DNA of 64,000 nucleotides, taken from the NCBI RefSeq assembly GCF_031769215.1, contig NW_026782006.1, positions 908,070 to 972,069 of the forward strand. The letters are read 5' to 3'. Source of the stretch: Ylistrum balloti. Taxonomy: Eukaryota. Below, one piece after another: positions 1 through 64,000 of the stretch. Every line of letters begins with the position of its first letter. Within the stretch, counting starts at the first letter, position 1. The notes beneath the pieces are model-generated. The model worked only from the letters and a program-made list of their open reading frames with translations, had not been told where the DNA came from and did not search any database. The translations under genes were made by a program, and so were the position numbers.

Positions 1-1556
1 AGATTATACACACAAAGTGTCTACATCTCTCTCCACCCCCTCTATTAAGTAGGGGTGTGGGGACACTATAACAGATTATACACACAAAGTGTCTATATCT
101 CTCTCCACCCCCTCTATCAAGTAGGGGTGTGGGGACACTATGATAACAGAGATTATAGACACAAAGTGTCTATATCTCCCTCCACCCCCTCTATCAAGTA
201 GGGGTGTGGGGACACTATAATAACAGAGGTTATACACACAAAGTGTCTATATCTCTCTCCACCCCCTCTATCAAGTAGGGGTGTGGGGACACTATGATAA
301 CAGAGATTATACACACAAACTGTCTATATCTCTCTCCACCCCCTCTATCAAGTAGGGGTGTGGGGACACTATGATAATAGAGATTATACACACAAACTGT
401 CTATATCTCTCTCCACCCCCTCTATCAAGTAGGGGTGTGGGGACACTATAACAGATTATACACACAAAGTGTCTACATCTCTCTCCACCCCCTCTATTAA
501 GTAGGGGTGTGGGGACACTATGATAATAGAGATTATACACACAAACTGTCTATATCTCTCTCCACCCCCTCTATCAAGTAGGGGTGTGACACTATAACAG
601 ATTATACACACAAAGTGACACCCCCTCTATTAAGTAGGGGTGTGGGGACACTATAACAGATTATACACACAAAGTGTCTATATCTCTCTCCACCCCCTCT
701 ATCAAGTAGGTGTGTGGGGACACTATGATAACAGAGATTATACACACAAACTGTCTATATTTCCCTCCACCCCCTCTATTAAGTAGGGGTGTGGAGACAC
801 TATGATAACAGAGATTATACACACAAGGTGTCTATATCTCTCTCCACCCCCTCTATCAAGTAGGGGTGTGGGGACACTATGATAATAGAGATTATACACA
901 CAAAGTGTCTACATCTCTCTCCACCCCCTCTATCAAGTAGGGGTGTGGGGACACTATGATAACAGAGATTATACACACAAAGTGTCTATATCTCTCTCCA
1001 CCCCCTCTATCAAGTAGGGGTGTGGGGACACTATGATAATAGAGATTATACACACAAAGTGTCTACATCTCTCTCCACCCCCTCTATCAAGTAGGGGTGT
1101 GGGGACACTATGATAACAGAGATTATACACACAAAGTGTCTATATCTCTCTCCACCCCCTCTATCAAGTAGGGGTGTGGGGACACTATGATAACAGAGAT
1201 TATACACACAAAGTGTCTATATCTCTCTCCACCCCCTCTATCAAGTAGGTGTGTGGGGACACTATAACAGAGATTATACACACAAAGTGTCTATATCTCT
1301 CCACCCCATCTAGTAAGTAGGGGTGTGGGGACACTATAACAGATTATACACACAAAGTGTCTATATCTCTCTCCACCCCATCTATTAAGTAGGGGTGTGG
1401 GGACACTATGATAACAGAGGTTATACATACAAAGTGTCTATATCACTCTCCACCCCCTCTATTAAGTAGGGTGTGGAGACACTATGATAACAGAGATTAT
1501 ACACACAAAGTGTCTATATCTCCCTCCACCCCCTCTTATTTAGTAGGGGTGTGGGA
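1..1556. repeat. Minisatellite, 72/78-bp unit (agattatacacacaaagtgtctatatctctctccaccccctctatcaagtaggggtgtggggacactat[ga]taac), about 20 copies, truncated at window start
   Basis: Direct tandem periodicity; unit holds a C-tract/G-tract near-palindrome (ccccct...agggg). Confidence 0.95.
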
Positions 1557-2544
1557 TTACAAAATAAATATAGGATATTTAATAGTGTCTTCAGTAATAA
1601 CAAATTTTACTTTATATATTGCTACACACTTGTGAAAGATACCAAAATATTAGCCACACGAGTGAAATATATTTGTTATTTCTGAAGACACTATCAAATA
1701 TTCTGTTTATTACATTTTCATTGCAAAAATAAACCAAAAAAATGGCAAACTTACGATAACTATAAAATGGGTAAGTTGACCATGCTTTTTCCAGATACAA
1801 CTCACTCATTATACAACGATGTTGTGTGCGGCAAAAAACAGTCCATTTTATGAAAAATCAGTAAAAATATACAGACTCATGAATAAATCATAATGAATGT
1901 TTATTTGTGTTTGGACATGGATTTTGTAATTTATTGATGTCACTTATACACAATAAAATGGTTTAAACGTAAAGTATGGCGCCCTCCTAGTCGCTGTCAC
2001 TATCAATGACAAAGATAAGATTCTTTTAAATGCCTTGGTTCACTGTCAAGACTCTCAGAACCGGGATGGGTTTGACCACTGATAACATAGAGTAATTGGC
2101 TTGCATCGTCTGCTGACTGCCAAGAAAATGGAAATTTACGGTGGAGTTGAAGGTTGTGTTCCCAGTGCCTAGAATTGGAGTAGATTTGTATTGGGCTCTC
2201 TGATTATTCAATCCTCAAAGTGATATTTTTCACTAGTGAAAAATATAAAAAGGTTATATAGTGAAAAATATCACTTTCATCAGTTTGAGATATCCCTATA
2301 TTTCACTGCTAAAAATGTAATAATACCAAATCACATATCTAGTTGATAAGATTCAAGCTTTTATTGGATATACTCACCTTAGAAGGTATTGGTAATATTC
2401 TATCTTTGGAAAACTGTACCACAGGAGCCCTTCAAATCAAGAATGATGACCATTTAGAAATTATTTCAGGATTGACAATCCATTTTAACATCTATACAAC
2501 AAATTATTCAACAATTGTTTTATAACAAACATTGGAGTACACAT

Positions 2545-3213
2545 CATATAACTCCAGACTATGGTAGACAACATATAACTCAAGGTTATGGTAGACAACA
2601 TATAACTCCAGATTATGGTAGACAACATATAGCTCCAGGTTATTGCAGACAACATATAGCTCCAGGTTATGGTAGACAACATATAACTCCAGATTATGGT
2701 AGACAACATATAGCTCCAGGTTATGGCAGACAACATATCACTTCAGGCTATGGTAGACATGATTGAACTCCAGGTTATGATAGACAACATATAACTTAAG
2801 GATATGATAGACAACATAAAACTTCAGGTTATGGTAAACAACATATAACTCAATGTTATGGTAGACAACATATACCTCCACATATCTCCAGGTTATGGTA
2901 GACATCATTGAACTCCAGACTAAGATAGACAACATATAACTCCAGGTTATGGTAGACAACATATAACTCCAGGCTATGGTAAATAACATATAACTCCAGG
3001 TTATGGTAGACAACATATAACTCCAGGTTATGGTAGACAACATTGAACTCCAGGCTATGTTAGATAACATTTAACTCCAGGCTATGGTAGATAACATATA
3101 ACTCCAGGTTATGGTAGACAACATATAACTCCAGGTTATGGTAGACAACATATAACTCCAGGTTATGGTAGACAACATATAACTCCAGGTTATGGTAGAC
3201 AACATATAACTCT
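2545..3213. repeat. 27-bp minisatellite (ggtagacaacatataactccaggttat), copy 1
   Basis: Tandem periodicity of 27 bp; explains the YGRQHITPG / MLSTITWSY repeat ORFs. Confidence 0.95.
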
Positions 3214-3449
3214 AAGTTGAGACTAAGGTGTTTCACTTTGAAAGGTGGTGATTCAACATAATTTTACAGACCATGTATTTGGTCAGTCAAATTAATACCC
3301 CCTGGTCTTCTGAAAAAAAATAAGAGCAAATTTGTCCAGGATATGCCTAATTTATAAACATGAGAAGTTTGCAAAATATTTTCAGAGTAATATATATCAC
3401 ATTTGTAACATCAAATAGTGCTAATTTACTTGATTAAACATTAAATGAT

Positions 3450-6440
3450 GTAACAATCTAACATCTGATGCTGTAGTACTTACTTATACTGCTCTGACTG
3501 TACACAATCTTACATCTGATGCTGTAGTACTGCTCTGACTGTACACAATCTAACATCTGATGCTGTAGTACTTACTTATACTGCTCTGACTGTACACAAT
3601 CTAACATCTGATGCTGTAGTACTTACTTATACTGCTCTGACTGTACACAATCTAACATCTGATGCTGTAGTACTTACTTATACTGCTCTGACTGTACACA
3701 ATCTAACATCTGATGCTGTAGTACTGCTCTGACTGTACACAATCTAACATCTGATGCTGTAGTACTTACTTATACTGCTCTGACTGTACACAATCTAACA
3801 TCTGATGTACTTACTTATACTGCTCTGACTGTGCTGTAGTACTGCTCTGACTGTACACAATCTAACATCTGATGCTGTAGTACTGCTCTGACTGTACACA
3901 ATCTAACATCTGATGCTGTAGTACTTACTTATACTGCTCTGACTGTACACAATCTAACATCTGATGCTGTAGTACTTACTTATACTGCTCTGACTGTACA
4001 CAATCTAACAACATCTGATGCTGTAGTACTTACTTATACTGCTCTGACTGTACACAATCTAACATCTGATCTGACTGACACAATCTAACACTGATTATAC
4101 TGCTCTGACTGTACACAATCTAACATCTGATGCTGTAGTACTTACTTATACTGCTCTGACTGTACACAATCTAACATCTGATGCTGTAGTACTTACTTAT
4201 ACTGCTCTGACTGTACACAATCTAACATCTGATGCTGTAGTACTTACTTATACTGCTCTGACTGTACACAATCTAACATCTGATGCTGTAGTACTTACTT
4301 ATACTGCTCTGACTGTACACAATCTAACATCTGATGCTGTAGTACTTACTTATACTGCTCTGACTGTAAACAATCTAACATCTGATGCTGTAGTACTTAC
4401 TTATACTGCTCTGACTGTACACAATCTAACATCTGATGCTGTAGTACTGCTCTGACTGTACACAATCTAACATCTGATGCTGTAGTACTGCTCTGACTGT
4501 ACACAATCTAACATCTGATGCTGTAGTACTGCTCTGACTGTACACAATCTAACATCTGATGCTGTAGTACTGCTCTGACTGTACACAATCTAACATCTGA
4601 TGCTGTAGTACTTACTTATACTGCTCTGACTGTACACAATCTAACATCTGATGCTGTAGTACTGCTCTGACTGTACACAATCTAACATCTGATGCTGTAG
4701 TACTGCTCTGACTGTACACAATCTAACATCTGATGCTGTAGTACTTACTTATACTGCTCTGACTGTACACAATCTAACATCTGATGCTGTAGTACTGCTC
4801 TGACTGTACACAATCTAACATCTGATGCTGTAGTACTTACTTATACTGCTCTGACTGTACACAATCTAACATCTGATGCTGTAGTACTTACTTATACTGC
4901 TCTGACTGTACACAATCTAACATCTGATGCTGTAGTACTTACTTATACTGCTCTGACTGTACACAATCTAACATCTGATGCTGTAGTACTTACTTATACT
5001 GCTCTGACTGTACACAATCTAACATCTGATGCTGTAGTACTTACTTATACTGCTCTGACTGTACACAATCTAACATCTGATGCTGTAGTACTTACTTATA
5101 CTGCTCTGACTGTACACAATCTAACATCTGATGCTGTAGTACTTACTTATACTGCTCTGACTGTAGTAACAATCTGTACACAACTAACATCTATGCTGTA
5201 GTACTTACTACTGCTGTATCTAACATCTGATGCTGTAGTACTTACTTATACTGCTCTGACTGTACACAATCTAACATCTGATGCTGTAGTACTGCTCTGA
5301 CTGTACACAATCTAACATCTGATGCTGTAGTACTTACTTATACTGCTCTGACTGTAAACAATCTAACATCTGATGCTGTAGTACTTACTTATACTGCTCT
5401 GACTGTACACAATCTAACATCTGATGCTGTAGTACTTACTTATACTGCTCTGACTGTAAACAATCTAACATCTGATGCTGTAGTACTGCTCTGACTGTAC
5501 ACAATCTAACATCTGATGCTGTAGTACTTACTTATACTGCTCTGACTGTACACAATCTAACATCTGATGCTGTAGTACTTACTTATACTGCTCTGACTGT
5601 ACACAATCTAACATCTGATGCTGTAGTACTTACTTATACTGCTCTGACTGTACACAATCTAACATCTGATGCTGTAGTACTGCTCTGACTGTAAACAATC
5701 TAACATCTGATGCTGTAGTACTTACTTATACTGCTCTGACTGTACACAATCTAACATCTGATGCTGTAGTACTGCTCTGACTGTAAACAATCTAACATCT
5801 GATGCTGTAGTACTTACTTATACTGCTCTGACTGTACACAATCTAACATCTGATGCTGTAGTACTGCTCTGACTGTAAACAATCTAACATCTGATGCTGT
5901 AGTACTTACTTATACTGCTCTGACTGTACACAATCTAACATCTGATGCTGTAGTACTTACTTATACTGCTCTGACTGTACACAATCTAACATCTGATGCT
6001 GTAGTACTGCTCTGACTGTAAACAATCTAACATCTGATGCTGTAGTACTTACTTATACTGCTCTGACTGTACACAATCTAATATCTGATGCTGTAGTACT
6101 GCTCTGACTGTAAACAATCTAACATCTGATGCTGTAGTACTTACTTATACTGCTCTGACTGTACACAATCTAACATCTGATGCTGTAGTACTGCTCTGAC
6201 TGTAAACAATCTAACATCTGATGCTGTAATACTGCTCTGACTGTACACAATCTAACATCTGATGCTGTAGTACTGCTCTGACTGTACACAATCTAACATC
6301 TGATGCTGTAGTACTGCTCTGACTGTAAACAATCTAACATCTGATGCTGTAGTACTTACTTATACTGCTCTGACTGTAAACAATCTAACATCTGATGCTG
6401 TAGTACTTACTTGTACTGCTCTAACTGTAAACAATCTAAC
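3450..6440. repeat. 51/42-bp minisatellite (ctaacatctgatgctgtagtac[ttacttata]ctgctctgactgta[c/a]acaat), copy 1
   Basis: Tandem periodicity; long and short units differ by a 9-bp indel. Confidence 0.95.
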
Positions 6441-7425
6441 ACCTCATACTGGTCTTCTACTTCACAACTCATTTCCAAGGCCAATTCCTCCTCCACTTCT
6501 CTATCCAATTCTGAAGACTTGATTAGAATTTGATATTAATCAGAGCTGTATCAAGCAGAAGTTTTTGTCAGATATTGTTAAGAAATCATTCCCTTATCAG
6601 CATAACCCTTGTCAAAAGTCTTAAGAAATGTGGTTTTCCTCATCTTTGAATTATGGGACCAGTATGAATTTCCAGGTGATAAAATTGACTGTCAATGAAA
6701 AAAATCCTTCATCTTAATTTCTCAATCTATTAACCTGTTTGAAAGTGTTGTTTTCTAATATGATAAACACTAGCAGTGATCAACAGTTGGGATATTAGGG
6801 TATTTTATGTAAATATACTAAATTTGTGTGATCAAATTTTAGTGCATCATTACTCTGGCAAATTAGTACGTTGATGAGCTTGTGTATCCATAGTCAAGAT
6901 CAACATGGAAAACTGGAAAAAATATCAGCTAATCAGGTCACACCAGCCTCATTAAATATGCACAGAATTTGCCAATAATCACACTTTAACAAGAGATTAA
7001 GGTAACAAGTCTACCAACCAAGCCTCCTCATAATTCATTTGTTCCTACAAAAGATAACATGTGGAAAGCATTCAGTTAGAGTGTCACAAAATATCAGCCA
7101 ATCAGGTCACAGCAGTCTCATCAAGTATGCATAGAGTTTGCAGATACTCAAACCTGAAGAAGGAATTAATGTAATAAGTCTATAAAGCAAGTTTCCTAAA
7201 AATTCTTATCATTTCTTCTTAAGATAAGGTGCAGAAAGATTTCCCATAGAGTGATTAAAGAAATCAACCAAGTCACAGCAGCCTCATTAAATATGAGCAG
7301 AATTCACCGTTAGTCAAAATTGGGAGAGGGATTAAGGTAACAAGTGAACCAACCAAGTTTCTTCAAAATTCTACCAGTCCTTCTAAAAATATCGTGTGGA
7401 GAGAAATTAAAGAAAACACTCAATC

Positions 7426-7798
7426 AGGTCACAGCAGCCTCATTATCTCAATCAGGTCACAGCAGTCTCATTATCTCAATCAGGTCACAGTAGCCTCATT
7501 ATCTCAATCAGTTCACAGCAGCCTCATTATCTCAATCAGGTCACAGCAGCCTCATTATCTCAATCAGGTCACAGCAGCCTCATTATCTCAATCAGGTCAC
7601 AGCAGCCTCATTATCTCAATCAGGTCACAGTAGCCTCATTATCTCAATCAGGTCACAGCAGCCTCATTATCTCAATCAGGTCACAGCAGCCTCATTTTTC
7701 AATCAGGTCACAGTAGCCTCATTATCTCAATCAGGTCACAGCAGCCTCATTATCTCAATCAGGTCACAGTAGCCTCATTATCTCAATCAGGTCACAGT
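7426..7798. repeat. 28-bp minisatellite (caggtcacagcagcctcattatctcaat), copy 1
   Basis: Tandem periodicity; derived from a motif inside spacer C. Confidence 0.95.
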
Positions 7799-8017
7799 AC
7801 CAAATCACATATCTAGTTGATAAGATTCAAGCTTTTATTGGATATACTCACCTTAGAAGGTATTGGTAATATTCTATCTTTGGAAAACTGTACCACAGGA
7901 GCCCTTCAAATCAAGAATGATGACCATTTAGAAATTATTTCAGGATTGACAATCCATTTTAACATCTATACAACAAATTATTCAACAATTGTTTTATAAC
8001 AAACATTGGAGTACACA

Positions 8018-9307
8018 TCATATAACTCCAGACTATTGTAGACAACATATAACTCAAGGTTATGGTAGACAACATATAACTCCAGATTATGGTAGACAAC
8101 ATATAGCTCCAGGTTATTGCAGACAACATATAGCTCCAGGTTATGGTAGACAACATATAACTCCAGATTATGGTAGACAACATATAACTTCAGGCTATAG
8201 TAGACAACATATAACTCCAGGTTATGGTAGACAACATATAACTCCAGGTTATGGTAGACAACATATAGCTCCAGGTTATTGCAGACAACATATAACTCAA
8301 GGTTATGGTAGACAACATATAACTCCAGGTTATGGTAGACAACATATATCTCCAGACTATGATAGACAACATATAACTCCAGGTTATGGTAGACAACACA
8401 TAACTTCAGGCTATGAAAGACAACATATACCTCCAGACTATGATAGACAACATATAACTCCAGGTTATGGTAGACAACATATAACTCCAGGTTATGGTAG
8501 ACAACATATAGCTCCAGGTTATTGCAGACAACATATAACTCAAGGTTATGGTAGAAAACATATAACTCCAGGTTATGGTAGACAACATATAGCTCCAGAC
8601 TATGATAGACAACATATAACTCCAGGTTATGGTAGACAACATATAACTTCAGGCTATGGTAGACATCAATGAACTCCAGGCTATGGTAGACAACATATAC
8701 CTCCAGGTTATGGTAGACAACATATAACTCCAGGTTATGGAAGACAACATATAACTCCAGGTTACGGTAGACAACATATAACTCAAGGTTATGGTAGACA
8801 ACATATAGCTCCAGGTTATGGTAGACATCATTGAACTCCAGACTATGGTAGACAACATATAACTCAATGTTATGGTAGACAACATATACCTCCACATATC
8901 TCCAGGTTATGGTAGACATCATTGAACTCCAGACTAAGATAAGACAACATATAACTCCAGGTTATGGTAGACAACATATAACTCCAGGTTATGGTAGACA
9001 ACATATAACTCCAGGCTATGGTAGATAACATATAACTCCAGGTTATGGTAGACAACATATAACTCCAGGTTATGGTAGACAACATTGAACTCCAGGTTAT
9101 GGTAGACAACATTGAACTCCAGGCTATGGTAGATAACATATAACTCAAGGTTATGGTAGACAACATATAACTCCAGGTTATGGTAGACAACATATAACTC
9201 CAGGTTATGGTAGACAACATATAACTCCAGGTTATGGTAGACAACATATAACTCCAGGTTATGGTAGACAACATATAACTCCAGGTTATGGTAGACAACA
9301 TATAACT
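8018..9307. repeat. 27-bp minisatellite, copy 2 (about 48 units)
   Basis: Same unit as 2545-3213. Confidence 0.95.
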
Positions 9308-9549
9308 CTAGGTTGAGACTAAGGTGTTTCACTTTGAAAGGTGGTGATTCAACATAATTTTACAGACCATGTATTTGGTCAGTCAAATTAATACCCCCTG
9401 GTCTTCTGAAAAAAAATAAGAGCAAATTTGTCTAGGATATGCCTAATTTATAAACATGAGAAGTTTGCAAAATATTTTCAGAGTAATATATATCACATTT
9501 GTAACATCAAATAGTGCTAATTTGCTTGATTAAACATTAAATTATGTAA

Positions 9550-11565
9550 CAATCTAACATCTGATGCTGTAGTACTTACTTATACTGCTCTGACTGTAAA
9601 CAATCTAACATCTGATGCTGTAGTACTTACTTATACTGCTCTGACTGTAAACAATCTAACATCTGATGCTGTAGTACTGCTCTGACTGTAAACAATCTAA
9701 CATCTGATGCTGTAGTACTTACTTATACTGCTCTGACTGTAAACAATCTAACATCTGATGCTGTAGTACTTACTTATACTGCTCTGACTGTACACAATCT
9801 AACATCTGATGCTGTAGTACTTACTTATACTGCTCTGACTGTAAACAATCTAACATCTGATGCTGTAGTACTTACTTATACTGCTCTGACTGTAAACAAT
9901 CTAACATCTGATGCTGTAGTACTTACTTATACTGCTCTGACTGTACAGATGTACACAATCTAACATCTGATGCTGTAGTACTTACTTATACTGTTCTGAC
10001 TGTACACAATCTAACATCTGATGCTGTAGTACTTACTTATACTGCTCTGACTGTACACAATCTAACATCTGATGCTGTAGTACTTACTTATACTGCTCTG
10101 ACTGTACACAATCTAACATCTGATGCTGTAGTACTGCTCTGACTGTAAACAATCTAACATCTGATGCTGTAGTACTGCTCTGACTGTACACAATCTAACA
10201 TCTGATGCTGTAGTACTTACTTATACTGCTCTGACTGTACACAATCTAACATCTGATGCTGTAGTACTTACTTATACTGCTCTGACTGTACACAATCTAA
10301 CATCTGATGCTGTAGTACTGCTCTGACTGTACACAATCTAACATCTGAAGCTCTAGTACTTACATATACTGCTCTGACTGTACACAATCTAACATCTGAT
10401 GCTGTAGTACTTACTTATACTGCTCTGACTGTACACAATCTAACATCTGATGCTGTAGTACTGCTCTGACTGTAAACAATCTAACATCTGATGCTGTAAT
10501 ACTGCTCTGACTGTACACAATCTAACATCTGATGCTGTAGTACTTACTTATACTGCTCTGACTGTACACAATCTAACATCTGATGCTGTATTACTGCTCT
10601 GACTGTAAACAATCTAACATCTGATGCTGTAGTACTTACTTATACTGCTCTGACTGTACACAATCTAACATCTGATGCTGTAGTACTGCTCTGACTGTAA
10701 ACAATCTAACATCTGATGCTGTAGTACTGCTCTGACTGTAAACAATCTAACATCTGATGCTGTAGTACTGCTCTGACTGTACACAATCTAACATCTGATG
10801 CTGTAGTACTGCTCTGACTGTACACAATCTAACATCTGATGCTGTAGTACTGCTCTAGTACTGCTCTGACTGTACACAATCTAACATCTGATGCTGTAGT
10901 ACTGCTCTGACTGTAAATAATCTAACATCTGATGCTGTAGTACTTACTTATACTGCTCTGACTGTACACAATCTAACATCTGATGTACTTACTTATACTG
11001 CTCTGACTGTACACAATCTAACATCTACAAATTATACTGCTCTGACTGTACACAATCTAACATCTGATGCTGTAGTACTGCTCTGACTGTACACAATCTA
11101 ACAACAGAGTACTGCTCTGACTGTAAACAATCTAACATCTGATGCTGTAGTACTGCTCTGACTGTACACAATCTAACATCTGATGCTGTAGTACTGCTCT
11201 GACTGTACACAATCTAACATCTGATGCTGTAGTACTTACTTATACTGCTCTGACTGTACACAATCTAACATCTGATGCTGTAGACTTACTTATACTGCTC
11301 TGACTGTACACAATCTAACATCTGATGCTGTAGTACTGCTCTGACTGTAAACAATCTAACATCTGATGCTGTAGTACTTACTTATACTGCTCTGACTGTA
11401 AACAATCTAACATCTGATGCTGTAGTACTGCTCTGACTGTACACAATCTAACATCTGATGCTGTAGTACTTACTTATACTGCTCTGACTGTAAACAATCT
11501 AACATCTGATGCTGTAGTACTTACTTGTACTGCTCTAACTGTAAACAATCTAACACCTCATACTG
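9550..11565. repeat. 51/42-bp minisatellite, copy 2
   Basis: Same unit. Confidence 0.95.
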
Positions 11566-12545
11566 GTCTTCTACTTCACAACTCATTTCCAAGGCCAATT
11601 CCTCCTGTCCCTTCTCTATCCAATTCTGAAGACTTGATTAGAATTTGATATTAATCAGAGCTGTATCAAGCAGAAGTTTTTGTCAGATATTGTTAAGAAA
11701 TCATTCCCTTATCAGCATAACCCTTGTCAAAAGTCTTAAGAAATGTGGTTTTCCTCATCTTTGAATTATGGGACCAGTATGAATTTCCAGGTGATAAAAT
11801 TGACTGTCAATGAAAAAAATCCTTCATCTTAATTTCTCAATCTATTAACCTGTTTGAAAGTGTTGTTTTCTAATATGATAAACACTAGCAGTGATCAACA
11901 GTTGGGATATTAGGGTATTTTATGTAAATATACTAAATTTGTGTGATCAAATTTTAGTGCATCATTACTCTGGCAAATTAGTACGTTGATGAGCTTGTGT
12001 ATCCATAGTCAAGATCAACATGGAAAACTGGAAAAAATATCAGCTAATCAGGTCACACCAGCCTCATTAAATATGCACAGAATTTGCCAATAATCACACT
12101 TTAACAAGAGATTAAGGTAACAAGTCTACCAACCAAGCCTCCTCATAATTCATTTGTTCCTACAAAAGATAACATGTGGAAAGCATTCAGTTAGAGTGTC
12201 ACAAAATATCAGCCAATCAGGTCACAGCAGTCTCATCAAGTATGCATAGAGTTTGCAGATACTCAAACCTGAAGAAGGAATTAATGTAATAAGTCTATAA
12301 AGCAAGTTTCCTAAAAATTCTTATCATTTCTTCTTAAGATAAGGTGCAGAAAGATTTCCCATAGAGTGATTAAAGAAATCAACCAAGTCACAGCAGCCTC
12401 ATTAAATATGAGCAGAATTCACCGTATGTCAAAATTGGGAGAGGGATTAAGGTAACAAGTGAACCAACCAAGTTTCTTCAAAATTCTACCAGTCCTTCTA
12501 AAAATATCGAGTGGAGAGAAATTAAAGAAAACACTCAATCAGGTC

Positions 12546-12864
12546 ACAGCAGCCTCATTATCTCAATCAGGTCACACATTATCTCAATCATCACAGTAGC
12601 CTCATTATCTCAATCAGTTCACAGCAGCCTCATTATCTCAATCAGGTCACAGCAGCCTCATTATCTCAATCAGGTCACAGCAGCCTCATTATCTCAATCA
12701 GGTCACAGTCATTATCTCAATCAGGTCACAAGTAGCCTCATTATCTCAATACAGGTCACAGCAGCCTCATTATCTCAATCAGGTCACAGTACACATTATC
12801 TCAATCAGGTCACAGTAGCCTCATTATCTCAATCAGGTCACACATATCTCAATCAGGTCACTGT
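12546..12864. repeat. 28-bp minisatellite, copy 2
   Basis: Same unit. Confidence 0.9.
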
Positions 12865-13086
12865 ACCAAATCACATATCTAGTTGATAAGATTCAAGCTT
12901 TTATTGGATATACTCACCTTAGAAGGTATTGGTAATATTCTATCTTTGGAAAACTGTACCACAGGAGCCCTTCAAATCAAGAATGATGACCATTTAGAAA
13001 TTATTTCAGGATTGACAATCCATTTTAACATCTATACAACAAATTATTCAACAATTGTTTTATAACAAACATTGGAGTACACATCA

Positions 13087-13508
13087 TATAACTCCAGACT
13101 GTAGACAACATATAACTCTGAGGTTATAGTAGACAACATATAACTCCAGATTATGGTAGACAACATATAGCTCCAGGTTATTGCAGACAACATATAGCTC
13201 CAGGTTATGGTAGACAACATATAACTCCAGATTATGGTAGACAACATATAACTTCAGGCTATGATAGACAACATATAACTCCAGGTTATGGTAGACAACA
13301 TATAGCTCCAGGTTATTGCAGACAACATATAACTCAAGGTTATGGTAGACAACATATAACTCCAGGTTATGGTAGACAACATATACTCCAGACTATGTAG
13401 ACAACATATAACTCAGGTTATGGTAGACAACATATAACTCCAGGTTATGGTAGACAACTGTAGTACAACATTAACTCCAGGTTATGGTAGACAACATATA
13501 ACTCTTAT
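13087..13508. repeat. 27-bp minisatellite, copy 3, degenerate with many small indels
   Basis: Same unit but decayed; runs directly into the 51-bp array with spacer B missing. Confidence 0.8.
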
Positions 13509-15605
13509 GGTAGACTAACATCTGAACAATATCTAACATCTGATGCTGTAGTACAACTTATAACTGCTCTGACTGTACTGCTCTGACTAACTCTGATGCT
13601 GTAGTACTTAAACTGCTCTGACTGTACACAATCTAACATCTAACATATACTGCTCTGACTGTACACAATCTAACATCTGATGCTGTAGTACTTACTTATA
13701 CTGCTCTGACTGTACACAATCTAACATCTGATGCTGTAGTACTTACTGACTGTAAACAATACTGCTCTGATGCCTACTTACAACATGTAGAATTTAACAT
13801 CTGATGCTGTACTTACTATATACTGCTCTGACTGTACACAATCTAACATCTGATGCTGTAGCTTACTTATACTGCTCTGACTGTACACAATCTAACATCT
13901 GATGCTGTAGTACTTACTTATACTGCTCTGACTGTAATCTAACAATCTAACATCTGATGCTGTAGTACTTACTTATACTGCTCTGACTGTACACAATCTA
14001 ACATCTGATGCTGTAGTACTGCTCTGACTGTACACAATCTAACATCTGATGCTGTAGTACTGCTCTGACTGTACACAATCTAACATCTGATGCTGTAGTA
14101 CTGCTCTGACTGTAAACAATCTAACATCTGATGCTGTAGTACTGCTCTGACTGTACACAATCTAACATCTGATGCTGTACTGCTCTGACTGTACACAATC
14201 TAACATCTGACTGTAGTACTTACTTATACTGCTCTGACTGTACACAATCTAACATCTGATGCTGTAGTACTGCTCTGACTGTACACAATCTAACATCTGA
14301 TGCTGTAGTACTTACTTATACTGCTCTGACTGTACACAATCTAACATCTGATGCTGTAGTACTGTACACAATCTAACATCTACTTATACTGCTCTGACTG
14401 TACACAATCTAACATCTGATGCTGTAGTACTTACTTATACTGCTCTGACTGTACACAATCTAACATCTGATGCTGTACTGCTCTGACTGTACACAATCTA
14501 ACATCTGATGCTGTAGTACTGCTCTGACTGTACACAATCTAACATCTGATGCTGTAGTACTTACTTATACTGCTCTGACTGTACACAATCTAACATCTGA
14601 TGCTGTAGTACTTACTTATACTGCTCTGACTGTAAACAATCTAACATCTGATAGCTGCTCTGACTGTACACAATCTAACATCTGATGCTTATACTGCTCT
14701 GACTGTACACAATCTAACATCTGATGCTGTAGTACTTACTTATACTGCTCTGACTGTACACAATGACTGTACACAATCTAACATCTGATGCTGTAGTACT
14801 TACTTATACTGCTCTGACTGTACACAATCTAACATCTGATGCTGTAGTACTGCTCTGACTGTACACAATCTAACATCTGATGCTGTAGTACTTACTTATA
14901 CTGCTCTGACTGTAAACAATCTAACATCTGATGCTGTAGTACTGCTCTGACTGTACACAATCTAACATCTGATGCTGTAGTACTTACTTATACTGCTCTG
15001 ACTGTACACAATCTAACATCTGATGCTGTAGTACTTACTTATACTGCTCTGACTGTACACAATCTAACATCTGATGCTGTAGTACTGCTCTGTACACAAT
15101 CTAACATCTGATGCTGTAGTACTTACTTATACTGCTCTGACTGTACACAATCTAACATCTGATGCTGTAGTACTTACTTATACTGCTCTGACTGTAAACA
15201 ATCTAACATCTGATGCTGTAGTACTTACTTATACTGCTCTGACTGTACACAATCTAACATCTGATGCTGTAGTACTGCTCTGACTGTAAACAATCTAACA
15301 TCTGATGCTGTAGTACTGCTCTGACTGTACACAATCTAACATCTGATGCTGTAGTACTGCTCTGACTGTAAACAATCTAACATCTGATGCTGTAGTACTG
15401 CTCTGACTGTAAACAATCTAACATCTGATGCTGTAGTACTGCTCTGACTGTAAACAATCTAACATCTGATGCTGTAGTACTGCTCTGACTGTAAACAATC
15501 TAACATCTGATGCTGTAGTACTTACTTATACTGCTCTGACTGTAAACAATCTAACATCTGATGCTGTAGTACTTACTTGTACTGCTCTAACTGTAAACAA
15601 TCTAA
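13509..15605. repeat. 51/42-bp minisatellite, copy 3 (5-prime part scrambled)
   Basis: Same unit; first ~1.3 kb has many indels. Confidence 0.9.
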
Positions 15606-16595
15606 CACCTCATACTGGTCTTCTACTTCACAACTCATTTCCAAGGCCAATTCCTCCTTCCCTTCTCTATCCAATTCTGAAGACTTGATTAGAATTTGAT
15701 ATTAATCAGAGCTGTATCAAGCAGAAGTTTTTGTCAGATATTGTTAAGAAATCATTCCCTTATCAGCATAACCCTTGTCAAAAGTCTTAAGAAATGTGGT
15801 TTTCCTCATCTTTGAATTATGGGACCAGTATGAATTTCCAGGTGATAAAATTGACTGTCAATGAAAAAAATCCTTCATCTTAATTTCTCAATCTATTAAC
15901 CTGTTTGAAAGTGTTGTTTTCTAATATGATAAACACTAGCAGTGATCAACAGTTGGGATATTAGGGTATTTTATGTAAATATACTAAATTTGTGTGATCA
16001 AATTTTAGTGCATCATTACTCTGGCAAATTAGTACGTTGATGAGCTTGTGTATCCATAGTCAAGATCAACATGGAAAACTGGAAAAAATATCAGCCAATC
16101 AGGTTACACCAGCCTCATTAAATATGCACAGAATTTGCCAATAATCACACTTTAACAAGAGATTAAGGTAACAAGTCTACCAACCAAGCCTCCTCATAAT
16201 TCATTTGTTCCTACAAAAGATAACACGTGGAAAGCATTCAGTTAGAGTGTCACAAAATATCAGCCAATCAGGTCACAGCAGTCTCATCAAGTATGCATAG
16301 AGTTTGCAGATACTCAAACCTGAAGAAGGAATTAATGTAATAAGTCTGTAAAGCAAGTTTCCTAAAAATTCTTATCATTTCTTCTTAAGATAAGGTGCAG
16401 AAAGATTTCCCATAGAGTGATTAAAGAAATCAACCAAGTCACAGCAGCCTCATTAAATATGAGCAGAATTCACCGTTAGTCAAAATTGGGAGAGGGATTA
16501 AGGTAACAAGTGAACCAACCAAGTTTCTTCAAAATTCTACCAGTCCTTCTAAAAATATCGTGTGGAGAGAAATTAAAGAAAACACTCAATCAGGT

Positions 16596-16810
16596 CACAG
16601 CAGCCTCATTATCTCAATCAGGTCACATCAGCCTCATTATCTCAATCAGGTCACAGTAGCCTCATTATCTCAATCAGGTCACATCAGCCTCATTATCTCA
16701 ATCAGGTCACATCAGCCTCATTATCTCAATCAGGTCACAGTAGCCTCATTATTTCAATCATGTCACAGTAGCCTCATTATCTTGATCAGGTCACAGTAGC
16801 CTCATTATCT
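16596..16810. repeat. 28-bp minisatellite, copy 3
   Basis: Same unit. Confidence 0.9.
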
Positions 16811-17054
16811 ATGTGCAGAATTTGCTGTTTATCAAACTTGGTCAAGGGATTAATTTAACAAGGGTACCAACCAGGTTTCATGAAAATTTGATATTTTCAT
16901 TTGGTGTTTAAGTTAATTCTCTCACAATTATCTAATTAGATCAAAGTAGTTACTATAGCAGAGATCCCGGTGCATTAAACACTTCTCAAAAGTTAATCAT
17001 AAAAAAAGACACAGTCATAAGGGATATGGGAAGAACTCAACGTTATAATTCCCT

Positions 17055-18515
17055 CTTCTAACTACTTAAGAAACACTGACAGTATCATATCCCACACATG
17101 GTGAACCAAAAGTTAAACTTCTCTCTTACACTTAACTTCAAAACAAATGCTGACAGTATCATATCCCACACATGGTGAACCAATATTTAAACTTCTCTCT
17201 TACACTTAACTTCAAAACATTTGCTGACAGTATCATATCTCACACATGGTGAACCAATATTTAAACTTCTCTCTTACACTTAACTTCAAAACATTTGCTG
17301 ACAGTATCATATCTCACACATGGTGAACCAAAAGTTAAACTACTCTCTTCAACTTAACTTCAAAACATTTGCTGACAGTATCATATCTCACACATGGTGA
17401 ACCAAAAGTTAAACTTCTCTCTTACACTTAACTTCAAAACAAATGCTGACAGTATCATATCTCACACATGGTGAACCAAAAGTTAAACTTCTCTCTTACA
17501 CTTAACTTCAAAACAAATGCTGACAGTATCATATCCCACACATGGTGAACCAAAAGTTAAACTTCTCTCTTACACTTAACTTCAAAACATTTGCTGACAG
17601 TATCATATCTCACACATGGTGAACCAATATTTAAACTTCTCTCTTACACTTAACTTCAAAACAAATGCTGACAGTATCATATCTCACACATGGTGAACCA
17701 AAAGTTAAACTTCTCTCTTACACTTAACTTCAAAACATTTGCTGACAGTATCATATCTCACACATGGTGAACCAAAAGTTAAACTTCTCTCTTACACTTA
17801 ACTTCAAAACAAATGCTGACAGTATCATATCCCACACATGGTGAACCAAAAGTTAAACTTCTCTCTTACACTTAACTTCAAAACATTTGCTGACAGTATC
17901 ATATCTCACACATGGTGAACCAATATTTAAACTTCTCTCTTACACTTAACTTCAAAACATTTGCTGACAGTATCATATCTCACACATGGTGAACCAAAAG
18001 TTAAACTACTCTCTTCCACTTAACTTCAAAACATTTGCTGACAGTATCATATCTCACACATGGTGAACCAAAAGTTAAACTTCTCTCTTACACTTAACTT
18101 CAAAACATTTGCTGACAGTATCATATCTCACACATGGTGAACCAAAAGTTAAACTTCTCTCTTCCACTTAACTTCAAAACATTTGCTGACAGTATCATAT
18201 CTCACACATGGTGAACCAAAAGTTAAAATTCTCTCTTCCACTTAACTTCAAAACATTTGCTGACAGTATCATATCCCACACATGGTGAACCAAAAGTTAA
18301 ATTTCTCTCTTACACTTAACTTCAAAACATTTGCTGACAGTATCATATCTCACACATGGTGAACCAAAAGTTAAACTTCTCTCTTACACTTAACTTCAAA
18401 ACATTTGCTGACAGTATCATATCTCACACATGGTGAACCAATATTTAAACTTCTCTCTTACACTTAACTTCAAAACATTTGCTAACAGTATCATATCTCA
18501 CACATGGTGAATCAA
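17055..18515. repeat. 74-bp minisatellite (gtgaaccaaaagttaaacttctctcttacacttaacttcaaaaca[at]ttgctgacagtatcatatc[tc]cacacatg), about 20 copies
   Basis: Tandem periodicity of 74 bp. Confidence 0.95.
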
Positions 18516-18982
18516 GAGATACACCCAGTTAAATTCCTTTTAACTACTAAAGAAAAAACTTACAGGATAGAACAGTTTCTTTTCCAATATTTCCTAACAA
18601 ATCAAATAAAGATAATTATGTTATGTGTAAAGAACTGGCTGTTATTAGAATATAAAATTAAAAAAAAACAAAAGGAAAAAAAAAACAAAAACATGTAATA
18701 ATTAAATTTTTTTTAAAAATCAACAAGGTTCATTAAGATATACACCCTATCCACAATCCTTTTGATTTCAACAACGGGTTAGATGTTACCTAAAATACAT
18801 TGACTATTGACCAAAATATAACCATATAAAGGTCTCACTGATTAACAATATCGTAGTTATCTTGTACACAGGCCTTAACTTGTGCATAATATTAGCCTTC
18901 AATAAGTAAGGGTGGAAATTCAAATGTATAGTTACTGAAATTATCATCATGTTGTGAGGTAGTTAGGCAAACAGGAAATCAG

Positions 18983-19478
18983 AGATATTATGATGGTAAA
19001 GACTCACACCATTATAGATATTACGATGGTAAAGACTCACACCATTATAGATATTACGATGGTAAAGACTCACACCATTATAGATATTACGATGGTAAAG
19101 ACTCACACCATTATAGATATTACGATGGTAAAGACTCACACCATTATAGATATTATGATGGTAAAGACTCACACCATTATAGATATTACGATGGTAAAGA
19201 CTCACTCACACCATTATAGATATTACGATGGTAAAGACTCACAACATTATAGATATTACGATGGTAAAGACTCACACCATTATAGATATTACGATGGTAA
19301 AGACTCACACCATTATAGATATTACGATGGTAAAGACTCACACCATTATAGATATTACGATGGTAAAGACTCACACCATTATAGATATTACGATGGTAAA
19401 GACTCACACCATTATAGATATTACGATGGTAAAGACTCACACCATTATAGATATTATGATGGTAAAGACTCACATTGT
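18983..19478. repeat. 33-bp minisatellite (attatagatattacgatggtaaagactcacacc), about 15 copies
   Basis: Tandem periodicity; unit is a multiple of 3, which gives spurious repeat ORFs on both strands. Confidence 0.95.
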
Positions 19479-20087
19479 CAGGAGAATACTCGGCTGAATC
19501 AGCATTAGAAGACTCCTCCTATTAACAAACAAGAGTGACGTAGTGACAGGACATTTTTACTGACTCGATGGAAACAATTCTGAATAGGTGACAATTTACT
19601 GTAAAATGTCTAGTTGTTAGTGATCTCCTGATGAATATAGGACAGCATCAAAAACCAGTTCTAATTGTTTAAGATGCCTTAGATTTAGTATCATCATGTT
19701 TCATTGCTGGATTTTGGTACTACTTTGATGAAATTTAATTTAGCACATACATGACCTTTTATAAAAGCCAAGAAGAACAGTCCTAAAATCTAAATTAAAT
19801 TCAACCTCAGGCCTGAAGCCTTGACTGCCACATGATGTAAGCAATACTGAATATAAAGGTTAAAGGGTAAGTAGCTTTTAAGTGTGATGAAAAAGATATT
19901 GAGATATTAATGATAGTAAGTCTTAATTGATAAGATTCAAGTTCTTGAGGGTCAATATATGCATACAGTCAAAACTGTAATCCTTTACTAAAAATTCTTA
20001 TTAAGTTATTTCCAGTGGAAAATAAATAATAATAAAAATACAATTTTCCTAAAAAAAAAACAAAATAGTAAACTTCTTCCCTTCCCA

Positions 20088-20590
20088 AAGGAGGAATGTG
20101 AGACCCTGGGGTTAAGAAATTCATAATTTTGGTAAAGCCACCTTAAAACCTTTCCATCCATGAAGAGCGTATCTAGGTGTTGAGAAGATGATTTTTGAAA
20201 TTTTAGTAAATTTAGCCCCATCCATCAGCCCCTGGAGGTTAGCCAGGATCAATATGTGCATATCATCAAGCTGTCATCCTTTGAAAATAATTTTAACCAA
20301 GTTTGAAATATTTCCAATGGAAATGAAACAAATTAAGCTCAAAAATGCACTTTACATATACAAACTGTAGCAAGCTTTACTCCTCCATAGGGGAAAATGT
20401 GAGACCCTGGGGAGGGGGTACCAAGGTTACCAATTTTGGTTACCCTAAGACCTATCCATACAGGAAGAGCATTTGATTCTACCATGAGAAGAGAAAGATT
20501 TTTGAAATTTGAGTCAATTGGACCCCTTTTGGACCCACCCCTCAGGCCCCTGCTAACAGGTGACCATATAATTCACTAAATTTTTTCATC
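20088..20590. mobile_element. Two tandem diverged copies (~295 bp) of a SINE-like interspersed element (core ...aatgtgagaccctgggg...), overlapping the PARP4 stop codon and 3-prime UTR
   Basis: Copy a 20088-20382 and copy b 20383-~20590 align along their length at about 70% identity. Confidence 0.6.
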
Positions 20591-20845
20591 ATTGGCCAGG
20601 GCAGGCTTCCGCAAAATTTCACTGAAAACAGTTTGGAGGATTTTAAGATGCAGAATGCCAGATACAAAGCAATGATTGTAATTGGTCAGCATAAAACTCT
20701 GTCTCAGGTGAACTAAAATTCTTACATCTGGTGCGATAACTTCCCACAATTCATCTAGAACAACATGAGGGCCAAGATATGTACAAATTTCAGTATGTTC
20801 CAACATTAGCAGGTCATCAATATCTGGTGAGGTCACCTCTTCATC
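20576..20845 (-). CDS. PARP4: PARP4 terminal exon as modelled DEEVTSPDIDDLL...ILRKPALANDEKI, stop at 20578-20576
   Basis: Acceptor cagtgtttctttcag|; open frame of 89 codons to TAG; an internal GAT|gtaaga at about 20715 could instead be a donor, so the true 3-prime end is uncertain. Confidence 0.5.
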   Translation of the reverse strand, partial: DEEVTSPDIDDLLMLEHTEICTYLGPHVVLDELWEVIAPDVRILVHLRQSFMLTNYNHCFVSGILHLKILQTVFSEILRKPALANDEKI

Positions 20846-23800
20846 CTGAAAGAAACACTGGTCATCATAAATTTTATATGTATACAGAACAAACTAATCA
20901 GACAAGCATACAGACATTTTATTTTATCATTGGACTAATATGATTGACAGTACAGACCAAAAATGTGATATCTGACCCTCAAAGTCAAATGTGTGAGATT
21001 CAACATATGATAGTCAAATATATGACAAACTAGAAAAGTTTTTCTGTGCGCAAAATTTTAAATCAAATGTTAACCAATTTCTCCCTCAATACCTGGCAGC
21101 AAAGTTAAAAAAAAGAAATGAATTTTTGTAACAATACAGTTAACATAACATATGTCCAATTCAGAGTTTCAATTAAATTATTTGTTCTTTCCCTCAATCA
21201 AACCTTGTCACGCTTCTCAACAGCTATGAAGCTTGTCAGCTGAGTGACGATGGAGAACTCCTTGCTCAGTCTGATAATGTAATCCTTCATGTCCATCTTC
21301 ATCCTCTGTCAAGGTGAAAGGATAAAGGTGACTGCACAAAAACACATCAGAAATGATGCAACACCACTACATTTACAAAAAACCTGAAGTTTTATTTTAA
21401 AGTTTGACCTTGAAGTACAATCCTTAAAATTTGACCTTGAAATACAAACAATGTCCAGCTTTTCTCATATTTGACCAAAGATGATGTTCTTAAAATACAA
21501 ATCTCACCTGTTGATTGAGACCGTCTGATGACAAGAGTCCATCCTCCCAGTCACGGATGATAGCTTTGGCTGCCAGCTGGTGCAAAATCTGTCGTAACAT
21601 AAATAAAGTGAGGGATAGAGGAGATTCAACACCTTGAGATGTATTGGTGATCATATTGGTAAAAGGACCACTTTCTGAAATCAATTTACATGAGATCCAA
21701 CGATATTAATTTGGACAAATATCCAAAGTAACAAACAATTTGATTATGTGAGTTTTACCTTTCCTTTAGATACATAGCGGTCAGATTTGGTCACTACAGC
21801 CGATATTTCTTGGTCACCTATTTCAGCGGTCAGGGTTGCCTGTGAAGTAATACAGCGTTGTTATATAGTCATTTCCTCAAGTCACAAAGAGCAGACCTGT
21901 ATTTTGCCATCATAAGCCCATGAGTATAAAAGTAAGTCAAGAGATTTGAAATATTGTGCCTAAATATCAATCTAGCAAAATTATACATAAAGTTGGCACA
22001 ATCAAACTTACATACATGGAAAATTGTCAGAATGTATCACAGATCACATGGCAGTGATTTCCTGAGAAATTCCAGTCAGATGAGTTCTATTCCCTCATGG
22101 ATCACTTTGATGTGAAGAAAGTTAAGTTTAACTACTAGTATAGCTTTTAACTATAATGCCACAAAACAATCTGACACCAGCCTATGAAAACTTCCACTTC
22201 ATTCTTTGAATTAAGAGAGCTTCACATAAACATGCTTAGATTGAAATTTCAATACAATCAATAAATATGATACATTAGCCATCAAAAGATAGTACATGGC
22301 TATTACAGGACTGACATAACATTTCCCATAAATTCCCATCACTAAGGTTTTTTATGTTCCTGCAAATTGAAATGGTCATATACACCAACCCAACAATACC
22401 TGGGTTTTCCTCAATACTCTGGTTTCCTCCCTCATTAAGACCCCACACTTACTCCAGGCTAACAACAGTGATTCATATTTTTAGCTACAAGTGTTTTTGC
22501 AATAGTTGTAAAATGAAGTTAATATGAAGATTTGACATGAAGGACATATAGAAGCACTTACGCTGGCACAGTTCTGAACAAATCCATAAACTACTATCCT
22601 TGATCCACTAAATACAGCTGTAATTTGATTGGGTGCCTGTTTTGGAGGCGGAGCACCATATTCCTGTTGCCAGGAGACAGCCACTGATGTCAGTCCAGGT
22701 TGACCTGCTTTAGCAATCTGGGACTTCACCTTGGAAAATCCGAGAACATTCATTTGAAAACTGGGAGATCATCCCCCCTCCATACAACTGTTAACACTCT
22801 CTACAATTAAACATGCTAATATGACCAAGAAACAAATATCATCAAGTCGTTTGTACCGCTGGGCTTGATACATCTTCTTAGTTAGATTGGTTCAGCAAAA
22901 GACTAGTAAGCCAAAGGTCACGAGTTCGAATTGTAAAGGAGGCATTGAAATCAATTATGATCTTGATTACAAGTTTAACACTTGTATAGAGACTTGGGAA
23001 TGATACTTTGCATTGCTTTAACCACTAGACACTCAAGGACAAGTTCTTTCCTAAAGGGAGAGTAAGTAACCCTGGTAAAATACTAGCCACAGTATACTGG
23101 TAAGCTGGAGAGATTTTTGGTTTGACTGGGGCATGACAAGTAAACCAGAGCATCTGGAGTTGATCATTACCAGAGGCTTTAAAACAAATAATGACCTCTG
23201 TTACATATCCAAATCATGAAACCATAACAAAACAACTTGTTTTAATGTATTCAGATTACCTATCTTATAAAAGTATCTCGTTAATAATGTGTTTTACCTT
23301 TTCTTCCCACTTTGACTTTGCTTTACTATCAAATCCTTCGAATACTCCAGCTCCAACACGAGCCAGTGCTCCAAGCACGTGACGGTTCATCATACTGCTG
23401 TAATAAATAGAAAAGAATGAAGCCCACAGTCGTTAATGGTCTTTAACAGCAGGGAGAAGGGATATTTTTTCTATTTTGAATGAAATCTTTCTAAAAGTAT
23501 GATTTTCAAGATGGCAGTCATGGTGGCCATCTTGGATTTCAGAGAGACCCAAAAAATAACAATCCTTTGTCAGGACCATCTCAGGATCATTTCATGCAAG
23601 TTTGAGCTCAATTCCTCTGTTGGAACTTCAGAAGAAGTTAAAATGTCAGAAGTTTATGCACGGTGAATGACAATTGACGAAGCCTGATCATGACCCTTAG
23701 GGTTAGATGACCTTACAAATATATATAGATTAATAAAAGAATAAACAAGGACAGTGATGTTACACAAGGTGGGAGGAAATAATCATTGTATCAATATTTT

Positions 23801-26800
23801 GATTAATCTTCTTAAAGAGGTCTACTTAAAATTATTTCAAGAAAATTTGCAAATTTAAATTGGTAAGTACAAAATATGGGAGTTAAGAAGATTACATACC
23901 TAACACCAAAGGTAAACACTCGCGTGTGCTGGGAATTCTTGTGTACAGTGTCCATGGTGATGTCCTGATTGTTAATATGCCCATCAGACACAAGGAAAAT
24001 ATTCCGTAATGCACTCTCTGGTTTGAGCAGGTAGAATGAATGTAAAGGTCGGTACAAATCTGTATTTCCCATGTTTGCATCTACAGACTGTAATGATAAA
24101 GGTGACTTTCAACATTAAATAGTCAATTACACTGTTGAGTGATGCTGATTGGATCAGCAAAGAGTGAAACATTTTCCTTATCAATGGCTCTGTAATATCC
24201 CTTATCATCATTAATTACCGCTAAATAACAATTATTTCTAATAAATTCCTGTAATATCCCTTATCATCATTAATTACCGCTAAATAACAATTATTTCTAA
24301 TAAATTCCTGTAATATCCCTTATCATCATTAATTACCGCTAAATAACAATTATTTCTAATAAATTCCTGTAATATCCCTTATCATCATTAATTACCGCTA
24401 AATAACAATTATTTCTAATAAATTCCTGTAATATCCCTTATCATCATTAATTACCGCTAAATAACAATTATTTCTAATAAATTCCTGTAATATCCCTTAT
24501 CATCATTAATTACCGCTAAATAACAATTATTTCTAATAAATTCCTGTAATATCCCTTATCATCATTAATTACCGCTAAATAACAATTATTTCTAATAAAT
24601 TCCAAGAAGATCCCTGTAGCTGTTTCAAAGTAATAGTGATGATGAGAGTGGTTTACAAATGGACAACAACCACTTATGATATGGTGGAGGTACCTCATGT
24701 TACTGACCTGTATTAGAACTTCAGCTGTAGAGACACTGGACTTGTTCTTCGGTTGGCTTGAAGGGAAAAGTTCACGGAAAGCTGATGAAGACAACAGACA
24801 AGTCATAATTTAAAAAATGCTATGTAAATCCAGCAGACACACAAAAACATCCCTATATGAACACAACTAAATTCTCCAGCAACCATTCAATGTCCCAATT
24901 CAAGGAAACCATTACACTTCAGTTTCACTTCAGAGATAACAAAGCTTCTAAAAATTTATATGTGAAAGCTACAATCTGAAGTTTAACCAATGTACTTACC
25001 TGTCCCAAAAATGACAACATTGAATTTCCAGGTTTTAGGCAGGAAGTGGAGGATAAGAAGCAGAATCTTCTTGGCCTCATTCAAACCCTTGTCTGTCATG
25101 GAGTTGGACAAGTCAAGCATGAGGATGACCTCTGACTCATTGTCCTCACAGGCCTCAAACTCGGGGTAAAACGTCAACATACAGGCCTAGGATAAAACAG
25201 TAGAATGTCAACATATAGGGCAAGGATAAACAGTACAATGTCAACACACAGGCCTAGTATAAACAGTTCAATGTCAACATATAGGGCTAGAGTGAACATT
25301 AGAATGTCAACATACAGGCCTAGTATAAACAGTAAAATGTCAACATACAGGGCTAGGATAAACAGTAAAATGTCAACATACAGGCCTAATATAAACAGTA
25401 CAATGTCAACGTACAGGCCTAGTTTAAACAGTAAAATGTCAACATATAGGGCTAGAGTGAACATTAGAATCTAAACATACAGGCCTAGTATAAACAGTAA
25501 AATGTCAACATACAGGGCTAGGATAAACAGTAAAATGTCAACATACAGGCCTAATATAAACAGTACAATGTCAACATACAGGTCTAGTATAAACAGTAGA
25601 ATGTCAATATATAGGTCTTGGGTGAACATTAGAATCTAAACATACAGGTCTAGGGTGAATAATAAAATGTCAACATGTCAACATACAGGTCTAGAGTGAA
25701 CATTACGATGCCAACGTACAGGTCTAGGATAAAACATTAGAATGTCAACATACAGGCCTAGGATAAAACAGTAGAATGTCAACATACAGGCCTAGGATAA
25801 AACAGTACAATGTCAACATACAGGTCTAGGATAAAACAGTACAATGTCAACACACAAGCCTAGTATAAACAGTTCAATGTCAACATACAGGCCTAGGATA
25901 AAACAGTACAATGTCAACATATAGGGCAAGGATAAACAGTACAATGTCAACACACAGGCCTAGTATAAACAGAACAATGTCAACGTACAGGCCTAGGATA
26001 AAACAGTACAATGTCAACATATAGGGCAAGGATAAACAGTACAATGTCAACATACAGGCCTAGGATAAAACAGTACAATGTCAACATACAGGCCTAGGAT
26101 AAAACAGTTGAAAACCAAGCTTGACTGCTGCTTCTCTCCTACCAAATTTCATGTGAACTTCTTACAAATTAAAATGAATTAAAAACTTCTTGAGGAAGAA
26201 GTTGTATTAAGATTCCCATACTGATCTCTCACCTGCTTTGTTGGATCATCTTCACTCTGTTCTACCCACATACGAGGGACATGAGCCTCTGCTAACTCCA
26301 AAAGAAGTTGAAAGCCATCACCAATATTTAGATTTGGTTCCATCACCACAAGGACTGTAGATTGTTCAGGCTACAATATAACCAAGGTACATCTGACTGT
26401 AACATTGACCTGCTTTGCTTTCTCATCATATACAGATTAGTGACAAAAATTTGGAAACGACAGCATTTAAAATATAAATTATGATCAACTAATTCAAGAG
26501 GTCCAATAGGGTCCTTGGTGCAAAAAGGACAGATAAACAAACCGAGGACAGATTGACTCACCACAAAACAGGCAAAGTTAGAACAGTTCTATCCATCACT
26601 GGACAAATAGTCTTCCTGGGGACAATTTGATCTATCACAAAACAGACAGACTGAGGACAGTTTGACCCACCACAGAACTGACAAACTTAGGGCAGCTTGA
26701 GTCACCCAAGGACAGATAGACAGACTGAAGATAGGCTAACCTCTCACTAGAAATACAGACTGAAGAGACTACAAGACACTACAGTACACACAGACACATT

Positions 26801-29800
26801 GAGGACTGCCTGATTTAAGACAGAGAGAGACAAAGAACATTTTGAGCCACAAAAGGACAAACAACAGATGTGCTATAATGATAGGCACTTATACATAACA
26901 ATATTCCAATGTAAAACCGACAACTAAAGTTTACAAAAATAGTGTGCTACATTTGCAATGTAAAATAATTACCCCTAAATAAATACTGTGATGATGAAGC
27001 TATACGATGTTAACATCTATGTCGCAGTGTAAGGCTCACTCAACAGACATAACTGTGATGATGAAGCTATACGATGTTAACATATTATCTATGTCGCAGT
27101 GTAAGGCTCACTCAACAGACATAACTGTGATGATGAAGCTATACGATGTTAACATCTATGTCGCAGTGTAAGGCTCACTCAACAGACATAACTGTGATGA
27201 TGAAGCTATACGATGTTAACATATGATCTATGTCGCAGTGTAAGGCTCACTCAACAGACATAACTGTGATGATGAAGCTATACGATGTTAACATATTATC
27301 TATGTCGCAGTGTAAGGCTCACTCAACAGACATAACTGTGATGATGAAGCTATACGATGTTAACATATTATCTATGTCGCAGTGTAAGGCTCACTCAACA
27401 GACATAACTGTGATGATGAAGCTATACGATGTTAACATATTATCTATGTCGCAGTGTAAGGCTCACTCAACAGACATAACTGTGATGATGAAGCTATACG
27501 ATGTTAACATATTATCTATGTCGCAGTGTAAGGCTCACTCAACAGACATAACTGTGATGATGAAGCTATACGATGTTAACATCTATGTCGCAGTGTAAGG
27601 CTCACTCAACAGACATAACTGTGATGATGAAGCTACTATACGATGTTAACATCTATGTCGCAGTGTAAGGCTCACTCAACAGACATAACTGTGATGATGA
27701 AGCTATACGATGTTAACATATTATCTATGTCGCAATGTAAGGCTCACTCAACAGACATAACTGTGATGATGAAGCTATACGATGTTAACATATTATCTAT
27801 GTCGCAGCGTAAGGCTCACTCAACAGACATAACTGTGATGAAGAAAATGTTACCTTGCCATTCTTTATCTTCTTCACTTGACCTTTATCATCAATGCTCT
27901 ACAAAATAAAATCAACACCCAATTTGATATTTATAGATGTAACACATTGAACATTTCTGCCGTAAGTAGTTGCCTTTTTGTATTATACATTCAGTGCCCT
28001 TACTTACTCACTTTATCACAAAGCTTTCAAAATGGTGTGTTATTGACAGTTCGAAAAAAATAAACTAAAAATGTCCTTTTTTATTACAAAATTACAAATC
28101 AAGTAAATGAGTTGATATTTATTTTTAATATAACTTTGATGTAAAAGTGATTAAAATCAATTTGAAAATTGAAAAAAGAGGTTGCTAACTCAATAATAAA
28201 TGTCTCAGTGCCATGGAGTTGCCGAATGCTTACTTAGTTTGTAAAACAGATATACATTTCAGCATTAAAAAATTGTTTAAAATACTACGTATCATATAAT
28301 GCTTGTTTACTTTGTAAAATAAATACAAATTACAACATGACTGCATAATACCTCTTTAATATGTTCACTAGAGTGATCTGTTTAATGGATTTGAGTGCAG
28401 GATTATGCTAACAGAAACGTAAGGTAATATGCAGGGGTTTATAATTCTATATATAAATAGTCATTAAAGATAGTGTAAATTTAATTACCCAGCAAATGTT
28501 TTCACACTTAATCCAAATGTCCCAAAATTTATGTTACCATGCCTATGTTGGTAACAATGTAGAGACATGCCTGATATTTGATATATGTGAACTTGCCTAA
28601 GCTTGGACATCTGGGAAACATTAGCCCTGCAAAATTATTGTTAAATATAGTTTTCCTCCATTTTGAACAGTTGTTAAATGTTCCACATTAATTAAGTGGT
28701 AAAAAGAAACAATAATATATTTAGTCAACATTTCTCAACCGAAAATCTAAATGTGATTTTCTTCTGACCTTAATCTATGTGGGCACTGAAATCTAACCAG
28801 GTGCACACCCTGACAGGTCTGGTGTGAATATAAAGTAACATGCACAGCTTGTACACAAGAATGACTTTTGACCTTCCACTTTGATTGATGACAACCAAAT
28901 TCTAGTCGGGTATAGATCTTGGTGGGGTTCATGAGGCATCTTGTACACAAACTTTTTACATCAGAAGTAGTCAAGGGTGAACTTTGACCTTTAACCATGA
29001 CCAAAGATCACTGAAAGCTCCAAGGTAAACCCTGGTGGGGTTAAGATATAGTTTGAACATAAAGTAAAATTGTAAGGGGTCATGAGATATATTGTGCACA
29101 GTTTACCATGGACAATTGGACAAATTGCTTACTTTATACACACCCTTCCCTTACTAAAGTGAGTGGTATAATTATTTCTGTCTGTGACTTACTTAAGTGA
29201 TTTGAGAATCAAACTATGAAATACATACCGCAATCATAATTTCATGGGTTGGGCTATGGACACTTCTTATGTCGAAGGGCATGTCCACTGCCACCTCTAC
29301 ACAGCATTCAATGTCCTTGGGGAAGGAAACAAAACCAGTTTTATCAACAGTCAGAAATATACACCAGGGATCCAAACGGGATGTTGGCACCAGTTTACCT
29401 CTATTTGTTCTTCAAAAGTTGGGAATATTTTTTCACTTCTTTTATCCCTGTTTTTGCTCTAAACTGAAGGAAATTTAAAAATTCTTTTGAAGAAATAGTG
29501 ATAACCTTTAACTATCAAATCAATGATGGTTGCTAGCCATTATTGTTTTTCTAATCAGTTTCACAACCAAAAGGCACAACTAGGTTCCAAGAGAAATCTA
29601 CATAATTCTGAAATTTGAGAAAGATCCAGTCCTACTCAAGAAATAACAAAGTTATATTGTCAAAATCAAAGATGGCCACCTGTCAGCCAATTAGATTTTT
29701 TATCTATCCCAAAATACAAAATCAAAATGCACAACTAAGGACCAAAGGGCACCTACATATGAAATTGGAGAAAGATCCATCAAGCACTGTATAGTGATAC

Positions 29801-32800
29801 TAATTTTTCAATGTCAAAATTCTAGACAAGTCAACTGTTGACCATGGTGTTTTTCTGATCAGTCCCAAAATCAAAGGGGCTCAATTAGGGACTGAGGGAA
29901 ACCTACAAATGAACTTTGAGAAAAGATCCATCCTCTAATTCTCAGGAGAAAGTGATAATTGAAATTATTTATGGATGGTCATAAAAAATGGACATCAGGC
30001 AGTTTTAAAAGCCCACCATCAGATGATGGTGGGGAAAAATCTAAACATTACAAAACTTGATTAAATTTGAAGTTTTGTTACATAAAAATTCATCTTAATG
30101 CTTGCAATTTTGATCTCAGTCTTAGTGTAAAAAAATATTTGTGATTTTCAGTTAATGTTTGTCATGGTCTGTGGAGGCTGTGTATCTGTGACTTCCTATC
30201 AACGTTTGTGATAGTCTGTTGAGGCTGTGCATCTGTGACTTCCTGTCAATGTCTGTGAAAATCTGTTAAGGCTGTGTATCTGTGACTTCCTGTCAATGTT
30301 TGTGATGGACTGTTGAAGCTGTGTATCTGTGGCTTCCTGTCAATGTTTGTGATGGTCTGTGGAGGCTGTGTATCTGTGACTTCCTGTCAATGTCTGTGAT
30401 GGTCTGTGGAGGCTGTGTATCTGTGACTTCCTGTCAATGTTTGTGATAGTCTGTTGAGGCTGTGTATCTGTGACTTCCTGTCAATGTTTGTGATAGTCTG
30501 TTGAGGCTGTGTAACTGTGACTTCCTGTCAATGTTTGTGATAGTCTGTGGAGGCTGTGTATCTGTGACTTCCTATCAACGTTTGTGATAGTCTGTTGAGG
30601 CTGTGCATCTGTGACTTCCTGTCAATGTCTGTGAAAGTCTGTTAAGGCTGTGTATCTGTGACTTCCTGTCAATGTTTGTGATGGTCTGTTGAAGCTGTGT
30701 ATCTGTGGCTTCCTGTCAATGTTTGTGATAGTCTGTTGAGGCTGTGTAACTGTGACTTCCTGTCAATGTTTGTGATAGTCTGTGGAGGCTGTGTATCTGT
30801 GACTTCCTGTCAATGTTTGTGATAGTCTGTTGAGGCTGTGTAACTGTGACTTCCTGTCAATGTTTGTGATAGTCTGTGGTGGCTGTGTATCTGTGACTTC
30901 CTGTCTGCTGTGTAACTGTGACTTCCTGTCAATGTTTGTGATAGTCTGTTGAGGCTGTGACTTCCTGTCAATGTTTGTGATAGTCTGTCTATTGAGGCTG
31001 TGTATCTGTGACTTCCTGTCAATGTTTGTGATATGGTCTGTGGAGGCTGTGTATCTGTGACTTCCTGTCAATGTTTGTGATAGTCTGTTGAGGCTGTGTG
31101 TATAGTCTGTTGAGGCTGTGCATCTGTGACTTCCTGTCAATGTTTGTGATAGTCTGTGTGAGGCTGTGTATAGTCTGTGAGGACTGTGACTTCCTGTCAA
31201 TGTTTGTGATAGTCTGTGGAGGCTGTGTATCTGTGACTTCCTGTCAATGTTTGTGATAGTCTGTTGAGGCTGTGTAACTGTGACTTCCTGTCAATGTTTG
31301 TGATAGTCTGTGGTGGCTGTGTATCTGTGACTTCCTGTCAATGTTTGTGATAGTCTGTTGAGGCTGTGTAACTGTGACTTCCTGTCAATGTTTGTGATAG
31401 TCTGTTGAGGCTGTGTAACTGTGACTTCCTGTCAATATCTGTGATAGTCTGTTGAGGCTGTGTATCTGTCACTCCCTGTCAATGTATGTGATAGTCTATT
31501 GAGGCTGTGTATCTGTGACTTCCTGTCAATGTTTGTGATGGACTGTTGAAGCTGTGTATCTGTGGCTTCCTGTCAATGTTTGTGATGGTCTGTGGAGGCT
31601 GTGTATCTGTGACTTCCTGTCAATGTCTGTGATGGTCTGTGGAGGCTGTGTATCTGTGACTTCCTGTCAATGTTTGTGATAGTCTGTTGAGGCTGTGTAT
31701 CTGTGACTTCCTGTCAACGTTTGTGATAGTCTGTTGAGGCTGTGCATCTGTGACTTCCTGTCAATGTCTGTGAAAGTCTGTTAAGGCTGTGTATCTGTGA
31801 CTTCCTGTCAATGTTTGTGATGGTCTGTTGAAGCTGTGTATCTGTGGCTTCCTGTCAATGTTTGTGATAGTCTGTTGAGGCTGTGTAACTGTGACTTCCT
31901 GTCAATGTTTGTGATAGTCTGTGGAGGCTGTGTATCTGTGACTTCCTGTCAATGTTTGTGATAGTCTGTTGAGGCTGTGTAACTGTGACTTCCTGTCAAT
32001 GTTTGTGATAGTCTGTGGTGGCTGTGTATCTGTGACTTCCTGTCAATGTTTGTGATAGTCTGTTGAGGCTGTGTAACTGTGACTTCCTGTCAATGTTTGT
32101 GATAGTCTGTTGAGGCTGTGTAACTGTGACTTCCTGTCAATATCTGTGATAGTCTGTTGAGGCTGTGTATCTGTCACTCCCTGTCAATGTATGTGATAGT
32201 CTATTGAGGCTGTGTATCTGTGACTTCCTGTCAATGTTTGTGATAGTCTGTTAAGGCTGTGAAACTGTGACTTCCTTTCAATGTTTGTGATAGTCTGTGG
32301 TGGCTGTGTATCTGTGACTTCCTGTCAATGTCTGTGATAGTGTGAAGAGGCTGTGTATCTGTCACTCCCTGTCAATGTCTGTGATAGTATGAAGAGGCTG
32401 TGTATCTGTCACTCCCTGTCAATGTCTGTGATAGTATGAAGAGGCTGTGTATCTGTCACTCCCTGTCAATGTCTGTGATAGTCTATTGAGGCTGTATATC
32501 TGTCACTTCCTGTTAATGTTTGTGATAGTATGTTGAGGGTTTGTATCTGTCACTTCCTGTCAATGTCTGTGATAGTATGAAGAGGCTGTGTATCTGTCAC
32601 TTCCTGTCAATGTCTGTGATAGTCTATTGAGGCTGTGTATCTGTCACGTCCTGTTAATGTTTGTGATAGTATGTTGAGGGTTTGTATCTGTCACTTCCTG
32701 TCAATGTCTGTGATAGTATGAAGAGGCTGTGTATCTGTCACTTCCTGTCAATGTCTGTGATAGTCTATTGAGGCTGTGTATCTGTCACTTCCTGTCAATG

Positions 32801-35800
32801 TCTGTGATAGTATGAAGAGGCTGTGTATCTGTCACTTCCTGTCAATGTCTGTGATAGTATGTTGAGGCTGTGTATCTGTCACTTCCTGTCAATGTCTGTG
32901 ATAGTATGAAGAGGCTGTGTATCTGTCACTTCCTGTCAATGTCTGTGATAGTATGAAGAGGCTGTGTATCTGTCACTTCCTGTCAATGTCTGTGATAGTA
33001 TGAAGAGGCTGTGTATCTGTCACTTCCTGTCAATGTCTGTGATAGTATGAAGAGGCTGTGTATCTGTGACTTCCTGTCAATGTCTGTGATAGTATGAAGA
33101 GGCTGTGTATCTGTGACTTCCTGTCAATGTCTGTGATAGTATGAAGAGGCTGTGTATCTGTCACTTCCTGTCAATGTCTGTGATAGTATGAAGAGGCTGT
33201 GTATCTGTCACTTCCTGTCAATGTCTGTGATGGTATGAAGAGGCTGTGTATCTGTTACTTCCTGTCAATGTCTGTGATAGTATGAAGAGGCTGTGTATCT
33301 GTCACTTCCTGTCAATCTTTATGATAGACTGGTGGTGATTATATTCTTACATTGCTGTCCTGAGAGCTCTTTTTCCATGGTGCTAAGGTACCTGGAAGAC
33401 GGAAACTGACAAGATCATCTTCAACCTGTAATTCTGTGACATAGGTTATCTTGATAACAACATCTGCATTGGCCGGAACATTTCCCACACTGACTGTAAA
33501 CACATCCTGTTAAGAAAATGAAAACTGTCAAATCATCAGAACCTCAGCTTCAAGATTTGCTGAAGATGAACATGTACCTTATACTGTTGAAACTTGTCTC
33601 AAAAATCCAAATCCAAATTCTGTTAGAGTTTAAATAATTTTCAAGTCATGAACTTTTTCCTATCATATCTTTGTAATTTCAGTTTGGATGACTCGAATTT
33701 CATTGAGTCGAAATTTCGGTTGAGTCAAAGCAATTTTTCAGTCCCTTCCATTGGAAAGCAAGGGAAAACTCATTTATTGTCTTGAAATTGATTTTTGTCA
33801 AAACAATGGTTTGTCTTCTGACCAAATCGACAAATACATACACAAAGTAGAAAGTCACATATGTGTAACACATGGCTAATTACAGCATATCTGTGGTCCA
33901 TCGTACACACAAAACTTGGTCACTGGCGATTAGTTACCAGTTTAATTATCCAATTAAAGTTTGGCTTCTTAATTAGTGTCACCATCTTGTAGAAGTGACT
34001 TACCTGTACATTAAAAAAGTAGCATGTTAACACAAAACATGAAAACATTTAGCTTGGTTGCGTGCATCTTCAGGAACAATAAAAACGAAACTGTCAAACC
34101 AGTATAAACTTTTTGACGAAATCTGATCCCAACAATTCCAAAAGAAACTAATTTTAAGCTTGTTTACTAAAGGACTGTGATCGGTAACTTTGTAAGATTT
34201 AGTGTTTGGACAATGAAGTGCTGAACGTATCTGTCGTTAATTTTTCATTAATTCATGATTAAACAATGGTGTAAAAACTAACATCAGGAAAAAACATAGG
34301 AGTCCGCCTTGTGTATAATACTGTTTGACACTTTCTGTTATCTGGTTCCTTCTGCTTGTAGATTTTATCCGTTAAAGTCATTAATGCCCTTGTAACTGAT
34401 ACATAATTTAGATTGAACACTTTATAGATTTTATCTGTGTAAGTCATTAATGCCTTTGTAACTGGTACATAATTTGGATTGAACACCTTATAGATTCAGA
34501 TCAGAATTCAAATTGAATTTCGGTTTTCCTTTCATTGAATCAATACTTAAAACTCTTTCACAAAAGTTTGTTTTGAAATAGTAATTCTAACAAGCTGTTT
34601 GACATACCGGTGATTCTTCATCCTGATCCATCAGGTAGGCCCCATGGCCCTCACTGATAGCCTTTTTGTACTCTTGGTGAGCCGTCTCTTTTTCTTTCAC
34701 CTCCCCGACCACATGCTTGTCATTGATGTATGCTTCAAATCCACACACTGCAGCCATCTCATCAAGGGGAAAGACATACTTGCCCTCCAACATTTCCTCA
34801 CTGTTGTTATGGTAATGTTGTAAAACCTTCACCTGACAAGGTTAAGGTCACAACTCACTGTTTAAAGTTATAACTACACCAATCTCCATATAAATGAGGA
34901 GACAGGATGTATCAGCTCAAATTAACCTTATTTTGCAGTTTTGAACATAATGTGTCACATAAATGTTTTGACATAACTAATCCTCACCTGATATGTCAAG
35001 GTTCAACAGTTTAAATTAGTCAAAACTTTGTCAAACTCGTCAAGGTCACAATTATCTACTGTTACAATTACACTATGTCAAGGTCACAATTACCTACTGT
35101 TACAATTACACTATGTCAAGGCCACAATTACCTACTGTAACAATTACACTATGTCAAGGCCACAATTACCTACTGTAACAATTACACTATATCAAGGCCA
35201 CAATTATCTACTGTAACAATTACACTATGTCAAGGTCACAATTATCTACTGTAACAATTACACTATGTCAAGGTCACAATTACCTACTGTAACAATTACA
35301 CTATGTCAAGGCCACAATTACCTACTGTAACAATTACACTATATCAAGGCCACAATTACCTACTGTAACAATTACACTATGTCAAGGTCACAATTATCTA
35401 CTGTAACAATTACACTATGTCAAGGTCACAATTACCTGCTGTAACAATTACACTATGTCAAGGTCACAATTATCTACTATAACAATTACACTATGTCAAG
35501 GTCACAATTACCTACTGTAACAATTACACTATGTCAAGGTCACAATTACCTACTGTTACAATTACACTATGTCAAGGTCACAATTACCTACTGTTACAAT
35601 TACACTATGTCAAGGTCACAATTATCTACTGTTACAATTGCACTATGTCAAGGTCACAATTATCTACTGTTGCAATTACACTATGTCAAGGTCACAATTA
35701 CCTACTGTTACAATTACACTATGTCAAGGTCACAATTACCTACTGTAACAATTATACTAACTTTGTTTATTAATAATACACTAGTACCATTATTAATTAT

Positions 35801-38800
35801 TTCACAAAAATGGAAAATCTTGTAAATATTATGAAGCAATCAAAAAAGTCATGTCACTACTTGTAGAAAACACAGCAATATTTTACTTTATCAGATAATC
35901 TGGCTGTTGTTCCATGCATTCATCCATGTAATATTTTTACTTCAATGTCACTAGTGTAATTTACCCTAGAGCATTTTTCATTGGCTGTTTCATTCAGAAT
36001 TGAATCGTGATGTTATATCATGGATGATGATGTAATGTCATGAACAGAAAATGGAACAACAAAATGGCTGTCTTTGTTGGATTTTCCTCCTTCTGTATTA
36101 ACAACTGTGAAAACTTCAATCACCTGTGTGATCAAATGTATTCTCATTTCATACAAGATTTTTTGGAACACATCTTGCTTGCCAAAAAACTATGAAAATA
36201 AAACAAATTTTTTACAAAATAATTGTACAATAAATACTGTAGTAACCTGTCCTTTAAGTATGCGATTGATATTCATTCTATTAACAAAACAACTACAGGG
36301 AAGAATTTGACAAACAATTAGTCAAACATAATATCATTCACATCAAAATACCTCAGCCACCAAGTCCTTCAGTTTGCCAAACACATTTACACTGGTTAGT
36401 TCAACAGGATTAATGTCTTTCCCATCAGCCACCAGTCCTGATTTCACCTTTGTCATGGGATCTAAGACATCTTTCACATCTGCTAAATCTGAAACAAGGA
36501 TTTTATGTCATGATCACAGAAATTCACAAACTTAAAGAATGTTCATTCCATCCAAATATTTTTTGGTTTATTGAAATAGCTGTAATATTTTAAAGACTCA
36601 GTCATTATACAAATTACTAGTGATTATAAAGGAAAACTTTGCAACACCAGGCAATTTTCCTGACTATCAGAAAACAATTAACACCAAAATACACAAAAAT
36701 ACACTAAAAGGAGCACTTATCATGCTAAAGAAACATTCTTCTTATTCTTCAAATCTATAACATATTCTCCAAATTATTGTCAAACATCAGAAAGCTATAA
36801 ATCAATTATATATCTTTTAACAAATTACAGTTTCCAAACTGATTTTATTTAAATTTAATACATACTGATTTTGTCCATTTTTGTTGTTGAGTCAGTATAA
36901 GTATCAACACTGTTGTCTGTGGGTACAATTTCCATAGGTATAGGGGTCTCACTGCCGATGGTGAACTCCACCAGGTAGCACATCTTCTGTTGATTCTGAG
37001 AGTATACTACATACTCATCCTCCTAAAACATAAATACAAATTCCCTTTCCCTGCTAATAATGTCCTCACTCACCTTTCTCACTTAGATATTTACTGCCTT
37101 CAATATTTTGACAGAAATTACAGGAAAAAGGAATATATGACTGGACAGGAGACATACTTTTTACCAGCGTGAAGATAACTTTGGAATCATTCCTTATGGC
37201 ACATAATCACCAGAGGAGCAAAAGAATCTCCCTCCCGGCACTATATTTTGACAAAATTTAAATCGTAATTGTAAAATCTTAACAATATCTTACCGTAAAG
37301 TCAGATGCTTTGTTGGATGTGCTGGCCACACCATGGACACTAGAGTACCCATCTGGGGCATGCTCAAGGGTCTTGTCATGTGTGTATAGGTCCATACACT
37401 TGCCTAGAGCAACCTTATTAACCAGCATCATCCTTGTGCCCCGACTCTTACTGACCTGTGAGTACTTCACACTGGTGCTGGAAAAACAATACAATAACTG
37501 ACTGCTGGTGAAAAGGTGCATCAACAAAGTGTGAGATAAGTAATTATCTCGTTGTTATAGTGTGAGATAAGTAATTATCTCGTTGTTATAGTGTGAGATA
37601 AGTAATTATCTCATTGTTATAGTGTGAGATAAGTAATTATCTCCTGGTTATAGTGTGAGATAAGTAATTATCTCCTGGTTATAGTGTGAGATAAGTAATT
37701 ATCTCCTGGTTATAGTGTGAGATAAGTAATTATCTCATTGTTATAGTGTGAGATAAGTAATTATCTCCTGGTTATAGTGTGAGATAAGTAATTATCTCGT
37801 TGTTATAGTGTGAGATAAGTAATTATCTCGTTGTTATAGTGTGAGATAAGTAATTATCTCATTGTTATAGTGTGAGATAAGTAATTATCTCCTGGTTATA
37901 GTGTGAGCTAAGTAAGTATCTCATTGTTATAGTGTGAGATAAGTAATTATCTCCTTGTTATAGTGTGAGATAAGTAATTATCCCCTTGTTATAGTGTGAG
38001 ATAAGTAATTATCTCCTTGTTATAGTGTGAGATAAGTAATTATCTCCTTGTTATAGTGTGAGATAAGTAATTATCTCCTGGTTATAGTGTGAGATAAGTA
38101 ATTATCTCATTGTTATAGTGTGAGATAAGTAATTATCTCCTTGTTATAGTGTGAGATAAGTAATTATCTCCTGGTTATAGTGTGAGATAAGTAATTATCT
38201 CGTTGTTATAGTGTGAGATAAGTAATTATCTCGTTGTTATAGTGTGAGATAAGTAATTATCTCCTGGTTATAGTGTGAGATAAGTAATTATCTCGTTGTT
38301 ATAGTGTGAGATAAGTAATTATCTCCTTGTTATAGTGTGAGATAAGTAATTATCTCCTTGTTATAGTGTGAGATAAGTCATTATCTCCTTGTTATAGTGT
38401 GAGATAAGTCATTATCTCCTTGTTATAGTGTGAGATAAGTAATTATCTCCTTGTTATAGTGTGAGATAAGTCATTATCTCCTTGTTATAGTGTGAAATGT
38501 ATTACATAATTATCTCCTGGTTATAGTGTGAAAACTTTCAACCACATTTACTATACACAGTTCTCCATTACATTATCAAACATACAGATTTTGGTTCTTT
38601 GTGCTCACAAATATTGAAAGAAAACATTTAAACATGTATACCAGTATGTATTCAAACCTGAAACTCTCAAAATCAAATTAAATTTTTCTCCTATTCTCAC
38701 ATCATTACAAAAAGAAATGTAAACTAGACACAATAACATAACTTATAGTTACAAGCATTAGAAGCCTGGTAAATATGTATCTTTATTTTCTTACCTTGCA

Positions 38801-41800
38801 GCACTTGCAAAATAGATTCCGGCTCCTAACATTCCGGCATCTGTCCTCTTCCCTCCAAAGTCATCCACAACAACCTTTGGCATCAGAAGACCCCTTGGGA
38901 ACCCAATATAATCATACTGATACAAATTAAACTTTCAGGACACAGAGTCCACCCCCTTCATTCACTTGTCCAGATTTGAGTGGGAACAAAATAAAACTTT
39001 ATCAGTTTTCAAAACATTTCCTCATGTTGTCTTAAATACCACCAAACAAATACAGACATTAATAGAGAATATCTCCATCTGTTACCAAAAGGAAGTCTGA
39101 TGTTGGATTGTCTACGACTGTCATGTACTGTAACAGGGGGTCCAAGTTATGTGTTAAGTCCAGTGCAGATGTTCCATACATTAGGCTTGTTCCCAGAGTA
39201 TATCATTAACTACAGTAAAGTATAAACACTTTGGTGATGAGCTTACCTAGACAAAATCCCAACCAGTAAAGTATAAACACTTTGGTGATGAGCTTACCTA
39301 GACAAAATCCCAACCAGTAAAGTATAAACACTTTGGTGATGAGCTTACCTAGACAAAATCCCAACCAGTAAAGTATAAACACTTAGGTGATGAGCTTACC
39401 TAGACAAAATCCCAACCAGTTAAGTATAAACACTTTGGTGATGAGCTTACCTAGACAAAATCCCAACCAGTAAAGTTTAAACACTTTGGTGATGAGCTTA
39501 CCTAGACAAAATCCCAACCAGTAAAGTATAAACACTTTGGTGATGAGCTTACCTAGACAAAATCCCAACCAGTAAAGTATAAACACTTAGGTGATGAGCT
39601 TACCTAGACAAAATCCCAACCAGTAAAGTATAAACACTTTGGTGATGAGCTTACCTAGACAAAATCCCAACCAGTAAAGTTTAAACACTTTGGTGATGAG
39701 CTTACCTAGACAAAATCCCAACCAGTAAAGTATAAACACTTTGGTGATGAGCTTACCTAGACAAAATCCCAACCAGTAAAGTATAAACACTTAGGTGATG
39801 AGCTTACCTAGACAAAATCCCAACCAGTAAAGTATAAACACTTTGGTGATGAGCTTACCTAGACAAAATCCCAACCAGTAAAGTTTAAACACTTTGGTGA
39901 TGAGCTTACCTAGACAAAATCCCAACCAGTAAAGTATAAACACTTTGGTGATGAGCTTACCTAGACAAAATCCCAACCAGTAAAGTATAAACACTTAGGT
40001 GATGAGCTTACCTAGACAAAATCCCAACCAGTAAAGTTTAAACACTTTGGTGATGAGCTTACCTAGACAAAATCCCAACAAAGTTGTTTGGTTTTGAAGC
40101 ATGAAACAGGAGATTCTGACCAAATAGTTCCTTGGTAAAGTTATCCTCTTCCATCTGTCTTTGTACCTCAAACACGTTAATTATGTTCAGTCTGGTGTTC
40201 CTAATGTACAGAAAATAGAAAAGTTTGATTACTTTGTTTACAACCAACAAGTGGTAGGAGCATGTTCAGATCACAACATGTTCTTTCTATATGTATCATA
40301 AAAAATTCAGATTACTTCACCTAAAATAACCCATACTTTGAATAACGAGCCCATTAAAACAGATCACAACCAGTCTACAATGTTCACAGCTTCACTTTTA
40401 TTGTCATAGACCACTTCTACTTAGAAGCAAGTTTACATTTAACGCTATAAACTTGTCACCAGTAAATGTAACTGCTTCTGCAATCATTGATTTCAACAAC
40501 TTTTGTTTGTAAAGAGTTGCTTACACCAATTTTATGTGTTTCCAAAATGTAATTAGTAGTAAAATAAAGAGTAAAACTGATCCTGAATCTATTTGCTAAA
40601 AGTAAAATAAAGAGCAAAGCTGATCCTGAGTCTATTTGCTAAAAGTAAAATAAAGAGTAAAACTGATCCTGAATCTATTTGCTAAAAGTAAAATAAAGAG
40701 TAAAACTGATCCTGAATCTATTTGCTAAAAGTAAAATAAAGAGCAAAGCTGATCCTGAATCTATTAGCTAAAAGTAAAATAAAGAGCAAAACTGATCCTG
40801 AATCTATTTGCTAAAAGTAAAATAAAGAGCAAAGCTGATCCTGAATCTATTAGCTAAAAGTAAAATAAAGAGTAAAACTGATCCTGAATCTATTTGCTAA
40901 AAGTAAAATAAAGAGCAAAGCTGATCCTGAATCTATTAGCTAAAAGTAAAATAAAGAGTAAAACTGATCCTGAATCTATTTGCTAAAAGTAAAATAAAGA
41001 GCAAAGCTGATCCTGAATCTATTAGCTAAAAGTAAAATAAAGAGTAAAACTGATCCTGAATCTATTAGCTAAAAGTAAAATAAAGAGTAAAACTGATCCT
41101 GAATCTATTTGCTAAAAGTAAAATAAAGAGTAAAACTGATCCTGAATCTATTTGCTAAAAGTAAAATAAAGAGTAACGCTGATCCTGAATCTATTAGCTA
41201 AAAGTAAAATAAAGAGTAAAATTGAACCTGAATCTATTTGCTAAAAGTAAAATAAAGAGCAAAGCTGATCCTGAATCTATTTGCTAAAAGTAAAATAAAG
41301 AGCAAAGCTGACCCTGAATTTATTTGCTAAAAGTAAAATATAGAGCAAAGCTGATCCTGAATCTATTTGCTAAAAGTAAAATAACGACCAAAGCTGATCC
41401 TGAGTCTATTTGCTAAAAGTAAAATAAAGAGCAAAGCTGATCCTGAATCTATTTGCTAGAAGTAAAATAAAGAGTAAAGCTGACCCTGAATCTATTTGCT
41501 AAAAGTAAAATATAGAGCAAAGCTGATCCTGAATCTATTTGCTAAAAGTAAAATAACGACCAAAGCTGATCCTGAATCTATTAACTAAAAGTAAAATAAA
41601 GAGCAAAACTGATCCTGAATCTATTTGCTAGAAGTAAAATAAAGAGTAAAGCTGATCCTGAATCTATTAGCTAAAAGTAAAATAAAGAGCAAAGCTGATC
41701 CTGAGTCTATTTGCTAAAAGTAAGATAAAGAGCAAAGCTGATCCTGAATCTATTTGCTAAAAGTAAAATAAAGAGCAAAACTGATCCTGAATCTATTTGC

Positions 41801-44800
41801 TAAAAGTAAAATAAAGAGCAAAACTGATCCTGAGTCTATTTGCTTAAAGTAAAATAAAGAGTAAAGCTGATCCTGAATCTATTTGCTAAAAGTAAAATAA
41901 AGATTAAAGCTAAGTGATTCTGAATCTATTTGCTAAAGGTAGTACTATAGACAGAGGCATACTTACCCCTCCATAGACTTGTTGATGAGGGCCTTCACTG
42001 TCTTGTATACGTGATGATCAGGGCCTCTGTGATCTATCTGGCACCTAAGAGCCCTGTACTTGGACTCAGTTGATCCTCGCAGTGACCAGCCAGTGGCTTC
42101 ACTGACTGTCAGCATGTCCTTCATCACCTACCAAACATTTACAGAAAAACCTGGTTAATAGGAAATTATTTATTGCCAAAATTTTCTTCTCTTGGATTTG
42201 CAGAAACCCAAAGAGGGCTAAAAGAGTCTGTATCATTCACCTTCTTTTCAGGAACAGCCTACACATGACTGCTGTAAACCTCAAACAATGCAATAACCTT
42301 AAAGTGAGATGATGTCATACTTCATATGATTTAATCTGCTCAGCATCAGTGAAATAATTATACATACCTGACAAATATCTTGCTCGCAAGACAACCAGGA
42401 GTTGTTTACACTGCTGACAGACACCTTGGTATTGTGTGGAAGGGCAGAGTAATAATCATCAAGGACAGATTGCTTGTCCTCTGGTTGACCTCTCAGCTTC
42501 ATTAACAATGCTTCAGCCTTCTCAATCTAAAACAACCATACAAAGTATTCCCCATGGTAATAAGTTCAATGTAAGGACCACAACAAACACTCATGGTTTC
42601 TTACCTCAACTTGTTATTGACTCATTTCACTAAAAAACATTGATTGCCATATCAGCTTGAAGAAGGTAAAATCGACTGAGAGATTGACGTTAAGACTAGT
42701 GTAATCTGAAGAACTGCAGTAAGTTATCTAAATCACAATTTGTGAATACTTTCAGGATATAATACATCTTTTCATGGAACAGAGAAGTTACAGCATGTTC
42801 GCCTTTTTATGTTATTTTTCAGCTATATACCACAATACGTTATCATCTTGATGTTGTGCTTGGATAACATTGACCTGTTCTAGTTTGACAGAGCTCGGTG
42901 AGGTCAAGGTGTCCGACAGGTCTGAATATGCTTCCTTCCATATTCCCTCCACCAATTCACAGACAGGGGTGGATAACTCTGCTTTCTCCAGTCCAAATGA
43001 GACCATCACCTGTTCAGGAAAACTTCATGTGAACATTCACATTCTGTGATATGAATTTTACTTTGATAACAGAAGTCCTTACGCAAAGCTGATGTAAGTT
43101 AAAGTTTCAATTTTAAACATAGAATAGACATCCTCGATAATGCAAGAAATAAAATCACTACCACTTTCTGCACTCCTGGAGTATTTTACGGCAAAATTGA
43201 AAGCATACATGAGGTAATTTGATTGGTCTAGAGAAAGTTTCATGAGGAAAAAAACTGACAAATCACAAACTGATACGCTCCTTTGAATCTTACAAAGGAG
43301 CGACATCAAACTTCTAAGCCAGTACAACATACGTTAATGTGACCTTGAGATTCATTTTATGTACAGTATAAAATCTGTATTCTTGTCTTATCCACATGGT
43401 ACAGTACATGGGGAACCTTCGGTTTTTCAATAAGATGTTTCAGGGGTTCAGAGAGCAACAGTGATCCCTGGAGTACCAAGGAGGATGTAAAATAGAGATC
43501 CAAACACTTACTGGTTTAATTTTTTTTAGTTCAAATATTAGCTGACCTTTTGAAAATTCAAGGTGCCTACTCCCCTTGGTGGTGCATCATGGGAGACCTC
43601 CATTAGGTTTGGGTGGTCTGTCTCCTGTTTGTACAGGAAACTGTACATCTTTGTGGCTTCCTCCGAAGTCTCAACATAATAACACTCCATTTTTTCAGGT
43701 TTTCCTTCCTATGGAGAAAGTTATGAAGTTTAATGAACAATATCCTTTTTATATCAACATCATAAAAAAAAACTTGGCATACAGGACATTTATTTTATCA
43801 AAAACATTAACTTCAACTTTCCAATATGAAAAATATATACATAAAAATGTACCTGTATATTTTTAAGGTTTCCATGGTGTTTGGACACCCTGAATCTGTG
43901 AATTTGTCGAGGCAGAAGATCACATTCTTCTGTAACATGAACTTCAAGCACACAGAAAAATGTTCGTCCTGCACTCTTCACATATTTCTGCAATACAAAC
44001 CATACAAAATAATTAAAGAAAAAGATTGAGTTTTCCTACAGAATTTGAGTTTGGATCTTGCTTCATTGTACCAACAATTTTCATTGAGTCCATAAATTAT
44101 CATGCATGACCAACAAAATTATTTTTTTGCTATCTTTAATGGAAGAACGATACAGCAAGGAATTTGATAAATAACAGACTCCTATATCCAAGCTGATTCT
44201 ACAACCAGTGATAAAAGTCAACAGGGATCTCTTGTGCTAACATTCTCACCTGTAATACTGCATACTTTGCCACCTGATATTTGGTGTGGTTGAAAATTGG
44301 AGTGTGTTTTTCCTGTAGCGGCCATGCCTTCACTCCCGCTGGATAGAAGTATGACTTCCTCCTCTTACCAAGTATCTGGTACTTTGTAGCTATTACAAAT
44401 AATTTATCATTGGCTTAAGTGTACATATTTACTTCCACAAAAATTTGAGATCTGATCAATGCATTTATTAATACAATTATTACAGAACAAGGAAACTGTA
44501 TTTGTTTATGATTTCAATGAACAGTAATATGTATGCCTGGGCTTATTACCATGCTTATTTTCTGATAAATTAGGAAATAAATTGATCTTAATAGTGTATT
44601 TTTGTGTACTTGTTTAAGTATTCCATGCCATGGCTTCTATGCTGTATGAAATACATCTACAACAGTGAATCATTAGTTGTAGCAGACACCCCTAGGTAAA
44701 CAACATGTTTCATCAACCTCACCTGCAATTTTACCAGAGCCAAGTTTCTGAGACGTTGATTTGCCAACCATTAAGTAATCATCAGAACTGAGTAGTCTCC

Positions 44801-45463
44801 CTTTATCCACACAGTCATACAGGAAAGAGATGGATACAACAGGAATGCCGTACTTCTGGGCCATCTTACACTTGTAGCTAAAGTCTGTTTTGGCAGGATC
44901 ATTGCATACAACATGAGTACTCTAGAAACAATAAATAAATTTCATAATTCAGTTTAAATCTGAAACTTATTTTTACTCCTAATTAGCATATTTATGTTGA
45001 TAACATCTTGATGTCAATGAAGATATCATGAAAAAAGTTCATTTTAATTTGGACTACAAGTAAACCTTTATATGCTGAGATGCCAACCTGAACACATTAA
45101 TCTATGATGACATTCCGTTATCATTTACAAATCAGTCATCTATGTTTTACTAAAAAATAAGATGATATGATTTAATAAATCTAGTTTCTAAATAATCTAT
45201 CATGTACTTAGTCATGAATAATGAAAAAGCTGTTAATAAGTGATAAATCTACACAGACTATAAACAATTGAATACTGACAGAATTCAACAATTTAAGTAA
45301 GTTGTTCTTTTTCTGCTTGAAAGATCCCTACCTTCTTTGTGACAATGTAGGAAACAACACCATCATTTTCTGTTATCTTCTTTCGGATTTCCTGTTTCTT
45401 TTTGAAACTGACACTAGTTGTCAGATCAAGGACAACATGACAACCACGAAATACTGTTGTCAT
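20576..45463 (-). CDS. PARP4: PARP4-like gene (vault-type poly(ADP-ribose) polymerase: BRCT, PARP catalytic, VIT and vWA domains), CDS span, 27 exons modelled
   Basis: Chain of GT-AG exons with consistent reading phase; translated exons align motif by motif with human PARP4 recalled from memory (LLxHxS...NxVGIL, GIYFA, E-Y-V-VY, KYxFPLDxxAAVCGFEAxINxKHxVGExKEKE, VxIKITYxTEL, DxSxS MIDAS motif, RVFxFG, TSFxAVEKRD). Confidence 0.85.
21204..21305 (-). CDS. PARP4: PARP4 exon 26 RMKMDMKDYIIRLSKEFSIVTQLTSFIAVEKRDK
   Basis: Acceptor ctttcaccttgacag|, donor AAG|gtttga; human LIIKLSKENSLITQFTSFVAVEKRDENE. Confidence 0.8.
21508..21588 (-). CDS. PARP4: PARP4 exon 25 ILHQLAAKAIIRDWEDGLLSSDGLNQQ (alternative upstream acceptor at 21674 would add ...TNMITNTSQGVESPLSLTLFMLRQ but breaks the phase)
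   Basis: Phase-0 acceptor ctttatttatgttacgacag|, donor CAG|gtgaga; human IHKLAARALIRDYEDGIL. Confidence 0.6.
21759..21839 (-). CDS. PARP4: PARP4 exon 24 ATLTAEIGDQEISAVVTKSDRYVSKGK
   Basis: Acceptor tattacttcacag|, donor AAG|gtaaaa; only open frame; 81 bp, phase 0. Confidence 0.6.
22562..22729 (-). CDS. PARP4: PARP4 exon 23 VKSQIAKAGQPGLTSVAVSWQQEYGAPPPKQAPNQITAVFSGSRIVVYGFVQNCAS
   Basis: Acceptor gttctcggattttccaag|, donor AGC|gtaagt; human SVSVKWQQ...LLVYGF. Confidence 0.8.
23298..23397 (-). CDS. PARP4: PARP4 exon 22 SSMMNRHVLGALARVGAGVFEGFDSKAKSKWEEK
   Basis: Acceptor ctatttattacag|, donor AAG|gtaaaa; human NRHVLRILSQCGAGVFEYFNAKSKHSWRKQ. Confidence 0.85.
23900..24087 (-). CDS. PARP4: PARP4 exon 21 (vWA) SVDANMGNTDLYRPLHSFYLLKPESALRNIFLVSDGHINNQDITMDTVHKNSQHTRVFTFGV
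   Basis: Acceptor tttatcattacag|, donor AG|gtatgt; human MGNTDFWKTL...NILLVSDGH...HTRLFACGIG. Confidence 0.85.
24190..24602. repeat. 59-bp minisatellite (cctgtaatatcccttatcatcattaattaccgctaaataacaattatttctaataaatt), 7 copies, PARP4 intron 20
   Basis: Perfect tandem periodicity. Confidence 0.95.
24708..24781 (-). CDS. PARP4: PARP4 exon 20 AFRELFPSSQPKNKSSVSTAEVLIQ
   Basis: Acceptor tgtctgttgtcttcatcag|, donor CAG|gtcagt; phases 1 to 0 link exons 19 and 21. Confidence 0.7.
25000..25186 (-). CDS. PARP4: PARP4 exon 19 (vWA MIDAS) ACMLTFYPEFEACEDNESEVILMLDLSNSMTDKGLNEAKKILLLILHFLPKTWKFNVVIFGT
   Basis: Acceptor cctag| right after an in-frame TAG, donor G|gtaagt; DxSxS MIDAS motif; human ACMLVFQPDL...IICLDCSSSM. 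Confidence 0.85.
25187..26105. repeat. 33-35-bp minisatellite (caggcctaggataaa[a]cagtacaatgtcaacata), about 27 copies, starting inside the PARP4 exon-19 acceptor
   Basis: Each unit, read on the minus strand, is ttatcctag|gcctgtatgttgac, a copy of the exon-19 acceptor plus its first codons. Confidence 0.9.
26233..26370 (-). CDS. PARP4: PARP4 exon 18 PEQSTVLVVMEPNLNIGDGFQLLLELAEAHVPRMWVEQSEDDPTKQ
   Basis: Acceptor tatattgtag|, donor CAG|gtgaga; matches human SAAYLPRMWVEKHPE. Confidence 0.8.
26985..27845. repeat. 72-bp minisatellite (…ctatgtcgcagtgtaaggctcactcaacagacataactgtgatgatgaagctatacgatgttaacatattat), about 12 copies, PARP4 intron 17
   Basis: Tandem periodicity; array starts within 10 bp of the exon-17 donor. 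Confidence 0.95.
27854..27898 (-). CDS. PARP4: PARP4 exon 17 SIDDKGQVKKIKNGK (45-bp exon)
   Basis: Acceptor ttttattttgtag|, donor AAG|gtaaca; only open frame; phase 0 links exons 16 and 18. Confidence 0.5.
28880..29150. repeat. Two diverged copies of a ~110-bp element (…cctggtggggtt…gtaaggggtcatgag…), PARP4 intron 16
   Basis: Internal duplication seen by eye; probable interspersed-repeat fragment. Confidence 0.5.
29229..29315 (-). CDS. PARP4: PARP4 exon 16 DIECCVEVAVDMPFDIRSVHSPTHEIMIA (5-prime boundary uncertain; frame stays open upstream to ~29398)
   Basis: Acceptor ggttttgtttccttccccaag|, donor GCG|gtatgt; the upstream open frame (...DPWCIFLTVDKTGFVSFPK) also resembles human EKICIKEIGTKQSFSL, but there is no in-phase AG. 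Confidence 0.55.
29540..30000. repeat. About 155-bp unit x3, diverged tandem repeat, PARP4 intron 15
   Basis: Recurring ...caaaatcaaa[gg]g[gc]cacaacta[ag]gg[at]c[ct]aa[ag]g...tttgagaaagatcca... modules. Confidence 0.6.
30150..33335. repeat. 47-bp minisatellite (ggctgtgtatctgtgacttcctgtcaatgtttgtgatagtctgttga), about 67 copies (3.2 kb), PARP4 intron 15
   Basis: Tandem periodicity of 47 bp; a variant subfamily (…gtcacttcctgtcaatgtctgtgatagtatgaaga) fills the last ~1 kb; array ends ~30 bp from the exon-15 donor. Confidence 0.95.
33351..33506 (-). CDS. PARP4: PARP4 exon 15 (VIT) DVFTVSVGNVPANADVVIKITYVTELQVEDDLVSFRLPGTLAPWKKSSQDSN
   Basis: Acceptor ttttcattttcttaacag|, donor AAT|gtaaga; matches human DVFTVSVGNLPPKAKVLIKITYITEL. 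Confidence 0.85.
34358..34496. repeat. Tandem duplication, ~68 bp x2, PARP4 intron 14
   Basis: gattttatc[cg]t[tg]aagtcattaatgcc[ct]ttgtaactg[ag]tacataattt[ag]gattgaacac[tc]ttatagatt twice. Confidence 0.8.
34608..34832 (-). CDS. PARP4: PARP4 exon 14 (VIT) VKVLQHYHNNSEEMLEGKYVFPLDEMAAVCGFEAYINDKHVVGEVKEKETAHQEYKKAISEGHGAYLMDQDEESP
   Basis: Acceptor ccttaaccttgtcag|, donor CCG|gtatgt; near-identical motif run to human PARP4 VIT (AKYIFPLDDKAAVCGFEAFINGKHIVGEIKEKEEAQQEY...QGHGAYLM). Confidence 0.9.
35035..35760. repeat. 38-bp minisatellite (ctatgtcaaggtcacaattacctactgttacaattaca), about 19 copies, PARP4 intron 13
   Basis: Tandem periodicity; unit is itself two ~19-bp half-repeats (gt[ct]acaattac). 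Confidence 0.95.
36352..36488 (-). CDS. PARP4: PARP4 exon 13 NLADVKDVLDPMTKVKSGLVADGKDINPVELTSVNVFGKLKDLVAE
   Basis: Acceptor tccttgtttcag|, donor GAG|gtattt; phase 1 in matches exon 12. Confidence 0.8.
36866..37022 (-). CDS. PARP4: PARP4 exon 12 EDEYVVYSQNQQKMCYLVEFTIGSETPIPMEIVPTDNSVDTYTDSTTKMDKI
   Basis: Acceptor tatttatgttttag|, donor A|gtatgt; catalytic Glu motif E-Y-V-VY (human DDEFVVYK). Confidence 0.85.
37294..37477 (-). CDS. PARP4: PARP4 exon 11 STSVKYSQVSKSRGTRMMLVNKVALGKCMDLYTHDKTLEHAPDGYSSVHGVASTSNKASDFT
   Basis: Acceptor ttattgtattgtttttccag|, donor ACG|gtaaga; matches human PARP4 VALGKCMDLHEKDFSLTEAPPGYDSVHGVS. Confidence 0.85.
37529..38535. repeat. 31-bp minisatellite (gtgtgagataagtaattatctc[gca]t[tg]gttata), about 32 copies, PARP4 intron 10; each unit has an inverted repeat gagataa-gtaa-ttatctc with two opposed AGATAA (GATA-type) motifs
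   Basis: Tandem periodicity of 31 bp; the palindrome is seen directly. Confidence 0.95.
38795..38893 (-). CDS. PARP4: PARP4 exon 10 GLLMPKVVVDDFGGKRTDAGMLGAGIYFASAA
   Basis: Acceptor gggttcccaag|, donor AAG|gtaaga; GIYFA catalytic Tyr motif; phases 2 to 2 fit the neighbouring exons. Confidence 0.85.
39216..40062. repeat. 51-bp minisatellite (agtaaagtataaacactttggtgatgagcttacctagacaaaatcccaacc), about 17 copies, abutting the PARP4 exon-9 donor; every unit carries a copy of that donor
   Basis: Minus-strand reading of each unit is ACTGGTTGGGATTTTGTCTAG|gtaagctcatcacc; the true exon end is CAACTTTGTTGGGATTTTGTCTAG|gtaagctcatcacc. Confidence 0.95.
40063..40200 (-). CDS. PARP4: PARP4 exon 9 (PARP signature) NTRLNIINVFEVQRQMEEDNFTKELFGQNLLFHASKPNNFVGILSR
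   Basis: Acceptor ttttctattttctgtacattag|, donor CTAG|gtaagc; LLFHASKPNNFVGILSRG matches the PARP LLWHGSRTTNFAGILSQG block (H-A-S variant). Confidence 0.85.
40553..41940. repeat. 43-bp minisatellite (tttgctaaaagtaaaataaagag[tc]aaa[ag]ctgatcctgaatcta), about 32 copies, PARP4 intron 8
   Basis: Tandem periodicity; ends ~27 bp from the exon-8 donor. Confidence 0.95.
41967..42127 (-). CDS. PARP4: PARP4 exon 8 VMKDMLTVSEATGWSLRGSTESKYRALRCQIDHRGPDHHVYKTVKALINKSMEG
   Basis: Acceptor aaatgtttggtag|, donor GG|gtaagt; aligns to human AKYRALRCKIEHVEQNTEEF. Confidence 0.8.
42368..42526 (-). CDS. PARP4: PARP4 exon 7 IEKAEALLMKLRGQPEDKQSVLDDYYSALPHNTKVSVSSVNNSWLSCEQDICQ
   Basis: Acceptor tatggttgttttag|, donor CAG|gtatgt; PARP regulatory helical domain. 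Confidence 0.8.
42839..43009 (-). CDS. PARP4: PARP4 exon 6 VMVSFGLEKAELSTPVCELVEGIWKEAYSDLSDTLTSPSSVKLEQVNVIQAQHQDDN
   Basis: Acceptor tttcctgaacag|; donor AAC|gtattg just before an in-frame TAA; aligns to human SDLVEMIWAEA region. Confidence 0.65.
43547..43708 (-). CDS. PARP4: PARP4 exon 5 EGKPEKMECYYVETSEEATKMYSFLYKQETDHPNLMEVSHDAPPRGVGTLNFQK
   Basis: Acceptor aactttctccatag|; donor AAG|gtcagc chosen only to keep phase 0 (weak donor, 3-prime boundary uncertain). Confidence 0.55.
43843..43977 (-). CDS. PARP4: PARP4 exon 4 KYVKSAGRTFFCVLEVHVTEECDLLPRQIHRFRVSKHHGNLKNIQ
   Basis: Acceptor gtttgtattgcag|, donor CAG|gtacat; 135 bp, phase 0. Confidence 0.7.
44250..44338 (-). CDS. PARP4: PARP4 exon 3 GVKAWPLQEKHTPIFNHTKYQVAKYAVLQ
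   Basis: Acceptor tcatacttctatccag|, donor CAG|gtgaga; phase 1 in matches exon 2 phase 1 out. Confidence 0.6.
44723..44921 (-). CDS. PARP4: PARP4 exon 2 (BRCT) ...STHVVCNDPAKTDFSYKCKMAQKYGIPVVSISFLYDCVDKGRLLSSDDYLMVGKSTSQKLGSGKIA
   Basis: Acceptor ttgtttctag|AGT immediately after an in-frame TAG, donor CAG|gtgagg; BRCT C-terminal motif. Confidence 0.8.
45332..45463 (-). CDS. PARP4: PARP4 exon 1 (start codon) MTTVFRGCHVVLDLTTSVSFKKKQEIRKKITENDGVVSYIVTKK
   Basis: ATG at 45463-45461 with in-frame TAA 14 codons upstream; donor AAG|gtaggg; matches human PARP4 N-terminus (BRCT). Confidence 0.75.
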
Positions 45464-45904
45464 GGTGATATTTGTCTCACTGAGGGCCTCCTCGTCAGTA
45501 CATTAAAGTCTCAGTGACAAATGCTTAGGTGTACACTAACTGCATCTAATGTTTAACCAAACATCGAATGTTTCTCTTTGTATTGTTGATAGGGTAAATC
45601 TGAAAGATAAAGCATGAACTGATGTCAGATGTTCAATATATATCACCACAGTGTTTACTCACATAGAATGACCGATCTTAGCAACAGCTTCCTGAATCTT
45701 CATAATGCTATAAAACCTGCTGTTAAAGTTGATGAATAAAAGGAGTACTTTTCCCAACAACCTGCTTTTGTGAACACTTCCATTATATTTGTTAGTACAG
45801 TACATGACAGATATTATTATAAATACTTAGGAATAGGTTTCATTATGTATGTTTTGTTATCTTTACAGGCACTTGTGTTTATAAAAAAGTTGTATTATAT
45901 TGTA

Positions 45905-45990
45905 ACTCATCTCAATGCCTCCTCTAGGAATCGAACCCGAGAACCCTGGCTCACTAGTCTGACGTCTAACCAATCAAGCTGAAGAGAAGT
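45905..45990 (-). other. tRNA-derived element (tRNA pseudogene or SINE head) with a B-box GGTTCGATTCC and a D-arm-like AGCTTGATTGGTTAGAC
   Basis: B-box consensus and D-loop-like motif on the minus strand; acceptor and T stems do not pair well, so probably not a functional tRNA. Confidence 0.35.
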
Positions 45991-48213
45991 TCTCTCCAGC
46001 CGAGTAGTATATTGTGGCTAGTATTTTACCTGGATTACAATATATTTCCTGCTTTCCCTTTGGGTATTTTTTTTATTTACAATCGCTTTTCAGTACTTTT
46101 TTCTCTCTTCATTGTGGGGTCACAGTCGTCTTTCAATACAACTACAACCTCAGGTAAAAGATCCATGCTGTAGTCTGATACTCCCTACCTTTGACAATTT
46201 ATGTTTCTCGGGAACCTGTGTATAAATGTAACCCCTCAGCTCTTTAGTGATGAGACGACTCAAAAGTTTGGTACTTCCATTTAATCAATAATTAAGAAAA
46301 CCAGAGACCCATGAGGTACGTGGCACAGCTGTCTCTAAGAGTCTTGATTATGATCGTCCAGCAGTCAGATGGAAAGTGACTGGTAGTGGACGTGAACAGG
46401 GCTTTGGTATGTGTGCAGGGTGGCGTGAGTACGTAAATACCCGTGCAACATACACTCTTCATACAAACTTCGTACTAGTTATGACACGAGCACAGGACAG
46501 ATATTATGTACGTAAACATAAATAGCTTAGTGCATTGAGCACATTGAGTACACCCTGTTACATAAAACCTATCCATTGCATTACACTGAGGTTATCGCCC
46601 ATGTTGATTTAATCATGCTAAAGATTTTTATTCATAAATTCCATTTCCTAATCACTAAATCGCTATCCCACAAAAGATGATGATGATTTTGACACAGTAC
46701 CTGATTGAGAATACCATATACTCACATATTACAATGTTTGACTATAAGACTGTCGCCAGTATGAGTTATACACCGTATAAAATCCAGCCAAGATAGTGTA
46801 AACAAACACCGCGTGATCACAACACCTTGTCGGCAAAATGTGCGCACGATTAACCCTAACTTAAACAGCAATCGTAAATTTAAATTTGACTTAAACGCAT
46901 GTCAAGGCTTTATCTGTTCCAAAAATATTCTAGATATTGTTGTCAAAGCATTCTAATAACAAATTTAAACGAAGTCATACCTGTGAATTGTGTCAAGTAC
47001 TTCCTCCTGTCAGTCCAGAACTCCAGCAATATTCACAAAAGCGCATGCGTGTTGGGCATCACCTTTCTAATTTTAGAAATGATTCAAAAGACGCTGGAGT
47101 TCCTCATTCCACGTTTACAATAGATAACAAACAGTCTATAAATGCTAGTGACATCTTTAAGTGTACATGTTGGTATGTATTATACATTGTTGAATTATTA
47201 AATAAAAATACTGTTTAAGGTAACTCAAAGTTATAGCACTGATGATATTTGAATTAGTGATGAGAAAACTATTAATCATTTATAAAAATCAGAATTCGTC
47301 ACAACAGCAAGGCAGTTTAATTACTAACTTAAGTTAATTAAACCTAGTAAATTGGTACATGATAAAGCTGTTTCAAATAGGTACGTGATGTCACTATAAT
47401 GGTTTGGATTGATGAACAGGTGGCTTCACATTCCTGTTACATCTGAGGACATCACTGACGAAAACAAGTCGGTGAGCAAATGCCACTGAATTAAATAAAA
47501 ATGTTCAAGGCCATAAATATGAGAAGACTTCAAAACAATCCTTCGGCTCCTTTTAACATATCTTACCTCAGTGACTTTAATTGAAAATAGGATTTATAAT
47601 ACCCCATCTTTATAGTCACATGCTGGCAAAATGGACTTGTTCAAATGCCATAAGTTATATCACTGGCACTATGCCCCATGTGATTAGTTCGTCTAGTTTA
47701 TCGTCCCATGAATACCCAGGATCCTTTTGAGACAGGGTCTCTATGTAGTTAAGGTGGATTAACCACTGAACAACATGTGGGAAACCCATCACATGCCATA
47801 CAGAGAAACTGAGGTAAAAACGATTTGAGCACAACTACTTCATCGTGCACAGACTGTCCATTTCTGAGCTTCCTAAGGGAGCGCATATGACTGTGAGTAT
47901 GAAGTGTCAAACCATGCCTCTCAGATCCTCACTTGAGGTTAGATAGGATAATGCTCTGAGCTTCTGCAGCCCCCATGTGACAAGCAAGTTAAAATCATGT
48001 TATTAATACATTTAAATACCATATTTGAGGTAATCATTTACTTTACTGATTATTCAATGTACTTCATGTATTTCTTTATCTCCTTAATCCATCTGATTCT
48101 GTATATTTCTATTGAAAATTACAAAGTAGAATCAAAACTAATTTTGCAGTTTTTCCTGTAAATATTATAACACAAAATTGAAATCTCTTCATCCCAAGAT
48201 GCTTTAAACCAAG

Positions 48214-48498
48214 TTGGATGAAATTTCTGTCATTTTCAAAAATGAGGAAGCAATTTTAAAGGAATTGATTAATCCTTTATTTTGCCCACTTATCAGACCT
48301 GGGGCTGGTAAACCTCCCATCTATACAAATCTGGTTCTCCTTCTAACAATGCACCTAACCAAATTTGGTAAAAATACCTTCGTTCTAACACAAGGAAAAG
48401 GATATAAAATCAATTTCTATGGAGCCTTACCTCTCAGTTACAAAACTGTTTCCTCTGCTGACAATTTGGTCAAAATCAGCTGTCCTCTTTATGATTAG
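48214..48498 (+). other. Orphan 94-codon ORF (…ISVIFKNEEAILKELINPLFCPLIRPGAGKPPIYTNLVLLLTMHLTKFGKNTFVLTQGKGYKINFYGALPLSYKTVSSADNLVKISCPLYD), unknown; possible transposon-ORF remnant
   Basis: Open frame only; no recognisable family and no obvious splice context. Confidence 0.2.
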
Positions 48499-50319
48499 TG
48501 GGGATTTGTAGAAAAAAGTTAAGGGACACACAATGTATGCTATGCCATAAGCCCTTATGGCCCTATTCTGCAGATGCATTCTTTACAAGCATATTTTCAT
48601 GTAATGAAAAAAATGAATGAAAATACCTAGAAAACTTCCAATAATCAATATCTTCAGTCAAAGTTAATGGTATTACATTTCTGTAACATTAATGCAATGT
48701 ATAAAGATTTCAACAACATAATAACTTAGTATGAAGGTTTATTCAACAATTTCAATTCAATAATTTATAATACATAATTCCCTACATACACAATTGTATG
48801 TATGATCATAAAACACTTATAACATTAAACAAGTTGAAAGAAATGATTATTTTCTAGTCCTACTTGCAAAACTACAATATCCTGAAAGTTGTCTCCCTTC
48901 AATTTGTCAAACTTCATCAGTATTTATGAAAACAACTTGGGAATTCTTGTACTTTTGATTTCCATATTTTCTTCAAGCTAAGTAATAAAATAAGGAGAAT
49001 TGCGTGACATTTAGTGTCATCCTTTTCACACATCTAAAAAGCATACTATTGTCAAATCACCACCTCATTAATCATTACATTCCTGACTCTTTTTTCATGT
49101 CACATTCAAAGGAAGCTTGTAATAAAATTAGAAACTTTAGTGGCTTAATAATATGTCATTTCTTATTGAGGATCATCAATTCATCATTTAGTACATTGGT
49201 TCTATTTTTGATCAATACATACTATTTACACAAATCAATCTATAAGTTTCATACATGAAATAAATGTAAGGACTTTCAACAGACGATTAATTTATTTGGC
49301 AGGTGTCTTTATGGCGAGATGTTATTCAACTTCTGAAATTGTTAAAAGTCAAACAAAAGCCTTGATAACATGGATATTTTATTTGTTCTTCAGTGTATAG
49401 AATATGTGTCACATTATAATTAGATAGAACCTACTGCACTTAAATGTAATTGTAATTAAAATTTGATTATTCAAATTCCTATAATTATTTAAAATTTATA
49501 CCAAGATAGAAATGTGACTGCAAAATACACTCAATGACTAATAATGTCACAGTAGAATATGTTAATTCATATCAATGTGTATATGTATATAAATATCGAT
49601 AAAAGATAACAGAAATATCAGTATCAGAGGCCTTGTAACGTCACCACATGATTACCTCCCTTTGACCATTGTACATTGTTAGATTCTAAGTGTGTGAAGA
49701 ACATCAATGAACAACAGTGGTGATATTTAACAATTGTCTTATTCCTATTGCAGATTTTAATGAAATATGGAAAAGTAAAATGTCTCTCTTTCTATAGCCA
49801 TAAACAAAGGTGGGTTTATCCTTCACACAACACCTAACTCTAACTGAAGTCACCACAGATCTGTGGCATAACACCACTCTTTCCTTATTTACTAACAATC
49901 ATGAACTATGTTTACATGACTTATGTTATGGTTACATGTCTTAATAGCTATCACAAATGTTTATACCTGTCCAGTACAATATCCTTATAACATGATTAAC
50001 ACAAAGCGAAAGGTTTAATTAAAAGCTGAGTGCTAGTTTATAGTAAAAGTTCCTATCAGAGTTGTCTCAACTACTTCCTCTCAACTCTGAGCATCACAAT
50101 CCCTTCTGTTTATACATCTGTACTAGAGTTTAGACAATTATGTCCTGCCTTTTCTACATGGTACAAAATGTTTTAATGTTTCACAGCAACAGTAGGGTAG
50201 CAATCATCTTTCTCATCTGATCAAGGTGAAGTTATTCTCTTACAGTTTAAACTTTTTTCTATTCCAAGGCATACGTTAAAGAAGTGAAGTTTCTGCATCA
50301 CAATGAGCTAGATGATTGA

Positions 50320-50358
50320 TCAATTCCGTAACTTTGCAAGTCTCTGCGTTAACTCATC
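50320..50358 (-). CDS. CHMP1: CHMP1 terminal exon DELTQRLAKLRN*
   Basis: Acceptor ctttttcttcag|; matches CHMP1B C-terminus DELSQRLARLRDQV. Confidence 0.8.
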   Translation of the reverse strand, partial: DELTQRLAKLRN

Positions 50359-53300
50359 CTGAAGAAAAAGAAAACAATTACTTTAGCTGTGTATTTTACA
50401 AAGAATTTCCATAAGCAGTTAGAACATTTCTTTGTAGATGTCAATATACTAACAGGTTTTACAGATAAAGTATAATTTGTAAAAATGCAAATTGTTGAAT
50501 ATATTTAAAATCACTCCATAAATTGCACTTAACATCTACATCACTCTCCAGAATACTAATCACTATCAAAAAGAGAACTGAATAAAATGTAACATACTAA
50601 ACTTTCCTGCAATTAAAATGTCAGATTCCTGGATCACTACTTATATTTTCTTAAGAAGTTACAGAAAACCAATGACTAATACACAGACTACTCATCAGAT
50701 GAAAATTTTAATTAACTAAAATTTTTTTTAAAATCACATCTAAAAAGTCAACTACCCCTAACCAACTTATTCCTGAACAAGATCAGGCCAAAGAGCCACT
50801 TGAATTCTATTAAACTTCATGCTTGTTCACAAAATAGTTGATGATGCTACCACTTAACCCAGAAACTTACCTGTCCAATACTAACAGCTGATGCTGTCAC
50901 CACTTAACACAAAAACTTACCTGTCCAATACTAACAGCTGATGCTGTCACCACTTAATACAGAAACCTACCTGTTCACTACTAGCAGTTGATGATGCGAC
51001 CCCTGATGGTAAAGTGGACTGTGCTGATGGTAGATCCATGTTTAATTCCAATCTGTAACACAGGACACATACAATGTATCTATGATCAAAAGAGAATTGA
51101 TTCTAAAGTCTCATAAGTTAGCAAAATGAACACCAAAGGAATTACCACAAGTATAGAAGTGGTACATCACTTCATACAATCGAGTAGGACAGCTTGTGCA
51201 ATTGTATACACAACAAGTAAACTACAATAGATAATCCATTTCATATATACATATGTTCATTGTGTATCTCTAGTACATCAACAAACATCCTGTTTTCATA
51301 ATACATCATTGAAATCTGTTGATGGTCTTCCATAGACAAAGTTGACAGATAACTGAACAAAAATATGTGAAATTATAGTTCATCAAAAACAAATATTGAA
51401 GGTTTTACTGATTGACATACCCAGCCTCATCAGCAACTTCCTGCATAAGGCCTTCCACCTGTGTCTGTGGTGTGTTGAGGGTGGACGAAGCATTCATTGT
51501 ATCCTCCATTACCTGTGACTGCACATCTAGATTCTCAAACTGCTGTTCAAATCTATCCATCAACTGGGAGATCTGTAAAAAGGAGGAATCACATTCATTT
51601 CAAAATCTGATGGATAACACAACACTTGTCGGAAGATATCAAGTTATGTACAGTATCATAAAATGAAGAGGTGCCCTTCACACCCTGCTTAACTACAACT
51701 TGACACCAATAATTAACTGCTTTCTAACACGATCAATATGATATATAGTCTGGAGTAGTATTTACAGGCCCAAGGAACACTACATATGTACATACTAAAT
51801 TTGATAAAGATTAGATTTTTGAATTCTGAAAAGCATCATAGATGAACACTTCAAAATACATCAATATATCTCATCATTCTCCAGGTGAAGTTTCATTATA
51901 ACAAAAATAAATTTACCTTCTCCAGATTCATACTCTTCATTGCTGATTCCATTGACTTGACCACACCTGCCATGGAACCTGTGACCTGCCGATCATAGAC
52001 ATTTACATATTTTATTCATATCTAGAAATCTAATTTATCAATTCACCTTCATATATTTCTAACAAAATAGATCTGTATTCTTTAAAGAAGCAATATTTAC
52101 AGAAATCCCAGTGACATTTTATGAAATTCACTATATATAAAGTTGGTTGTTGGTCTGTAACAATACAGTTCAATATTGTAAAGGTACATGCTGTAGAAGT
52201 AATATTATTTTAGTGTTTTTCATGTTAAGGATATCGCACAAAAATGGCTTTGAGAATTTCCAATTTCTGTACCTTGTCAATAGAGCAATTATTGTAAAGG
52301 CAAAAATTCAACATAGAACTTATTTGTTTAAAATTTAAAATGAACTGTGCCGAAATAAATATGTTTAAGACTTAGTGAACATGTCAGAAAATAACATAAA
52401 TCTGAGGTAACCTTGACTGAAGTTACCAAGCAAACTCTATAAATGATGAATGAGTAAGATATTATGTACCTGTTTCATGGTGACAGCAGTTTGAACTCGA
52501 GCTGCTACAGCATCGATCCTTGCACTCATACGTCTGTAATTAAGGGCCTGGTTTTTCTGGCGGATTGAATTCTCTGCATGTATTCTGGCTCCCTCCAGGT
52601 TACCTTTCTGGATAGCCTGTAACAAGTAAATTCTTATTTTTTAGAAAGAATCTGAATACACAACCTGAGACTCTAATAACATCAAAATGAGATTTAATTT
52701 AGAAATTATGATCAAATTTCGTATAAATTCTACACTGATCTGACATAGACCAAGGCTGTAAGATTATCAGAGAGCACTAATATCAAAAGCAATATGAGGT
52801 TTCATTAAAGTGTCTGATTGTAACAATGACAGTGTTAAGAACTAGACAAACTATTTCTTGCCAAATGTTGACTTCCAGCAGTGTCCTACCCCTTTGGTGG
52901 TACATGACACACTGTCTGAAGGCATTTTCTAAATCATATTGTGTTCTAAATTTCATTAAGGTAACTGGAAGAAAAGAGAAACCATGTGCAAGATGGCACT
53001 AGTTGTACCAATATGATCTTCACCAGTGATCTAAATTAGCCTTCTTATTAATGCACATGAATATGGAGGCCCTGCTTGACTAGACTTGTATTTAAAACAA
53101 GTTGTACATCTTATTTCTTTACATATATGTACAGTTTTTAAAACAAAAAATTGAACTTAAAGATGTACATTTACAATTATAATTTCATTTTACCAGTATA
53201 ATGTTACAGAATATCATCATCACCTGTACATATGATTGACAATTCCAATATTTCTGTGTTACAATAAACTCACCTTTTTCAATTTTCTTTTTTCTGATCT

Positions 53301-54623
53301 TTCTTCCTTATCACATTTGTTAGCAAAACGCAGCAGTGACCTAGCACTATATTTCAAATTGAAGAGTTGTCCTGCAGTGTGTTAAGGTTTAGATCTGTGT
53401 GCTAAGTGTGTTATACAAAAGCTTAGGTATAGGTCAAAGATTATGTCAGTTATAGAAAAGTAATGCATACAGATATATCCTAAAGAATTAGAAACATGTA
53501 TGAATTATGCTCCGATGACTAGGCTTATCAGCAAAATGAAATAACAAGGTTAAGTTTGTGATTCCTTGTGTATAATTGAGATTATGTAAAATTTGGTTGC
53601 AAATTGTTTTATCTAATATCCATTATAAATCCCATCATTCACTTCATAGGGCAGTCATTATAAAACAACTGAACTGCCAGAAAATTTACTAGCAATACCT
53701 CACACAACAATTACCTTGGAGGATCAGAACTGTGTTTATGATAGTAATAAGTAATCAAATGCTGCTACAGCCTTACATCATTGCTGTAGAGATGAAATGG
53801 TACATATAATTGTGTTTATACAGATTGTGTTAAGTACCTCTATTTTAAATACATAATCGCCATTTGGCACATCAGTAACATTTGTCCTTTACATGTTACA
53901 GTAAAAACGGTTTAGATCAAATTCTATCATACTGATCAGTTATAGTTTTTCTTAATTATACTTTAAGATGTCAGTAACCAGTAAGTTCTAGGCTTCTCTT
54001 GACCGAGCCTAAAGTTAAGATTCTTGTAAGCTCTAAGTTTACCTTGACCAAGCCCAAGATCATGATTCCAAATTTCTTAGTTTCCCTTGACTAGGCCTAC
54101 AGTTAATATTCTAGTCAGTTCCAAGTTTCTCTTGACAAGGCAAAAGGTGAAGATTCTAGTAAGATTGAAGTATACCTAGACCAGACCTAAGGTTAAGGAG
54201 AATCAACAAGAATTACAAGTTTGTTTTTACAACTCATTTCCTATTGTCAATGTCATTCTATGCTTGTATAATATAAGATATGTGTAATAGAATAAGTGCA
54301 TTACAATAAGTGCTATACGATGTAATATTTTATATTGGTAATATCTTAAACATATAATTGTTTCAAGTTATATGTGGTACACTAGTCAATACTTACCTTA
54401 TAATTACATACATATGTAACTAATTATTTGTAAAATACTTACCTTATAATTACTGGTAATCAATGCATAAATTTCTGAGTTATACTTACTTACAAGCTCA
54501 TTAAAAGGTATATGAGCAACGTTACCTTTTTTAATTTGGTTTTTTCTTCTTTTTCTGACTTTTCACTTCGTTTTGCATTGCGTTCCAAGTCCTTTGCAGC
54601 AAATTTGAGATTAAAGAGATGTT
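50320..54623 (-). CDS. CHMP1: CHMP1 (charged multivesicular body protein 1, ESCRT-III; CHMP1B-like) gene, exons 2-7 modelled, exon 1 not found
   Basis: Exons translate to HLFNLKFAAK...AIQKGNLEGARIHAENSIRQKNQALN..RMSARIDAVAARVQTAVTM...VTGSMAGVVKSM...ISQLMDRFEQQFENLDVQ...DELTQRLAKLRN*, collinear with human CHMP1B; canonical splice sites and phases. Confidence 0.85.
50878..50978. repeat. CHMP1: ~47-bp unit x3: tandem triplication of the CHMP1 exon-6 tail plus its GTAAGT/GTAGGT donor
   Basis: Minus-strand reading: ...GTGAACAG|gtaggtttctgtattaagtggtgacagcatcagctgttagtattggacag|gtaagtttttgtgttaagtggtgacagcatcagctgttagtattggacag|gtaagtttctgggtt. Confidence 0.85.
50971..51052 (-). CDS. CHMP1: CHMP1 exon 6 (G)LELNMDLPSAQSTLPSGVASSTASSEQ
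   Basis: Acceptor gtgttacag|, donor CAG|gtaggt; this donor is tandemly triplicated downstream. Confidence 0.8.
51421..51572 (-). CDS. CHMP1: CHMP1 exon 5 ISQLMDRFEQQFENLDVQSQVMEDTMNASSTLNTPQTQVEGLMQEVADEA(G)
   Basis: Acceptor cctttttacag|, donor GG|gtatgt. Confidence 0.85.
51917..51985 (-). CDS. CHMP1: CHMP1 exon 4 VTGSMAGVVKSMESAMKSMNLEK
   Basis: Acceptor ctatgatcggcag|, donor AAG|gtaaat. Confidence 0.85.
52470..52616 (-). CDS. CHMP1: CHMP1 exon 3 AIQKGNLEGARIHAENSIRQKNQALNYRRMSARIDAVAARVQTAVTMKQ
   Basis: Acceptor cttgttacag|, donor CAG|gtacat; near-identical to CHMP1B. Confidence 0.9.
53274..53371 (-). CDS. CHMP1: CHMP1 exon 2, copy A (paralogous alternative): QLFNLKYSARSLLRFANKCDKEERSEKRKLKK
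   Basis: Acceptor cactgcag|, donor AAG|gtgagt; identical 98-bp length and phase to copy B, 1.25 kb downstream. Confidence 0.65.
54526..54623 (-). CDS. CHMP1: CHMP1 exon 2, copy B: (K)HLFNLKFAAKDLERNAKRSEKSEKEEKTKLKK
   Basis: Acceptor agtctag|, donor AAG|gtaacg; 98 bp with 2+32 codons; closest match to CHMP1B EKHLFNLKFAAKELSRSAKKCDKEEKAEKAKIKK. Confidence 0.7.
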
Positions 54624-55798
54624 CTAGACTGTTAAGGTATATCAGTCAAAGCATGCAATAGGTATATATATCAATATACATAAAAACACAGTCATATATA
54701 TAAAAAACTATACACAATTAAGATTAAGGACGCTTAATATACAGCTATATATATCTTATTGGAAAGGTATGATATACTTTTATGATGATAAACATATAAA
54801 CTTAGAATAAATTCATAATTCCAGAGACATATATAACGTGTTACATACGTCTATGACAATTCCAATATGCAGATTTTTGTTGAATATTGTTAAAAAACCT
54901 ATAACATGCTAATAATCATAATGATGACATCTTATAGCATCTAACAATCTTTTTGATGGAGGATATGTATAACGTATACAGATAACACAGGACCACAAAC
55001 TTATAATTATAGACATACACATTTAAGTCTATGATACATATAGGACATGTCTATGCATCTATACAGTTAATTCTATCCCGAACCTGGTAAGAGTGATAAA
55101 CCCCGTCACAATTTTGTAACATGAATCTGGATTCAGTTTAATCATATATACATGAACAAACTAAAATTAAAGCACTCGCTTTGCTGAAAACAAATTTTGT
55201 ATCTGTATATCTATATTTAAGTTCAGAGCTAACAGTACTTTATAGTAAATATCACAATCAACATCACTTATTTATTTTACAACATGAGGGTTTATGACAT
55301 GGGCCATATTCACTACCTTGAATGGCACTTCAGTAGAAATCCCCTAAATGGTACAATGTTTAAGAATCCTAATATTTCCAATAAACAATTCCATGTGTAA
55401 TCAGGAAATCGTGACTTCCAATGTTTACATTTTCTGCTTCCATCAAGCAAACAGATCTTGAGAATCAACATCTCACCCATTTTTAAGCATCAGAATGTTT
55501 TCATTAATAGTTTAAAGGATACTGTCCATCGACATCTTTCGTTTCTGTTTTCCTCAGATTAAGTTTCCCTGTGTTTGTGTTTAAGATCTGTCTGCAAGAG
55601 TTGTGATTGAGAAATGACTACTTCCCTTGTGATGTTTAATGGAAAATGAGCTCATTGTAAAACGTCATCGGTATTTGTGTATTATTTGGATATCGGAACA
55701 CCTTTGAATCGATCCTTTACTTGAGTGCATGTTGCATTGGGTAATGTAAAAATACGAGGACTTCCGACTTGGAGAAGAGCACATGGGTTTCAGTAAAC
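54624..55798. promoter_or_regulatory. Putative shared divergent promoter region between CHMP1 (minus) and URB1 (plus); the unidentified CHMP1 exon 1 should lie here
   Basis: Head-to-head gene orientation; URB1 ATG at 55799; CHMP1 exon 2 needs an upstream exon that supplies the ATG and one phase base. Confidence 0.3.
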
Positions 55799-55955
55799 AT
55801 GACGGAGGATAATAATACACCGTTAAAGAGGAAAAAGAAGAAGTCTGCGGAAGAAAAACAAGATGCTGAGTCACCAAATAAAAAGAAAAGGACAGAAGAT
55901 TTTACAGAGATCACATTTAAATACCTTCTGAGAGATCCATCGACAGCTTTTTCAG
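55799..55955 (+). CDS. URB1: URB1 exon 1 MTEDNNTPLKRKKKKSAEEKQDAESPNKKKRTEDFTEITFKYLLRDPSTAFS
   Basis: First ATG of the open frame; donor CAG|gttcgg; Lys-rich N-terminus then FK..L.DP as in human. Confidence 0.7.
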
Positions 55956-58900
55956 GTTCGGTTCTGCAGTCGGCCGATTTATTTTGCATCAACTTAAAAA
56001 AAACTACCGGTACTAGCAGATTCGCAGGCCTGAAAATTCTAATGTCACTTGTTCCGACCAGAAGTTTGAATATTGTAGTGACAAACAGTTTTGGCACTTG
56101 CAGTTTTATTACAGTATTAATCGGTTGATATGTTTGTGCAATGTGAGATCGAAGAAATTCTTCAATGTTACCGTGTCTAAGAAAAAGGCTATTTATGGTC
56201 ATGCATTCACACGAATAACAGACTTAAATATGTCCAAGTTCGTTCTCACACACATCATGACTGCTGACATTTTTATACATTGTCAACGATTGTAATGGAA
56301 CATATATAGTATGTCGTTTTCTGTTCGATGACAACCAATCACTTTCAAACTCCCCAGGGTGCAAAGTTTTGTATGTCTGAACAGCTTTTTGTCATAATAA
56401 GAAATCTCAAATTGGTTTACAGATAAGATTCAGATTGCGTCTTGAAACTTTGTTGGCTCTCTGGCTACATCATGAAATAGGTTTTTTAAAGAGTTATTGC
56501 CCTTTCTCTTTTTCAGCATTAAGAATTTTTTTGGCACTATCTTCCTCAGTTTACAACTATTTTCTATTAAACTTTGTAGGCATTATAAGTATGATAAATG
56601 GGCATGTTTTCCTCTGTAATATTGAGAAACCTGTAATGAGATTTAATATTTTTTCAAGTTTTCGCTTCTTCTTTCAGCATTACAGTATTGTCCCGAATTA
56701 TTCTCTCAAATTTCAACTTTTCTCTGTAATACTTGGTATGCTTTACCATCAGAACATCAATATCCATTTTGATTTATTTCATGATATGGCCAATTTCCTA
56801 AATTTGTCCTTTACTCTTTCAATTTTCATCCCAACTAACAAATTTTCTTCCAAAAATGAGATAAAAGGCTTTTTCCCCAAAAACTCAGAGGGAAAAAACT
56901 TTCAATTTCATTGCTGTTGGGAAGTCATGAATGTTGTCTAGTATAGGGAGAAAATGACAAATGTATTGGTGTATTTCAGTAAATTTTGTGATAATTCAAA
57001 TACTGATTGTTAAGTTTTTTGATCACATGTTTACTGTGATAAAATTACCCATATCTAATATTTTGCTTATAATCAACATTTAAACACTGGACATAGTTTG
57101 GAACTGTGAGTTAATATGATGTTTGATTGTTACAATAGTCCACTTCAGATAGCCTGTATTGTATCAGGCATTGAATCATGTGCTTGTCTGATTACAACAA
57201 TTTAAAAAAAAAGATTTTCAATAAAGTATTTAAGGAAGCACACAAGTTAAACTATGTAAATCAGGGGTAGCCATTTAATGGCATTTTAGATGTAAATATA
57301 AAGAAAGTAACATTTAAACAAGTCATAGCTCACATCCTATCTGGATTCTGGTCTTATCAGTATTAAAAGTTTTTGTATCTTATTTCAGCTTTTGAACAAT
57401 TTTCTGAGACTGCACGTCAGTGGTCAGAGGAGCATGGATATGATATCATTGCTGGATACTGTCGATCTTCAGCAGAATGCAGTGAAATATTTAAAGTACT
57501 TGAAGCAGGGAAAAGAAAACCAGGAGAGGTAATCTCAGTCTTTATGATGAAAATACATCACTCCATCTTAAGTATGTTCATTTCTTATATATTTATTTAT
57601 TCATGCTGGTTAATGAGTCCTTGCTGACATAGACATTACAAAATCCTAATATAATGTTAAGTGAATCATACAGTAGACTTTCTTAGTAAAAGAATGATGG
57701 GAGAATTGTAGACCTAGCCTAAACTGAGCATGTCACAGCCAGAGGACTGGTTAAGGACAGAGTGGAAGAGGAAGGGGATCCTACACTGAGTAAATTTCTG
57801 TATGTTGGTAGTATATTGGGAGGCAGTCAGAATTACTTAATAAATAATCCTTATTGCTAACTTAACCCTGACCTCTGGGCTGGTGTTATCATGCCTGCTC
57901 TTTTTTGAAAAACCACAGAGGGATCTTTGTCACGAGAGTTGGATATTTTTTTATTCGGGCCATCATTCCGCGGACTTTGGGTTAGTGGTTAGATGTTAGT
58001 AAGGTGCTGGTAGGGTGATCTGCCCCTAAACATACTATTTACTTTAGTAATGTCTATACTTTCTGTAAATCCATATGCGATAAACATTCATAGAAAAAAA
58101 ATGTAGAAGTAATTCATACAGTAGACATGTACAGGTAAAAGTGAGTCATACAGTAGATATGTACAGGTAAAAGTGAGTCATACAGTAGATATGTACAGGT
58201 AAAGTAAGTCATACAGTAGATATGTACAGGTAAAAGTGAGTCATATCGTAGACATATACAGGTAAAGTTAGTCATACAGTAGACATGTACAGGTAAAAGT
58301 AATTCATACAGTAGACATGTACAGGTAAAGTTAGTCATACAGTAGACATGTACAGGTAAAAGTGAGTCATACAGTAGACATGTACAGGTAAGATTGAGTC
58401 ATACAGTAGACATGTACAGGTAAAAGTGAGTCATACAGTAGACATGTACAGGTAAAAGTGAGTCATACAGTAGACATGTACAGGTAAAAATGTGTCATAC
58501 AGTAGACATGTACAGGTAAAAGTGAGTCATATCATAGTCATATACAGGTAAAGTTAGTCATACAGTAGACATGTACAGGTAAAAGTGAGTCATACAGTAG
58601 ACATGTACAGGTAAGATTGAGTCATACAGTAGACATGTACAGGTTAAAGTGAGTCATACAGTAGACATGTACAGGTAAAAGTGAGTCATACAGTAGACAT
58701 GTACAGGTAAAAATGTGTCATACAGTAGACATGTACAGGTAAAAGTGAGTCATATCGTAGACATATACAGGTAAAGTTAGTCATACAGTAGACATGTACA
58801 GGTAAAAGTGAGTCATACAGTAGACATGTACAGGTAAAAGTGAGTCATACAGTAGACATGTACAGGTAAAAGTGAGTCATACAGTAGACATGTACAGGTA

Positions 58901-61900
58901 AAAGTGAGTCATACAGTAGACATGTACAGGTAAAAATGTGTCATACAGTAGACATGTACAGGTAAAAGTGAGTCATATCGTAGACATGTACAGGTAAAAG
59001 TGAGTCATACAGTAGACATGTACAGGTAAGATTGAGTCATACAGTAGACATATACAGGTAAAAGTGAGTCATACAGTAGACATGTACAGGTAAAAATGTG
59101 TCATACAGTAGACATGAACTGGTAAAAGTGAGTCATACAGTAGACATGTACAGGTAAAAGTGAGTCATACAGTAGACTTTCAACGAAAAGGAAAAAAAAA
59201 TCAGTTATGAGAAGAAGATTGTGATTAAATAATGATATAACTGTTTTATTACTATAGTCAAACTTCATTAATTCAAATGCATATTCATCCTAAGTTTGTC
59301 ATTTGACCAGTTGGCAGCTATTTTCGGTGTGTTGGAGGCTATATTACTAAGGATTGCAGATGACCTTGAGAAGTTTACCATGGTTGGCCAGAACATCGTT
59401 CAAAGACTGTTATCTTCACAAATGGCTACAGTATACTTTACCCTGCTGGTGACTAACAAGTCTGGTCACATCAAGGTTACCCTCAAGCTTCTGACAGCTA
59501 TGGTGATGTTGGGAGACCGGTCAGCCCGGATGGTTCTTGCTCAGTTTGATTTCAACAATCCAGTCCTACCACCATTATTGAATCGCAGAGACAAAAAGGT
59601 AGGATAATGCAAAAAAAATTCATGTGTAATCCTTTTGGTAAAGAATGTTGAGTGAAAAAAAATTATCATCTGTGTTCATTGGGCGAATTATTGAACTGTT
59701 GGTGATTGAAATAAAATTGATCAAATTTTTATATGATCATGAAAAATTTTTAGGGGTTGTATTATGTTCTGATGTTGTCCATCTGTCTATCCATCTGTCT
59801 GTCCATCTTTTTGTCCATCTGTTTGTCCATTTGTAAACTTGTGCTTTTCCTGAGATCTCCTCCCACAGTTTTTACACATAATGTTTCAAACGTTACAGAC
59901 AGACATGAAGTTGTGCCTCTCTGAACAGCATTTTGATTTGATGTTTTAAAAAGAGTTACTGCCCTTTTTTTCGATCATCTTTATTTTCTCTTGAGACCTC
60001 TTTATAAGGTGGCATTTTGACTTAACAAGTTTTTGAAAATCATTGCCCTTTATTCTCTCATTTTTCAGCTACTTTCTTTTAAGCTTGGTAGACTTAATTT
60101 TACTGACATGACATTGTGCTTTCTCAAGAGCATTTTGATTAAACTGTTAACTGATTGTCATATTTCAATGCATAATAGTATCTCTCTTTTACATGGGACA
60201 GGCTTATATTGTTCTGCCCTGCAGTATTCTTGTTTTGTATAGCTCTTTGGCCAAGTTATTGAAATACTCAGTCATGGTTGTACCCTGTTGTGTTCCAGGA
60301 TCCTAAAGATGTACGTACATGCTTGATTCACTTTATGATGTCTTTTCTGATCACTGGGAGTGATGATGTTGTCAAACAACTAATGGAACAAAGAGGTAGG
60401 ATTTAGATGTGTTTCAAAATTGGGAAATGAGAAAAATGTCATCATAACCATCAATAGAAATTTGTTAGCAATAATTATTTACATATTGATCAAAAGGATT
60501 TTGTCTAGTCCACATTTGTTAAGACCCTGGATCCTTTTACCATTTTTGAAGGAAGGTGTATTGGAAGAACGGCACGCTCCTATCTTCCTGTAATAAGTAA
60601 TTGTGTTGCGCTACATTTTCATTTTATACAAAGTTTTGATGGAAACTTAGTACCCATAAACCTGATATAGTTGTGTACCTGTGTGCTCCGTAGTGTAACA
60701 GGGTTTGCAGGTTTACTTTGATCTTATAAGCTTTGCTGATAAAAAGTATGTTTTCAACATAATTTTTGTCCATTTATACGTTCCACATGCTGCATGAACC
60801 TAGGGTAAAATTGTAATAAATGATAAATTTTCATATCATTTAGACAAGCTTCATGTTTGATTTCAGGTTTCCTTGGTAGCTTGATACCTGGGCTCCAATC
60901 TGATAGTGTGGGTAACATACAGATGGTAATGTCTACATTACTTCACAAGGTAAAGATAATGTAAACTGAAACTAAAGGATGTTGGATTTGATATCATCTG
61001 CTAGAGATATTTCCAAATTTATATATAAACATACCATTAAAATGTGGCTTATGCATTGGACTAATATGTATGTTGACATACCCATTCTGTGTGGCAGATA
61101 CATTGGACTAATATGTATGTTGACATTCTCATTCTGTGTGGCAGATACATTGGACTAATATGTATGTTGGCACACTCATTCTGTGTGGCAGATACAATGG
61201 ACTAATATGTATTTTGACATTCTCATTCTGTGTGGCAGATACATTGGACTAATATGTATGTTGACATACCCATTCTGTGTGGCAGATACATTGGACTAAT
61301 ATGTATTTTGACATTCTCATTCTGTGTGGTAGATACATTGTACTAACATGTATGTTGACATACTCATTCTGTGTTGTAGATACATTGGACTAATATGAAT
61401 GTTGACACACTCATTCTGTGTCTTAGATACATTGGACTAACATGTACGTTGACATACTCATTCTGTGTGGCAGATACATTGGACTAATATGTATGTTGAC
61501 ATACTCATTCTGTGTTTGAAATATGATTCTGTTCACATGACAGTATTTTTTTGTTATTTTTGACATACCTAAGTTGAGATTTTCTGAGATTGAAATGATA
61601 CACATAAACCCAATCTCACATACTAGTGATGTTAACAACAAGCTTTATATATATGTTCAGTGTTAAAAGAAGATTTAAGATATGCCAGGTTCCCCATATC
61701 ACATTGTATTAGCTTGTTTAGGTTTTGTCAATATACAGTCACTGTTCTTATATTCAGGTTGTCCAGAATCCTGCAGTTAGTAAGACATTAAAGGTGCGAC
61801 TGTTTACCGAGTCCAACATGAGACTTTTGGGTCAGATGTACCACTGGACTGGTCCTAGCACCTGGCAGAACCGGCCAGCAGAGGATCAGATAGAGGTTAG

Positions 61901-63507
61901 TAAAAATCTTCACCATTCTGAGAAACTTCGCATAAAAGTTTCATTATTATAAGATTAGTTTGTCTTTATGTGATCATATGAAATCCTTAAATTGCAGCGA
62001 TAGTTTAGAAATTTAAGTTTTAATGAAAATATATCATACCCTTTACATGGTATTAAATTATGATATATAAACATTTAATATACCAGTAGAATGATTCCCC
62101 AACATGAAGGCATCGGAGGTTGAAGTCTCAAATCTTAACATGACTTTCAGTCAATTTCAATTTCCAGGTAACAACAAAAATTTAAGGTGTAGTGTAGTTG
62201 GTATTTTTTATTTGAGATATAACAAAGCATTGCCATACAGTTAAAAGAGTGGATATTCTTGTATGGGGTGGGAGAAGTATATGAATAGATTTAAACATTT
62301 TCTCCACTAACTTGATGGTAATAACCTTTAGCAGTTATGTAATATGTATAGCTTTTTCCAGGCATAGCATTTTTTTGCGGTTCAATGAAATGTTGGCATT
62401 TATATTATCACACATCAATAAAGAGTGCATTCTGTTTACAAAGCTAAAGGAAACTTATCTCACAGGTGGGTGATGCCAATCAAACTGAGGACCAGAAAAC
62501 CGTGTCAGAGGCTACACACCAGCTCTTGGTAGAGTTGTGTTCCTCTCACAGATATGGAATCAACTTCTACGACAAATCACTGGGCACTACTGGACAGTAA
62601 GAAATATTCTGTAACTTCAGTATCAAGGAAATTAGAGCTGGACAGGTGTTACTCTGGAAACACTACCAATACCTTACTAATATAGGATTTGAACATCTAA
62701 AATTGAATTCTAACTCTGAGTGGGATTTGAGTATCAGACTAGTGTAGAAAGTAATATTTCATAAAGTACTTTCGCTTTTCTTATTGGTTTCACTGTGAAA
62801 GTGTTTGTGTAAGCAACATGAATAGAACACTAGGTTACATTGTATTACAAAGATTCTGTAAAATCCTCGAGGGGAAAATCAAGATGTTTGTTCACAGAAA
62901 AAATATTGGAAACTAAAGTCAAGGGCATGAAAAACAGTAGTAATACACTTCTAAACTTTGATTTTTTTTCCCCAGAAATCAAAACCACATTTTGACCAGT
63001 TTCTTGACATCACTGACCAAAGTAACAGAATCACCACTGATCCAGGAATTGGTTATAAAGACACTTCGGGCATGCCCAGACCAGCTGTGTCATTTCCTGC
63101 CCTCCATGTTAAACATCCTGTCACCACGACCTTCTCCTAAGTGGCGGGCTTCAATGGCGTTTCTCTGCAAGGTCATGATCAGACAGTTCTGTATCAAAGC
63201 TTAATCTAACACAAGATTAATCATTACCATAGTGATAGCTGAAATGGGAATGTATTTTTTATGAAATTCATTATCAGAAAAATGATTACAAAATTTAGGT
63301 TGATTTTTATTTCACTGCAGAAAAAGTCAATATAGCAGACAAGGTAATATTAAATATTTGCTTCTTCAGATTTTTGAAAAACAGTCAGACCTACCAGCTG
63401 TGTTCAAGATCAAGGAAAGAGTGAATGCCCATAAATTTGTGGATATGTTGATGGTGGACACCTTACCTCCACAGGAGATGTTATACACTGTACTGCAGGC
63501 TCTCAAG
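55799..63507 (+). CDS. URB1: URB1/NPA1 (nucleolar pre-ribosomal-associated protein 1) N-terminal part, exons 1-9; gene continues beyond the window
   Basis: Spliced exons collinear with the human URB1 N-terminus (…FKAQLKDP…, EDVYDVVEGYIKISVECVEIFQLL, IFQVFEAILLRTASDL...LSLMTAMV, HGINFYDASLGTFG, LVVNILKVCPDLL). Confidence 0.8.
56355..56950. mobile_element. Cluster of interspersed-repeat modules (…tctgaacagc[at]ttttg… / …aaagagtta[tc]tgccctttctctttttcagc…), URB1 intron 1
   Basis: Shares ~40-60-bp blocks with 59885-60245 (URB1 intron 3); probable MITE/SINE-like family. Confidence 0.45.
57389..57528 (+). CDS. URB1: URB1 exon 2 AFEQFSETARQWSEEHGYDIIAGYCRSSAECSEIFKVLEAGKRKPGE
   Basis: Acceptor tatcttatttcag|, donor GAG|gtaatc; phase 1 in. 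Confidence 0.8.
58109..59180. repeat. 32-bp minisatellite (acaggtaaaagtgagtcatacagtagacatgt), about 33 copies, URB1 intron 2
   Basis: Tandem periodicity; each unit contains CAGGTAAAAG and AAAAGTGAGT (strong 5-prime splice-site consensus). Confidence 0.95.
59311..59598 (+). CDS. URB1: URB1 exon 3 LAAIFGVLEAILLRIADDLEKFTMVGQNIVQRLLSSQMATVYFTLLVTNKSGHIKVTLKLLTAMVMLGDRSARMVLAQFDFNNPVLPPLLNRRDKK
   Basis: Acceptor tcatttgaccag|, donor AAG|gtagga; strongest URB1 match. Confidence 0.85.
59769..59830. repeat. 12-bp tandem repeat (gtccatctgtct) x5
   Basis: Direct tandem copies. Confidence 0.85.
59885..60245. mobile_element. Second copy cluster of the same interspersed repeat, URB1 intron 3
   Basis: Motifs tctgaacagcattttgat, aaaagagttactgccctttttt and attgccctttattctctcatttttcagc shared with 56355-56950. 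Confidence 0.45.
60299..60395 (+). CDS. URB1: URB1 exon 4 DPKDVRTCLIHFMMSFLITGSDDVVKQLMEQR
   Basis: Acceptor ccctgttgtgttccag|, donor G|gtagga. Confidence 0.8.
60867..60949 (+). CDS. URB1: URB1 exon 5 GFLGSLIPGLQSDSVGNIQMVMSTLLHK
   Basis: Acceptor tcatgtttgatttcag|, donor AAG|gtaaag. Confidence 0.75.
61052..61515. repeat. 47-bp minisatellite (cattggactaatatgtatgttgacata[cc]tcattctgtgtggcagata), about 10 copies, URB1 intron 5
   Basis: Tandem periodicity. Confidence 0.95.
61758..61895 (+). CDS. URB1: URB1 exon 6 VVQNPAVSKTLKVRLFTESNMRLLGQMYHWTGPSTWQNRPAEDQIE
   Basis: Acceptor ttcttatattcag|, donor GAG|gttagt. Confidence 0.8.
62466..62596 (+). CDS. URB1: URB1 exon 7 VGDANQTEDQKTVSEATHQLLVELCSSHRYGINFYDKSLGTTG
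   Basis: Acceptor aaacttatctcacag|, donor CA|gtaaga. Confidence 0.8.
62976..63171 (+). CDS. URB1: URB1 exon 8 QNQNHILTSFLTSLTKVTESPLIQELVIKTLRACPDQLCHFLPSMLNILSPRPSPKWRASMAFLCK
   Basis: Acceptor tttgattttttttccccag|, donor AAG|gtcatg (weak); phase 2 in matches exon 7. Confidence 0.75.
63370..63507 (+). CDS. URB1: URB1 exon 9 IFEKQSDLPAVFKIKERVNAHKFVDMLMVDTLPPQEMLYTVLQALK
   Basis: Acceptor tatttgcttcttcag|, donor AAG|gtcagg, which is also the first base of a 75-bp minisatellite. Confidence 0.75.
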
Positions 63508-64000
63508 GTCAGGGTCACATACATCACTCAGAGTCTTGGTCACTAAAATCATACAAGGTCAGGGTCACATACATCGCTCAGAGTCTTGGTCACTAAAATC
63601 ACTCAGGGTTAGGGTCACTCAAATCATTCAAGGTCAGGGTCACATACATCACTCAGAGTCTTGGTCACTAAAATCACTCAGGGTTAGGTCACTCACATCA
63701 TTCAGTGTCAGGGTCACATACATCACTCAGAGTTTGTGCCACTAAAATCACTCAGGGTTAGGGTCACTCACATCATTCAGTGTCGGGGTCACATACATCA
63801 CTCCGAGTTTGTGCCACTAAAATCACTCAGAGTTAGGGTCACTCACATCATTCAGTGTCAGGGTAACATACATCACTCAGAGTTTGTGCCACTAAAATCA
63901 CTCAGGGTTAGGGTCACTCACATCATTCAGTGTCGGGGTCACATCAATCTGAAGGTCAGTGTCACACATCACTCATTAGGTCACTGACACTCATCTTTTC
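63508..64000. repeat. 75-bp minisatellite built of three ~25-bp subrepeats (g[gt]tca[gc]ggtcac[at][tcn]a[ac]atca[ct]tca), 6.5+ copies, starting with the URB1 exon-9 donor GTCAGG; truncated at window end
   Basis: ORF period of 25 aa; units 2 onward recreate CAAG|GTCAGGGTCAC. Confidence 0.9.

What the first reader, a model, noticed from the sequence alone, without database searches (positions are those of the whole stretch)
2325..16810. A 5-kb higher-order repeat made of three unrelated minisatellites, present three times
Near-identical spacers A (contains the thrice-repeated 60-codon ORF MIRFKLLLD...) and C recur with a period of 5474 then 5066 bp. Each copy carries the 27-bp, 51/42-bp and 28-bp arrays in the same order. 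This points to a very recent segmental tandem triplication of an already composite satellite. Such nested architecture is typical of young satellite DNA and could seed a larger array.
Basis: seen in the sequence. Interest (0 to 1): 0.6.

Follow-up and report, generated by a model that had tools for sequence, protein, structure and literature searches.

The report
Triplicated minisatellite block beside scallop PARP4
A 5-kb stretch of non-coding scallop DNA that already held three unrelated short-repeat arrays was copied head-to-tail into three copies; this is an ordinary structural duplication whose history can be read unusually clearly, not a new kind of element.

Summary
Window 2324-16810 is three direct copies (5474, 5066 and 3947 bp) of one block: spacer A, a 27-bp array, spacer B, a 51/41-bp array, spacer C (which includes three old ~169-bp repeats), and a 28-bp array. 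Both internal junctions are identical: a 28-mer cut at ...CACAG|TA|CCAAAT, with 2-bp TA microhomology to the left flank. The third copy reads on into the rest of a fourth 169-bp unit. This points to one founding non-homologous junction that was then re-used. Unique spacers are 99.3-100% identical, with star-like private substitutions. The arrays are colinear at their ends but differ up to 3-fold in length, and copy 3 has lost spacer B. There are no terminal inverted repeats, target-site duplications, exons, Pfam hits or Rfam hits. The window comes from the scallop Ylistrum balloti. The block lies on the 3' side of a PARP4-like gene, probably inside a giant minisatellite-laden intron; about 44% of the window is unrelated minisatellites. 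It is a tandem segmental triplication, meeting published descriptions of composite or nested tandem repeats. It is not a satellite higher-order repeat. Copy number cannot be verified without reads. Interest is low to moderate.

The parts
2217..2277 (.). Perfect 19-bp-stem hairpin (it also contains a 24-nt perfect palindrome), 47 bp left of the left breakpoint. It is a candidate replication-fork stalling site.
   Evidence: DNA fold -20.5 kcal/mol, z=-6.4, 0 of 200 shuffles as stable
2324..7797 (+). Copy 1 of the duplicated block (5474 bp): A 2324-2536; 27-bp array 2537-3212 (~25 units); B 3213-3448; 51/41-bp array 3449-6441 (~60 units); C 6442-7418; 28-bp array 7419-7797 (~13.6 units).
7798..12863 (+). 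Copy 2 (5066 bp): A 7798-8010; 27-bp array 8011-9314 (~48 units); B 9315-9544; 51/41-bp array 9545-11555 (~42 units); C 11556-12533; 28-bp array 12534-12863 (~11.5 units, many small internal deletions).
12864..16810 (+). Copy 3 (3947 bp): A 12864-13076; 27-bp array 13077-13504 (~14-16 units); spacer B deleted, with a scrambled 27/51 junction at ~13505-13650; 51/41-bp array to 15607 (~42 units); C 15608-16584; 28-bp array 16585-16810 (~8 units).
7784..7812 (+). Junction 1: a truncated B-type 28-mer ...AATCAGGTCACAG joined to TACCAAATCACAT. The TA at 7798-7799 is shared by the 28-mer (CACAGTAGCC) and the left flank (AATAATACCAAAT), giving 2-bp microhomology.
12850..12878 (+). Junction 2: the same junction (...AATCAGGTCACTG|TACCAAATCACAT), with one substitution 2 bp from the join.
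6919..7418 (+). Three old ~165-169-bp tandem units (70-79% alike) inside spacer C, repeated at 12034-12533 and 16085-16584. The first ~28 nt of this unit is the source of the 28-bp minisatellite.
   Evidence: (family D12)
16811..16921 (+). Remainder of a fourth ~169-bp unit, following directly after the third 28-bp array. This shows that the right edge of the block is original sequence and that the 28-bp array grew inside that unit.
   Evidence: 78-79% to units at 7293-7370 and equivalents
2343..2525 (+). There is no evidence that it is coding.
18543..20848 (-). Context: the last exons of the annotated PARP4-like gene (XP_060065436.1), at 20848-20726, 19518-19474 and 18593-18543. The duplicated block lies 1.7 kb beyond the model's end, on the gene's 3' side.

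Best explanation
This is a real, lineage-specific, non-coding tandem segmental triplication in the scallop Ylistrum balloti. The ancestral locus was single-copy: left flank, A, 27-bp array, B, 51/41-bp array, C with four old ~169-bp repeats, and a 28-bp minisatellite that had grown from the head of the fourth 169-bp unit. One non-homologous event joined a point inside the 28-bp array to a point 5.4 kb upstream, using 2 bp (TA) of microhomology. The likely process was replication template switching (break-induced replication) or end joining, perhaps helped by the array and by a perfect hairpin 47 bp from the upstream breakpoint. That produced a head-to-tail duplication. The same junction was then copied again, by a second switch in the same event, by unequal crossing-over between the two 5.4-kb copies, or by rolling-circle re-integration, giving three copies. 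Afterwards the unique spacers accumulated ~0.5% pairwise differences. The minisatellites mutated far faster: arrays now differ up to 3-fold in length, with conserved ends and reshuffled interiors, and copy 3 lost spacer B. Shown: the anatomy, the junctions, colinearity of the copies, absence of transposon or coding hallmarks, and the genomic context. Inferred: the molecular pathway, the order of the steps, that the block is transcribed as part of a giant PARP4 intron, and that it has no function of its own.
For: Three direct copies with the same part order. Spacer A is 213/213 identical in all three copies. Spacer C has private changes of 2 (c1), 3+1 indel (c2) and 4 (c3, all transitions), a star-like and real-looking substitution pattern. 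Both internal junctions are the same non-homologous join with TA microhomology. Copy 3 continues into the remainder of a 169-bp unit, so the block edges are arbitrary breakpoints and not element termini. In the variant-repeat maps, the 27-bp arrays share the 5' string E-B-C-F-B in copies 1 and 2 and B-C-F-B in copy 3. Copies 1 and 2 share a similar 3' run (I...J...A-K...A-A-A). The 51/41 arrays share similar, not identical, 3' ends (ssssLL in copy 1, sLsLL in copy 2, ssssssLL in copy 3). There is no inverted k-mer of 7 or more between unit ends, no TSD, and no other copy of A, B or C in the window. No Pfam or Rfam hit. There is a hairpin with z=-6.4 beside the left breakpoint. A published head-to-tail triplication has equal amplicons, identical breakpoints, one breakpoint in a short tandem repeat and a hairpin-forming element at the other, and was attributed to microhomology-mediated break-induced replication (PMC8165465). 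Host and context: CHMP1B and PARP4-like proteins of Y. balloti match the window's exons at or near 100%.
Against: No reads are available, so the copy number (3 rather than 2 or N) and the contiguity of the assembly here are unverified. Copy 2's 28-bp array and copy 3's 27/51 junction carry many small deletions (TRF 12% indels against 0-1% in the window's other arrays); this could be consensus noise in a hard-to-polish region. Two base pairs of microhomology do not discriminate end joining from replication-based switching. The role of the hairpin is circumstantial. Three-copy data cannot be rooted, so one-step and two-step origins are not separable. Whether the block is intronic is inferred from orthologues only.
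Confidence: 0.8

Rival explanations
1. Assembly artefact. The true locus has one or two copies, and haplotype variants or mis-overlapped long reads across the arrays were chained into three tandem copies.
For: The host is a scallop; scallops are highly heterozygous (my own knowledge). The copies differ mainly in array length, as alleles would. There is indel-rich, noisy sequence in copy 2's 28-bp array and at copy 3's 27/51 junction. 72% of the block is minisatellite, which is hard to assemble.
Against: There are no Ns in the window. The junction is a specific non-homologous join that must exist in reads at least once. It occurs twice, with one nearby substitution distinguishing the two. Spacer differences are mostly clean substitutions, including 4 of 4 transitions private to copy 3, and not the homopolymer indels typical of read error. 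Copy 3 has a distinct deletion of spacer B. The total span of 14.5 kb is within the length of a single long read.
Confidence: 0.12
2. A mobile element with internal tandem repeats (Helentron/Helitron-type or MITE-type, as described in oysters) that inserted or amplified in tandem.
For: In bivalves, short satellite arrays are often carried inside Helitron/Helentron elements (PMC8268682). Hairpins and palindromes lie in the left flank.
Against: The unit's right end lies inside a minisatellite, and in copy 3 it reads straight on into the interrupted 169-bp unit. There are no TIRs or TSDs at unit or block ends. No second copy of any spacer occurs elsewhere in 64 kb on either strand. No transposase, Rep or helicase ORF is present.
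Confidence: 0.03
3. An emerging satellite or macrosatellite. The unit is already amplified to many copies here or elsewhere, is polymorphic in the population, and the three assembled copies are a collapsed sample.
For: The unit size (~5 kb) and composite make-up resemble macrosatellites and the 'composite elements' of the human T2T annotation. Tandem copies of 5 kb favour further unequal exchange.
Against: Both outer edges of the block are joined to unique sequence within one contig. The copies are individually distinguishable. There is no hit elsewhere in the window or in searchable collections, although the host genome itself could not be searched.
Confidence: 0.05

Closest known systems
Head-to-tail tandem duplication/triplication CNVs with microhomology junctions (FoSTeS/MMBIR or end joining), e.g. 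the 20q11.21 amplicon in human pluripotent stem cells (PMC8165465)
   Same: Direct orientation. Every copy boundary carries the same breakpoint pair. One breakpoint lies inside a short tandem repeat. A hairpin-forming sequence sits next to the other breakpoint. There is microhomology at the join.
   Different: The microhomology here is only 2 bp, so classical end joining is equally possible. The amplicon is 5.4 kb rather than hundreds of kb. It is germline-fixed in an assembly and not culture-acquired. Its content is 72% minisatellite.
'Composite elements' of the T2T-CHM13 repeat annotation (Hoyt et al., bioRxiv 10.1101/2021.07.12.451456), e.g. TELO-composite with its variable 49-bp 'ajax' array
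   Same: A repeating unit built from three or more different repeated sequences, arranged in tandem, with an internal array that varies in length between units.
   Different: There are only three copies at one locus. No transposon-derived subunits were recognised. No evidence exists of multi-locus spread or of concerted evolution.
Nested tandem repeats (NTRFinder, PMC3273788), as in rDNA intergenic spacers
   Same: [quoted passage not shown]
   Different: The formal definition has short motifs directly interspersed. Here the arrays are kb-scale and separated by 0.2-1 kb unique spacers, and the recurrence comes from one block duplication rather than from motif-level processes.
Satellite higher-order repeats (alpha-satellite type) and macrosatellites (e.g. 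D4Z4, DXZ4; from my own knowledge)
   Same: Copies of the large unit are far more alike than the sub-repeats within it. The unit is kb-scale.
   Different: HOR monomers belong to one family, whereas here the sub-repeats are unrelated. Satellites and macrosatellites have tens to thousands of copies; here there are three.
Bivalve satellite arrays carried by Helentron/MITE-like elements (PMC8268682 and references therein)
   Same: Bivalve host; short arrays scattered through gene-rich DNA.
   Different: No shared flanks, TIRs or TSDs, and no dispersed copies in the window. The monomers are 27-51 bp rather than ~160-180 bp.

Membership tests
Head-to-tail tandem segmental duplication/triplication | All copies in direct orientation and contiguous | tested here: met
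Head-to-tail tandem segmental duplication/triplication | The same novel (non-homologous) junction at each internal copy boundary | tested here: met
   ...GGTCAC(A/T)G|TACCAAATCAC at 7797/7798 and 12863/12864
Head-to-tail tandem segmental duplication/triplication | Outer edges continuous with ancestral flanking sequence | tested here: met
   the left flank is unique; the right edge continues into the rest of the interrupted 169-bp unit
Head-to-tail tandem segmental duplication/triplication | Copy number supported by reads or depth | not testable with these tools
   No reads are available, and the Y. balloti locus is not on record in the contig collection
Microhomology-mediated replication-based origin (FoSTeS/MMBIR) | Microhomology at the junction, typically more than the 0-4 bp seen with end joining | tested here: inconclusive
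   Only 2 bp (TA) are shared; this is compatible with both NHEJ and template switching (thresholds as discussed in PMC8165465)
ODIRA-type triplication | Middle copy inverted, with junctions at short inverted repeats | tested here: not met
   All three copies are direct; definition from PMC11790251
Satellite higher-order repeat | Unit composed of diverged monomers of one family | tested here: not met
   The 27-, 51- and 28-bp units are no more alike than shuffles
Satellite higher-order repeat | Long homogeneous array of many HOR copies | tested here: not met
   Three copies, bounded by unique sequence
Composite element (T2T-CHM13 sense) | [quoted passage not shown] | tested here: met
   The unit holds 27-bp, 51/41-bp, 169-bp and 28-bp repeats; definition
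Composite element (T2T-CHM13 sense) | Occurs as arrays and/or monomers at several genomic locations | not testable with these tools
   The host genome could not be searched; the unit is absent elsewhere in the window
Nested tandem repeat | [quoted passage not shown] | tested here: met
   definition. It is met only in the broad sense, because long unique spacers intervene.
Macrosatellite | kb-scale unit in tandem, with copy number polymorphic between individuals | not testable with these tools
   The unit size is met (5.4 kb); polymorphism needs population data
Transposable element with internal tandem repeats (Helentron/MITE-like) | Defined termini (TIRs or a terminal hairpin) and target-site duplication | tested here: not met
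   no inverted k-mer of 7 or more between unit ends, and the longest direct flank match is 4 bp; the right end lies within an array
Transposable element with internal tandem repeats (Helentron/MITE-like) | Multiple dispersed copies | tested here: inconclusive
   None in the 64-kb window; genome-wide not testable
Protein-coding repeat or exon duplication | An open frame with homology or conservation inside the unit | tested here: not met
   The 60-aa ORF has no Pfam hit. The candidate acidic exon in spacer C is not better than shuffles and is frameshifted in copy 2. No orthologous PARP4 exon is detected.

The most novel reading that the evidence does not exclude
The triplicated block, together with the surrounding 19+ kb of unrelated minisatellites, may have functionally split or truncated the PARP4 (vault PARP) gene in Ylistrum balloti. 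The annotated product is 1243 aa against 2115 aa in Pecten. Alternatively, the block may be an actively expanding, copy-number-polymorphic proto-macrosatellite inside that gene, caught at the three-copy stage.
Probability: 0.1. Interest if true: 0.45.

Novelty: new member of a known kind. Interest (0 to 1): 0.25.

Why it matters
The block is a clean natural example of how composite kb-scale tandem units arise. Both breakpoints are exact and the ancestral right edge is preserved. The three copies also serve as an internal clock: over the same interval, unique spacers changed by ~0.5% while the minisatellites changed up to 3-fold in length and lost a spacer. That gives a direct within-locus comparison of array turnover against point mutation, and shows a minisatellite acting as a breakpoint substrate. 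For annotation it matters practically. The block sits where the RefSeq PARP4-like model of this scallop stops about 870 residues short of its Pecten orthologue, so repeat-laden introns like this may be breaking gene models in bivalve genomes. It does not reveal a new mechanism or element class.

Tried and rejected
(1) Transposon origin. No TIR, TSD or dispersed copies were found, and the unit edge lies inside an array.
(2) Coding content. An acidic minus-strand stretch at 6443-6520 looked exon-like, but 300 of 1000 shuffles score as well against the Argopecten acidic region, and copy 2 has a frameshift.
(3) Structured RNA. There were no Rfam hits at gathering score for the window, or at E<0.1 for 1500-8100, and no tRNAs.
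(4) External copies. The repeat cores are absent from full-text literature and from metagenome contigs (both scans spent). The prokaryotic genome collection was not scanned, as it is irrelevant.
(5) Finding the window's own record. Ten window ORFs are not in the protein collection. The Y. balloti CHMP1B and PARP4 loci are not on record.
(6) Tracing PARP4 C-terminal exons into the block. I used molluscan homologues, the Argopecten C-terminal model, and per-exon Smith-Waterman alignment; nothing rose above noise below 19.4 kb.
(7) Nucleotide homology of window 1-21 kb to the orthologous Argopecten gene region. There is none outside exons, so the age of the arrays cannot be bracketed by that comparison.
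(8) Rooting the three copies to order the duplication steps. This is impossible with three taxa, and the changes are star-like.
(9) ODIRA. Rejected because no copy is inverted.
Full report
OBSERVATION. Tandem Repeats Finder and the repeat finder confirm that window 2324-16810 holds the same ordered set of parts three times.
- The parts are spacer A (213 bp), a 27-bp minisatellite, spacer B (~235 bp), a 51/41-bp minisatellite, spacer C (~977 bp) and a 28-bp minisatellite.
- The copy lengths are 5474, 5066 and 3947 bp. Of the 14,487 bp, 72% is minisatellite.
- Spacer A is identical in all three copies. Spacer C differs at 5-8 positions per pair. BLAST E-values of 1e-109 and below exclude chance.
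  - Spacer C recurs at 5115 and 4051 bp, not 5474 and 5066.
  - The short unit variant is 41 bp.
  - Copy 3 has lost spacer B.
  - The 'thrice-repeated ORF' is a TTG-initiated 60-codon frame in spacer A, with no family match.

ANATOMY AND HISTORY. The 27-, 51- and 28-bp units are no more similar to each other than shuffled controls.

The 28-mer matches the first ~28 nt of a ~169-bp repeat. Three diverged copies of that repeat (70-79% alike) form the right half of spacer C. After the third 28-bp array, the sequence continues as the remainder of a fourth 169-bp unit (16811-~16921). So the 28-bp array grew inside that fourth unit, and the right edge of the whole block is ancestral sequence.

At the two internal boundaries, a truncated 28-mer is joined to the first base of spacer A...AATCAGGTCAC(A/T)G|TACCAAATCACAT. 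The dinucleotide TA is present both in the 28-mer (CACAGTAGCC) and in the original left flank (AATAATACCAAAT). The join therefore has 2 bp of microhomology.

Two identical non-homologous junctions mean a single founding rearrangement whose product was copied again.

Variant-repeat maps support duplication of pre-existing arrays rather than independent growth.
- The 27-bp arrays share the 5' string E-B-C-F-B in copies 1 and 2 and B-C-F-B in copy 3.
- Copies 1 and 2 share a similar 3' run (I...J...A-K...A-A-A).
- Copies 2 and 3 share C-G-A.
- The 51/41 arrays share similar, not identical, 3' ends: ssssLL in copy 1, sLsLL in copy 2, ssssssLL in copy 3.
- The array interiors are reshuffled, and array lengths now differ up to 3-fold (27-bp: ~25, ~48 and ~14-16 units).

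In spacer C the substitutions are star-like: 2 private to copy 1, 3 plus one indel private to copy 2, and 4 private to copy 3, all four of them transitions. Spacers B1 and B2 differ by 4 substitutions. Pairwise divergence in unique sequence is about 0.5% for each pair. That fits a one-step or rapid two-step origin. Three copies cannot be rooted, so the order of steps is not recoverable.

WHAT IT IS NOT.
- Not a mobile element. There is no inverted k-mer of 7 or more between unit ends and no target-site duplication. No other copy of A, B, C or the flanks occurs on either strand in the masked window. The unit's right end lies within an array.
- Not coding. No long ORFs exist outside the arrays. 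The only exon-like stretch, at 6443-6520 on the minus strand, is no better than shuffles and is frameshifted in copy 2.
- Not a known RNA.
- Not an inverted (ODIRA-type) triplication, because all copies are direct (definition in PMC11790251).

CONTEXT. The window is nuclear DNA of the saucer scallop Ylistrum balloti.
- A CHMP1B gene model from the window is 98% identical to the scallop cluster. Its variable exon matches Y. balloti XP_060065416.1 exactly.
- The exons of PARP4-like XP_060065436.1 map at or near 100% identity, from 45463 down to 18543 on the minus strand.
- Pfam confirms BRCT, PARP, VIT and VWA domains, and an Npa1/URB1 exon at 59.3 kb.
- Gene order (URB1, CHMP1B, PARP4) is shared with Pecten maximus; the URB1-CHMP1B part is also seen in Argopecten irradians.

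The Pecten PARP4 product is 2115 aa, whereas the Y. balloti model stops at 1243 aa. Its terminal mini-exon is wedged between two arrays.

In Argopecten the gene continues ~38 kb past the exon orthologous to window 20.8 kb. That stretch contains many small acidic exons, a 481-aa proline-rich exon, and its own unrelated minisatellites, including a 7-kb 38-bp array.

None of those C-terminal exons is detectable in window 1-19.4 kb. The short ones evolve too fast to expect detection. The block therefore most probably lies in a very long, repeat-filled intron of PARP4, with the remaining exons beyond the window's left end. Less probably, it lies downstream of a truncated gene.

About 44% of the whole window consists of more than 20 mutually unrelated minisatellites, mostly intronic. 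So the three arrays in the unit are typical of the neighbourhood and are not a special 'satellite'.

MECHANISM (inferred). A break or stalled fork within the 28-bp array was resolved by joining to, or priming at, a TA 5.4 kb upstream. This created a head-to-tail duplication.

A perfect 19-bp-stem hairpin lies 47 bp from the upstream breakpoint (z=-6.4). It is a plausible fork barrier, but this is circumstantial.

A second switch at the same site, unequal exchange between the two 5.4-kb copies, or rolling-circle re-integration then added the third copy. These alternatives cannot be distinguished from sequence alone.

A published triplication has the same signature: equal amplicons, identical breakpoints, one breakpoint in a short tandem repeat, and a hairpin-forming element at the other. 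It was attributed to microhomology-mediated break-induced replication (PMC8165465). With only 2 bp of microhomology here, classical end joining remains equally possible.

COMPARISON WITH KNOWN CLASSES.
- It meets the definition of a head-to-tail tandem segmental triplication.
- It meets the broad definition of a nested tandem repeat.
- It fails the defining features of a satellite higher-order repeat, which requires monomers of one family and many copies.
- It fails the defining features of transposon-borne arrays such as those described in oysters.

CAVEATS. No reads were available, so three copies rather than two or N is unverified. Copy 2's 28-bp array and copy 3's 27/51 junction are unusually rich in small deletions. 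That may reflect polishing noise in a region with three near-identical templates. The host genome could not be searched for other copies.

VERDICT. This is a genuine, well-resolved but ordinary structural feature: a new member of a known kind. Its value is as a clean example of how composite tandem units are born at a minisatellite breakpoint, as a within-locus contrast between array turnover and point mutation, and as a flag for a probably truncated PARP4 gene model.

Noticed in passing
window 1-64000: About 44% of the window consists of more than 20 mutually unrelated minisatellite arrays (units 25-77 bp, 0.2-3.2 kb each). Most lie in introns of the PARP4-like and URB1 genes. The orthologous Argopecten gene region (L003) carries different arrays, e.g. 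a 38-bp unit x183 (7 kb), implying fast lineage-specific birth and turnover of intronic minisatellites in scallops.
   Followed up: partly
window 18543-45463 (minus strand): The PARP4 (vault PARP)-like gene: the RefSeq model XP_060065436.1 is 1243 aa, against 2115 aa in Pecten maximus. Its last exon (18593-18543, ...EILEKKLFYPVSFFFSS*) sits between a 74-bp and a 33-bp array and looks like a forced terminus. The conserved C-terminal exons are not in the window.
   Followed up: partly
window 54624-54526 and 53369-53274 (minus strand): There are two alternative versions of the same N-terminal CHMP1B exon (HLFNLKFAAKDLERNAKRSEK... and QLFNLKYSARSLLRFANKCDKEER...). The second has clean splice sites. 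Both are conserved at 88-92% nucleotide identity in a combined Pecten+Argopecten query, not resolved by species, suggesting mutually exclusive exons.
   Followed up: no
window 19948-20626, 23495-23663, 29484-29958: Single or double copies of repeat families that form tandem arrays in other scallops: a 324-bp array in L001, a 146-bp array in L003, and a 155-bp array in L001 and L003 (68-83% identity). These are dispersed families conserved across genera, possibly transposon-derived satellites.
   Followed up: partly
window 1-1555 and 1572-1704: A 77-bp minisatellite whose unit contains a G/C-rich hairpin (CCACCCCCTC...GGGGTGTGGGG) runs off the left end of the window. It is followed immediately by an inverted repeat with 34-bp arms (91% complementary, 65-nt loop).
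   Followed up: no
window 12534-12863 and 13505-13650: Copy 2's 28-bp array and copy 3's 27/51 transition contain many small internal deletions and scrambled unit fragments (TRF 12% indels), whereas most other arrays in the window have 0-1% indels. This is either real decay or template-switch scars, or consensus and polishing noise.
   Followed up: partly
window 63502-63944; L001 2774-3138: The 25/75-bp array next to a URB1 exon is the only array in the window with detectable nucleotide similarity (74-80%) to an array (27-bp unit) at the corresponding place in Pecten maximus. It may be older or constrained.
   Followed up: no
L003 18706-23638 (Argopecten irradians): A 47-bp array is interrupted by a 146-bp-unit array (47-bp x26, then 146-bp x10.6, then 47-bp x40). 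This is another nested arrangement inside the same gene in a different scallop.
   Followed up: no

Follow-up and report, generated by a model that had tools for sequence, protein, structure and literature searches.

Minisatellites in three genes of a saucer scallop

The DNA analyzed here (the window, 64,000 nucleotides) comes from the saucer scallop Ylistrum balloti, and three of its genes, PARP4, CHMP1, and URB1, carry arrays of minisatellites. The PARP4 exon list reproduces RefSeq XP_060065436.1 exactly when spliced and translated, the spliced CHMP1 model is identical to RefSeq XP_060065416.1, and the URB1 model is open across 456 amino acids. The exon boundaries at the junction arrays of PARP4 and CHMP1 were checked against the RefSeq proteins, and the VIT and VWA exon junctions are consistent with alignments of homologues from other phyla. 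Tandem arrays were identified with TRF and the copies of the junction arrays were read in register. Overall, minisatellites occupy about one quarter of a 45-kb genic stretch in which five arrays span or abut an exon–intron junction, three of them in a single gene (PARP4). A TRF search at a lower score (30) added short, microsatellite-like repeats and no new junction case.

One exon of a preliminary description of this DNA is unsupported. This PARP4 “exon 17” is a 45-nt open reading frame (27854-27898) flanked by AG and GTAACAT that is absent from XP_060065436.1, and the corresponding 15-residue insert is missing in 11 out of 11 aligned PARP4 homologues. The 72-nt array that had been assigned to the donor of this exon lies deep within the intron between coding exons 16 and 17, and the GTTAACAT echo of the donor that had been reported in its unit does not rise above shuffled controls (P = 0.66). 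Separately, a missing exon between PARP4 coding exons 15 and 16 was considered and rejected: the upstream open reading frame extension TVDKTGFVSFPK resembles the Pomacea sequence, no canonical splice pair fits it, and the RefSeq PARP4 model leaves it unused as well.

Arrays at and near exon–intron junctions

The five junction arrays are composed of head-to-tail minisatellite units within a gene (51 nt x17, 33 nt x28, 50 nt x2.9, 25/75 nt x17, and 33 nt x14.8). They are listed here with the exons from which three of them derive; “mirage” is the term used for such structures in amphioxus (discussed below).

39213-40079, minus strand: PARP4 donor mirage, 51 nt x17, 97% identity
40191-40063, minus strand: PARP4 coding exon 9, source of the 51-nt unit
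25166-26108, minus strand: PARP4 acceptor mirage, 33/34 nt x28, 82% identity
25186-25000, minus strand: PARP4 coding exon 18, source of the 33/34-nt acceptor unit
50849-50993, minus strand: CHMP1 donor mirage, 50 nt x2.9
51052-50971, minus strand: CHMP1 exon 6, source of the 50-nt unit
63508-63942, plus strand: URB1 intron 9 array, 25 nt with a 75-nt higher order
18983-19474, minus strand: array at the donor of PARP4 coding exon 27, 33 nt x14.8, 96% identity

The unit of the PARP4 donor mirage consists of GTTGGGATTTTGTCTAG, the last 17 nt of coding exon 9, followed by GTAAGC and 28 nt of intron. The array contains 17 identical TAG/GTAAGC sites and displays a 153-nt higher-order pattern, and read-through meets an in-frame TAA directly after the donor. 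The unit of the acceptor mirage, located at coding exon 18 (counted as exon 19 in the preliminary description), begins with CTGTTT(T)ATCCTAG and continues with GCCTGTATGTTGAC, i.e., it combines a pyrimidine tract, TAG, and the first ~20 nt of the exon. The AG is retained in 25 out of 28 copies, the conserved ACMLTFYPEF frame comes from the last copy only, and all upstream copies lead to a premature stop or a frameshift. The CHMP1 unit joins the last 23 nt of exon 6 to a donor (GTAGGT or GTAAGT) and a further 27 intronic nt. GTAGGT is found at the authentic donor in the first copy; the stronger GTAAGT occurs in copies 2 and 3, and splicing at either of these would shift the frame. The URB1 array begins at intron position +1, directly after exon 9 (63370-63507, last base 63507), and contains AAG/GTCAGG three times with degenerate copies deeper in the array. 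Among the five arrays that had been described as incorporating a junction, four are real (PARP4 exon 9, the PARP4 acceptor, CHMP1 exon 6, and URB1 exon 9) and the 72-nt array is not.

The array at 18983-19474 falls outside the range covered by the preliminary description and is not mentioned there. It starts from the donor of PARP4 exon 27 (19518-19474), the penultimate coding exon, each of its units carries AATG/GTGTGAGT, and it is open in frame with exon 27.

The exonic part of the unit measures 17, ~20, and 23 nt in three of the arrays, while the URB1 exon 9 and PARP4 exon 27 arrays start on the donor, where the exon-like part of the unit is marginal and no longer than ~6 nt (0–6 nt). The exonic parts encode residues that are kept across phyla (e.g., FVGILSR and ACMLTFYPEF). 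As the units hold conserved coding sequence of the host gene, they were copied from the exon and did not arrive by transposon insertion; a transposon-borne satellite near the exon was rejected on this ground. The arrays are of local origin and represent an exon end together with its splice site, repeated in tandem. In the PARP4 acceptor and CHMP1 arrays, specific bases distinguish the copy next to the exon from the internal ones. With splice-site use read from the annotation, splicing at the exon-proximal sites yields exactly the RefSeq proteins, and the pseudo-sites would give premature stops or frameshifts.

Further arrays lie beside or away from junctions:

40558-41941, minus strand: PARP4 intron 8, 43 nt x32, starting 25 nt past the exon 8 donor (last exon base 41967)
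30136-33331, minus strand: PARP4 intron 15, 47 nt x68, starting 19 nt past the exon 15 donor (last exon base 33351)
37528-38531, minus strand: upstream of PARP4 exon 11, 31 nt x32, ending 50 nt before the acceptor (first exon base 37477)
26985-27845, minus strand: between PARP4 coding exons 16 and 17, 72 nt x12, deep-intronic
58103-59177, plus strand: URB1 intron 2, 32 nt x34, 574 nt from the donor and 133 nt from the acceptor
24190-24603, minus strand: 59 nt x7, 100% identity, in a 620-nt intron ~100 nt from both junctions
35039-35759, minus strand: 38 nt x19, 206 nt from the closest junction
61043-61515, plus strand: 47 nt x10, 93 nt from the URB1 exon 5 donor

The arrays next to the exon 15 and exon 8 donors are indeed close to them, at 19 and 25 nt instead of the 27–30 nt given previously. 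The 43-, 47-, and 31-nt units contain no junction sequence, and the flanks of the 47-, 43-, 31-, 72-, and 59-nt arrays aligned to their units with no similarity above shuffled controls (P = 0.28 and 1.0 for the 43- and 47-nt arrays). A donor scoring matrix derived from the 39 donors of the window was used to scan the arrays within the range of the preliminary description, and the donor copies of the array at 18983-19474 were read directly. Strong sense-strand donors were found in the four donor-anchored arrays within that range and in the URB1 intron 2 array; the other scanned arrays contained none. The URB1 intron 2 array contains 31 strong donor-like CAG/GTAAA(A/G) motifs, and a search for an exon beside it found none.

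Array placement, other scallops, and possible origins

The placement of the arrays was compared with a null model of random seeding in which each array was collapsed to one unit. The collapsed introns contain 85 junctions in 22.8 kb of intron, i.e., one junction per ~270 nt. In the window, 5 out of 17 arrays span or abut a junction compared with 2.0–2.5 expected (P = 0.04–0.08); a first pass within the range of the preliminary description gave 4 compared with 1.8–2.3 expected (P = 0.10–0.19). Pooling four scallop loci gave 8 out of 29 arrays compared with 3.4 expected (P ~ 0.02), a value that depends on limiting the units to 10–100 nt, and 7 compared with 4.7 expected for all periods (P = 0.18). 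The three scallop loci that had not been chosen by the preliminary description contributed 3 out of 12 arrays compared with 1.0 expected (P = 0.07), and the PARP4 loci of three non-scallop molluscs contained 0 out of 33 compared with 1.3 expected. A 157-nt satellite of Argopecten, present twice in opposite orientation, was omitted from the minisatellite test. The claim that the placement is more than chance is thereby reduced to a borderline and weakly supported observation: the arrays lie close to splice sites about twice as often as under random placement in these short introns.

The recurrent theme itself is real and also appears in the orthologous loci of three other scallop genera. A junction array is found at the URB1 exon 4 donor of Argopecten (60 nt, at least 75 copies), at the Pecten PARP4 exon that is orthologous to 43009-42875 of the window (86 nt x2.1), and at the URB1 exon 3 donor of Mizuhopecten (48 nt x2). 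The URB1 exon 9 donor of Pecten maximus carries a 27-nt array that is homologous to the array in the window, and this array is common to Ylistrum and Pecten. Overall, the orthologous introns of Argopecten, Pecten, and Mizuhopecten contain different arrays at different junctions, i.e., the arrays are lineage-specific. At the URB1 exon 4 donor, a 60-nt array spans the junction in Argopecten and a 60-nt array lies 12 nt away in Mizuhopecten, with no significant similarity between the two units (P = 0.24). That unrelated arrays struck the same donor in two genera hints at a junction-proximal hotspot. The presence of junction arrays in a mollusc, and repeatedly in four scallop genera, shows that mirages are not peculiar to amphioxus.

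These arrays are probably mirage-type minisatellites that arose from local duplications straddling a junction, with the clustering resulting mostly from a high minisatellite rate combined with short introns. We infer that a local tandem duplication would by chance straddle an exon–intron boundary and that the unit would then be amplified by replication slippage or unequal exchange, leaving the exon end and the splice signal repeated inside the intron. The scallop genome would make minisatellites at a very high rate and its introns would have been short before the arrays grew (about one junction per 270 nt), so that a sizeable share of random 25–70-nt duplications would touch or adjoin a junction, and duplications that are wholly exonic would be removed by selection. 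From the annotation, we further infer that the spliceosome would select the site that directly borders the real exon, i.e., the first donor or the last acceptor; splicing at a pseudo-site would nearly always introduce a premature stop or frameshift, making the transcript susceptible to nonsense-mediated decay. The junction lies at different places in the units (0–6, 17, ~20, or 23 nt of exon), which fits random straddling, and the 97–100% unit identity and higher-order periodicity of some arrays point to recent amplification. A junction-specific mechanism, such as the junction-associated slippage or duplication put forward in the preliminary description, is conceivable but not needed for the pattern.

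Against this explanation stand the pooled count for 10–100-nt units (8 compared with 3.4, P ~ 0.02), the count in the three other scallop loci (3 out of 12 compared with 1.0, P = 0.07), the unrelated arrays at the URB1 exon 4 donor, and the three further window arrays that lie 19–50 nt from junctions. It is possible, although doubtful, that minisatellite birth in scallops is biased to junctions, with duplications or first expansions that favour splice sites through slippage (microhomology) of the splice consensus against cryptic copies close by or through transcription- or splicing-associated fragility at exon ends. The ~2.3–3-fold excess in the scallop loci (5 compared with 2.0–2.5, 8 compared with 3.4, and 3 compared with 1.0), the unrelated arrays at the URB1 exon 4 donor, and the two arrays that begin exactly at intron +1 or on the donor agree with such a bias, and the lack of a signal in the three non-scallop PARP4 loci fits a lineage-specific process. 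However, the significance is borderline and rests on filters that were chosen after the data were seen (P = 0.18 for all periods), the window was selected because it was striking, and introns may have been shorter when the arrays were born, which raises the expected count. Furthermore, 12 out of 17 arrays in the window are not at junctions, the arrays 19–50 nt away share no sequence with them, the junction position in the units is variable, and donors and acceptors are both involved so that no single splice motif can be the nucleus. Equally tentative is the wider proposal that a pectinid process may seed or expand minisatellites preferentially at junctions, at least two-fold genome-wide, and strike the same junctions independently in different genera, as at the URB1 exon 4 donor of Argopecten and Mizuhopecten; if true, pectinid genomes would offer a natural library of genes with tens of identical competing donors or acceptors.

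Selection for the splice-site arrays, with additional U1 or U2AF sites that reinforce exon definition or guard long introns from premature cleavage and polyadenylation, is improbable. The donor-bearing arrays do contain 15–31 strong sense donor motifs and zero antisense motifs, but this strand bias follows automatically for a unit derived from a real junction. The array at URB1 exon 9 has persisted since the common ancestor of Ylistrum and Pecten, yet arrays in general are gained and lost from genus to genus. A strong donor motif is absent from the largest arrays (47 nt x68, 43 nt x32, 31 nt x32, and 72 nt x12), indicating that donor content is not needed for growth, and no such benefit has been proposed for acceptor pseudo-sites. 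The least probable explanation, a very unlikely one, is an artefact of misassembled repeats or of exon models placed on repeat copies. Assemblers can produce or resize arrays with 100% identity (the 59 nt x7 array and the Mizuhopecten 48 nt x2 array), and one previously described exon is unsupported. However, the translated exon models match two RefSeq proteins exactly, all four independent assemblies, each from a different genus, contain junction-spanning arrays, and the base differences between exon-proximal and internal copies are unlike a collapse artefact; copy numbers are perhaps inexact, but the arrays certainly exist.

Consequences and comparison with known repeats

The 15–28 identical intact splice sites beside an essential exon represent natural experiments on splice-site choice. 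They are also annotation traps, as gene predictors and readers may place exons on repeat copies or invent micro-exons nearby. A literature search brought up no mirage-like repeats from scallops or any other bivalves; papers on Daphnia tandem repeats and on earthworm were not relevant.

Mirages were originally described by Canestro et al. 2002 (as cited in PMC3087553, PMC3902484). Such structures occur in amphioxus Adh3, globin, TnC, and PGBD5 and in human F7, IFI6, CBS, LMNB2, and PDGFA, with either normal splicing or use of the most proximal sites only (PMC3087553, PMC3902484, PMC1557585). Like the amphioxus mirages, the scallop arrays have units of tens of nt to about 160 nt that contain an exon end and a splice signal, affect both 5′ and 3′ boundaries, are internally homogenised, and differ between haplotypes or species (in the scallops, between genera). 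The exon-adjacent copy is the one in use in amphioxus and, judging from the annotation, would be so in the scallop as well. The scallop arrays differ in their host, a bivalve mollusc instead of a cephalochordate, in their higher copy numbers (15–28, and at least 75 in Argopecten), and in their density (three in one gene, five in 45 kb). Furthermore, the amphioxus Adh3 case is defined by somatic and allelic instability, whereas the scallop arrays were read from one haplotype, in which the higher-order periodicity and 97–100% unit identity, together with the turnover between genera, are indirect signs of length instability.

Among human minisatellites, the first unit lies across a donor in the 37-bp VNTR of F7 IVS7, IFI6 (6-16) intron 2, CBS IVS13, LMNB2, and PDGFA, where the authentic donor is followed by identical pseudo-donors, and in F7 the most upstream donor alone is used even when downstream donors are strengthened (PMC1557585). 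CHMP1 matches F7 in that the annotated donor is the first GTAGGT although copies 2 and 3 are GTAAGT, and the donor arrays fit the “first site wins” scanning model from F7. The human cases are isolated loci and affect donors only, whereas the scallop also contains a 28-copy acceptor array in which, judging from the annotation, the last copy must be chosen, an arrangement for which 5′-to-3′ donor scanning offers no explanation.

Mirages have been suggested as a source from which new introns and exons could form. In the Rogers model, introns are gained by tandem duplication across AG/GT proto-splice sites (discussed in PMC3087553). The scallop arrays resemble this model in that tandem duplication makes functional-looking splice sites that could serve as raw material for new exons or introns, and the array at 18983-19474 could become exon sequence by such a route. 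They differ in that the scallop introns are old and no new intron or exon was seen to have formed. Zhuo et al. in 2007 reportedly described human introns that arose from tandem arrays. Overall, the repeats in the scallop genes are of a kind that is already known from the amphioxus mirages and human F7 IVS7 and is newly seen in a mollusc.

Gene content and exon models

The window is eukaryotic, with a G+C content of ~35%, and rich in minisatellites. Homology searches identified three genes in the flagged region (20576-64000): PARP4 (-), CHMP1 (-) and URB1/NPA1 (+). Exon models were anchored by tblastn, refined by GT-AG sites and reading frame, and later compared with the public annotation. After splicing, the CHMP1 model equals XP_060065416.1 (Ylistrum balloti) exactly, and the top match for a PARP4 exon was XP_060065436.1 (P0213, Ylistrum balloti), from which four small corrections were taken (an extra exon 43987-43853, the acceptor 40191, a GC donor after 29232 and the junction 21499/21296); three terminal exons were added as well. 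On translation, the resulting 28-exon list yields precisely the 1243 residues of RefSeq XP_060065436.1, and the URB1 model is open across 456 residues. The window is accordingly from Y. balloti, and the junctions treated here are those of the public annotation. When PARP4 was the query, a word-indexed protein search gave gastropod proteins (~50% identity) as top matches and no scallop proteins, and missed the identical XP_060065436.1, although it was in the collection.

Several features of the gene models were observed in passing (slashes within motifs mark splice sites). The end of PARP4 coding exon 16 (29226-29235, -) is placed in RefSeq at ATT/GCGGTATG, a GC donor, with a canonical GT donor (GCG/GTATGT) 3 nt downstream whose use would add one alanine; the two may be tandem alternative donors. 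The RefSeq Y. balloti PARP4 has 1243 aa and, in its terminal part (18540-20845), its last two exons are tiny and lie between arrays, while 2115 aa are encoded by the Pecten maximus gene as called (locus L002, 23182-28100). Either the Ylistrum model lacks ~870 C-terminal residues or the gene has been truncated in this species, and further exons could be hidden in the array-filled 1-18.5 kb. The second coding exon of CHMP1 occurs in two alternative copies (54526-54623 and 53274-53372, -), both encoding ...LFNLK(F/Y)...KLKK and both in frame with the exon at 52616 when spliced to it. The upstream copy is the one in RefSeq, and tblastn found the other copy in Argopecten (L001 14004-14117), Pecten (L002 13510-13605) and Mizuhopecten (L003 14317-14412), which suggests a conserved pair of putatively mutually exclusive exons. 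CHMP1 and URB1 have a head-to-head arrangement (55523-55799), their start codons at 55535 (-) and 55799 (+) being separated by 263 nt; this order is kept in Argopecten at ~69% DNA identity, and the intergenic stretch looks like a bidirectional promoter.

Tandem arrays on and off splice sites

When the copies were read in register, five arrays in the window proved to be anchored on a splice site:

39213-40079, -, PARP4 exon 9 donor array, 51 nt x17
25166-26108, -, PARP4 coding exon 18 acceptor array, 33/34 nt x28
50849-50993, -, CHMP1 exon 6 donor array, 50 nt x2.9
63508-63942, +, URB1 exon 9 donor array, 25 nt with a 75-nt higher order
18983-19474, -, PARP4 coding exon 27 donor array, 33 nt x14.8, outside the flagged region

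Every unit at PARP4 exon 9 reads GTTGGGATTTTGTCTAG/GTAAGC followed by 28 nt; it comprises the final 17 nt of coding exon 9 (...VGILSR), the donor and the intron start, and read-through meets TAA directly. The CHMP1 unit joins the final 23 nt of exon 6 to a donor and 27 intronic nt; GTAGGT is the annotated first donor, and the stronger GTAAGT stands in copies 2 and 3. The URB1 array runs from the first base of the intron after exon 9 and repeats AAG/GTCAGG. At the acceptor, every unit contains CTGTTT(T)ATCCTAG/GCCTGTATGTTGAC..., the acceptor plus the initial ~20 nt of coding exon 18, whose start encodes ACMLTFYPEF, a sequence conserved from corals to mammals. [quoted passage not shown] The fifth array starts from the coding exon 27 donor (exon 19518-19474) and carries AATG/GTGTGAGT in each unit. 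Its 33-nt unit is divisible by three and open in frame with the exon, stop-free for at least 110 codons (VSLYH(H/R)NIYNG repeats), so that splicing at a downstream pseudo-donor could lengthen the protein by 11-residue repeats instead of truncating it.

The preliminary description had named five junction-incorporating arrays as a recurrent theme. The theme largely holds: four of the five were recovered and the exon 27 array adds a further case. The remaining one, the donor of a PARP4 'exon 17', was rejected. This 'exon' is a 45-nt ORF (27854-27898, -) between an AG and GTAACAT, lacking from RefSeq, where ...HEIMI is joined straight to PEQST..., and its 15-residue insert is absent from all 11 aligned PARP4 homologues; the GTTAACAT 'echo' in the neighboring 72-mer is no better than shuffled controls. 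The ORF has a good acceptor (TTTTATTTTGTAG), the GTAACAT donor and a phase that fits the flanking exons, and may be a cassette exon missing from the annotation, or a chance occurrence. Two arrays described as ending close to the donors of exons 8 and 15 do lie close, starting 25 and 19 nt past them (40558-41941 and 30136-33331), and a third (37528-38531) ends 50 nt upstream of an acceptor; in none of the three is the sequence between array and junction significantly similar to the unit.

According to a donor scoring matrix, strong sense-strand donor motifs are restricted to two groups, the four donor-anchored arrays in the flagged region and one deep-intronic array; the donor copies of 18983-19474 were instead read directly.

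58103-59177, +, deep-intronic array in URB1 intron 2, 32 nt x34

This array holds 31 strong donor-like motifs CAG/GTAAA(A/G), in the form ACAG/GTAAAAGTGAGT, on the sense strand and 0 on the antisense strand. A search for an exon next to it found none, and it might represent a displaced or relic junction array, recursive-splice-like sites, or chance.

Repeats also fill 1-18.5 kb. A 77/154-nt satellite occupies 1-1555 and runs past the window start. A recent tandem triplication (2537-16810, unit ~5.1 kb) follows. Each copy has 27-mer and 51/41-mer arrays, ~1 kb of unique sequence and a 28-mer array; the three unique stretches share 99.2-99.4% identity, and no convincing exons were seen in them. 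A 74 nt x19.5 array (17076-18515) starts ~25 nt past the PARP4 stop codon (18540-18542) and therefore lies in, or just past, the 3' UTR.

Junction arrays in other scallops

The orthologous CHMP1-URB1(-PARP4) loci of Argopecten irradians (L001), Pecten maximus (L002) and Mizuhopecten yessoensis (L003) were compared with the window. Exons show 76-88% DNA identity and introns are unalignable. Junction arrays are also present in these three scallops, mostly at different junctions:

Argopecten (L001), URB1 exon 4 donor array, 60-nt unit AACAAAGAG/GTCATA..., at least 75 copies
Pecten (L002), PARP4, 86-nt duplication containing the donor and 49 nt of the ortholog of the window exon 43009-42875
Pecten (L002), URB1 exon 9 donor array, 27-mer, downstream of the donor
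Mizuhopecten (L003), perfect 48-nt duplication of the URB1 exon 3 end plus GTAGGG
Mizuhopecten (L003), URB1 exon 4 array, 60 nt x39, 12 nt past the donor

The Pecten 27-mer is clearly homologous to the URB1 exon 9 unit of the window (P below 0.0004), and this array is therefore older than the genus split. The exon 4 60-nt units of Mizuhopecten and Argopecten show no significant similarity (P 0.24). Satellites of ~155-157 nt were also observed in the Argopecten URB1 and CHMP1 introns in opposite orientations (L001 7185-7946 and 14773-15556), with an array of like size in the orthologous Pecten CHMP1 intron (L002 14669-15867) and a (CGTC)n microsatellite ahead of the CHMP1-intron satellite in both species; they resemble a dispersed satellite carried by a transposon, of another kind than the locally derived minisatellites.

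Chance placement, origin and known precedents

Arrays lengthen introns, and their nearness to exons therefore looks surprising. For the chance test each array was collapsed to one unit (45.5 kb to 33.7 kb, leaving 85 junctions in 22.8 kb of intron) and units were placed randomly, placements being rejected if wholly exonic or if a whole exon would be duplicated. Three PARP4 loci of other molluscs served as the non-scallop contrast.

Arrays spanning or abutting a junction, observed versus expected
Window, flagged region, first pass: 16 arrays; 4 versus 1.8-2.3; P 0.10-0.19
Window, final models: 17 arrays; 5 versus 2.0-2.5; P 0.04-0.08
Four scallop loci, all periods: 33 arrays; 7 versus 4.7; P 0.18
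Four scallop loci, units 10-100 nt: 29 arrays; 8 versus 3.4-3.5; P ~0.02
Three other scallops only: 12 arrays; 3 versus 1.0; P 0.07
Three non-scallop molluscs: 33 arrays; 0 versus 1.3; P 1.0
All seven loci: 62 arrays; 8 versus 4.7; P 0.09

With the final models, 7 arrays of the window lie within 30 nt of a junction (3.5-4.2 expected, P 0.04-0.10). The scallop excess is about two- to three-fold, in the same direction throughout, and borderline, because the filters were picked after the data had been seen, the window itself was chosen for its striking look, the exon models of the comparison loci are approximate, and introns may have been even shorter at array birth, which raises the expectation. 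The proposal that placement exceeds chance is weakly supported.

The arrays are of local origin, because conserved coding sequence of the host gene is part of their units. The high identity among units and the higher-order periodicity indicate recent amplification, and the differences between genera show rapid turnover, with one array having persisted. In the simplest account, tandem duplication and expansion of an ordinary kind took place in a highly minisatellite-prone genome with short ancestral introns: selection would purge arrays falling within exons, the splicing machinery would pass over repeated sites, and nonsense-mediated decay presumably removes mis-spliced transcripts. A modest mutational bias towards junctions is possible, for which the URB1 exon 4 donor, hit twice (Argopecten and Mizuhopecten), and the replicated two-fold excess in scallops are the best support, but the borderline excess, the post hoc filters and the choice of a striking window speak against it. 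Of all the features, the acceptor array (25166-26108) is explained least well, since splicing has to select the final one of 25 intact acceptors.

Comparable elements have been described elsewhere. In amphioxus, mirages repeat an exon end and its splice signal in tandem inside an intron. Adh3, globins, troponin C and PGBD5 carry such arrays, whose length is unstable, and splicing is normal (PMC3087553, PMC3902484). In human F7 intron 7, a 37-bp VNTR opens with the final 4 nt of exon 7 and the upstream-most donor is always used, even with strengthened downstream copies; comparable human arrays occur in IFI6, CBS, LMNB2 and PDGFA (PMC1557585). A literature search found no report of mirage-like arrays in bivalves. 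Elements of this kind were known before; what is new here is the phylum and the unusual density.

Follow-up and report, generated by a model that had tools for sequence, protein, structure and literature searches.

A 33-bp minisatellite carrying copies of a 3' splice site adjoins the vWA exon of a PARP4-type gene

The PARP4-type gene and its tandem array

The 64-kb stretch of DNA that was analyzed (referred to here as the window) carries a series of conserved open reading frame (ORF) pieces on its minus strand. When these pieces were concatenated into a conceptual protein, Pfam domains were found in the order BRCT (8e-14), PARP catalytic (8.5e-30), VIT (2.1e-34), and VWA_3 (2.4e-18). This order corresponds to the architecture of PARP4 (vault PARP), and the gene is assigned to the PARP4 type on the basis of that architecture. 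The gene appears to be intact, and a rough gene model places the vWA-encoding exon as about the 18th to 20th coding exon. The GC content was 32 to 38%. The features surrounding the start of this exon, with a caret marking the splice junction, are as follows.

26233 to 26370, minus strand: upstream exon, the end of the VIT region (PEQSTVLVVMEPNLNIGDGFQLLLELAEAHVPRMWVEQSEDDPTKQ), with the donor CAG^GTGAGA, placed by the ORF list and by homologues that read ...IHVPRMW...Q-ACML
25187 to 26232, minus strand: intron of 1046 nt, with the donor CAG^GTGAGA at 26232 and the acceptor CCTAG^ at 25187, read from the sequence, with the flanking exons set by homology
25166 to 26108, minus strand: minisatellite, delimited by Tandem Repeats Finder (TRF), a motif scan, and an in-register unit table with alignment
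25187 to 25188, minus strand: AG of the authentic acceptor (ctgttttatcctag^GCC), the TAG of which is in frame with the exon
25000 to 25186, minus strand: authentic exon of 187 nt, 5' phase 0, placed by its translation, by homologues, and by Pfam VWA_3/VWA/VWA_2 matches that start here

The product of the authentic exon, ACMLTFYPEFEACEDNESEVILMLDLSNSM...FNVVIFGT (in full, ACMLTFYPEFEACEDNESEVILMLDLSNSMTDKGLNEAKKILLLILHFLPKTWKFNVVIFGT), is the start of the vWA domain and includes a MIDAS motif of the DxSxS form (DLSNSM). The product of the upstream exon ends in ...VPRMWVEQSEDDPTKQ (...DPTKQ^gtgaga). A query consisting of both exons recovered 31 exon-sized ORFs from eukaryotic contigs (ENA, Logan), nearly all of which contained (Q)ACMLTFYPEFE; the exon start ACMLTFYPEF is conserved in many such contigs. 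Many of these homologous ORFs read ...FQ-ACML (...Q-ACMLTFYPEFEA), which represents read-through of a ...ttcag acceptor (...cag^GCC...), and a few run unbroken over the junction (...DSQACMLTF...). An exact 22-mer scan of metagenome contigs for another copy of the locus gave 0 matches, and a look-up of the window's own exon ORF returned no record.

TRF reported one tandem array at 25166 to 26108, with a period of 33, 28.1 copies, and 82% matches. In a motif scan of the 64-kb window, the 19-mer CCTAGGCCTGTATGTTGAC had 27 matches with no more than three mismatches, all of them on the minus strand and spanning 25173 to 26098, compared to 0.01 expected from dinucleotide-preserving shuffles. Because the matches were so far in excess of expectation and were found in one place only, the 33-bp unit is real, highly nonrandom, and restricted to the PARP4-type locus within the 64 kb.

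Splitting the array in register, with each unit anchored on its exon-like core, yielded 28 units, comprising 27 decoys and the authentic junction; the units were 33 or 34 nt in length, apart from one of 41 nt. In each unit, 12 to 13 nt from the end of the intron, TGTTT(T)ATCCTAG, precede 21 nt from the exon start, GCCTGTATGTTGACnTTnTAC. The exon-derived 21 nt reads GCCTGTATGTTGAC(A/G)TT(G/T/C)TAC and corresponds to seven codons, ACMLT[F/L]Y. The last unit, which ends at the TRF edge (25166), reaches 21 nt into the exon and is the authentic junction. Within the intron, the array accounts for ∼920 nt, and ∼124 nt of unique sequence lies between the donor and the first unit. Pairwise identity among the aligned units averaged 79%. 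Units 17 to 20 and 22 to 25 form a five-unit higher-order block, which indicates that the array grew partly by duplication of several units at a time.

These results bear out the preliminary description of this DNA, which had proposed a minisatellite built from the 3' splice site of the vWA MIDAS exon of a PARP4 gene. The TRF array, the motif scan, and the in-register units agree with that proposal; the Pfam domains BRCT, PARP, VIT, and VWA occur in the order that PARP4 requires; and translation of 25186 to 25000 gives the DLSNSM motif. The array was also said to run ∼0.9 kb into the intron and to merge with the real exon, as it does, its last unit ending 21 nt inside the exon. Homologous ORFs and four other species fix the position of the junction and confirm that the unit is a copy of the acceptor together with the exon start. 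The exon-derived part had been given as the first five codons and must be corrected to seven.

Seeding of the array from an in-register octamer inside the exon, AGGCCTGT, was considered and rejected, since the last 10 to 12 nt of the unit mismatch the corresponding exon interval and resemble the intron tail. The spacing of this octamer inside the exon equals the array period (33 nt), which is a curiosity, and the peptide EFEACE occurs in other species too. In part of the array, one frame is free of stop codons for up to 98 codons. A search for known RNA families of the Rfam type found none across 23500 to 27500. The predicted fold of the array RNA had a minimum free energy of −239.7 kcal/mol (z = −3.6, in comparison to 20 shuffles only); the advantage over shuffled sequence was treated as a generic trait of a repeated, weakly self-complementary unit and not as a sign of function.

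Orthologous loci and other arrays in the window

The locus was compared with four orthologous loci (L001 to L004) from four other species, a comparison with relatives that the preliminary description had suggested. All four have the intron at the identical position and in the identical phase (...AG^GC(C/A)TG(T/C)ATG(T/C)TGAC...). Their intron tails are unique and mutually unrelated, and TRF detected no tandem array at the homologous acceptor in any of the four. L001, the closest of them, with 77% amino-acid identity over the exon, has tctag^GCCTGTATGTTGAC in common with the window. Because these loci possess the intron, with unique ends, and lack the array, the exon start and the intron are older than the array. 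Moreover, because the array is absent from L001 to L004 and the unit is found nowhere else in the window, copying ran from the junction to the array. The exon edge is therefore ancestral, and the array derives from it, which speaks against a chance likeness to the exon, a transposon-borne satellite, and an intron created by the duplication. An intron that is missing from relatives and flanked by duplicates, the feature of intron gain by tandem duplication, was not found here.

The array is one of many in the window, 40.4% of which consists of tandem repeats with a period of at least 10. Array K (39213 to 40079; 51 bp × 17; 97% matches) has a unit that starts GTTGGGATTTTGTCTAG^GTAAGC. The PARP catalytic exon (...NNFVGILS-R) ends with the first copy of this unit, and its continuation is at cccaag^GGGTCTTCTG (GLLMPK...). 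This array contains 17 perfect TCTAG^GTAAG donors, and read-through of the junction gives AGG TAA, i.e., an immediate in-frame TAA. Array M (50849 to 50993; 50 bp × 2.9), located in the neighboring CHMP1-like gene, has repeats of ...GTGAACAG^GTAGGT with a further 27 nt of intron, and the last exon, DELTQRLAKLRN followed by a stop, comes at 50358. Arrays K and M are both copies of donor junctions. Array B (18983 to 19474; 33 bp × 15) begins 1 nt before the putative GTGAGT donor of a putative exon.

The flanks of the other arrays were compared in register for evidence of an origin from a junction. Arrays A, C, F, G, I, J, L, N, and O were rejected as junction copies, since flank identity fell at once to 18 to 47%, and all nine are purely intronic or intergenic. 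Arrays G, L, and F begin only 17, 25, and 8 nt, respectively, after a real or putative donor. Arrays N and O lie further upstream than the A-to-L group.

Junction-spanning duplications were also present in three of the four orthologous loci. In L001, the donor of the exon directly upstream of the ACML exon is repeated 2.6 times. L002 has two such duplications: an acceptor with 78 nt of a VIT exon is present 2.4 times, and an acceptor with 126 nt of the following vWA exon is present 1.8 times. In L004, the last 81 nt of an exon plus GTGAGT are present twice. A rough estimate of random placement, assuming ∼51 junctions, ∼11 kb of unique intron, and ∼45-nt units, suggests that a seed duplication placed at random would have a ∼16% chance of spanning a junction. 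For the well-mapped part of the gene, this predicts ∼1.6 junction arrays among 10, and 2 among 10 were seen, so that no special mechanism is needed to account for them.

Candidate acceptors within the array

Two further features are relevant to the comparison of the decoys with the real site.

25757 to 26106, minus strand: distal part of the array, containing the five decoys identical to the real site, 571 to 907 nt upstream of that site
25204 to 25220, minus strand: exon-like part of decoy unit 27, which adjoins the real site and in which the homologous AG has become TG

An AG was present at the homologous position in 24 of the 27 decoys, and TG took its place in the remaining three (units 3, 6, and 27), which belong to one subfamily. 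The preliminary description had counted about 27 AG acceptors with a pyrimidine run; the 27 decoys do exist, but three of them do not have the AG, and the pyrimidine run is present but short, amounting to 9 of 11 positions at the real site and 6 to 9 of 11 in the decoys. Over positions −14 to +14, five of the decoys, units 1, 2, 7, 10, and 11, matched the real site exactly. Each of the 16 decoys nearest to the real site differed from it, in a poorer pyrimidine tract, in a +1 position that is not G, or in a missing AG.

Because the array occupies the 920 nt upstream of the authentic AG, the last unit or units must hold both the branch point and the pyrimidine tract that serve the real acceptor. 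The absence of the AG from unit 27 leaves an AG-free zone of 66 nt upstream of the real site, with two motifs of the TTGAC type. The exon-derived TGTTGAC of unit 27 includes a TTGAC that resembles yUnAy and whose A lies at about 25208 (−22); the A of the other motif is at −55. This exon-derived TTGAC is the likely branch point, as judged from the yUnAy consensus and the usual spacing of 18 to 40 nt.

When each decoy was joined in phase 0 to the upstream exon, a stop followed after 6 to 59 codons in every case. Most decoys are out of the exon frame (distance mod 3 not 0). The in-frame remainder are stopped by the TAG of the authentic acceptor, which is in frame with the exon, so that any upstream read-in in that frame terminates there. 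With an early stop after every decoy, a productive isoform is impossible. The decoys rank as candidate acceptors by sequence only and would have no protein isoforms to offer. Given the stops, RNA spliced to a decoy would be expected to be a substrate for nonsense-mediated decay (NMD).

Relation to known systems and interpretation

Minisatellites that duplicate an exon-intron boundary have been described in amphioxus as "mirages." The first, at Adh3, is credited in PMC3087553 to Canestro et al. (2002), and mirages were later found in the globin genes BflGb6 and BflGb9 (PMC3087553); similar repeats occur in TnC and PGBD5 (PMC3902484). Either the 5' or the 3' boundary can be duplicated, with AG or GT kept in many, but not all, units, and splicing was normal by RT-PCR (PMC3087553, PMC3902484). 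Mirage length differs between haplotypes, there is somatic instability, and the array edges escape homogenization (PMC3087553, PMC3902484). The units are 81 to 100% alike and fall into subfamilies, and the host genes are rich in other intronic minisatellites (PMC3087553, PMC3902484). [quoted passage not shown] Junction-spanning arrays likewise recur in its surroundings (arrays K and M in the window and the duplications in L001, L002, and L004). In comparison to BflGb6, the unit is shorter (33 to 34 bp versus 150 to 160 bp) and the decoys are more numerous (27 versus 3 to 6). Splicing fidelity, length polymorphism, and somatic instability have been demonstrated for amphioxus loci, and the PARP4 array is tied to the amphioxus phenomenon by kind and not by taxon. 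The PARP4 array matches every feature of the class that was tested and is a large acceptor-type member of the mirage, or junction-spanning, minisatellites.

Donor-type counterparts are known from human genes, including the 37-bp VNTR in F7 IVS7 and minisatellites in IFI6 (6-16) intron 2, CBS IVS13, LMNB2, and PDGFA intron 4 (PMC1557585). In these, the first monomer straddles the exon/intron boundary, and IFI6 has 25 pseudo-sites (PMC1557585). The exon-attached site is used alone in F7, LMNB2, and PDGF, and IFI6 and CBS also use the two nearest pseudo-sites (PMC1557585). Splicing of F7 relies on the most upstream site alone, a preference of the 5'-to-3' scanning type, and pseudo-sites work only if those upstream of them are inactivated (PMC1557585). 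The PARP4 array resembles the F7-type arrays in that an authentic splice site is repeated many times in the adjoining intron, but it is their mirror image, repeating acceptors upstream of the exon rather than donors. Arrays K and M, on the other hand, belong exactly to the human F7 donor type. The F7 rule that the first site wins would favor the wrong copy in the PARP4 array and cannot account for the last acceptor being the one correctly used; some other rule of selection must therefore operate. The class as a whole is already known from amphioxus mirages and the human F7 IVS7 type, and the PARP4 array stands out within it by its scale, with short 33-bp units and 27 decoys. No named human VNTR of the acceptor type turned up in a literature search.

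Intron gain by internal tandem duplication (the Rogers model) was reportedly treated by Gao and Lynch in 2009. Potato RdRp provides a case of such gain (PMC4974935). Common to this model and the PARP4 array is an intragenic tandem duplication that involves junction sequence of the AG^G(T) type. The array differs in that the PARP4 intron is ancestral and the duplication merely lengthens it. Closely spaced acceptors also occur as NAGNAG sites, whose 3-nt spacing yields in-frame variants of one codon, and in recursive splice sites AG and GT are juxtaposed. As in those systems, several closely related acceptor AGs would compete at one intron end. Unlike them, the array has a spacing of 33 to 34 nt, GCCTGT after the AG (the units read CCTAG^GCCTGT, with no GT directly adjoining the AG), and no open in-frame product.

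It is probable that the array is a mirage-type minisatellite, a tolerated by-product of frequent tandem duplication, and that the copy attached to the exon is the one used. A boundary segment of 33 to 34 bp, comprising the last 12 to 13 nt of the intron and the first 21 nt of the vWA exon, would have been duplicated in tandem, and slippage or unequal exchange would have generated 27 extra copies, including the five-unit higher-order block. The working acceptor would be the copy still joined to the body of the exon, with the remaining copies intronic and spliced out. Such an array could persist because the mature mRNA would be unaltered, and occasional use of a decoy would yield a premature-stop transcript, presumably cleared by NMD. 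Most likely, the array is a neutral outcome of the very high rate at which minisatellites are born in the source genome, and its functional significance is likely low.

A regulatory role seems unlikely. If the array were a bank of competing acceptors, it might divert an adjustable share of PARP4 pre-mRNA to stop-containing, NMD-targeted transcripts, or it might slow or gate the splicing of the intron. Such a role would be in keeping with the 24 decoys that have an AG, a pyrimidine tract, and a branch-point-like TTGAC ∼20 nt upstream, with the identity of five of them to the real site, with the early stops in all decoy products, and with the somewhat better fold of the array RNA in comparison to shuffles. 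However, tandem repeats often outfold shuffles for trivial reasons, the four other species do without the array, and published mirages do not lead to aberrant splicing (PMC3087553, PMC3902484). Furthermore, similar arrays are found at unrelated junctions and in another gene of the window, in a number that fits random placement according to the rough estimate. It is more doubtful still that the 24 acceptors set the productively spliced fraction of PARP4, with copy-number variation tuning expression, and that, more broadly, junction minisatellites in this lineage might arise preferentially at splice sites via splicing- or R-loop-linked replication slippage instead of being placed at random.

Unrelated minisatellites crowd the window, and arrays of this kind are difficult to assemble with the right number of copies, which might suggest a satellite- or transposon-borne minisatellite that resembles the exon by chance or a copy number that is an assembly artifact. 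This is very unlikely: within 64 kb, the 19-mer is confined to the array, which matches the exon in register over the AG and 21 nt and runs into it with no physical break, and other species share the conserved exon sequence. Diverged units (79% mean identity), subfamilies, and a five-unit block are also unlike an artifact of collapse or expansion, although the exact copy number could be wrong. There is scarcely any likelihood that the decoys are productive alternative acceptors adding 11-residue modules before the vWA domain. The 33-nt period is divisible by three, and one frame is open for up to 98 codons in part of the array, but the sequence contradicts such a use, as splicing to any decoy in phase 0 leads to a stop within 6 to 59 codons, most decoys are out of frame, and the authentic TAG stops the rest. 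The proposal that mirages are a source of new introns (PMC3087553) raises the question of whether the intron itself was born by tandem duplication of exonic sequence, as in the Rogers model, with the array as its remnant. This is exceedingly improbable and is contradicted by L001 to L004, which have this intron in identical position and phase, with unique, repeat-free ends; in addition, many other homologous ORFs read ...cag^GCC... here, so the intron predates the array.

The reading of the array as a tolerated by-product has a counterpoint in the five decoys that equal the real site over 28 nt and in the earlier transcription of the upstream sites, so that it is not trivial to explain how the last copy is chosen accurately. 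For the choice of the last of 25 AG-bearing sites, a plausible determinant is nearness to exon enhancers and to the donor that lies 187 nt downstream (exon definition); plausible further ones are the weaker sequences of every decoy in the nearest 540 nt and the loss of the AG from the adjacent unit. The divergence of the nearest 16 decoys and the loss of the AG in the unit adjoining the real site might point to selection against strong decoys nearby, not to strict neutrality. With 24 decoys upstream of a conserved, presumably essential junction, the locus offers a natural test of 3' splice-site choice on an unusually large scale, and one gene provides both mirror-image cases, the acceptor array and the 17-copy perfect donor array K. 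The array is also an annotation hazard, as gene predictors can choose a decoy.

Sequence context and predicted folding of the acceptor array

The vWA exon that follows the acceptor-copy minisatellite in the PARP4-like gene carries AGGCCTGT (codons E-A-C) at 25148-25155 on the minus strand, exactly 33 nt downstream of the AGGCCTGT of the acceptor itself, so that the two are separated by one array period and lie in register. The exonic copy was not imported from the array, because 'EFEACE' is also present in homologues from other species. It may represent microhomology that favoured slippage, or its position may be a coincidence.

RNA of the array (25150-26140, minus strand) had a folding energy of -239.7 kcal/mol, with z = -3.6 relative to only 20 shuffles. 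In the predicted fold, adjacent units pair with one another via the near-palindromic GUAUGUUGACAUUGUAC; this folding is not read as a sign of function.

Established and putative splice-junction arrays in the window and in orthologous loci

Tandem arrays associated with established or putative donor junctions in the window, with the neighbouring gene

39213-40079, minus strand: donor-junction array in the PARP catalytic region, 51-bp x 17, 97% matches
50358-52640, minus strand: CHMP1-like gene (Snf7-family, ESCRT-III), the immediate upstream neighbour of the PARP4-like gene and in the same orientation
50849-50993, minus strand: donor-junction array in the CHMP1-like gene, 50-bp x 2.9
18983-19474, minus strand: 33-bp x 15 array, 96% matches

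The array in the PARP catalytic region is the mirror image, of donor type, of the acceptor array in the same gene. Its unit opens with the final 17 nt of a PARP catalytic exon (..FVGILS-R) and the donor GTAAGC, with the result that 17 perfect TCTAG/GTAAG donors are presented at 51-nt spacing, the first of which is the authentic one. Read-through into this array meets AGG TAA at once.

The unit in the CHMP1-like gene, the last exon of which (DELTQRLAKLRN, then stop) lies at ~50358, consists of the terminal portion of the penultimate exon (..ASSTASSEQ) together with the donor of that exon. Both decoy donors (CAG/GTAAGT) are nearer to consensus than the authentic CAG/GTAGGT, and the array is followed by a degenerate fourth copy. 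The 33-bp array starts 1 nt ahead of the putative donor (..EYSPDN/GTGAGT) of a putative exon, and GTGAGT is therefore reiterated 15 times. Each unit corresponds to 11 codons, and one frame is open throughout save for a single 37-nt unit.

Low-copy tandem duplications (1.8 to 2.6 copies) across exon/intron junctions were also found in the PARP4 orthologues of three of the four other species fetched for comparison (loci L001, L002, and L004). In L003, the arrays of which were not checked one by one, no junction-type array was noted.

Junction-spanning duplications in orthologous PARP4 loci

L001, 1134-1254: donor type (n = 1)
L002, 7349-7610 and 11269-11567: acceptor type (n = 2)
L004, 8397-8577: donor type (n = 1)

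Repeat load of the window

Tandem repeats with a period of at least 10 make up 40.4% of the 64-kb window. The minisatellites, with units of 25 to 77 bp, fall into 20 or more separate families, and one is present in nearly all introns of the PARP4-like gene. A composite block of ~4 to 5.5 kb, ordered as 27-mer array, 51-mer array, ~1 kb of unique sequence, and 28-mer array, occurs in three tandem copies at ~2500-16810, and the same short open reading frames come back in all three.

Other arrays in the window

2537, 8011, 13101: 27-mer arrays of the composite block
3449, 9545, 13791: 51-mer arrays of the composite block
7419, 12534, 16585: 28-mer arrays of the composite block
1-1555: separate 77-bp array
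24190-24603: 59-bp x 7 array in the next intron downstream of the vWA exon, copies 100% identical

The 59-bp array appears to have arisen very recently and does not derive from a junction, although the unit terminates in ..TATTACAG, which is similar to a nearby real acceptor, ..cattacag.

Follow-up and report, generated by a model that had tools for sequence, protein, structure and literature searches.

A minisatellite reiterating the exon 9 donor of a scallop PARP4 gene and its likeness to the 'mirage' repeats of amphioxus

The intron 7 VNTR of human F7 is a 37-bp minisatellite whose first unit lies over the exon 7/IVS7 boundary, and the same class includes repeats of IFI6 (6-16) intron 2, CBS intron 13, LMNB2 and PDGF intron 4 (Borensztajn et al. 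2006, PMC1557585). In F7, a single one of 5-9 identical donors is used, the most upstream, and in LMNB2 and PDGF only the authentic donor; in IFI6 (6-16) and CBS, the authentic donor and two proximal pseudo-sites are used (PMC1557585). [quoted passage not shown] 2002 is cited in Ebner et al. 2010 (PMC3087553), and RT-PCR found splicing undisturbed by them (PMC3087553).

The window analysed here, a 64,000-nt stretch of Ylistrum balloti DNA, contains a minisatellite at 39213..40079, within a gene on the minus strand, which Tandem Repeats Finder resolves into 17.0 copies of a 51-bp period (97% matches, 0 indels) and which was further delimited by a unit table and lag analysis. In the gene-strand register set by the exon end (the slash marks the border below), each 51-bp unit joins the 17-nt end of exon 9 to the 34-nt start of the intron, in agreement with the preliminary description, which had reported a unit copying the final ~17 nt of exon 9 together with the GTAAGC donor. 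The same description had the array open with the authentic donor itself, and unit 1 (40079..40029) indeed overlaps exon 9 by 17 nt and holds that donor, with GT at 40062/40061. The junction GTTGGGATTTTGTCTAG/GTAAGCTCATCACC is invariant in 17/17 array units, GT included. The head-to-tail units, tens of bp long, lie inside intron 38894..40062, the boundary falls within the first unit and the donor sequence is reiterated, as in the donor-spanning class described above.

The junction 23-mer and the 34 intronic nt of the unit each have 17 matches in the window, all within the array, with 0 expected from shuffles, and an exact match search of the window returned 17 copies of GTTGGGATTTTGTCTAGGTAAGC. 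A dispersed or transposon-derived satellite is ruled out by this confinement of the 34-nt and 23-nt parts and by the 17 nt of the unit that are conserved coding sequence. Metagenome scans with the 51-bp unit and with exon 10 as queries gave 0 matches. Only three columns of the unit vary (intron positions +15, +25 and +30), in a 4-unit pattern, A C B C. The array has a corresponding higher-order periodicity of 4 units, or 204 bp, the mismatch rate being 2.1% at lag 51 versus 0.6% at lags 204 and 408; this block pattern suggests recent turnover of the array.

The assignment of the gene to PARP4 made in the preliminary description is supported by tblastn with PARP4 homologues, colinear over 25 exons, and by the domain architecture of this vault PARP orthologue (BRCT-PARP-VIT-vWA). 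The best named matches are 'Protein mono-ADP-ribosyltransferase PARP4', with E down to 1e-157, and PARP4 matches carry PF00533, PF00644, PF08487, PF13757 and PF00092. Among the matches listed, PARP4 proteins are ~1000 aa or shorter. All three residues of the H-Y-E triad were located, with His in FHAS, Tyr in GIYFA and Glu in EDEYVVY.

Exon 9 (40063..40200, minus strand, 138 nt) is the 9th coding exon of the gene model, as originally numbered, and was defined by frame, translation, Pfam and tblastn with PARP4 homologues. It follows the acceptor ttctattttctgtacattag/G, encodes NTRLNIINVFEVQRQMEEDNFTKELFGQNLLFHASKPNNFVGILS(R) with the PARP block 'LLFHAS...FVGILSR', and ends in phase 2 ('...TCT AG'). 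Its earlier designation as the exon of the PARP signature block holds in so far as it matches Pfam PARP PF00644 (E = 1.3e-12), but the triad is split and exon 9 provides only its His, exons 10 and 12 encoding the Tyr and the Glu, respectively. Intron 9 (38894..40062, minus strand), delimited from the sequence and by splice-site chaining, is 1169 nt long, the shortest intron of the PARP4 gene model being 170 nt. Its 3' part (38894..39212, minus strand, 319 nt), delimited in the same way, is non-repetitive and leads to a weak acceptor, gattatattgggttcccaag/G. Exon 10 (38795..38893, minus strand, 99 nt), placed by frame, tblastn and splice-site chaining, encodes (R)GLLMPKVVVDDFGGKRTDAGMLGAGIYFASAA, which includes the triad Tyr.

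Splicing from the first donor gives a clean open reading frame over coding exons 1-11 and 14-25. In the Lottia gigantea orthologue, an intron interrupts the same codon as intron 9, and in the same phase, the exon ending in ...TTTGTTGGTCTTCTTTCTAG/gta and resuming after ...tatag/AGGATTGTTG; the end of scallop exon 9 encodes a conserved FVG(I/L)LSR, and the Lottia exon end is alike. No array is present in the corresponding Lottia intron (379 nt). Since Lottia shares the exon end and the intron position and lacks the array, copying ran from exon to array and the array is lineage-specific; on this sequence comparison, the position of the first donor is ancestral. The preliminary description had depended on its exon 9 boundary and on the GT of the duplicated junction; both stand, a wrong boundary being excluded by the reading frame into exon 10 and by the Lottia intron at the same position and phase. 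In Argopecten irradians, the exons are only 70-82% identical and the introns not alignable, and PARP4 was not found within 10 kb of CHMP1.

The authentic 5' splice site, TAG/GTAAGC (40057..40065, minus strand), was assigned from frame continuity into exon 10 and from the Lottia intron, and matches 7/9 consensus positions. Scored with position matrices built on the 25 donors and 23 acceptors of the window itself, it reaches 6.36 (leave-one-out matrix), a value attained by 2.1% of decoy GTs, true donors having a mean of 8.2 (sd 3.0). Ranking 20th of the 25 window donors, it is therefore ordinary rather than outstanding. Downstream of it lie 16 pseudo-donors (39241..40028, minus strand), identified as exact matches, each in the 23-nt context GTTGGGATTTTGTCTAG/GTAAGC, with the G of GT at 40011, 39960, 39909, 39858, 39807, 39756, 39705, 39654, 39603, 39552, 39501, 39450, 39399, 39348, 39297 and 39246. 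They show no difference from the authentic site over -17..+14, and each is at a workable distance from the intron 9 acceptor. The 17 tandem consensus donors initially reported are thus correct in total and identical in every unit, but they divide into one authentic donor and 16 pseudo-donors, and their rank and consensus match are those given above.

Use of a pseudo-donor would insert 51 x n nt opening with AG/G TAA, an instant stop, and read-through of the exon 9 end runs at once into AGG TAA. Because the TAA is immediate, transcripts of either kind should be degraded, presumably by nonsense-mediated decay. No special RNA structure masking or exposing the donors was found at the array (z = -0.12), nor was any known structured RNA found in the window at Rfam gathering thresholds. 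The cryptic donor choice, intron retention or copy-number-dependent mis-splicing put forward in the preliminary description constitute, on the sequence, a possibility and not a finding, and the published cases speak against it.

The preliminary description had omitted that the array is one of three junction-spanning arrays (two at 5' splice sites, one at a 3' splice site) in a window of which 40% is minisatellite. Some 25 further arrays, differing in their units, occur in the window, and ten arrays lie within the PARP4 span. The 3' splice-site array, also in PARP4 (25166-26108), carries ~28 copies of ctgttttatcctag/GCCTGTATGTTGAC on the upstream side of the true acceptor, and a CHMP1-like gene has a triplet of tandem donors at 50849-50993, the RefSeq protein XP_060065416.1 (Y. 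balloti CHMP1) corresponding to use of the first of the three. Boundary duplications at both 5' and 3' junctions, characteristic of the amphioxus mirages, are thus found in the same window. A preference of the arrays for splice junctions is ruled out by a founder-placement simulation, in which 1.47 junction-spanning arrays were expected in PARP4 and 2 observed (P(>=2) = 0.45). An overall excess of strong donor-like motifs in the window arrays on the gene strand is likewise unsupported, such motifs occurring in 3/19 arrays (39213, 50849 and 58103) over a background of 1.5-2.4 sites per kb.

Taken together, the PARP4 array is probably a 'mirage'-type intronic minisatellite, a near-neutral by-product of intronic tandem duplication. 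A 51-bp segment over the exon 9/intron 9 boundary would have undergone tandem duplication, and slippage or unequal exchange would then have amplified it, most recently in 204-bp (4-unit) blocks, the source being the very high rate at which introns of the scallop genome acquire tandem duplications. The outcome would be one authentic donor with 16 identical pseudo-donors behind it; splicing would still choose the first donor, which closes the real 138-nt exon, and every further copy would become intron. The array would persist because a 5' splice site can be duplicated in this way without harm. By analogy with the described arrays, and also from the requirement for an intact frame, we infer that the first donor is the one used at PARP4 exon 9, and the array, as read from one haplotype, appears to be neutral. 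Some unproductive splicing is nevertheless plausible, because the pseudo-donors equal the authentic donor and lie at workable distances from an acceptor that is itself weak, and because two proximal pseudo-sites are constitutively used in IFI6 and CBS. The splice-site rules applied in these considerations were established in mammals and the host is a mollusc.

The immediate in-frame stop, the weak intron 9 acceptor and the match of all 16 pseudo-donors to the authentic site over -17..+14 would also suit a regulated unproductive splicing, in which the array acts as a dosage valve on PARP4 output and a copy-number- or condition-dependent share of transcripts takes pseudo-donors, most likely those of units 2-3, and passes through TAA to nonsense-mediated decay. 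We regard both the valve and this route to it as doubtful, given that the authentic site is used exclusively in F7, LMNB2, PDGF and the amphioxus mirages, that the array bears no sign of selection and its placement fits chance, and that it is absent from Lottia and was recently amplified in blocks. An error of assembly, by which the copy number or the whole array would be false and the true intron would hold one or few units, is barely credible: although one assembly only was examined and a mis-assembled mirage in a draft genome was noted in the amphioxus globin paper (PMC3087553), the copy number is exactly integral, the flanks are clean and unique, the orderly A C B C pattern is typical of real higher-order repeats and the same window holds the ~25 other arrays with different units. 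Another copy number would, moreover, leave the phenomenon standing.

The unit-internal AG (ttttgtctAG) that precedes each pseudo-donor has an acceptor score of 5.24, close to the mean of true acceptors (5.72, sd 2.67), and the GT adjoining it is a true-grade donor. Each unit, ttttgtctAG/GTAAGC with a branch-like CTTTAC ~21 nt upstream, could be read as a working composite 3'/5' splice site, the array forming a battery of such sites, an arrangement that seems very improbable here. It would be no less improbable that any donor is joined to any downstream unit-internal AG with regeneration of the same donor, in any-to-any excision or in steps, in the manner of recursive splicing, although by sequence logic donor-to-AG splicing leaves ...TCTAG/GTAAGC unaltered; the products are by construction the same as unspliced RNA, and 51-nt steps from unit to unit are unlikely given the shortest intron in the gene model. 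The repair of a mis-chosen donor through re-splicing is just as hard to credit. The intron measures only 1.17 kb, whereas recursive sites are known from very long ones. Furthermore, 7.4% of random intronic AGs, used as decoys, score as high as the unit-internal AG, and the T-rich tract is merely coding sequence for G-I-L-S. If true, however, the composite-site reading would explain the tolerance of boundary-copying minisatellites in essential genes.

The array offers a natural setting in which to test how a 5' splice site is chosen, 17 identical donors in the same 17-nt exon context competing for one acceptor, in a mollusc, where the rules of splice-site selection have hardly been tested. Mirror-image cases in the same window are provided by the 28 tandem acceptors at 25166-26108, together with the three tandem donors of CHMP1. 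These cases suggest that 'mirage' repeats, known from amphioxus, are also common in the scallop genome, with introns that are ~40% minisatellite. Repeats of this sort also pose a practical risk when genes are annotated or junctions are called from RNA-seq, and are candidates for the raw material of intron gain or sliding. The array alone does not show a defect or a regulation of PARP4.

Among known systems, the scallop array resembles the F7 class in having the junction in the first unit of an intronic minisatellite, an authentic donor followed by identical pseudo-donors, unit sizes of tens of bp and a pseudo-donor context equal to that of the real donor; its 16 pseudo-donors compare with 4-8 in F7 and 25 in IFI6. 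It differs in that 17 nt of exon are copied, as opposed to 4 nt in F7, and in the stronger donor, TAG/GTAAGC versus UGG/gugggu. Some F7 pseudo-sites keep the frame, whereas all those of scallop PARP4 lead to an immediate stop. Donor usage and length polymorphism were measured in F7 and the scallop array is known from sequence alone, the host being a bivalve mollusc and the gene PARP4.

With the amphioxus mirages, the array shares a genome rich in intronic minisatellites, in which both 5' and 3' boundaries are duplicated. The hosts differ (a cephalochordate and a pectinid scallop); mirage units range from 10 to 160 bp, and somatic and allelic length instability was shown in amphioxus, whereas the scallop array is represented by one haplotype. 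Recursive splice sites, the ratchet points of long introns in Drosophila and vertebrates, are known as single, conserved sites of very long introns. The scallop unit resembles them in its pyrimidine-tract-AG/GTAAG, which could regenerate a 5' splice site, but it is present as 16 recent copies in a 1.17-kb intron, its motif is explained by copied coding sequence, and intron 9, at 1169 nt, falls short of the very long introns that are removed stepwise; judged from the motif, this is a resemblance only. The array belongs to a recognised class of repeats, whose members usually do not disturb splicing.

The array consists of 17.0 copies of a 51-bp unit at 39213..40079 (Tandem Repeats Finder: period 51, 97% matches, no indels) within a minus-strand gene. 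Read on the gene strand and in register with the end of exon 9, all units (17/17) contain GTTGGGATTTTGTCTAG|GTAAGCTCATCACC..., and only three unit columns are variable, at intron positions +15, +25 and +30. Within the 64-kb window the junction 23-mer has exactly 17 occurrences, all of them in the array, and the 34-nt intronic part of the unit likewise occurs 17 times in the window, always inside the array; neither is found in shuffles. The array holds a whole number of units between unique flanks (upstream CTTT|GTTGGG, downstream ACTG|TAGTTA). Based on the repeat call, the in-register units, the array-only matches and the clean flanks, the unit, the coordinates and the 17-nt exonic share given in the preliminary description are correct. 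Its donor count needs correcting: the total of 17 comprises one authentic donor (GT at 40062/40061) followed by 16 pseudo-donors at 51-nt spacing.

The host gene was modelled by splice chaining as 25 coding exons, the array exon being the ninth, as previously labelled. Colinear exons from 45463 to 21204 match PARP4 proteins that contain BRCT, PARP, VIT and vWA domains; among named proteins the top matches are annotated 'Protein mono-ADP-ribosyltransferase PARP4', coral and mollusc sequences sharing 46-52% identity. Exon 9 (40063..40200, minus strand) translates to ...LLFHASKPNNFVGILS(R) and exon 10 (38795..38893, minus strand) to (R)GLLMPKVVVDDFGGKRTDAGMLGAGIYFASAA, and together they match Pfam PARP PF00644 (E = 1.3e-12). 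The catalytic triad is complete, with His in exon 9, Tyr in exon 10 and Glu in exon 12. Intron 9 ends in an acceptor, gattatattgggttcccaag|G (38894..38915, minus strand), whose pyrimidine tract is poor and whose generic matrix score of -3.8 is the lowest among the top-ranked acceptors.

In the PARP4 locus of Lottia gigantea the corresponding exon ends in ...TTTGTTGGTCTTCTTTCTAG|gta, the next begins from ...tatag|AGGATTGTTG, and the intron lies at the identical codon and phase. This agreement confirms the exon 9 boundary, on which the preliminary description depended, and identifies the first donor as the ancestral one. The orthologous Lottia intron (379 nt) carries no tandem array. Since Lottia has an equivalent exon end and an intron without the array, copying went from the end of exon 9 (conserved FVG(I/L)LSR) to the array and not from the array to the exon, and the array is lineage-specific. 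Together with the unit register, the conserved boundary bears out the reading of a donor-copying minisatellite derived from the exon 9 end.

Position matrices for scoring splice sites were derived from 25 donors and 23 acceptors of the window itself. The donor TAG|GTAAGC obtains a leave-one-out score of 6.36 (true donors: mean 8.2, sd 3.0) and ranks 20/25 among window donors, and only 2.1% of the gene's other GTs reach or exceed this score. It forms seven contiguous Watson-Crick pairs with U1 snRNA, from -2 to +5. It is an ordinary, competent donor, common to all 16 copies. When the exon end was folded together with three units, no unusual RNA structure emerged (z = -0.12). At the phase-2 end of exon 9 (..TCT AG), use of any pseudo-donor or read-through creates AG|G TAA, making the second codon a stop, although 51-nt inserts are of in-frame length; the PARP4 frame stays open from the first donor only.

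The preliminary description had also proposed that the array may drive mis-splicing, a claim that, judged by published precedents, is probably overstated. Most likely the array is nearly neutral, a side product of rampant tandem duplication in introns. A very improbable alternative is that splicing from any donor to a unit-internal AG would restore that same donor, the array being excised in steps and wrong choices repaired. Each 51-bp unit does resemble recursive splice sites in its juxtaposed AG|GTAAGC, and the copied exon end ...GGGATTTTGTCTAG by chance resembles a 3' splice site: its AG scores 5.24 on the window acceptor matrix (true mean 5.72) and has a branch-like CTTTAC 21 nt upstream. 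However, 7.4% of random intronic AGs reach an equal acceptor score, the T-rich tract merely represents the G-I-L-S codons, intron 9 spans just 1.17 kb, and the shortest intron in the gene model measures 170 nt.

The near-neutral reading is consistent with how the array has grown and with its surroundings. Positions 51, 102 or 153 nt apart mismatch at a rate of 2.1%, those 204 or 408 nt apart at 0.6%, and variants follow the order A B C / A C B C / A C B C / A C' B C / C C on the gene strand; hence the latest growth was by 204-bp (4-unit) blocks, as is characteristic of young arrays that undergo unequal exchange. Minisatellites cover 25.9 kb (40%) of the 64-kb window in some 25 different arrays with periods of 25-77 bp. 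PARP4 introns hold 10 of these, most introns between 42 and 24 kb having one, and the Lottia orthologue has almost none. When each array was collapsed to one founder unit and the ten PARP4 founders were placed randomly in the 15.1-kb collapsed gene (48 junctions), 1.47 junction-spanning arrays were expected on average and 2 were seen (P(>=2) = 0.45), while 1.5 exon-internal arrays were expected and none was observed (P(0) = 0.20). Nor do the arrays of the window as a group carry an excess of strong donor-like motifs. Boundary-spanning arrays are thus expectable at this density of intronic tandem duplication; exon-internal duplications are probably removed and boundary-crossing ones tolerated.

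The second PARP4 case is a mirror image of the first, at a 3' instead of a 5' splice site (25166..26108, minus-strand gene). Its 33/34-bp unit, ctgttttatcctag|GCCTGTATGTTGACATTGTA, joins the intron's final 13-14 nt to the opening ~20 nt of the vWA exon, and its ~28 copies place ~28 tandem pseudo-acceptors directly upstream of the true acceptor (exon start 25186), occupying 943/1046 nt of the intron. A 3.2-kb array (30136..33331, minus-strand gene; 47-bp x 68) begins 20 nt past the exon 15 donor GACAGCAAT|gtaaga. Exon 15 ends at 33351 in sequence faintly resembling the 47-bp unit (GACAGGAAGTCACAGATA), which might reflect an older, decayed boundary copy.

A CHMP1-like gene nearby (minus strand, exons between 54.6 and 50.3 kb) is identical in every exon (100%) to XP_060065416.1 of the saucer scallop Ylistrum balloti, a single-protein match that makes this species or a very close relative the most probable source of the window. 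The gene has its own 5' splice-site array at 50849..50993 (minus strand; 50-bp x 2.9). The penultimate exon, ending at 50971, reads ...AGTGAACAG|gtaggtttctgtattaagtggt; after the authentic donor GTGAACAG|gtaggt come two 50-bp copies with GGACAG|gtaagt, closer to consensus than the authentic site, and then a fourth, decayed one. In the RefSeq protein ...SSEQ runs directly into DELTQ..., corresponding to the first donor. Argopecten, Mizuhopecten and Pecten proteins differ from the window gene in the variable C-terminal exon; at the Argopecten irradians locus exon identity is only 70-82%, and no PARP4 lies beside CHMP1 (within 10 kb). The N-terminal coding exon exists in two versions 1.2 kb apart (minus strand): that at 54526..54624 agrees with the RefSeq protein, and that at 53274..53369 (QLFNLKYSARSLLRFANKCDKEERSEKRKLKK) is a diverged duplicate that would be an alternative or a dead exon.

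Elsewhere, a 32-bp x 34 array in an intron of a URB1/Npa1-like gene (58103..59177, plus strand) carries CAG|GTAAAAGT on the gene strand in 32 units, with partial solo copies flanking it (~57655-57685, 59155-59185); it is not boundary-spanning, because ~570 nt separate it from the closest exon donor, ccaggagag|gtaatc at ~57528. At ~2340..16810 a segment of about 5.1-5.5 kb occurs in three tandem copies, with identical 60-aa ORFs beginning at 2343, 7817 and 12883 and an equal minisatellite set (27-bp, 51/41-bp and 28-bp units). Metagenome scans with the array unit and exon 10 gave 0 matches, and the window has no Rfam match at gathering thresholds.

The 51-bp array constitutes a natural experiment in splice-site choice, and hints at how frequent 'mirages' could be among scallop genomes; literature searches found no scallop-specific reports. 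Among the donor-reiterating minisatellites named by Borensztajn et al. (PMC1557585), IFI6 6-16 has 25 pseudo-sites and uses the authentic donor plus two proximal ones, CBS intron 13 uses two pseudo-sites in 15-20 repeats, and LMNB2 and PDGF intron 4 use the authentic site only. In F7 the pseudo-sites are all functional yet silent, the most upstream site always winning (PMC1557585). Amphioxus mirages, which copy exon-intron boundaries in tandem (Canestro et al. 2002, cited in Ebner et al., PMC3087553), occur at 5' and 3' boundaries alike, are unstable in length and leave regular splicing undisturbed by RT-PCR (PMC3087553). Rogers (1989) and Zhuo et al. (2007), both cited in PMC3087553, are the sources for a discussion of mirages as material from which introns could be gained. 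The PARP4 array agrees with this F7/IFI6/mirage class in every structural criterion. The arrangement is already well described, and the array in a mollusc PARP4 gene is a new instance of the boundary-copying minisatellite.

Follow-up and report, generated by a model that had tools for sequence, protein, structure and literature searches.

A tandem repeat spanning the exon 6-intron 6 boundary of a CHMP1B-like gene in the saucer scallop Ylistrum balloti

The CHMP1B-like gene

The 64,000-nt stretch of Ylistrum balloti DNA analysed here (the window) contains a CHMP1B-like gene on the minus strand. Seven coding exons were located with tblastn, using human CHMP1A and CHMP1B as queries. The coding part of exon 1 (55523-55535), exon 2a (54526-54623), exon 3 (52470-52616), exon 4 (51917-51985) and exon 5 (51421-51572) were delimited by splice-site-bounded assembly. 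Exon 6 (50971-51052, 82 nt), found by tblastn with human CHMP1B, lies between a ttacag/ acceptor and a /gtaggt donor (the slash marks the splice boundary) and encodes (G)LELNMDLPSAQSTLPSGVASSTASSEQ. Intron 6 (50359-50970) follows, and its position is conserved in Mya and Lottia. The coding part of exon 7 (50320-50358) encodes the C-terminal MIM helix DELTQRLAKLRN and the stop codon. The name exon 6, used in an original prediction for this DNA, holds if the alternative exons 2a and 2b are counted as one.

The same prediction assigned the gene to CHMP1, and the protein agrees. The exons, joined through the gtaggt donor of exon 6, give a 600-nt CDS whose product is identical to Ylistrum balloti XP_060065416.1, named 'charged multivesicular body protein 1B2-like' and listed under the species name of this saucer scallop with no isoform label. 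The product matches the Pfam domain Snf7 (PF03357) with 66.7 bits against a cut-off of 27.3 (E 2.7e-18), and phmmer aligns it with the human CHMP1B structures 8v2q and 6e8g over residues 2-198, that is over its full length, with E ~5e-81. The last 53 residues (147-199) align with the CHMP1B chain of PDB 3eab, and the exon 7 peptide aligns with the human CHMP1B C-terminus. The C-terminal tail of ESCRT-III proteins is a MIT-interacting motif for VPS4, spastin and other partners (PMC9477494). One CHMP1B-like gene is annotated, and it is the sole copy seen at the locus.

Structure of the repeat

The end of exon 6 is repeated. On the minus strand, a 50-bp unit that comprises 31 nt from the 3' end of exon 6 and the adjoining 19 nt of intron 6 is present in three head-to-tail copies; the exon share of the unit rises to ~33 nt if flanking matches are counted. 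Thus the unit is not the ~47 bp first proposed, nor does it consist of ~27 nt of exon plus the donor. Tandem Repeats Finder reports a single array at 50849-50993 with a period of 50, 2.9 copies, 90% matches, no indels and a score of 234, and a repeat search finds a 72-nt segment three times at an exact spacing of 50 nt (50833-51004). A 37-mer containing CAG/GTAAGT occurs exactly twice, at 50865-50901 and 50915-50951, where none is expected from 100 shuffles. The tandem donor repeat of the CHMP1B-like gene is thereby confirmed as real, beyond a chance match. The 50-bp unit had no match (0) in a metagenome scan.

The first copy, c0 (50952-51001, minus strand), takes in the final 31 nt of exon 6 (50971-51001), runs on for 19 nt into intron 6 and includes the authentic donor, d1, so that the true exon-intron junction lies inside the first unit. 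The second and third copies, c1 (50902-50951) and c2 (50852-50901), also on the minus strand, are wholly intronic and carry the pseudo-donors d2 and d3, respectively. In gene sense, from the acceptor to a point past the array, the sequence reads ttacag/ATTGGAATT...GGGGTCGCATCATCAACTGCTAGTAGTGAACAG/gtaggtttctgtattaagt / ggtgacagcatcagctgttagtattggacag gtaagtttttgtgttaagt / ggtgacagcatcagctgttagtattggacag gtaagtttctgggttaagt / ggtagcatcatcaactattttgtgaacaagcatgaag..., with TTTCTGTATTAAGT ahead of c1 and TTTTTGTGTTAAGT ahead of c2. The two intronic copies were originally described as lying upstream; as the gene is on the minus strand, these copies at lower coordinates are downstream in the transcript. 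The interval first given, 50878-51052, does begin at the exon 6 acceptor, but leaves 8 nt between its end and the third donor.

Copies c1 and c2 are identical in their exon-like 31 nt and match each other at 48/50 positions (96%), while c0 matches c1 at 40/50 (80%) and c2 at 40/50. The 19 intronic nucleotides of c1 and c2 match those of c0 at 16/19 positions, in exact and gap-free register. Seven of the differences between c0 and c1 fall in the exon part, and at six of the seven c0 holds the state seen in the orthologs. This is as expected if c0 is constrained as coding sequence and c1 and c2 drift freely, and it points to relaxed constraint on the two intronic copies.

Three copies with a donor were originally counted, which is correct; beyond them lies a fourth copy, which is degenerate and has no donor. 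This copy, X3 (GGTAGCATCATCAACTATTTTGTGAACAAG, ~50822-50851, minus strand), is seen in the alignment of the copies and in that of the orthologs. It has GCATCATCAACT and GTGAACA in common with the exon copy, and has CAAG/CATGAA where the other copies have a donor.

Strength of the donors and the products predicted from them

The donor is present three times, as originally claimed: d1 is CAG/GTAGGT (GT at 50970-50969, minus strand), and d2 (GT at 50920-50919) and d3 (GT at 50870-50869), on the same strand, are both CAG/GTAAGT. The reiterated donors d2 and d3 thus match the consensus at 9/9 positions, and in X3 the donor has been lost. Each of d1, d2 and d3 is able to form nine pairs with U1, the +4 G of d1 doing so as a G.U wobble. 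The idea that the extra donors are even better than the first is right in sign, with predicted U1 duplexes of -12.1 kcal/mol for d2 and d3 vs -11.8 kcal/mol for d1, but the difference is marginal. The remaining donors of the gene are weaker than all three, at -6.5 to -10.7 kcal/mol.

Only d1 joins ...SSEQ to DELTQRLAKLRN and yields the annotated protein; exon 7 is in frame from d1 alone. Intron 6 is 612 nt long from d1, 562 nt from d2 and 512 nt from d3, so that exon 6 would be lengthened by 50 nt with d2 and by 100 nt with d3. The original prediction held that such use would shift the frame of the final exon. Although the unit length is, as stated there, not divisible by 3, translation does not reach a shifted exon 7: the extension encodes seven codons (VGFCIKW) and then an in-frame TGA at 50947-50949 (minus strand), 22-24 nt into any extension past d1, and the frame ends ...SSEQVGFCIKW-stop ahead of exon 7. 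Because of this TGA, the product of d2 or d3 would be truncated with loss of the MIM helix, and not one with a frameshifted exon 7. The outcome of splicing at d2 or d3 would therefore be a shortened protein that lacks the MIM, or else a transcript in which a premature stop is present. The predicted exon 6-7 junction from d1 is ...AGTAGTGAACAG/GATGAGTTAACG (also written ...CTAGTAGTGAACAG/GATGAGTTAACGCAG), and that from d2 or d3 is ...AGTATTGGACAG/GATGAGTTAACG (also written ...TTAGTATTGGACAG/GATGAGTTAACGCAG).

Masking of d2 and d3 by RNA structure is unsupported by the folding predictions. The predicted fold of the 283-nt region has a z-score of -0.51, and the predicted probabilities that the 9-mer is unpaired are similar among the donors (0.023 for d1, 0.041 for d2 and 0.004 for d3). 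Copies c1 and c2 do each contain a predicted 7-bp hairpin, UGACAGC-AUCA-GCUGUUA (50932-50949 and 50882-50899, minus strand). Four of the seven c0-to-c1 substitutions create it, with a predicted energy of -8.9 vs -1.7 kcal/mol for the exon copy; this energy is matched by 3% of simulations with seven random substitutions, so that its significance is marginal.

Recursive splicing was also considered. The intronic copies end in ACAG/GTAAGT, and splicing from d1 to the AG would regenerate CAG/GTAAGT, as at a recursive splice site. Recursive sites are known from very long introns, where they come with a branch point and a pyrimidine tract. Here the first step would remove 50 nt of a 612-nt intron, and the tract is 50% pyrimidine vs 89% at the exon 7 acceptor, and recursive splicing was rejected.

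Comparison with other scallops

The Ylistrum locus was compared with its orthologs in Pecten maximus, Argopecten irradians and Mizuhopecten yessoensis. In each of the three, exon 6 is present with a single donor, and no tandem repeat is found at the exon 6-intron 6 junction of these loci. With a single copy in the three other genera, the expansion is, within this set of four scallops, confined to the Ylistrum lineage. The context of d1, GTAGGTTTCTGT, is identical to that of the sole donor of Mizuhopecten, so that c0 carries the ancestral donor.

The Ylistrum sequence after the repeat, gttaagtggtagcatcatca...gaacaag, aligns with the start of Pecten intron 6, gtaaatgggcagcattatta...ggacaag. As the X3 region aligns with the beginning of this Pecten intron, X3 probably predates the expansion.

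Exon 7 of Ylistrum differs from each ortholog by 4-5 nt, and all the differences are synonymous. Judged by this comparison of four scallops, exon 7 is under purifying selection. These synonymous changes may be older than the duplication.

Choice of donor

The reading that accounts best for these observations is that d1, as the most upstream and authentic donor, gives rise to the productive mRNA, and that d2 and d3 are intronic pseudo-donors which would be silent or little used. Transcripts from either of them would end at VGFCIKW-stop, without the MIM; the exon 7 helix, predicted to recruit VPS4- and spastin-type partners, would be kept only via d1. Dominance of d1 with silent or minor use of d2 and d3 is probable, and the boundary-spanning minisatellites of human F7, LMNB2 and PDGF, where the most upstream donor alone is used, provide a precedent (PMC1557585).

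The main alternative is that the extra perfect donors are substantially used, the array being a built-in switch for unproductive splicing or for isoforms. Transcripts from d2 and d3 would then be degraded, or translated to a CHMP1B without the MIM that is unable to recruit VPS4- or spastin-type MIT proteins. Several points favour this alternative. CAG/GTAAGT is the best possible match to U1, and the two sites, like d1, are stronger than the other donors of the gene by the duplex energies given above. Where consensus 5' splice sites lie at least 45 nt apart in mammalian systems, almost all splicing takes place at the intron-proximal one of the two (PMC3413131), and in minigenes of human F7, ~70-90% of splicing went to pseudo-sites that had been converted to the perfect sequence CAG/gtgagt (PMC1557585). 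With perfect donors 50 and 100 nt downstream, these mammalian data, which favour intron-proximal or perfect sites at such a spacing, predict trouble for d1. The first two pseudo-sites of IFI6 and CBS are, moreover, constitutively used (PMC1557585). The donors of c1 and c2 are also intact although the rest of the unit is 20% diverged; however, one change in the 9-nt core vs 1.8 expected at 20% divergence is no evidence of conservation.

Several observations speak against substantial use. No annotated protein uses d2 or d3, and one RefSeq product is on record. Exact look-up of three alternative proteins in a collection of 5.8 billion proteins finds none with the VGFCIKW extension, and a homology search with a chimeric query of exon 2b plus the extension finds no extended isoform among predicted proteins; as the proteins searched are predicted ones, both are weak negatives. 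No other CHMP1B copy is seen at the locus, and purifying selection acts on exon 7, so a heavy loss of d1 splicing should be costly. In addition, the absence of the array from the three other scallop genera means that any such function would be very recent. Substantial use of d2 and d3 is thus rather unlikely, and regulated use, either to down-tune CHMP1B or to make a lineage-specific ESCRT-III subunit without the MIM, is quite improbable. Rather than a device, the array is most probably baggage whose effect is neutral or slightly deleterious. It matters little for ESCRT biology, since the gene still encodes the intact canonical protein and the three other genera examined lack the array.

Origin of the repeat

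The best-supported account of the array, and one we consider likely to be right, is that it is a young, lineage-specific minisatellite whose first unit lies across the exon 6/intron 6 boundary, with d1 as the productive donor. In the ancestral scallop, the intron probably already contained a decayed version of the exon end, ~50 nt past the true one. The similarity of these two stretches would have allowed slippage or unequal exchange to add a 50-bp unit consisting of the exon tail, the donor and 19 nt of intron, and a second, later event would have duplicated the added unit. The divergence of the copies (c1-c2 48/50, c0-c1 40/50) suggests two such rounds of duplication, the first of them older and the second recent.

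The expansion would have taken place in a part of the genome that is highly prone to minisatellite formation. Tandem Repeats Finder gives 70 rows for the window, and 40.4% of its bases lie in arrays with a period of at least 10. Some of these minisatellites sit within introns of the CHMP1B-like gene and of a neighbour gene. A three-copy array at an exon border would be an occasional product of so minisatellite-rich a genome, and such a genome can seed pseudo-donors, potentially new alternative splice sites, at the borders of exons.

A second source for c1 and c2 would be the abundant 41/51-bp satellite (3.4-15.6 kb of the window), by insertion or by gene conversion. Copies c1 and c2 share ACAGCATCAG[C/A]TGTTAG[T/-]ATTG (20/22) with this satellite, the Smith-Waterman score being 32 vs a maximum of 27-29 in 2000 shuffles. 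A 17-mer is confined to the satellite arrays and to c1 and c2, and 5/7 of the c0-to-c1 differences shift toward the satellite, as counted by eye and not computed. However, the match was found post hoc among ~25 repeat families, which puts p at roughly 0.01, and it lies within low complexity of Ser/Ala codons; the Argopecten exon itself has CAGCATCAGCT. The 19-nt intronic part of the unit (GTAAGTTT...TTAAGT) matches c0 at 16/19 positions in a register without gaps, and does not match the satellite. When the entire gene region was compared by blastn with the remainder of the window, no match reached E <= 0.1. With no wider similarity, and with the intronic part of the unit fitting c0, the satellite match is probably due to chance or low complexity, and a satellite origin of c1 and c2 is very unlikely.

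An assembly artefact, or an allele restricted to a rare haplotype, is likewise a very unlikely explanation of the array: one assembly was seen, and copy number typically varies among alleles of a minisatellite (5-9 repeats in F7 IVS7; PMC1557585), but the copies differ at fixed positions (two between c1 and c2, ten between c0 and c1), a pattern that collapse or expansion errors do not give, and copy-number polymorphism is compatible with a boundary-spanning minisatellite and is no replacement for it.

Comparison with known systems

At first the triplicated donor was presented as a peculiarity standing by itself. It does exist, but it belongs to a documented class: Borensztajn et al. 2006 (PMC1557585) described minisatellites in which the first monomer lies across an exon-intron boundary and the following monomers repeat the donor within the intron. 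By structural criteria, the scallop array is a member of this F7 IVS7-type class, as it is tandem, has the junction in its first unit and reiterates the donor. The array is thus a curiosity and not a new kind of element, the arrangement being known from human genes such as F7. We know of no such boundary-spanning array described in CHMP1 or in bivalves.

Intron 7 of human F7 has a 37-bp unit in 5-9 copies, of which the first site alone is used (PMC1557585). The scallop array resembles this VNTR in that the first monomer spans the boundary, with the authentic donor followed by intronic copies, in that the unit is not a multiple of 3, and in that the downstream sites are functional in principle. 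The two differ in detail. In F7 the 5-9 copies are identical, the donor is weak (TGG/gtgggt, consensus value 74) and each unit holds 4 nt of exon, whereas in the scallop there are three copies and one decayed copy of a 50-bp unit with 31 nt of exon, diverged by 4-20%. The downstream donors of the scallop are also a perfect consensus, a condition that broke the dominance of the upstream site in F7 minigenes.

Donors reiterated in an intron by a tandem array are also seen in IFI6, CBS, LMNB2 and PDGF. In LMNB2 and in PDGF intron 4, only the authentic, most upstream donor is used, while in IFI6 (6-16) intron 2 and CBS intron 13 the first two pseudo-sites are used besides the authentic donor (PMC1557585). 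These arrays are long (10-25 units) and mammalian, whereas the scallop array is nascent and molluscan. The engineered duplicated 5' splice sites of the Eperon laboratory (Hodson et al. 2012, PMC3413131) are similar in having strong U1-complementary donors tens of nucleotides apart and one acceptor. They are, however, artificial substrates studied in HeLa extract or cells, and the intron-proximal site wins at a spacing of at least 45 nt; the scallop gene needs the opposite.

The scallop array is therefore of use as a natural test case of 5' splice-site choice: it offers three near-equal sites of maximal U1 pairing at a spacing of 50 nt, of which the first alone keeps the essential C-terminal helix. 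Published models, upstream-first scanning on the one hand and intron-proximal preference on the other, make opposite predictions for it. The spliceosome may essentially always take d1 here, despite two perfect donors 50 and 100 nt nearer the acceptor. If so, the array would be a natural exception, tolerated in evolution, to the rule of intron-proximal preference, and would provide in-vivo support for 5'-to-3' first-come selection outside mammals.

Exon 2 of the CHMP1B-like gene

In Ylistrum balloti, exon 2 of the CHMP1B-like gene is present on the minus strand in two tandem versions, each of 98 nt: exon 2a (54526-54623), the version chosen by RefSeq, and exon 2b (53274-53371), which encodes QLFNLKYSARSLLRFANKCDKEERSEKRKLKK. 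The two have equal phase, both carry AG/GT flanks, and their protein sequences are 53% identical. The open frame and GTGAGT donors of exon 2b are kept in Pecten, Argopecten and Mizuhopecten. The Mya and Lottia loci lack exon 2b, and neither an exact look-up nor a homology search recovered its sequence in any protein of the database. Exon 2b appears to be a mutually exclusive exon that is specific to pectinids and missing from the annotation, and its use would alter helix 1 of CHMP1B. The intron that separates exon 2a from exon 2b contains a degenerate 45-bp array of 4.9 copies (53980-54197, 64% matches).

Minisatellites of the window

Minisatellites, counted at a period of at least 10 and a Tandem Repeats Finder (TRF) score of at least 80, make up 40.4% of the window (1-64000) and fall into about 25 families, whose periods range from 25 to 77 bp. 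A higher-order repeat is seen at 2537-16810: arrays with periods of 27, 41/51 and 28 bp together make up each of its three ~5-kb blocks. A 47-bp unit is repeated about 68 times at 30136-33331, and this array coincides with a sharp local shift in composition (GC 0.43, GC skew +0.28, AT skew -0.40). The 41/51-bp satellite arrays (3449-6441, 9545-11555 and 13531-15607) have ACAGCATCAG[A/C]TGTTAG...ATTG (20/22) in common, in the same orientation, with c1 and c2 (50881-50947), the intronic copies of the repeat unit at the exon 6/intron 6 boundary of the CHMP1B-like gene. The statistics of this match are marginal, and the likeness is probably due to chance.

Genomic neighborhood and gene structure in other molluscs

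The divergent neighbor of the CHMP1B-like gene is an Npa1/URB1-like ribosome-biogenesis gene (~55776-60400, plus strand), whose start is separated from CHMP1B exon 1 by ~250 bp. The head-to-head arrangement of the two genes is also found in Pecten, Argopecten and Mizuhopecten (loci L001-L003) and in the limpet Lottia (L006). A 32-bp array of 34 copies (58103-59177) is presumably intronic, as it lies between two matched exon segments of the Npa1/URB1-like gene.

Unlike the scallop CHMP1B gene with its seven exons, the gene for CHMP1B protein P0009 of the pearl oyster Pinctada imbricata has no introns, its 603-nt coding sequence being translated directly from positions 2001-2603 of locus L004, and it may be a retrogene.

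What the first reader, a model, noticed from the sequence alone, without database searches (positions are those of the whole stretch)
53274..54623. CHMP1 carries two paralogous 98-bp versions of exon 2, a candidate mutually exclusive exon pair
Both exons have the same length and phase (2+32 codons), good acceptors and donors, and encode the N-terminal helix: HLFNLKFAAKDLERNAKRSEKSEKEEKTKLKK and QLFNLKYSARSLLRFANKCDKEERSEKRKLKK. Splicing both in would duplicate the helix; exactly one is expected. In vertebrates this diversity is provided by separate CHMP1A and CHMP1B genes.
Basis: partly seen in the sequence, partly recalled or inferred. Interest (0 to 1): 0.65.

Follow-up and report, generated by a model that had tools for sequence, protein, structure and literature searches.

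The report
Scallop CHMP1 alternative exons, minor-spliceosome switch
A scallop membrane-remodelling gene (CHMP1) carries a scallop-specific, unannotated second copy of its exon 2; both copies sit behind signals of the rare "minor" spliceosome, an arrangement that should force the cell to use exactly one of them, although no transcript carrying the second copy has yet been seen.

Summary
On the minus strand of this Ylistrum balloti (scallop) window, CHMP1 has two 98-nt, phase-1 copies of exon 2 (2A 54526-54623, 2B 53274-53371; 17/32 aa identical). Exon 2B is unannotated and matches no protein in a 5.8-billion-sequence search. It is nevertheless conserved in four scallop genomes under strong purifying selection (dN/dS 0.04-0.16), and only in the frame produced by direct exon 1-to-2B splicing. 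Five other molluscs have a single exon 2. Intron 1 is an ancient U12-type (minor-spliceosome) intron, with donor GTATCCTTT conserved from coral to frog. The duplication copied its U12 branch site (CCTTAAC, 9-11 nt before the AG) in front of both exons. The 2A and 2B donors and the exon 3 acceptor are U2-type. The U12 donor of exon 1 should therefore join only 2A or 2B; the 2A-to-2B and exon 1-to-3 joins are cross-type. Both failures also shift the frame (98 nt), so NMD is a backup; double inclusion would not "duplicate the helix". Exon 2B replaces near-invariant helix-α1 residues, including a PIP2-binding lysine. This is a new member of the rare JNK-type class. Transcript evidence is still lacking.

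The parts
55523..55535 (-). CHMP1 exon 1 coding part (ATGTCGATGGACA; ends in phase 1)
   Evidence: identical in all four scallops
55514..55522 (-). U12-type 5' splice site GTATCCTTT of intron 1
   Evidence: 0 mismatches to the consensus in 4 scallops. It is the only GTATCCTT on either strand of the window. It is conserved in Mya, Sinanodonta, Aplysia, Saccostrea, Saccoglossus, Acropora and a frog, with one mismatch in Solemya.
54652..54657 (-). TGCATG (Rbfox-type motif) 33-35 nt upstream of exon 2A
   Evidence: Present at -33/-35 in all four scallops. No GCATG lies within 150 nt either side of exon 2 in six single-exon outgroups. The regulatory role is inferred, not shown.
54631..54638 (-). 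U12-type branch-point sequence ACCTTAAC of the exon 2A acceptor (branch A at -9; -11 in the other scallops)
54526..54623 (-). Exon 2A, 98 nt, (K)HLFNLKFAAKDLERNAKRSEKSEKEEKTKLKK; ancestral-type, the annotated isoform
   Evidence: 100% aa identity in 4 scallops, 29/32 to the unionid single exon 2
54520..54525 (-). U2-type donor of exon 2A (GTAACG)
   Evidence: 3-4 mismatches to the U12 donor consensus in all scallops
53372..54525 (-). [quoted passage not shown]
53381..53388 (-). U12-type branch-point sequence ACCTTAAC of the exon 2B acceptor (branch A at -11)
   Evidence: 0-1 mismatch and the same -11 spacing in all four scallops. In Argopecten it is TCCTTGAC-N8-CAG, followed by a 12-nt in-frame insertion.
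53274..53371 (-). Exon 2B, 98 nt, (R)QLFNLKYSARSLLRFANKCDKEERSEKRKLKK; derived, unannotated alternative exon
53266..53273 (-). U2-type donor of exon 2B (GTGAGTTT), identical in all four scallops
52470..52616 (-). Exon 3 (AIQKGNLEG...TMKQ) with a U2-type acceptor (no TCCTTAAC-like site; 3 or more mismatches)
50320..51985 (-). Remaining CHMP1 coding exons 4-7 (51917-51985, 51421-51572, 50971-51052, 50320-50358), all with U2-type sites

Best explanation
Exons 2A and 2B are a scallop-lineage tandem duplication of CHMP1 exon 2, and they function as mutually exclusive coding exons. The duplicated unit included the 3' end of the ancient U12-type intron 1. The single U12-type donor of exon 1 (GTATCCTTT) therefore now faces two U12-type acceptors (CCTTAAC 9-11 nt before the AG), one in front of each exon copy. 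Both copies carry U2-type donors, and exon 3 has a U2-type acceptor.

U12- and U2-type sites cannot be paired, so only two productive paths exist: e1-(U12)-2A-(U2)-e3 and e1-(U12)-2B-(U2)-e3. Joining 2A to 2B would need a hybrid intron, and joining e1 to e3 is also cross-type. Any leakage is caught by the reading frame: 98 nt is not divisible by 3, so both errors create early stop codons that should trigger NMD.

Exon 2A is the default, ancestral version. Exon 2B yields a CHMP1 whose membrane-facing helix α1 keeps its heptad core but has a remodelled surface: F12Y, A13S, K15R, E18L, N20F, K22N (a PIP2-contact lysine) and T33R.

Shown: the anatomy, the conservation, the selection and the splice-site types. 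Inferred: actual 2B usage, U12 dependence, and the functional difference between the isoforms. Speculative: a scallop-specific UGCAUG upstream of 2A lets an Rbfox-type factor repress 2A and switch to 2B in particular cells.
For: Anatomy and frame.

Exon 2B is conserved in Argopecten, Pecten and Mizuhopecten at the same position, with the GTGAGTTT donor invariant.

Purifying selection on 2B: dN/dS 0.04-0.16 at dS 0.34-0.99, with neutrality rejected at p = 7e-5.

Frame control: only the e1-to-2B frame is open in all four species. Codon differences there are 35 synonymous to 18 non-synonymous, against 10:55 and 2:60 in the other frames. Variable sites by codon position are 4/3/14. The double-inclusion frame has stops in every species.

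U12 typing: the e1 donor has 0 mismatches to GTATCCTTT. The 2A and 2B acceptors have 0-1 mismatch to TCCTTAAC with the branch A at -9/-11. The 2A, 2B and e3 donors have 3-6 mismatches, and the e3 acceptor has 3 or more.

GTATCCTT is unique in 128 kb, counting both strands.

The same U12 intron is present in 5 other molluscs, a hemichordate, a cnidarian (donor only) and a frog.

Argopecten keeps a U12 acceptor and the reading frame despite a 12-nt indel.

There is a single exon 2 in Solemya, Mya, Sinanodonta, Aplysia and Saccostrea.

Definitions and precedent: the U12 features and the 11-13 nt optimum spacing (PMC3584512); the JNK hybrid intron (PMC1874599); 5 of 629 human MXE clusters show U2/U12 incompatibility (PMC5740500).

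Protein level: 8 of 9 heptad a/d positions are identical against 9 of 24 others (p = 0.017). Seven 2B residues are seen in 0 of 39 other metazoan CHMP1 proteins. K22 corresponds to CHMP1A K20, a PI(4,5)P2 contact.
Against: There is no transcript or protein evidence for 2B. The exact isoform B is absent from a 15-billion-sequence collection. No LKYSA-type N-terminus appears among full-length or fragment hits. Two metagenome/metatranscriptome scans were empty. RefSeq models of all four scallops use only 2A. Exon 2B must therefore be rare, tissue- or stage-restricted, or missed by the annotation pipelines.

The absence of a polypyrimidine tract is not a sharp discriminator here, because some U2 acceptors of this gene also have weak tracts. 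CTTAAC also fits the loose U2 branch consensus, so some U2 use of the 2B acceptor cannot be excluded. U12 dependence was not tested experimentally. The heptad assignment is read from the sequence, not from coordinates.
Confidence: 0.7

Rival explanations
1. Exon 2B is a dead pseudo-exon: a relic of a tandem duplication that is never spliced into functional mRNA.
For: No annotated isoform, assembled transcript or protein fragment contains it.
Against: The reading frame is intact in four species at dS up to about 1. dN/dS is 0.04-0.16 and variation is concentrated at third codon positions. The donor GTGAGTTT is invariant and the U12 branch site keeps a fixed spacing, while the surrounding intron is unalignable. 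The indel in Argopecten is in frame.
Confidence: 0.07
2. Exon 2B is a regulatory poison exon. It is included together with 2A to create a premature stop and down-regulate CHMP1 through NMD, and it is not used to make protein.
For: Double inclusion does create a stop 6 codons into 2B. Conserved poison exons are known in other genes (own knowledge).
Against: Selection acts on the CHMP1 reading frame of 2B, which is read only when 2A is absent. In the double-inclusion frame the changes are 10 synonymous to 55 non-synonymous. The heptad core of the helix is preserved. The 2B acceptor is U12-type and should not pair with the U2-type donor of 2A.
Confidence: 0.06
3. The pair is mutually exclusive, but this is enforced only by frame and NMD (or by trans-acting factors). 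The CCTTAAC in front of 2B is a leftover of the duplication, and the 2B acceptor is in fact used by the major spliceosome.
For: Most human MXE clusters rely on frame incompatibility (60% have lengths not divisible by 3; PMC5740500). CTTAAC also fits the degenerate U2 branch consensus. Polypyrimidine content does not separate the acceptors of this gene cleanly.
Against: To be translated in its conserved frame, 2B must be joined to exon 1, whose donor is a perfect U12 site and a poor U1 site. No other RTATCCTT donor lies between e1 and 2B. The branch site and its -11 spacing are conserved in all four species, and they are kept in Argopecten despite local rearrangement.
Confidence: 0.12
4. Mutual exclusion is directed by competing RNA secondary structures (docking site and selector sequences), as in Dscam, 14-3-3ζ or ATE1.
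For: Conserved intronic blocks exist just downstream of exon 1 and upstream of 2A.
Against: Duplex-energy tests between the intron 1 5' region and the flanks of 2A and 2B gave no pairing consistently better than shuffled controls. z-scores were mostly between -2 and +1.6, and no pair was significant in all four species. This was a weak test with 15 mononucleotide shuffles.
Confidence: 0.04

Closest known systems
Vertebrate JNK/MAPK8-10 exons 6a/6b (U2-U12 hybrid intron; Letunic 2002, Chang 2007, PMC1874599)
   Same: Two tandemly duplicated, homologous alternative exons lie next to a U12-type intron. The intron between them is a hybrid of U12- and U2-type sites that cannot be spliced, so exactly one exon is chosen.
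   Different: The architecture is a mirror image. In JNK the U12 intron is downstream: each alternative exon carries a U12-type donor, and the hybrid intron has a U12 5'ss plus a U2 3'ss. Here the U12 intron is upstream: each alternative exon carries a U12-type branch site and acceptor, and the hybrid has a U2 5'ss plus a U12 3'ss. JNK usage is experimentally shown and tissue-specific; usage here is only inferred. The gene family and lineage (scallops) also differ.
Human MXE clusters with U2/U12 splice-site incompatibility (5 of 629 clusters; Hatje et al. 2017, PMC5740500)
   Same: It belongs to the same rare mechanistic class, and as in many such clusters the exon lengths are not divisible by 3, giving an NMD backup.
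   Different: None of the searchable literature lists CHMP1. This case is invertebrate, lineage-specific and unannotated.
Frame/NMD-enforced mutually exclusive exons (about 60% of human MXE clusters have lengths not divisible by 3; PMC5740500)
   Same: Exon length (98 nt) is not a multiple of three, so double inclusion or double skipping gives a premature stop.
   Different: Here the frame is probably the second line of defence behind spliceosome-type incompatibility.
Vertebrate CHMP1A / CHMP1B paralogues
   Same: Both provide two versions of CHMP1, including different α1 helices.
   Different: They are whole-gene paralogues, not alternative exons. Scallop 2B is not CHMP1A-like (13/32 identical to CHMP1A, against 20/32 to CHMP1B). 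It arose independently within the scallop lineage.

Membership tests
Mutually exclusive exon (MXE) cluster | Neighbouring exons in the same gene with similar length, identical splice phase and sequence homology | tested here: met
   Both exons are 98 nt and phase 1, with 64/98 nt and 17/32 aa identical, and no exon lies between them.
Mutually exclusive exon (MXE) cluster | Both exons encode the same structural element of the protein | tested here: met
   Both align without gaps to residues 7-38 (helix α1) of solved human CHMP1B and to 5-36 of CHMP1A. Heptad a/d positions are 8/9 identical. A 3D model of isoform B could not be made.
Mutually exclusive exon (MXE) cluster | Mature transcripts contain exactly one of the exons | not testable with these tools
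   No RNA-seq access. Indirect support: selection acts on 2B only in the frame that requires 2A to be absent. No 2B-containing protein or fragment is in the public collections.
U12-type (minor spliceosome) intron | 5' splice site /RTATCCTT | tested here: met
   A|GTATCCTTT with 0 mismatches in 4 scallops. It is conserved in 8 further species of 4 phyla and is unique in the window.
U12-type (minor spliceosome) intron | Branch-point sequence TCCTTAAC-like, a short distance from the 3'ss (optimum 11-13 nt) | tested here: met
   0-1 mismatch with the branch A at -9 or -11 for all eight scallop 2A and 2B acceptors. Outgroups are at about -11 to -16. The criterion is from PMC3584512.
U12-type (minor spliceosome) intron | No distinct polypyrimidine tract | tested here: inconclusive
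   Pyrimidine fraction is 0.50-0.55 and the longest run is 4 nt for 2A and 2B. Some U2-type acceptors of the same gene are equally poor, for example exon 4.
U12-type (minor spliceosome) intron | Splicing depends on U11/U12/U4atac/U6atac | not testable with these tools
   Needs knockdown or in vitro splicing.
U2/U12-incompatibility MXE (JNK type) | The intron between the alternative exons is a hybrid of U2- and U12-type sites, and the flanking introns are one U12 and one U2 | tested here: met
   The 2A donor is GTAACG/GTAAAA (U2) facing the CCTTAAC-N9-AG acceptor of 2B (U12). The e1 donor is U12 and the e3 acceptor is U2, in all four scallops.
NMD-backed MXE | Joint inclusion or joint skipping shifts the frame and creates a premature stop upstream of later exon junctions | tested here: met
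   98 mod 3 = 2. The stop lies 6 codons into 2B for double inclusion and 9 codons into e3 for skipping, with 4-5 junctions downstream. The stops are present in all four species.
Docking/selector RNA-structure MXE (Dscam type) | Conserved intronic complementarity between one docking site and a selector next to each exon | tested here: not met
   No duplex is consistently better than shuffled controls across the four species; the test had low power.
CHMP1 / ESCRT-III (Snf7 family, PF03357) | Full-length similarity to CHMP1 proteins | tested here: met
   Isoform A is XP_060065416.1 'charged multivesicular body protein 1B2-like'. Isoform B hits solved CHMP1B at E = 6e-80 and CHMP1A at 1e-54. Homologues carry PF03357.
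Rbfox-regulated alternative exon | Conserved (U)GCAUG close to the regulated exon | tested here: met
   TGCATG lies at -33/-35 of exon 2A in all four scallops. None lies within ±150 nt of exon 2 in six outgroups.
Rbfox-regulated alternative exon | Rbfox binding and Rbfox-dependent exon choice | not testable with these tools
   Needs CLIP, knockdown or motif mutation.

The most novel reading that the evidence does not exclude
A tandem duplication of an exon together with the 3' end of an ancient U12-type intron created, in one step, an obligatorily mutually exclusive exon pair in scallops. The choice is a regulated competition between two minor-spliceosome acceptors for one minor-spliceosome donor, possibly switched by an Rbfox-type factor at the scallop-specific UGCAUG. 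The rare isoform is a cell-type-specific ESCRT-III subunit with an altered phosphoinositide-binding helix (K22N, F12Y, E18L, N20F). This would be a natural mirror image of the JNK paradigm and a rare case of regulated alternative splicing within U12 introns.
Probability: 0.25. Interest if true: 0.7.

Novelty: new member of a known kind. Interest (0 to 1): 0.55.

Why it matters
Regulated alternative splicing that involves U12-type introns is described as almost absent, with JNK as the classic exception (PMC3584512). Only about 0.8% of human mutually exclusive exon clusters use U2/U12 incompatibility (PMC5740500). This locus is a clean, datable natural experiment: it is absent in an oyster, three other bivalves and a gastropod, and present in four scallops. 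It shows how duplicating an exon next to a minor intron gives mutual exclusivity immediately, with the reading frame as a backup.

The case is also of interest for ESCRT biology. The alternative exon rewrites the exposed face of CHMP1 helix α1, including a lysine that contacts PI(4,5)P2 in the solved CHMP1A-membrane structure, while the hairpin core is kept. It also flags an exon missed by the annotation of four scallop genomes.

Tried and rejected
1. Transcript or protein evidence for 2B: the exact look-up, a full-length search, an N-terminal profile search able to catch fragments and two metagenome/metatranscriptome DNA scans for the 2B core all came back negative.

2. Naming unnamed Logan clusters to find other pteriomorph species was uninformative, apart from Saccostrea.

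3. Pinctada as an outgroup: the hit is an intronless retrocopy, so it says nothing about exon structure.

4. Docking/selector RNA structures: no consistent signal (the first attempt timed out).

5. The polypyrimidine tract as a U2/U12 discriminator was not decisive in this AT-rich genome.

7. Literature searches linking CHMP1 to mutually exclusive exons, minor introns or U12 found nothing relevant. I could not consult U12DB, IAOD or MIDB, so I cannot say whether the CHMP1 minor intron is already catalogued.

8. CHMP1A-like identity of 2B is rejected (13/32).

9. The apparent loss of the 2B acceptor in Argopecten was resolved by alignment as a 12-nt in-frame insertion behind a conserved U12 acceptor.


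Full report
**What is there.** The window is scallop DNA. The CHMP1 protein assembled with exon 2A is an exact match to XP_060065416.1 of Ylistrum balloti (Pectinidae). The gene lies on the minus strand, and its model is:
- exon 1 coding part: 55523-55535
- exon 2A: 54526-54623
- exon 2B: 53274-53371
- exon 3: 52470-52616
- exon 4: 51917-51985
- exon 5: 51421-51572
- exon 6: 50971-51052
- exon 7 coding part: 50320-50358

Exons 2A and 2B are each 98 nt and start in phase 1. Either exon alone gives an intact 199-aa CHMP1. Including both shifts the frame, with a stop 6 codons into 2B. Skipping both gives a stop 9 codons into exon 3.

**Is exon 2B real?** I found no direct evidence of expression.
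- Isoform B is not in a 15-billion-sequence protein collection.
- The RefSeq proteins of all four sequenced scallops use 2A.
- Neither a full-length search nor an N-terminal profile search able to pick up fragments found any protein with the 2B signature.
- Two scans of metagenome/metatranscriptome contigs for the 2B core were empty.

The comparative evidence, in contrast, is strong.
- The orthologous loci of Argopecten irradians, Pecten maximus and Mizuhopecten yessoensis share the head-to-head Npa1/URB1-like neighbour. All contain 2B between 2A and exon 3.
- Exon 2B is 84-93% identical between species, while its flanking intron is essentially unalignable beyond a few dozen bases.
- Pairwise dN/dS is 0.04-0.16 at dS 0.34-0.99. 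Neutrality is rejected at p = 7e-5 on minimal change counts.
- The frame control is decisive. Only the frame produced by joining exon 1 directly to 2B is open in all four species. That frame shows a synonymous excess (35 synonymous to 18 non-synonymous codon differences; variable sites by codon position 4/3/14).
- The frame that double inclusion would impose contains stops in every species and shows 10:55.

Exon 2B has therefore been translated, with 2A absent, throughout scallop evolution. This is the signature expected of a mutually exclusive partner, not of a pseudo-exon or a poison exon.

**Age of the duplication.** A single exon 2 and no second copy is found in the protobranch Solemya, the heterodont Mya, the unionid Sinanodonta, the gastropod Aplysia and the oyster Saccostrea. 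Synteny with Npa1 is kept where the neighbouring gene was recorded (Solemya, Sinanodonta, Saccostrea). The Pinctada hit is an intronless retrocopy and is uninformative. The duplication is therefore specific to the scallop lineage. Evolution has been asymmetric. Exon 2A is 100% conserved at the protein level among scallops and 29/32 identical to the unionid exon, whereas 2B is 19/32.

The exon 1 donor is A|GTATCCTTT, a perfect U12-type (minor spliceosome) 5' splice site. It is the only GTATCCTT on either strand of the 64-kb window. Both 2A and 2B are preceded by CCTTAAC, the U12 branch-point consensus, with the branch adenosine 9-11 nt from the AG.

[quoted passage not shown] Scored across the four scallops:

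| Site | Mismatches to U12 consensus |
|---|---|
| e1 donor | 0 |
| All eight 2A and 2B acceptors | 0-1, at -9 or -11 |
| Donors of 2A, 2B and exon 3 | 3-6 |
| Exon 3 acceptor | no site better than 3 |

The same U12 intron, at the same position and phase, is present in the five other molluscs, a hemichordate and a frog chmp1b-like gene. In a coral I checked only the donor, which is present. It is thus an ancient minor intron whose 3' end was copied along with the exon.

In Argopecten the orthologous AG at first seemed lost. Alignment shows that the U12 acceptor (TCCTTGAC-N8-CAG) is conserved and is followed by a 12-nt in-frame insertion. This again argues for constraint.

**Consequences of the arrangement.** The layout is: e1 [U12 donor] ... 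[U12 acceptor] 2A [U2 donor] ... [U12 acceptor] 2B [U2 donor] ... [U2 acceptor] e3.
- U12- and U2-type sites are not paired by either spliceosome, so the e1 donor can join only 2A or 2B.
- The 2A donor cannot use the 2B acceptor, because the 2A-2B intron is a hybrid.
- Exon 1 cannot skip to exon 3.
- Both forbidden products are also out of frame, so NMD would remove any leakage.

This is the mechanism proposed and partly demonstrated for vertebrate JNK exons 6a/6b (PMC1874599), but in mirror image. In JNK the U12 intron lies downstream and the hybrid intron has a U12 donor and a U2 acceptor. The class is rare: 5 of 629 human MXE clusters (PMC5740500). Alternative splicing involving U12 introns is described as almost absent.

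Caveats:
- Pyrimidine content does not cleanly separate U12 from U2 acceptors in this AT-rich gene.
- CTTAAC also fits the loose U2 branch consensus.
- U12 dependence is inferred from sequence only.
- A test for Dscam-style competing RNA structures found nothing consistent.

**Regulation (speculative).** A TGCATG lies 33-35 nt upstream of exon 2A in all four scallops, and it is the only positionally conserved GCATG in the region. None of six single-exon outgroups has GCATG within 150 nt of exon 2. From general knowledge, UGCAUG is the Rbfox motif, and upstream binding usually represses an exon. That would favour 2B in Rbfox-expressing cells. This would fit the absence of 2B from bulk-tissue gene models, but it is untested.

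**What the swap changes in the protein.** Both exons align without gaps to helix α1 of solved human CHMP1B and CHMP1A.
- Eight of nine heptad a/d positions are identical between 2A and 2B, against 9 of 24 other positions (p = 0.017). The heptad assignment is read from the sequence.
- Seven 2B residues (R5, Y12, R15, L18, F20, N22, R33) occur in none of 39 other metazoan CHMP1 proteins. Most are fixed in all four scallops.
- Position 22 corresponds to CHMP1A K20. Positions 26, 29 and 37 correspond to CHMP1A K24, K27 and K35. Together these four residues contact PI(4,5)P2 and are basic from animals to plants and fungi (PMC13342873; mapping).
- Exon 2A has K, K, K, K at these four positions. Exon 2B has N (V in Mizuhopecten), K, R, K.
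- Exon 2B is also more basic overall (net +8 against +6) and more hydrophobic on its exposed face.

The likely outcome is an isoform with the same hairpin core but altered lipid-headgroup or neighbour contacts. This is inferred. A 3D model could not be obtained.

**Verdict.** The best classification is a new, lineage-specific member of the rare class of mutually exclusive exons enforced by U2/U12 spliceosome incompatibility, with NMD as a backup, in a gene family where this was not found in the searchable literature. Confidence in the overall explanation is about 0.7 and interest is 0.55.

Noticed in passing
window 50849-50993 (minus strand, CHMP1 exon 6/intron 6 boundary): The last ~29 nt of exon 6 plus its donor are tandemly triplicated (50-nt unit, 2.9 copies). 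This places two decoy donors ACAG|GTAAGT at +50 and +100 in intron 6, and using either would shift the frame. The array is specific to Ylistrum: it is absent in Argopecten and Pecten and not evident in Mizuhopecten.
   Followed up: partly
window 1-42000, e.g. 2537-7797, 8011-12842, 13101-16810; 30136-33331: Much of the first 42 kb consists of minisatellite arrays (periods 27-92 nt). A composite block of a 27-mer array, a 51/92-mer array and a 28-mer array recurs three times in tandem. A 47-nt array of 68 copies at 30136-33331 accounts for the GC/AT-skew anomaly at 30-34 kb.
   Followed up: no
window 53980-54197: A degenerate 45-nt tandem repeat (4.9 copies, 64% matches) sits inside the hybrid intron between exons 2A and 2B.
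   Followed up: no
window ~55799 onward (+ strand); L001-L003, L005, L007, L009: An Npa1/URB1-like gene lies head-to-head with CHMP1, about 260 bp from its ATG. This divergent pairing is conserved in scallops, Solemya, Sinanodonta and Saccostrea. In the window it is inferred from synteny and an ORF starting near 55799, and was not verified by a domain search.
   Followed up: partly
L004:6001-6603 (Pinctada imbricata): The annotated Pinctada CHMP1 (P0016) is intronless and lies in a different neighbourhood. It is probably a retrocopy, like mammalian CHMP1B (from my own knowledge).
   Followed up: no
L012:26906-27710 (frog Hyperolius); L011 (Acropora) 3953/7929, 4566/8543, 5089/5748: The frog locus has a ~40-nt tandem array of copies of the exon 3 3' end plus donor. 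The Acropora locus shows exon-2-like and exon-3-like segments twice, which is either a local duplication or an assembly artefact.
   Followed up: no
L003 (Mizuhopecten yessoensis), protein P0003: The 241-aa RefSeq/GenBank model is the same CHMP1 with a 42-residue N-terminal extension from an upstream in-frame ATG. The other three scallop models start at MSMDK.
   Followed up: no
window 54624-54631 (minus strand): In Ylistrum, Pecten and Mizuhopecten an AG follows the 2A branch site directly (CCTTAACAG). Using it would add 5-7 nt (5 in Ylistrum, where the next codon is TAG), shifting the frame. It is only 2-3 nt from the branch A, so it is presumably too close to be used.
   Followed up: partly
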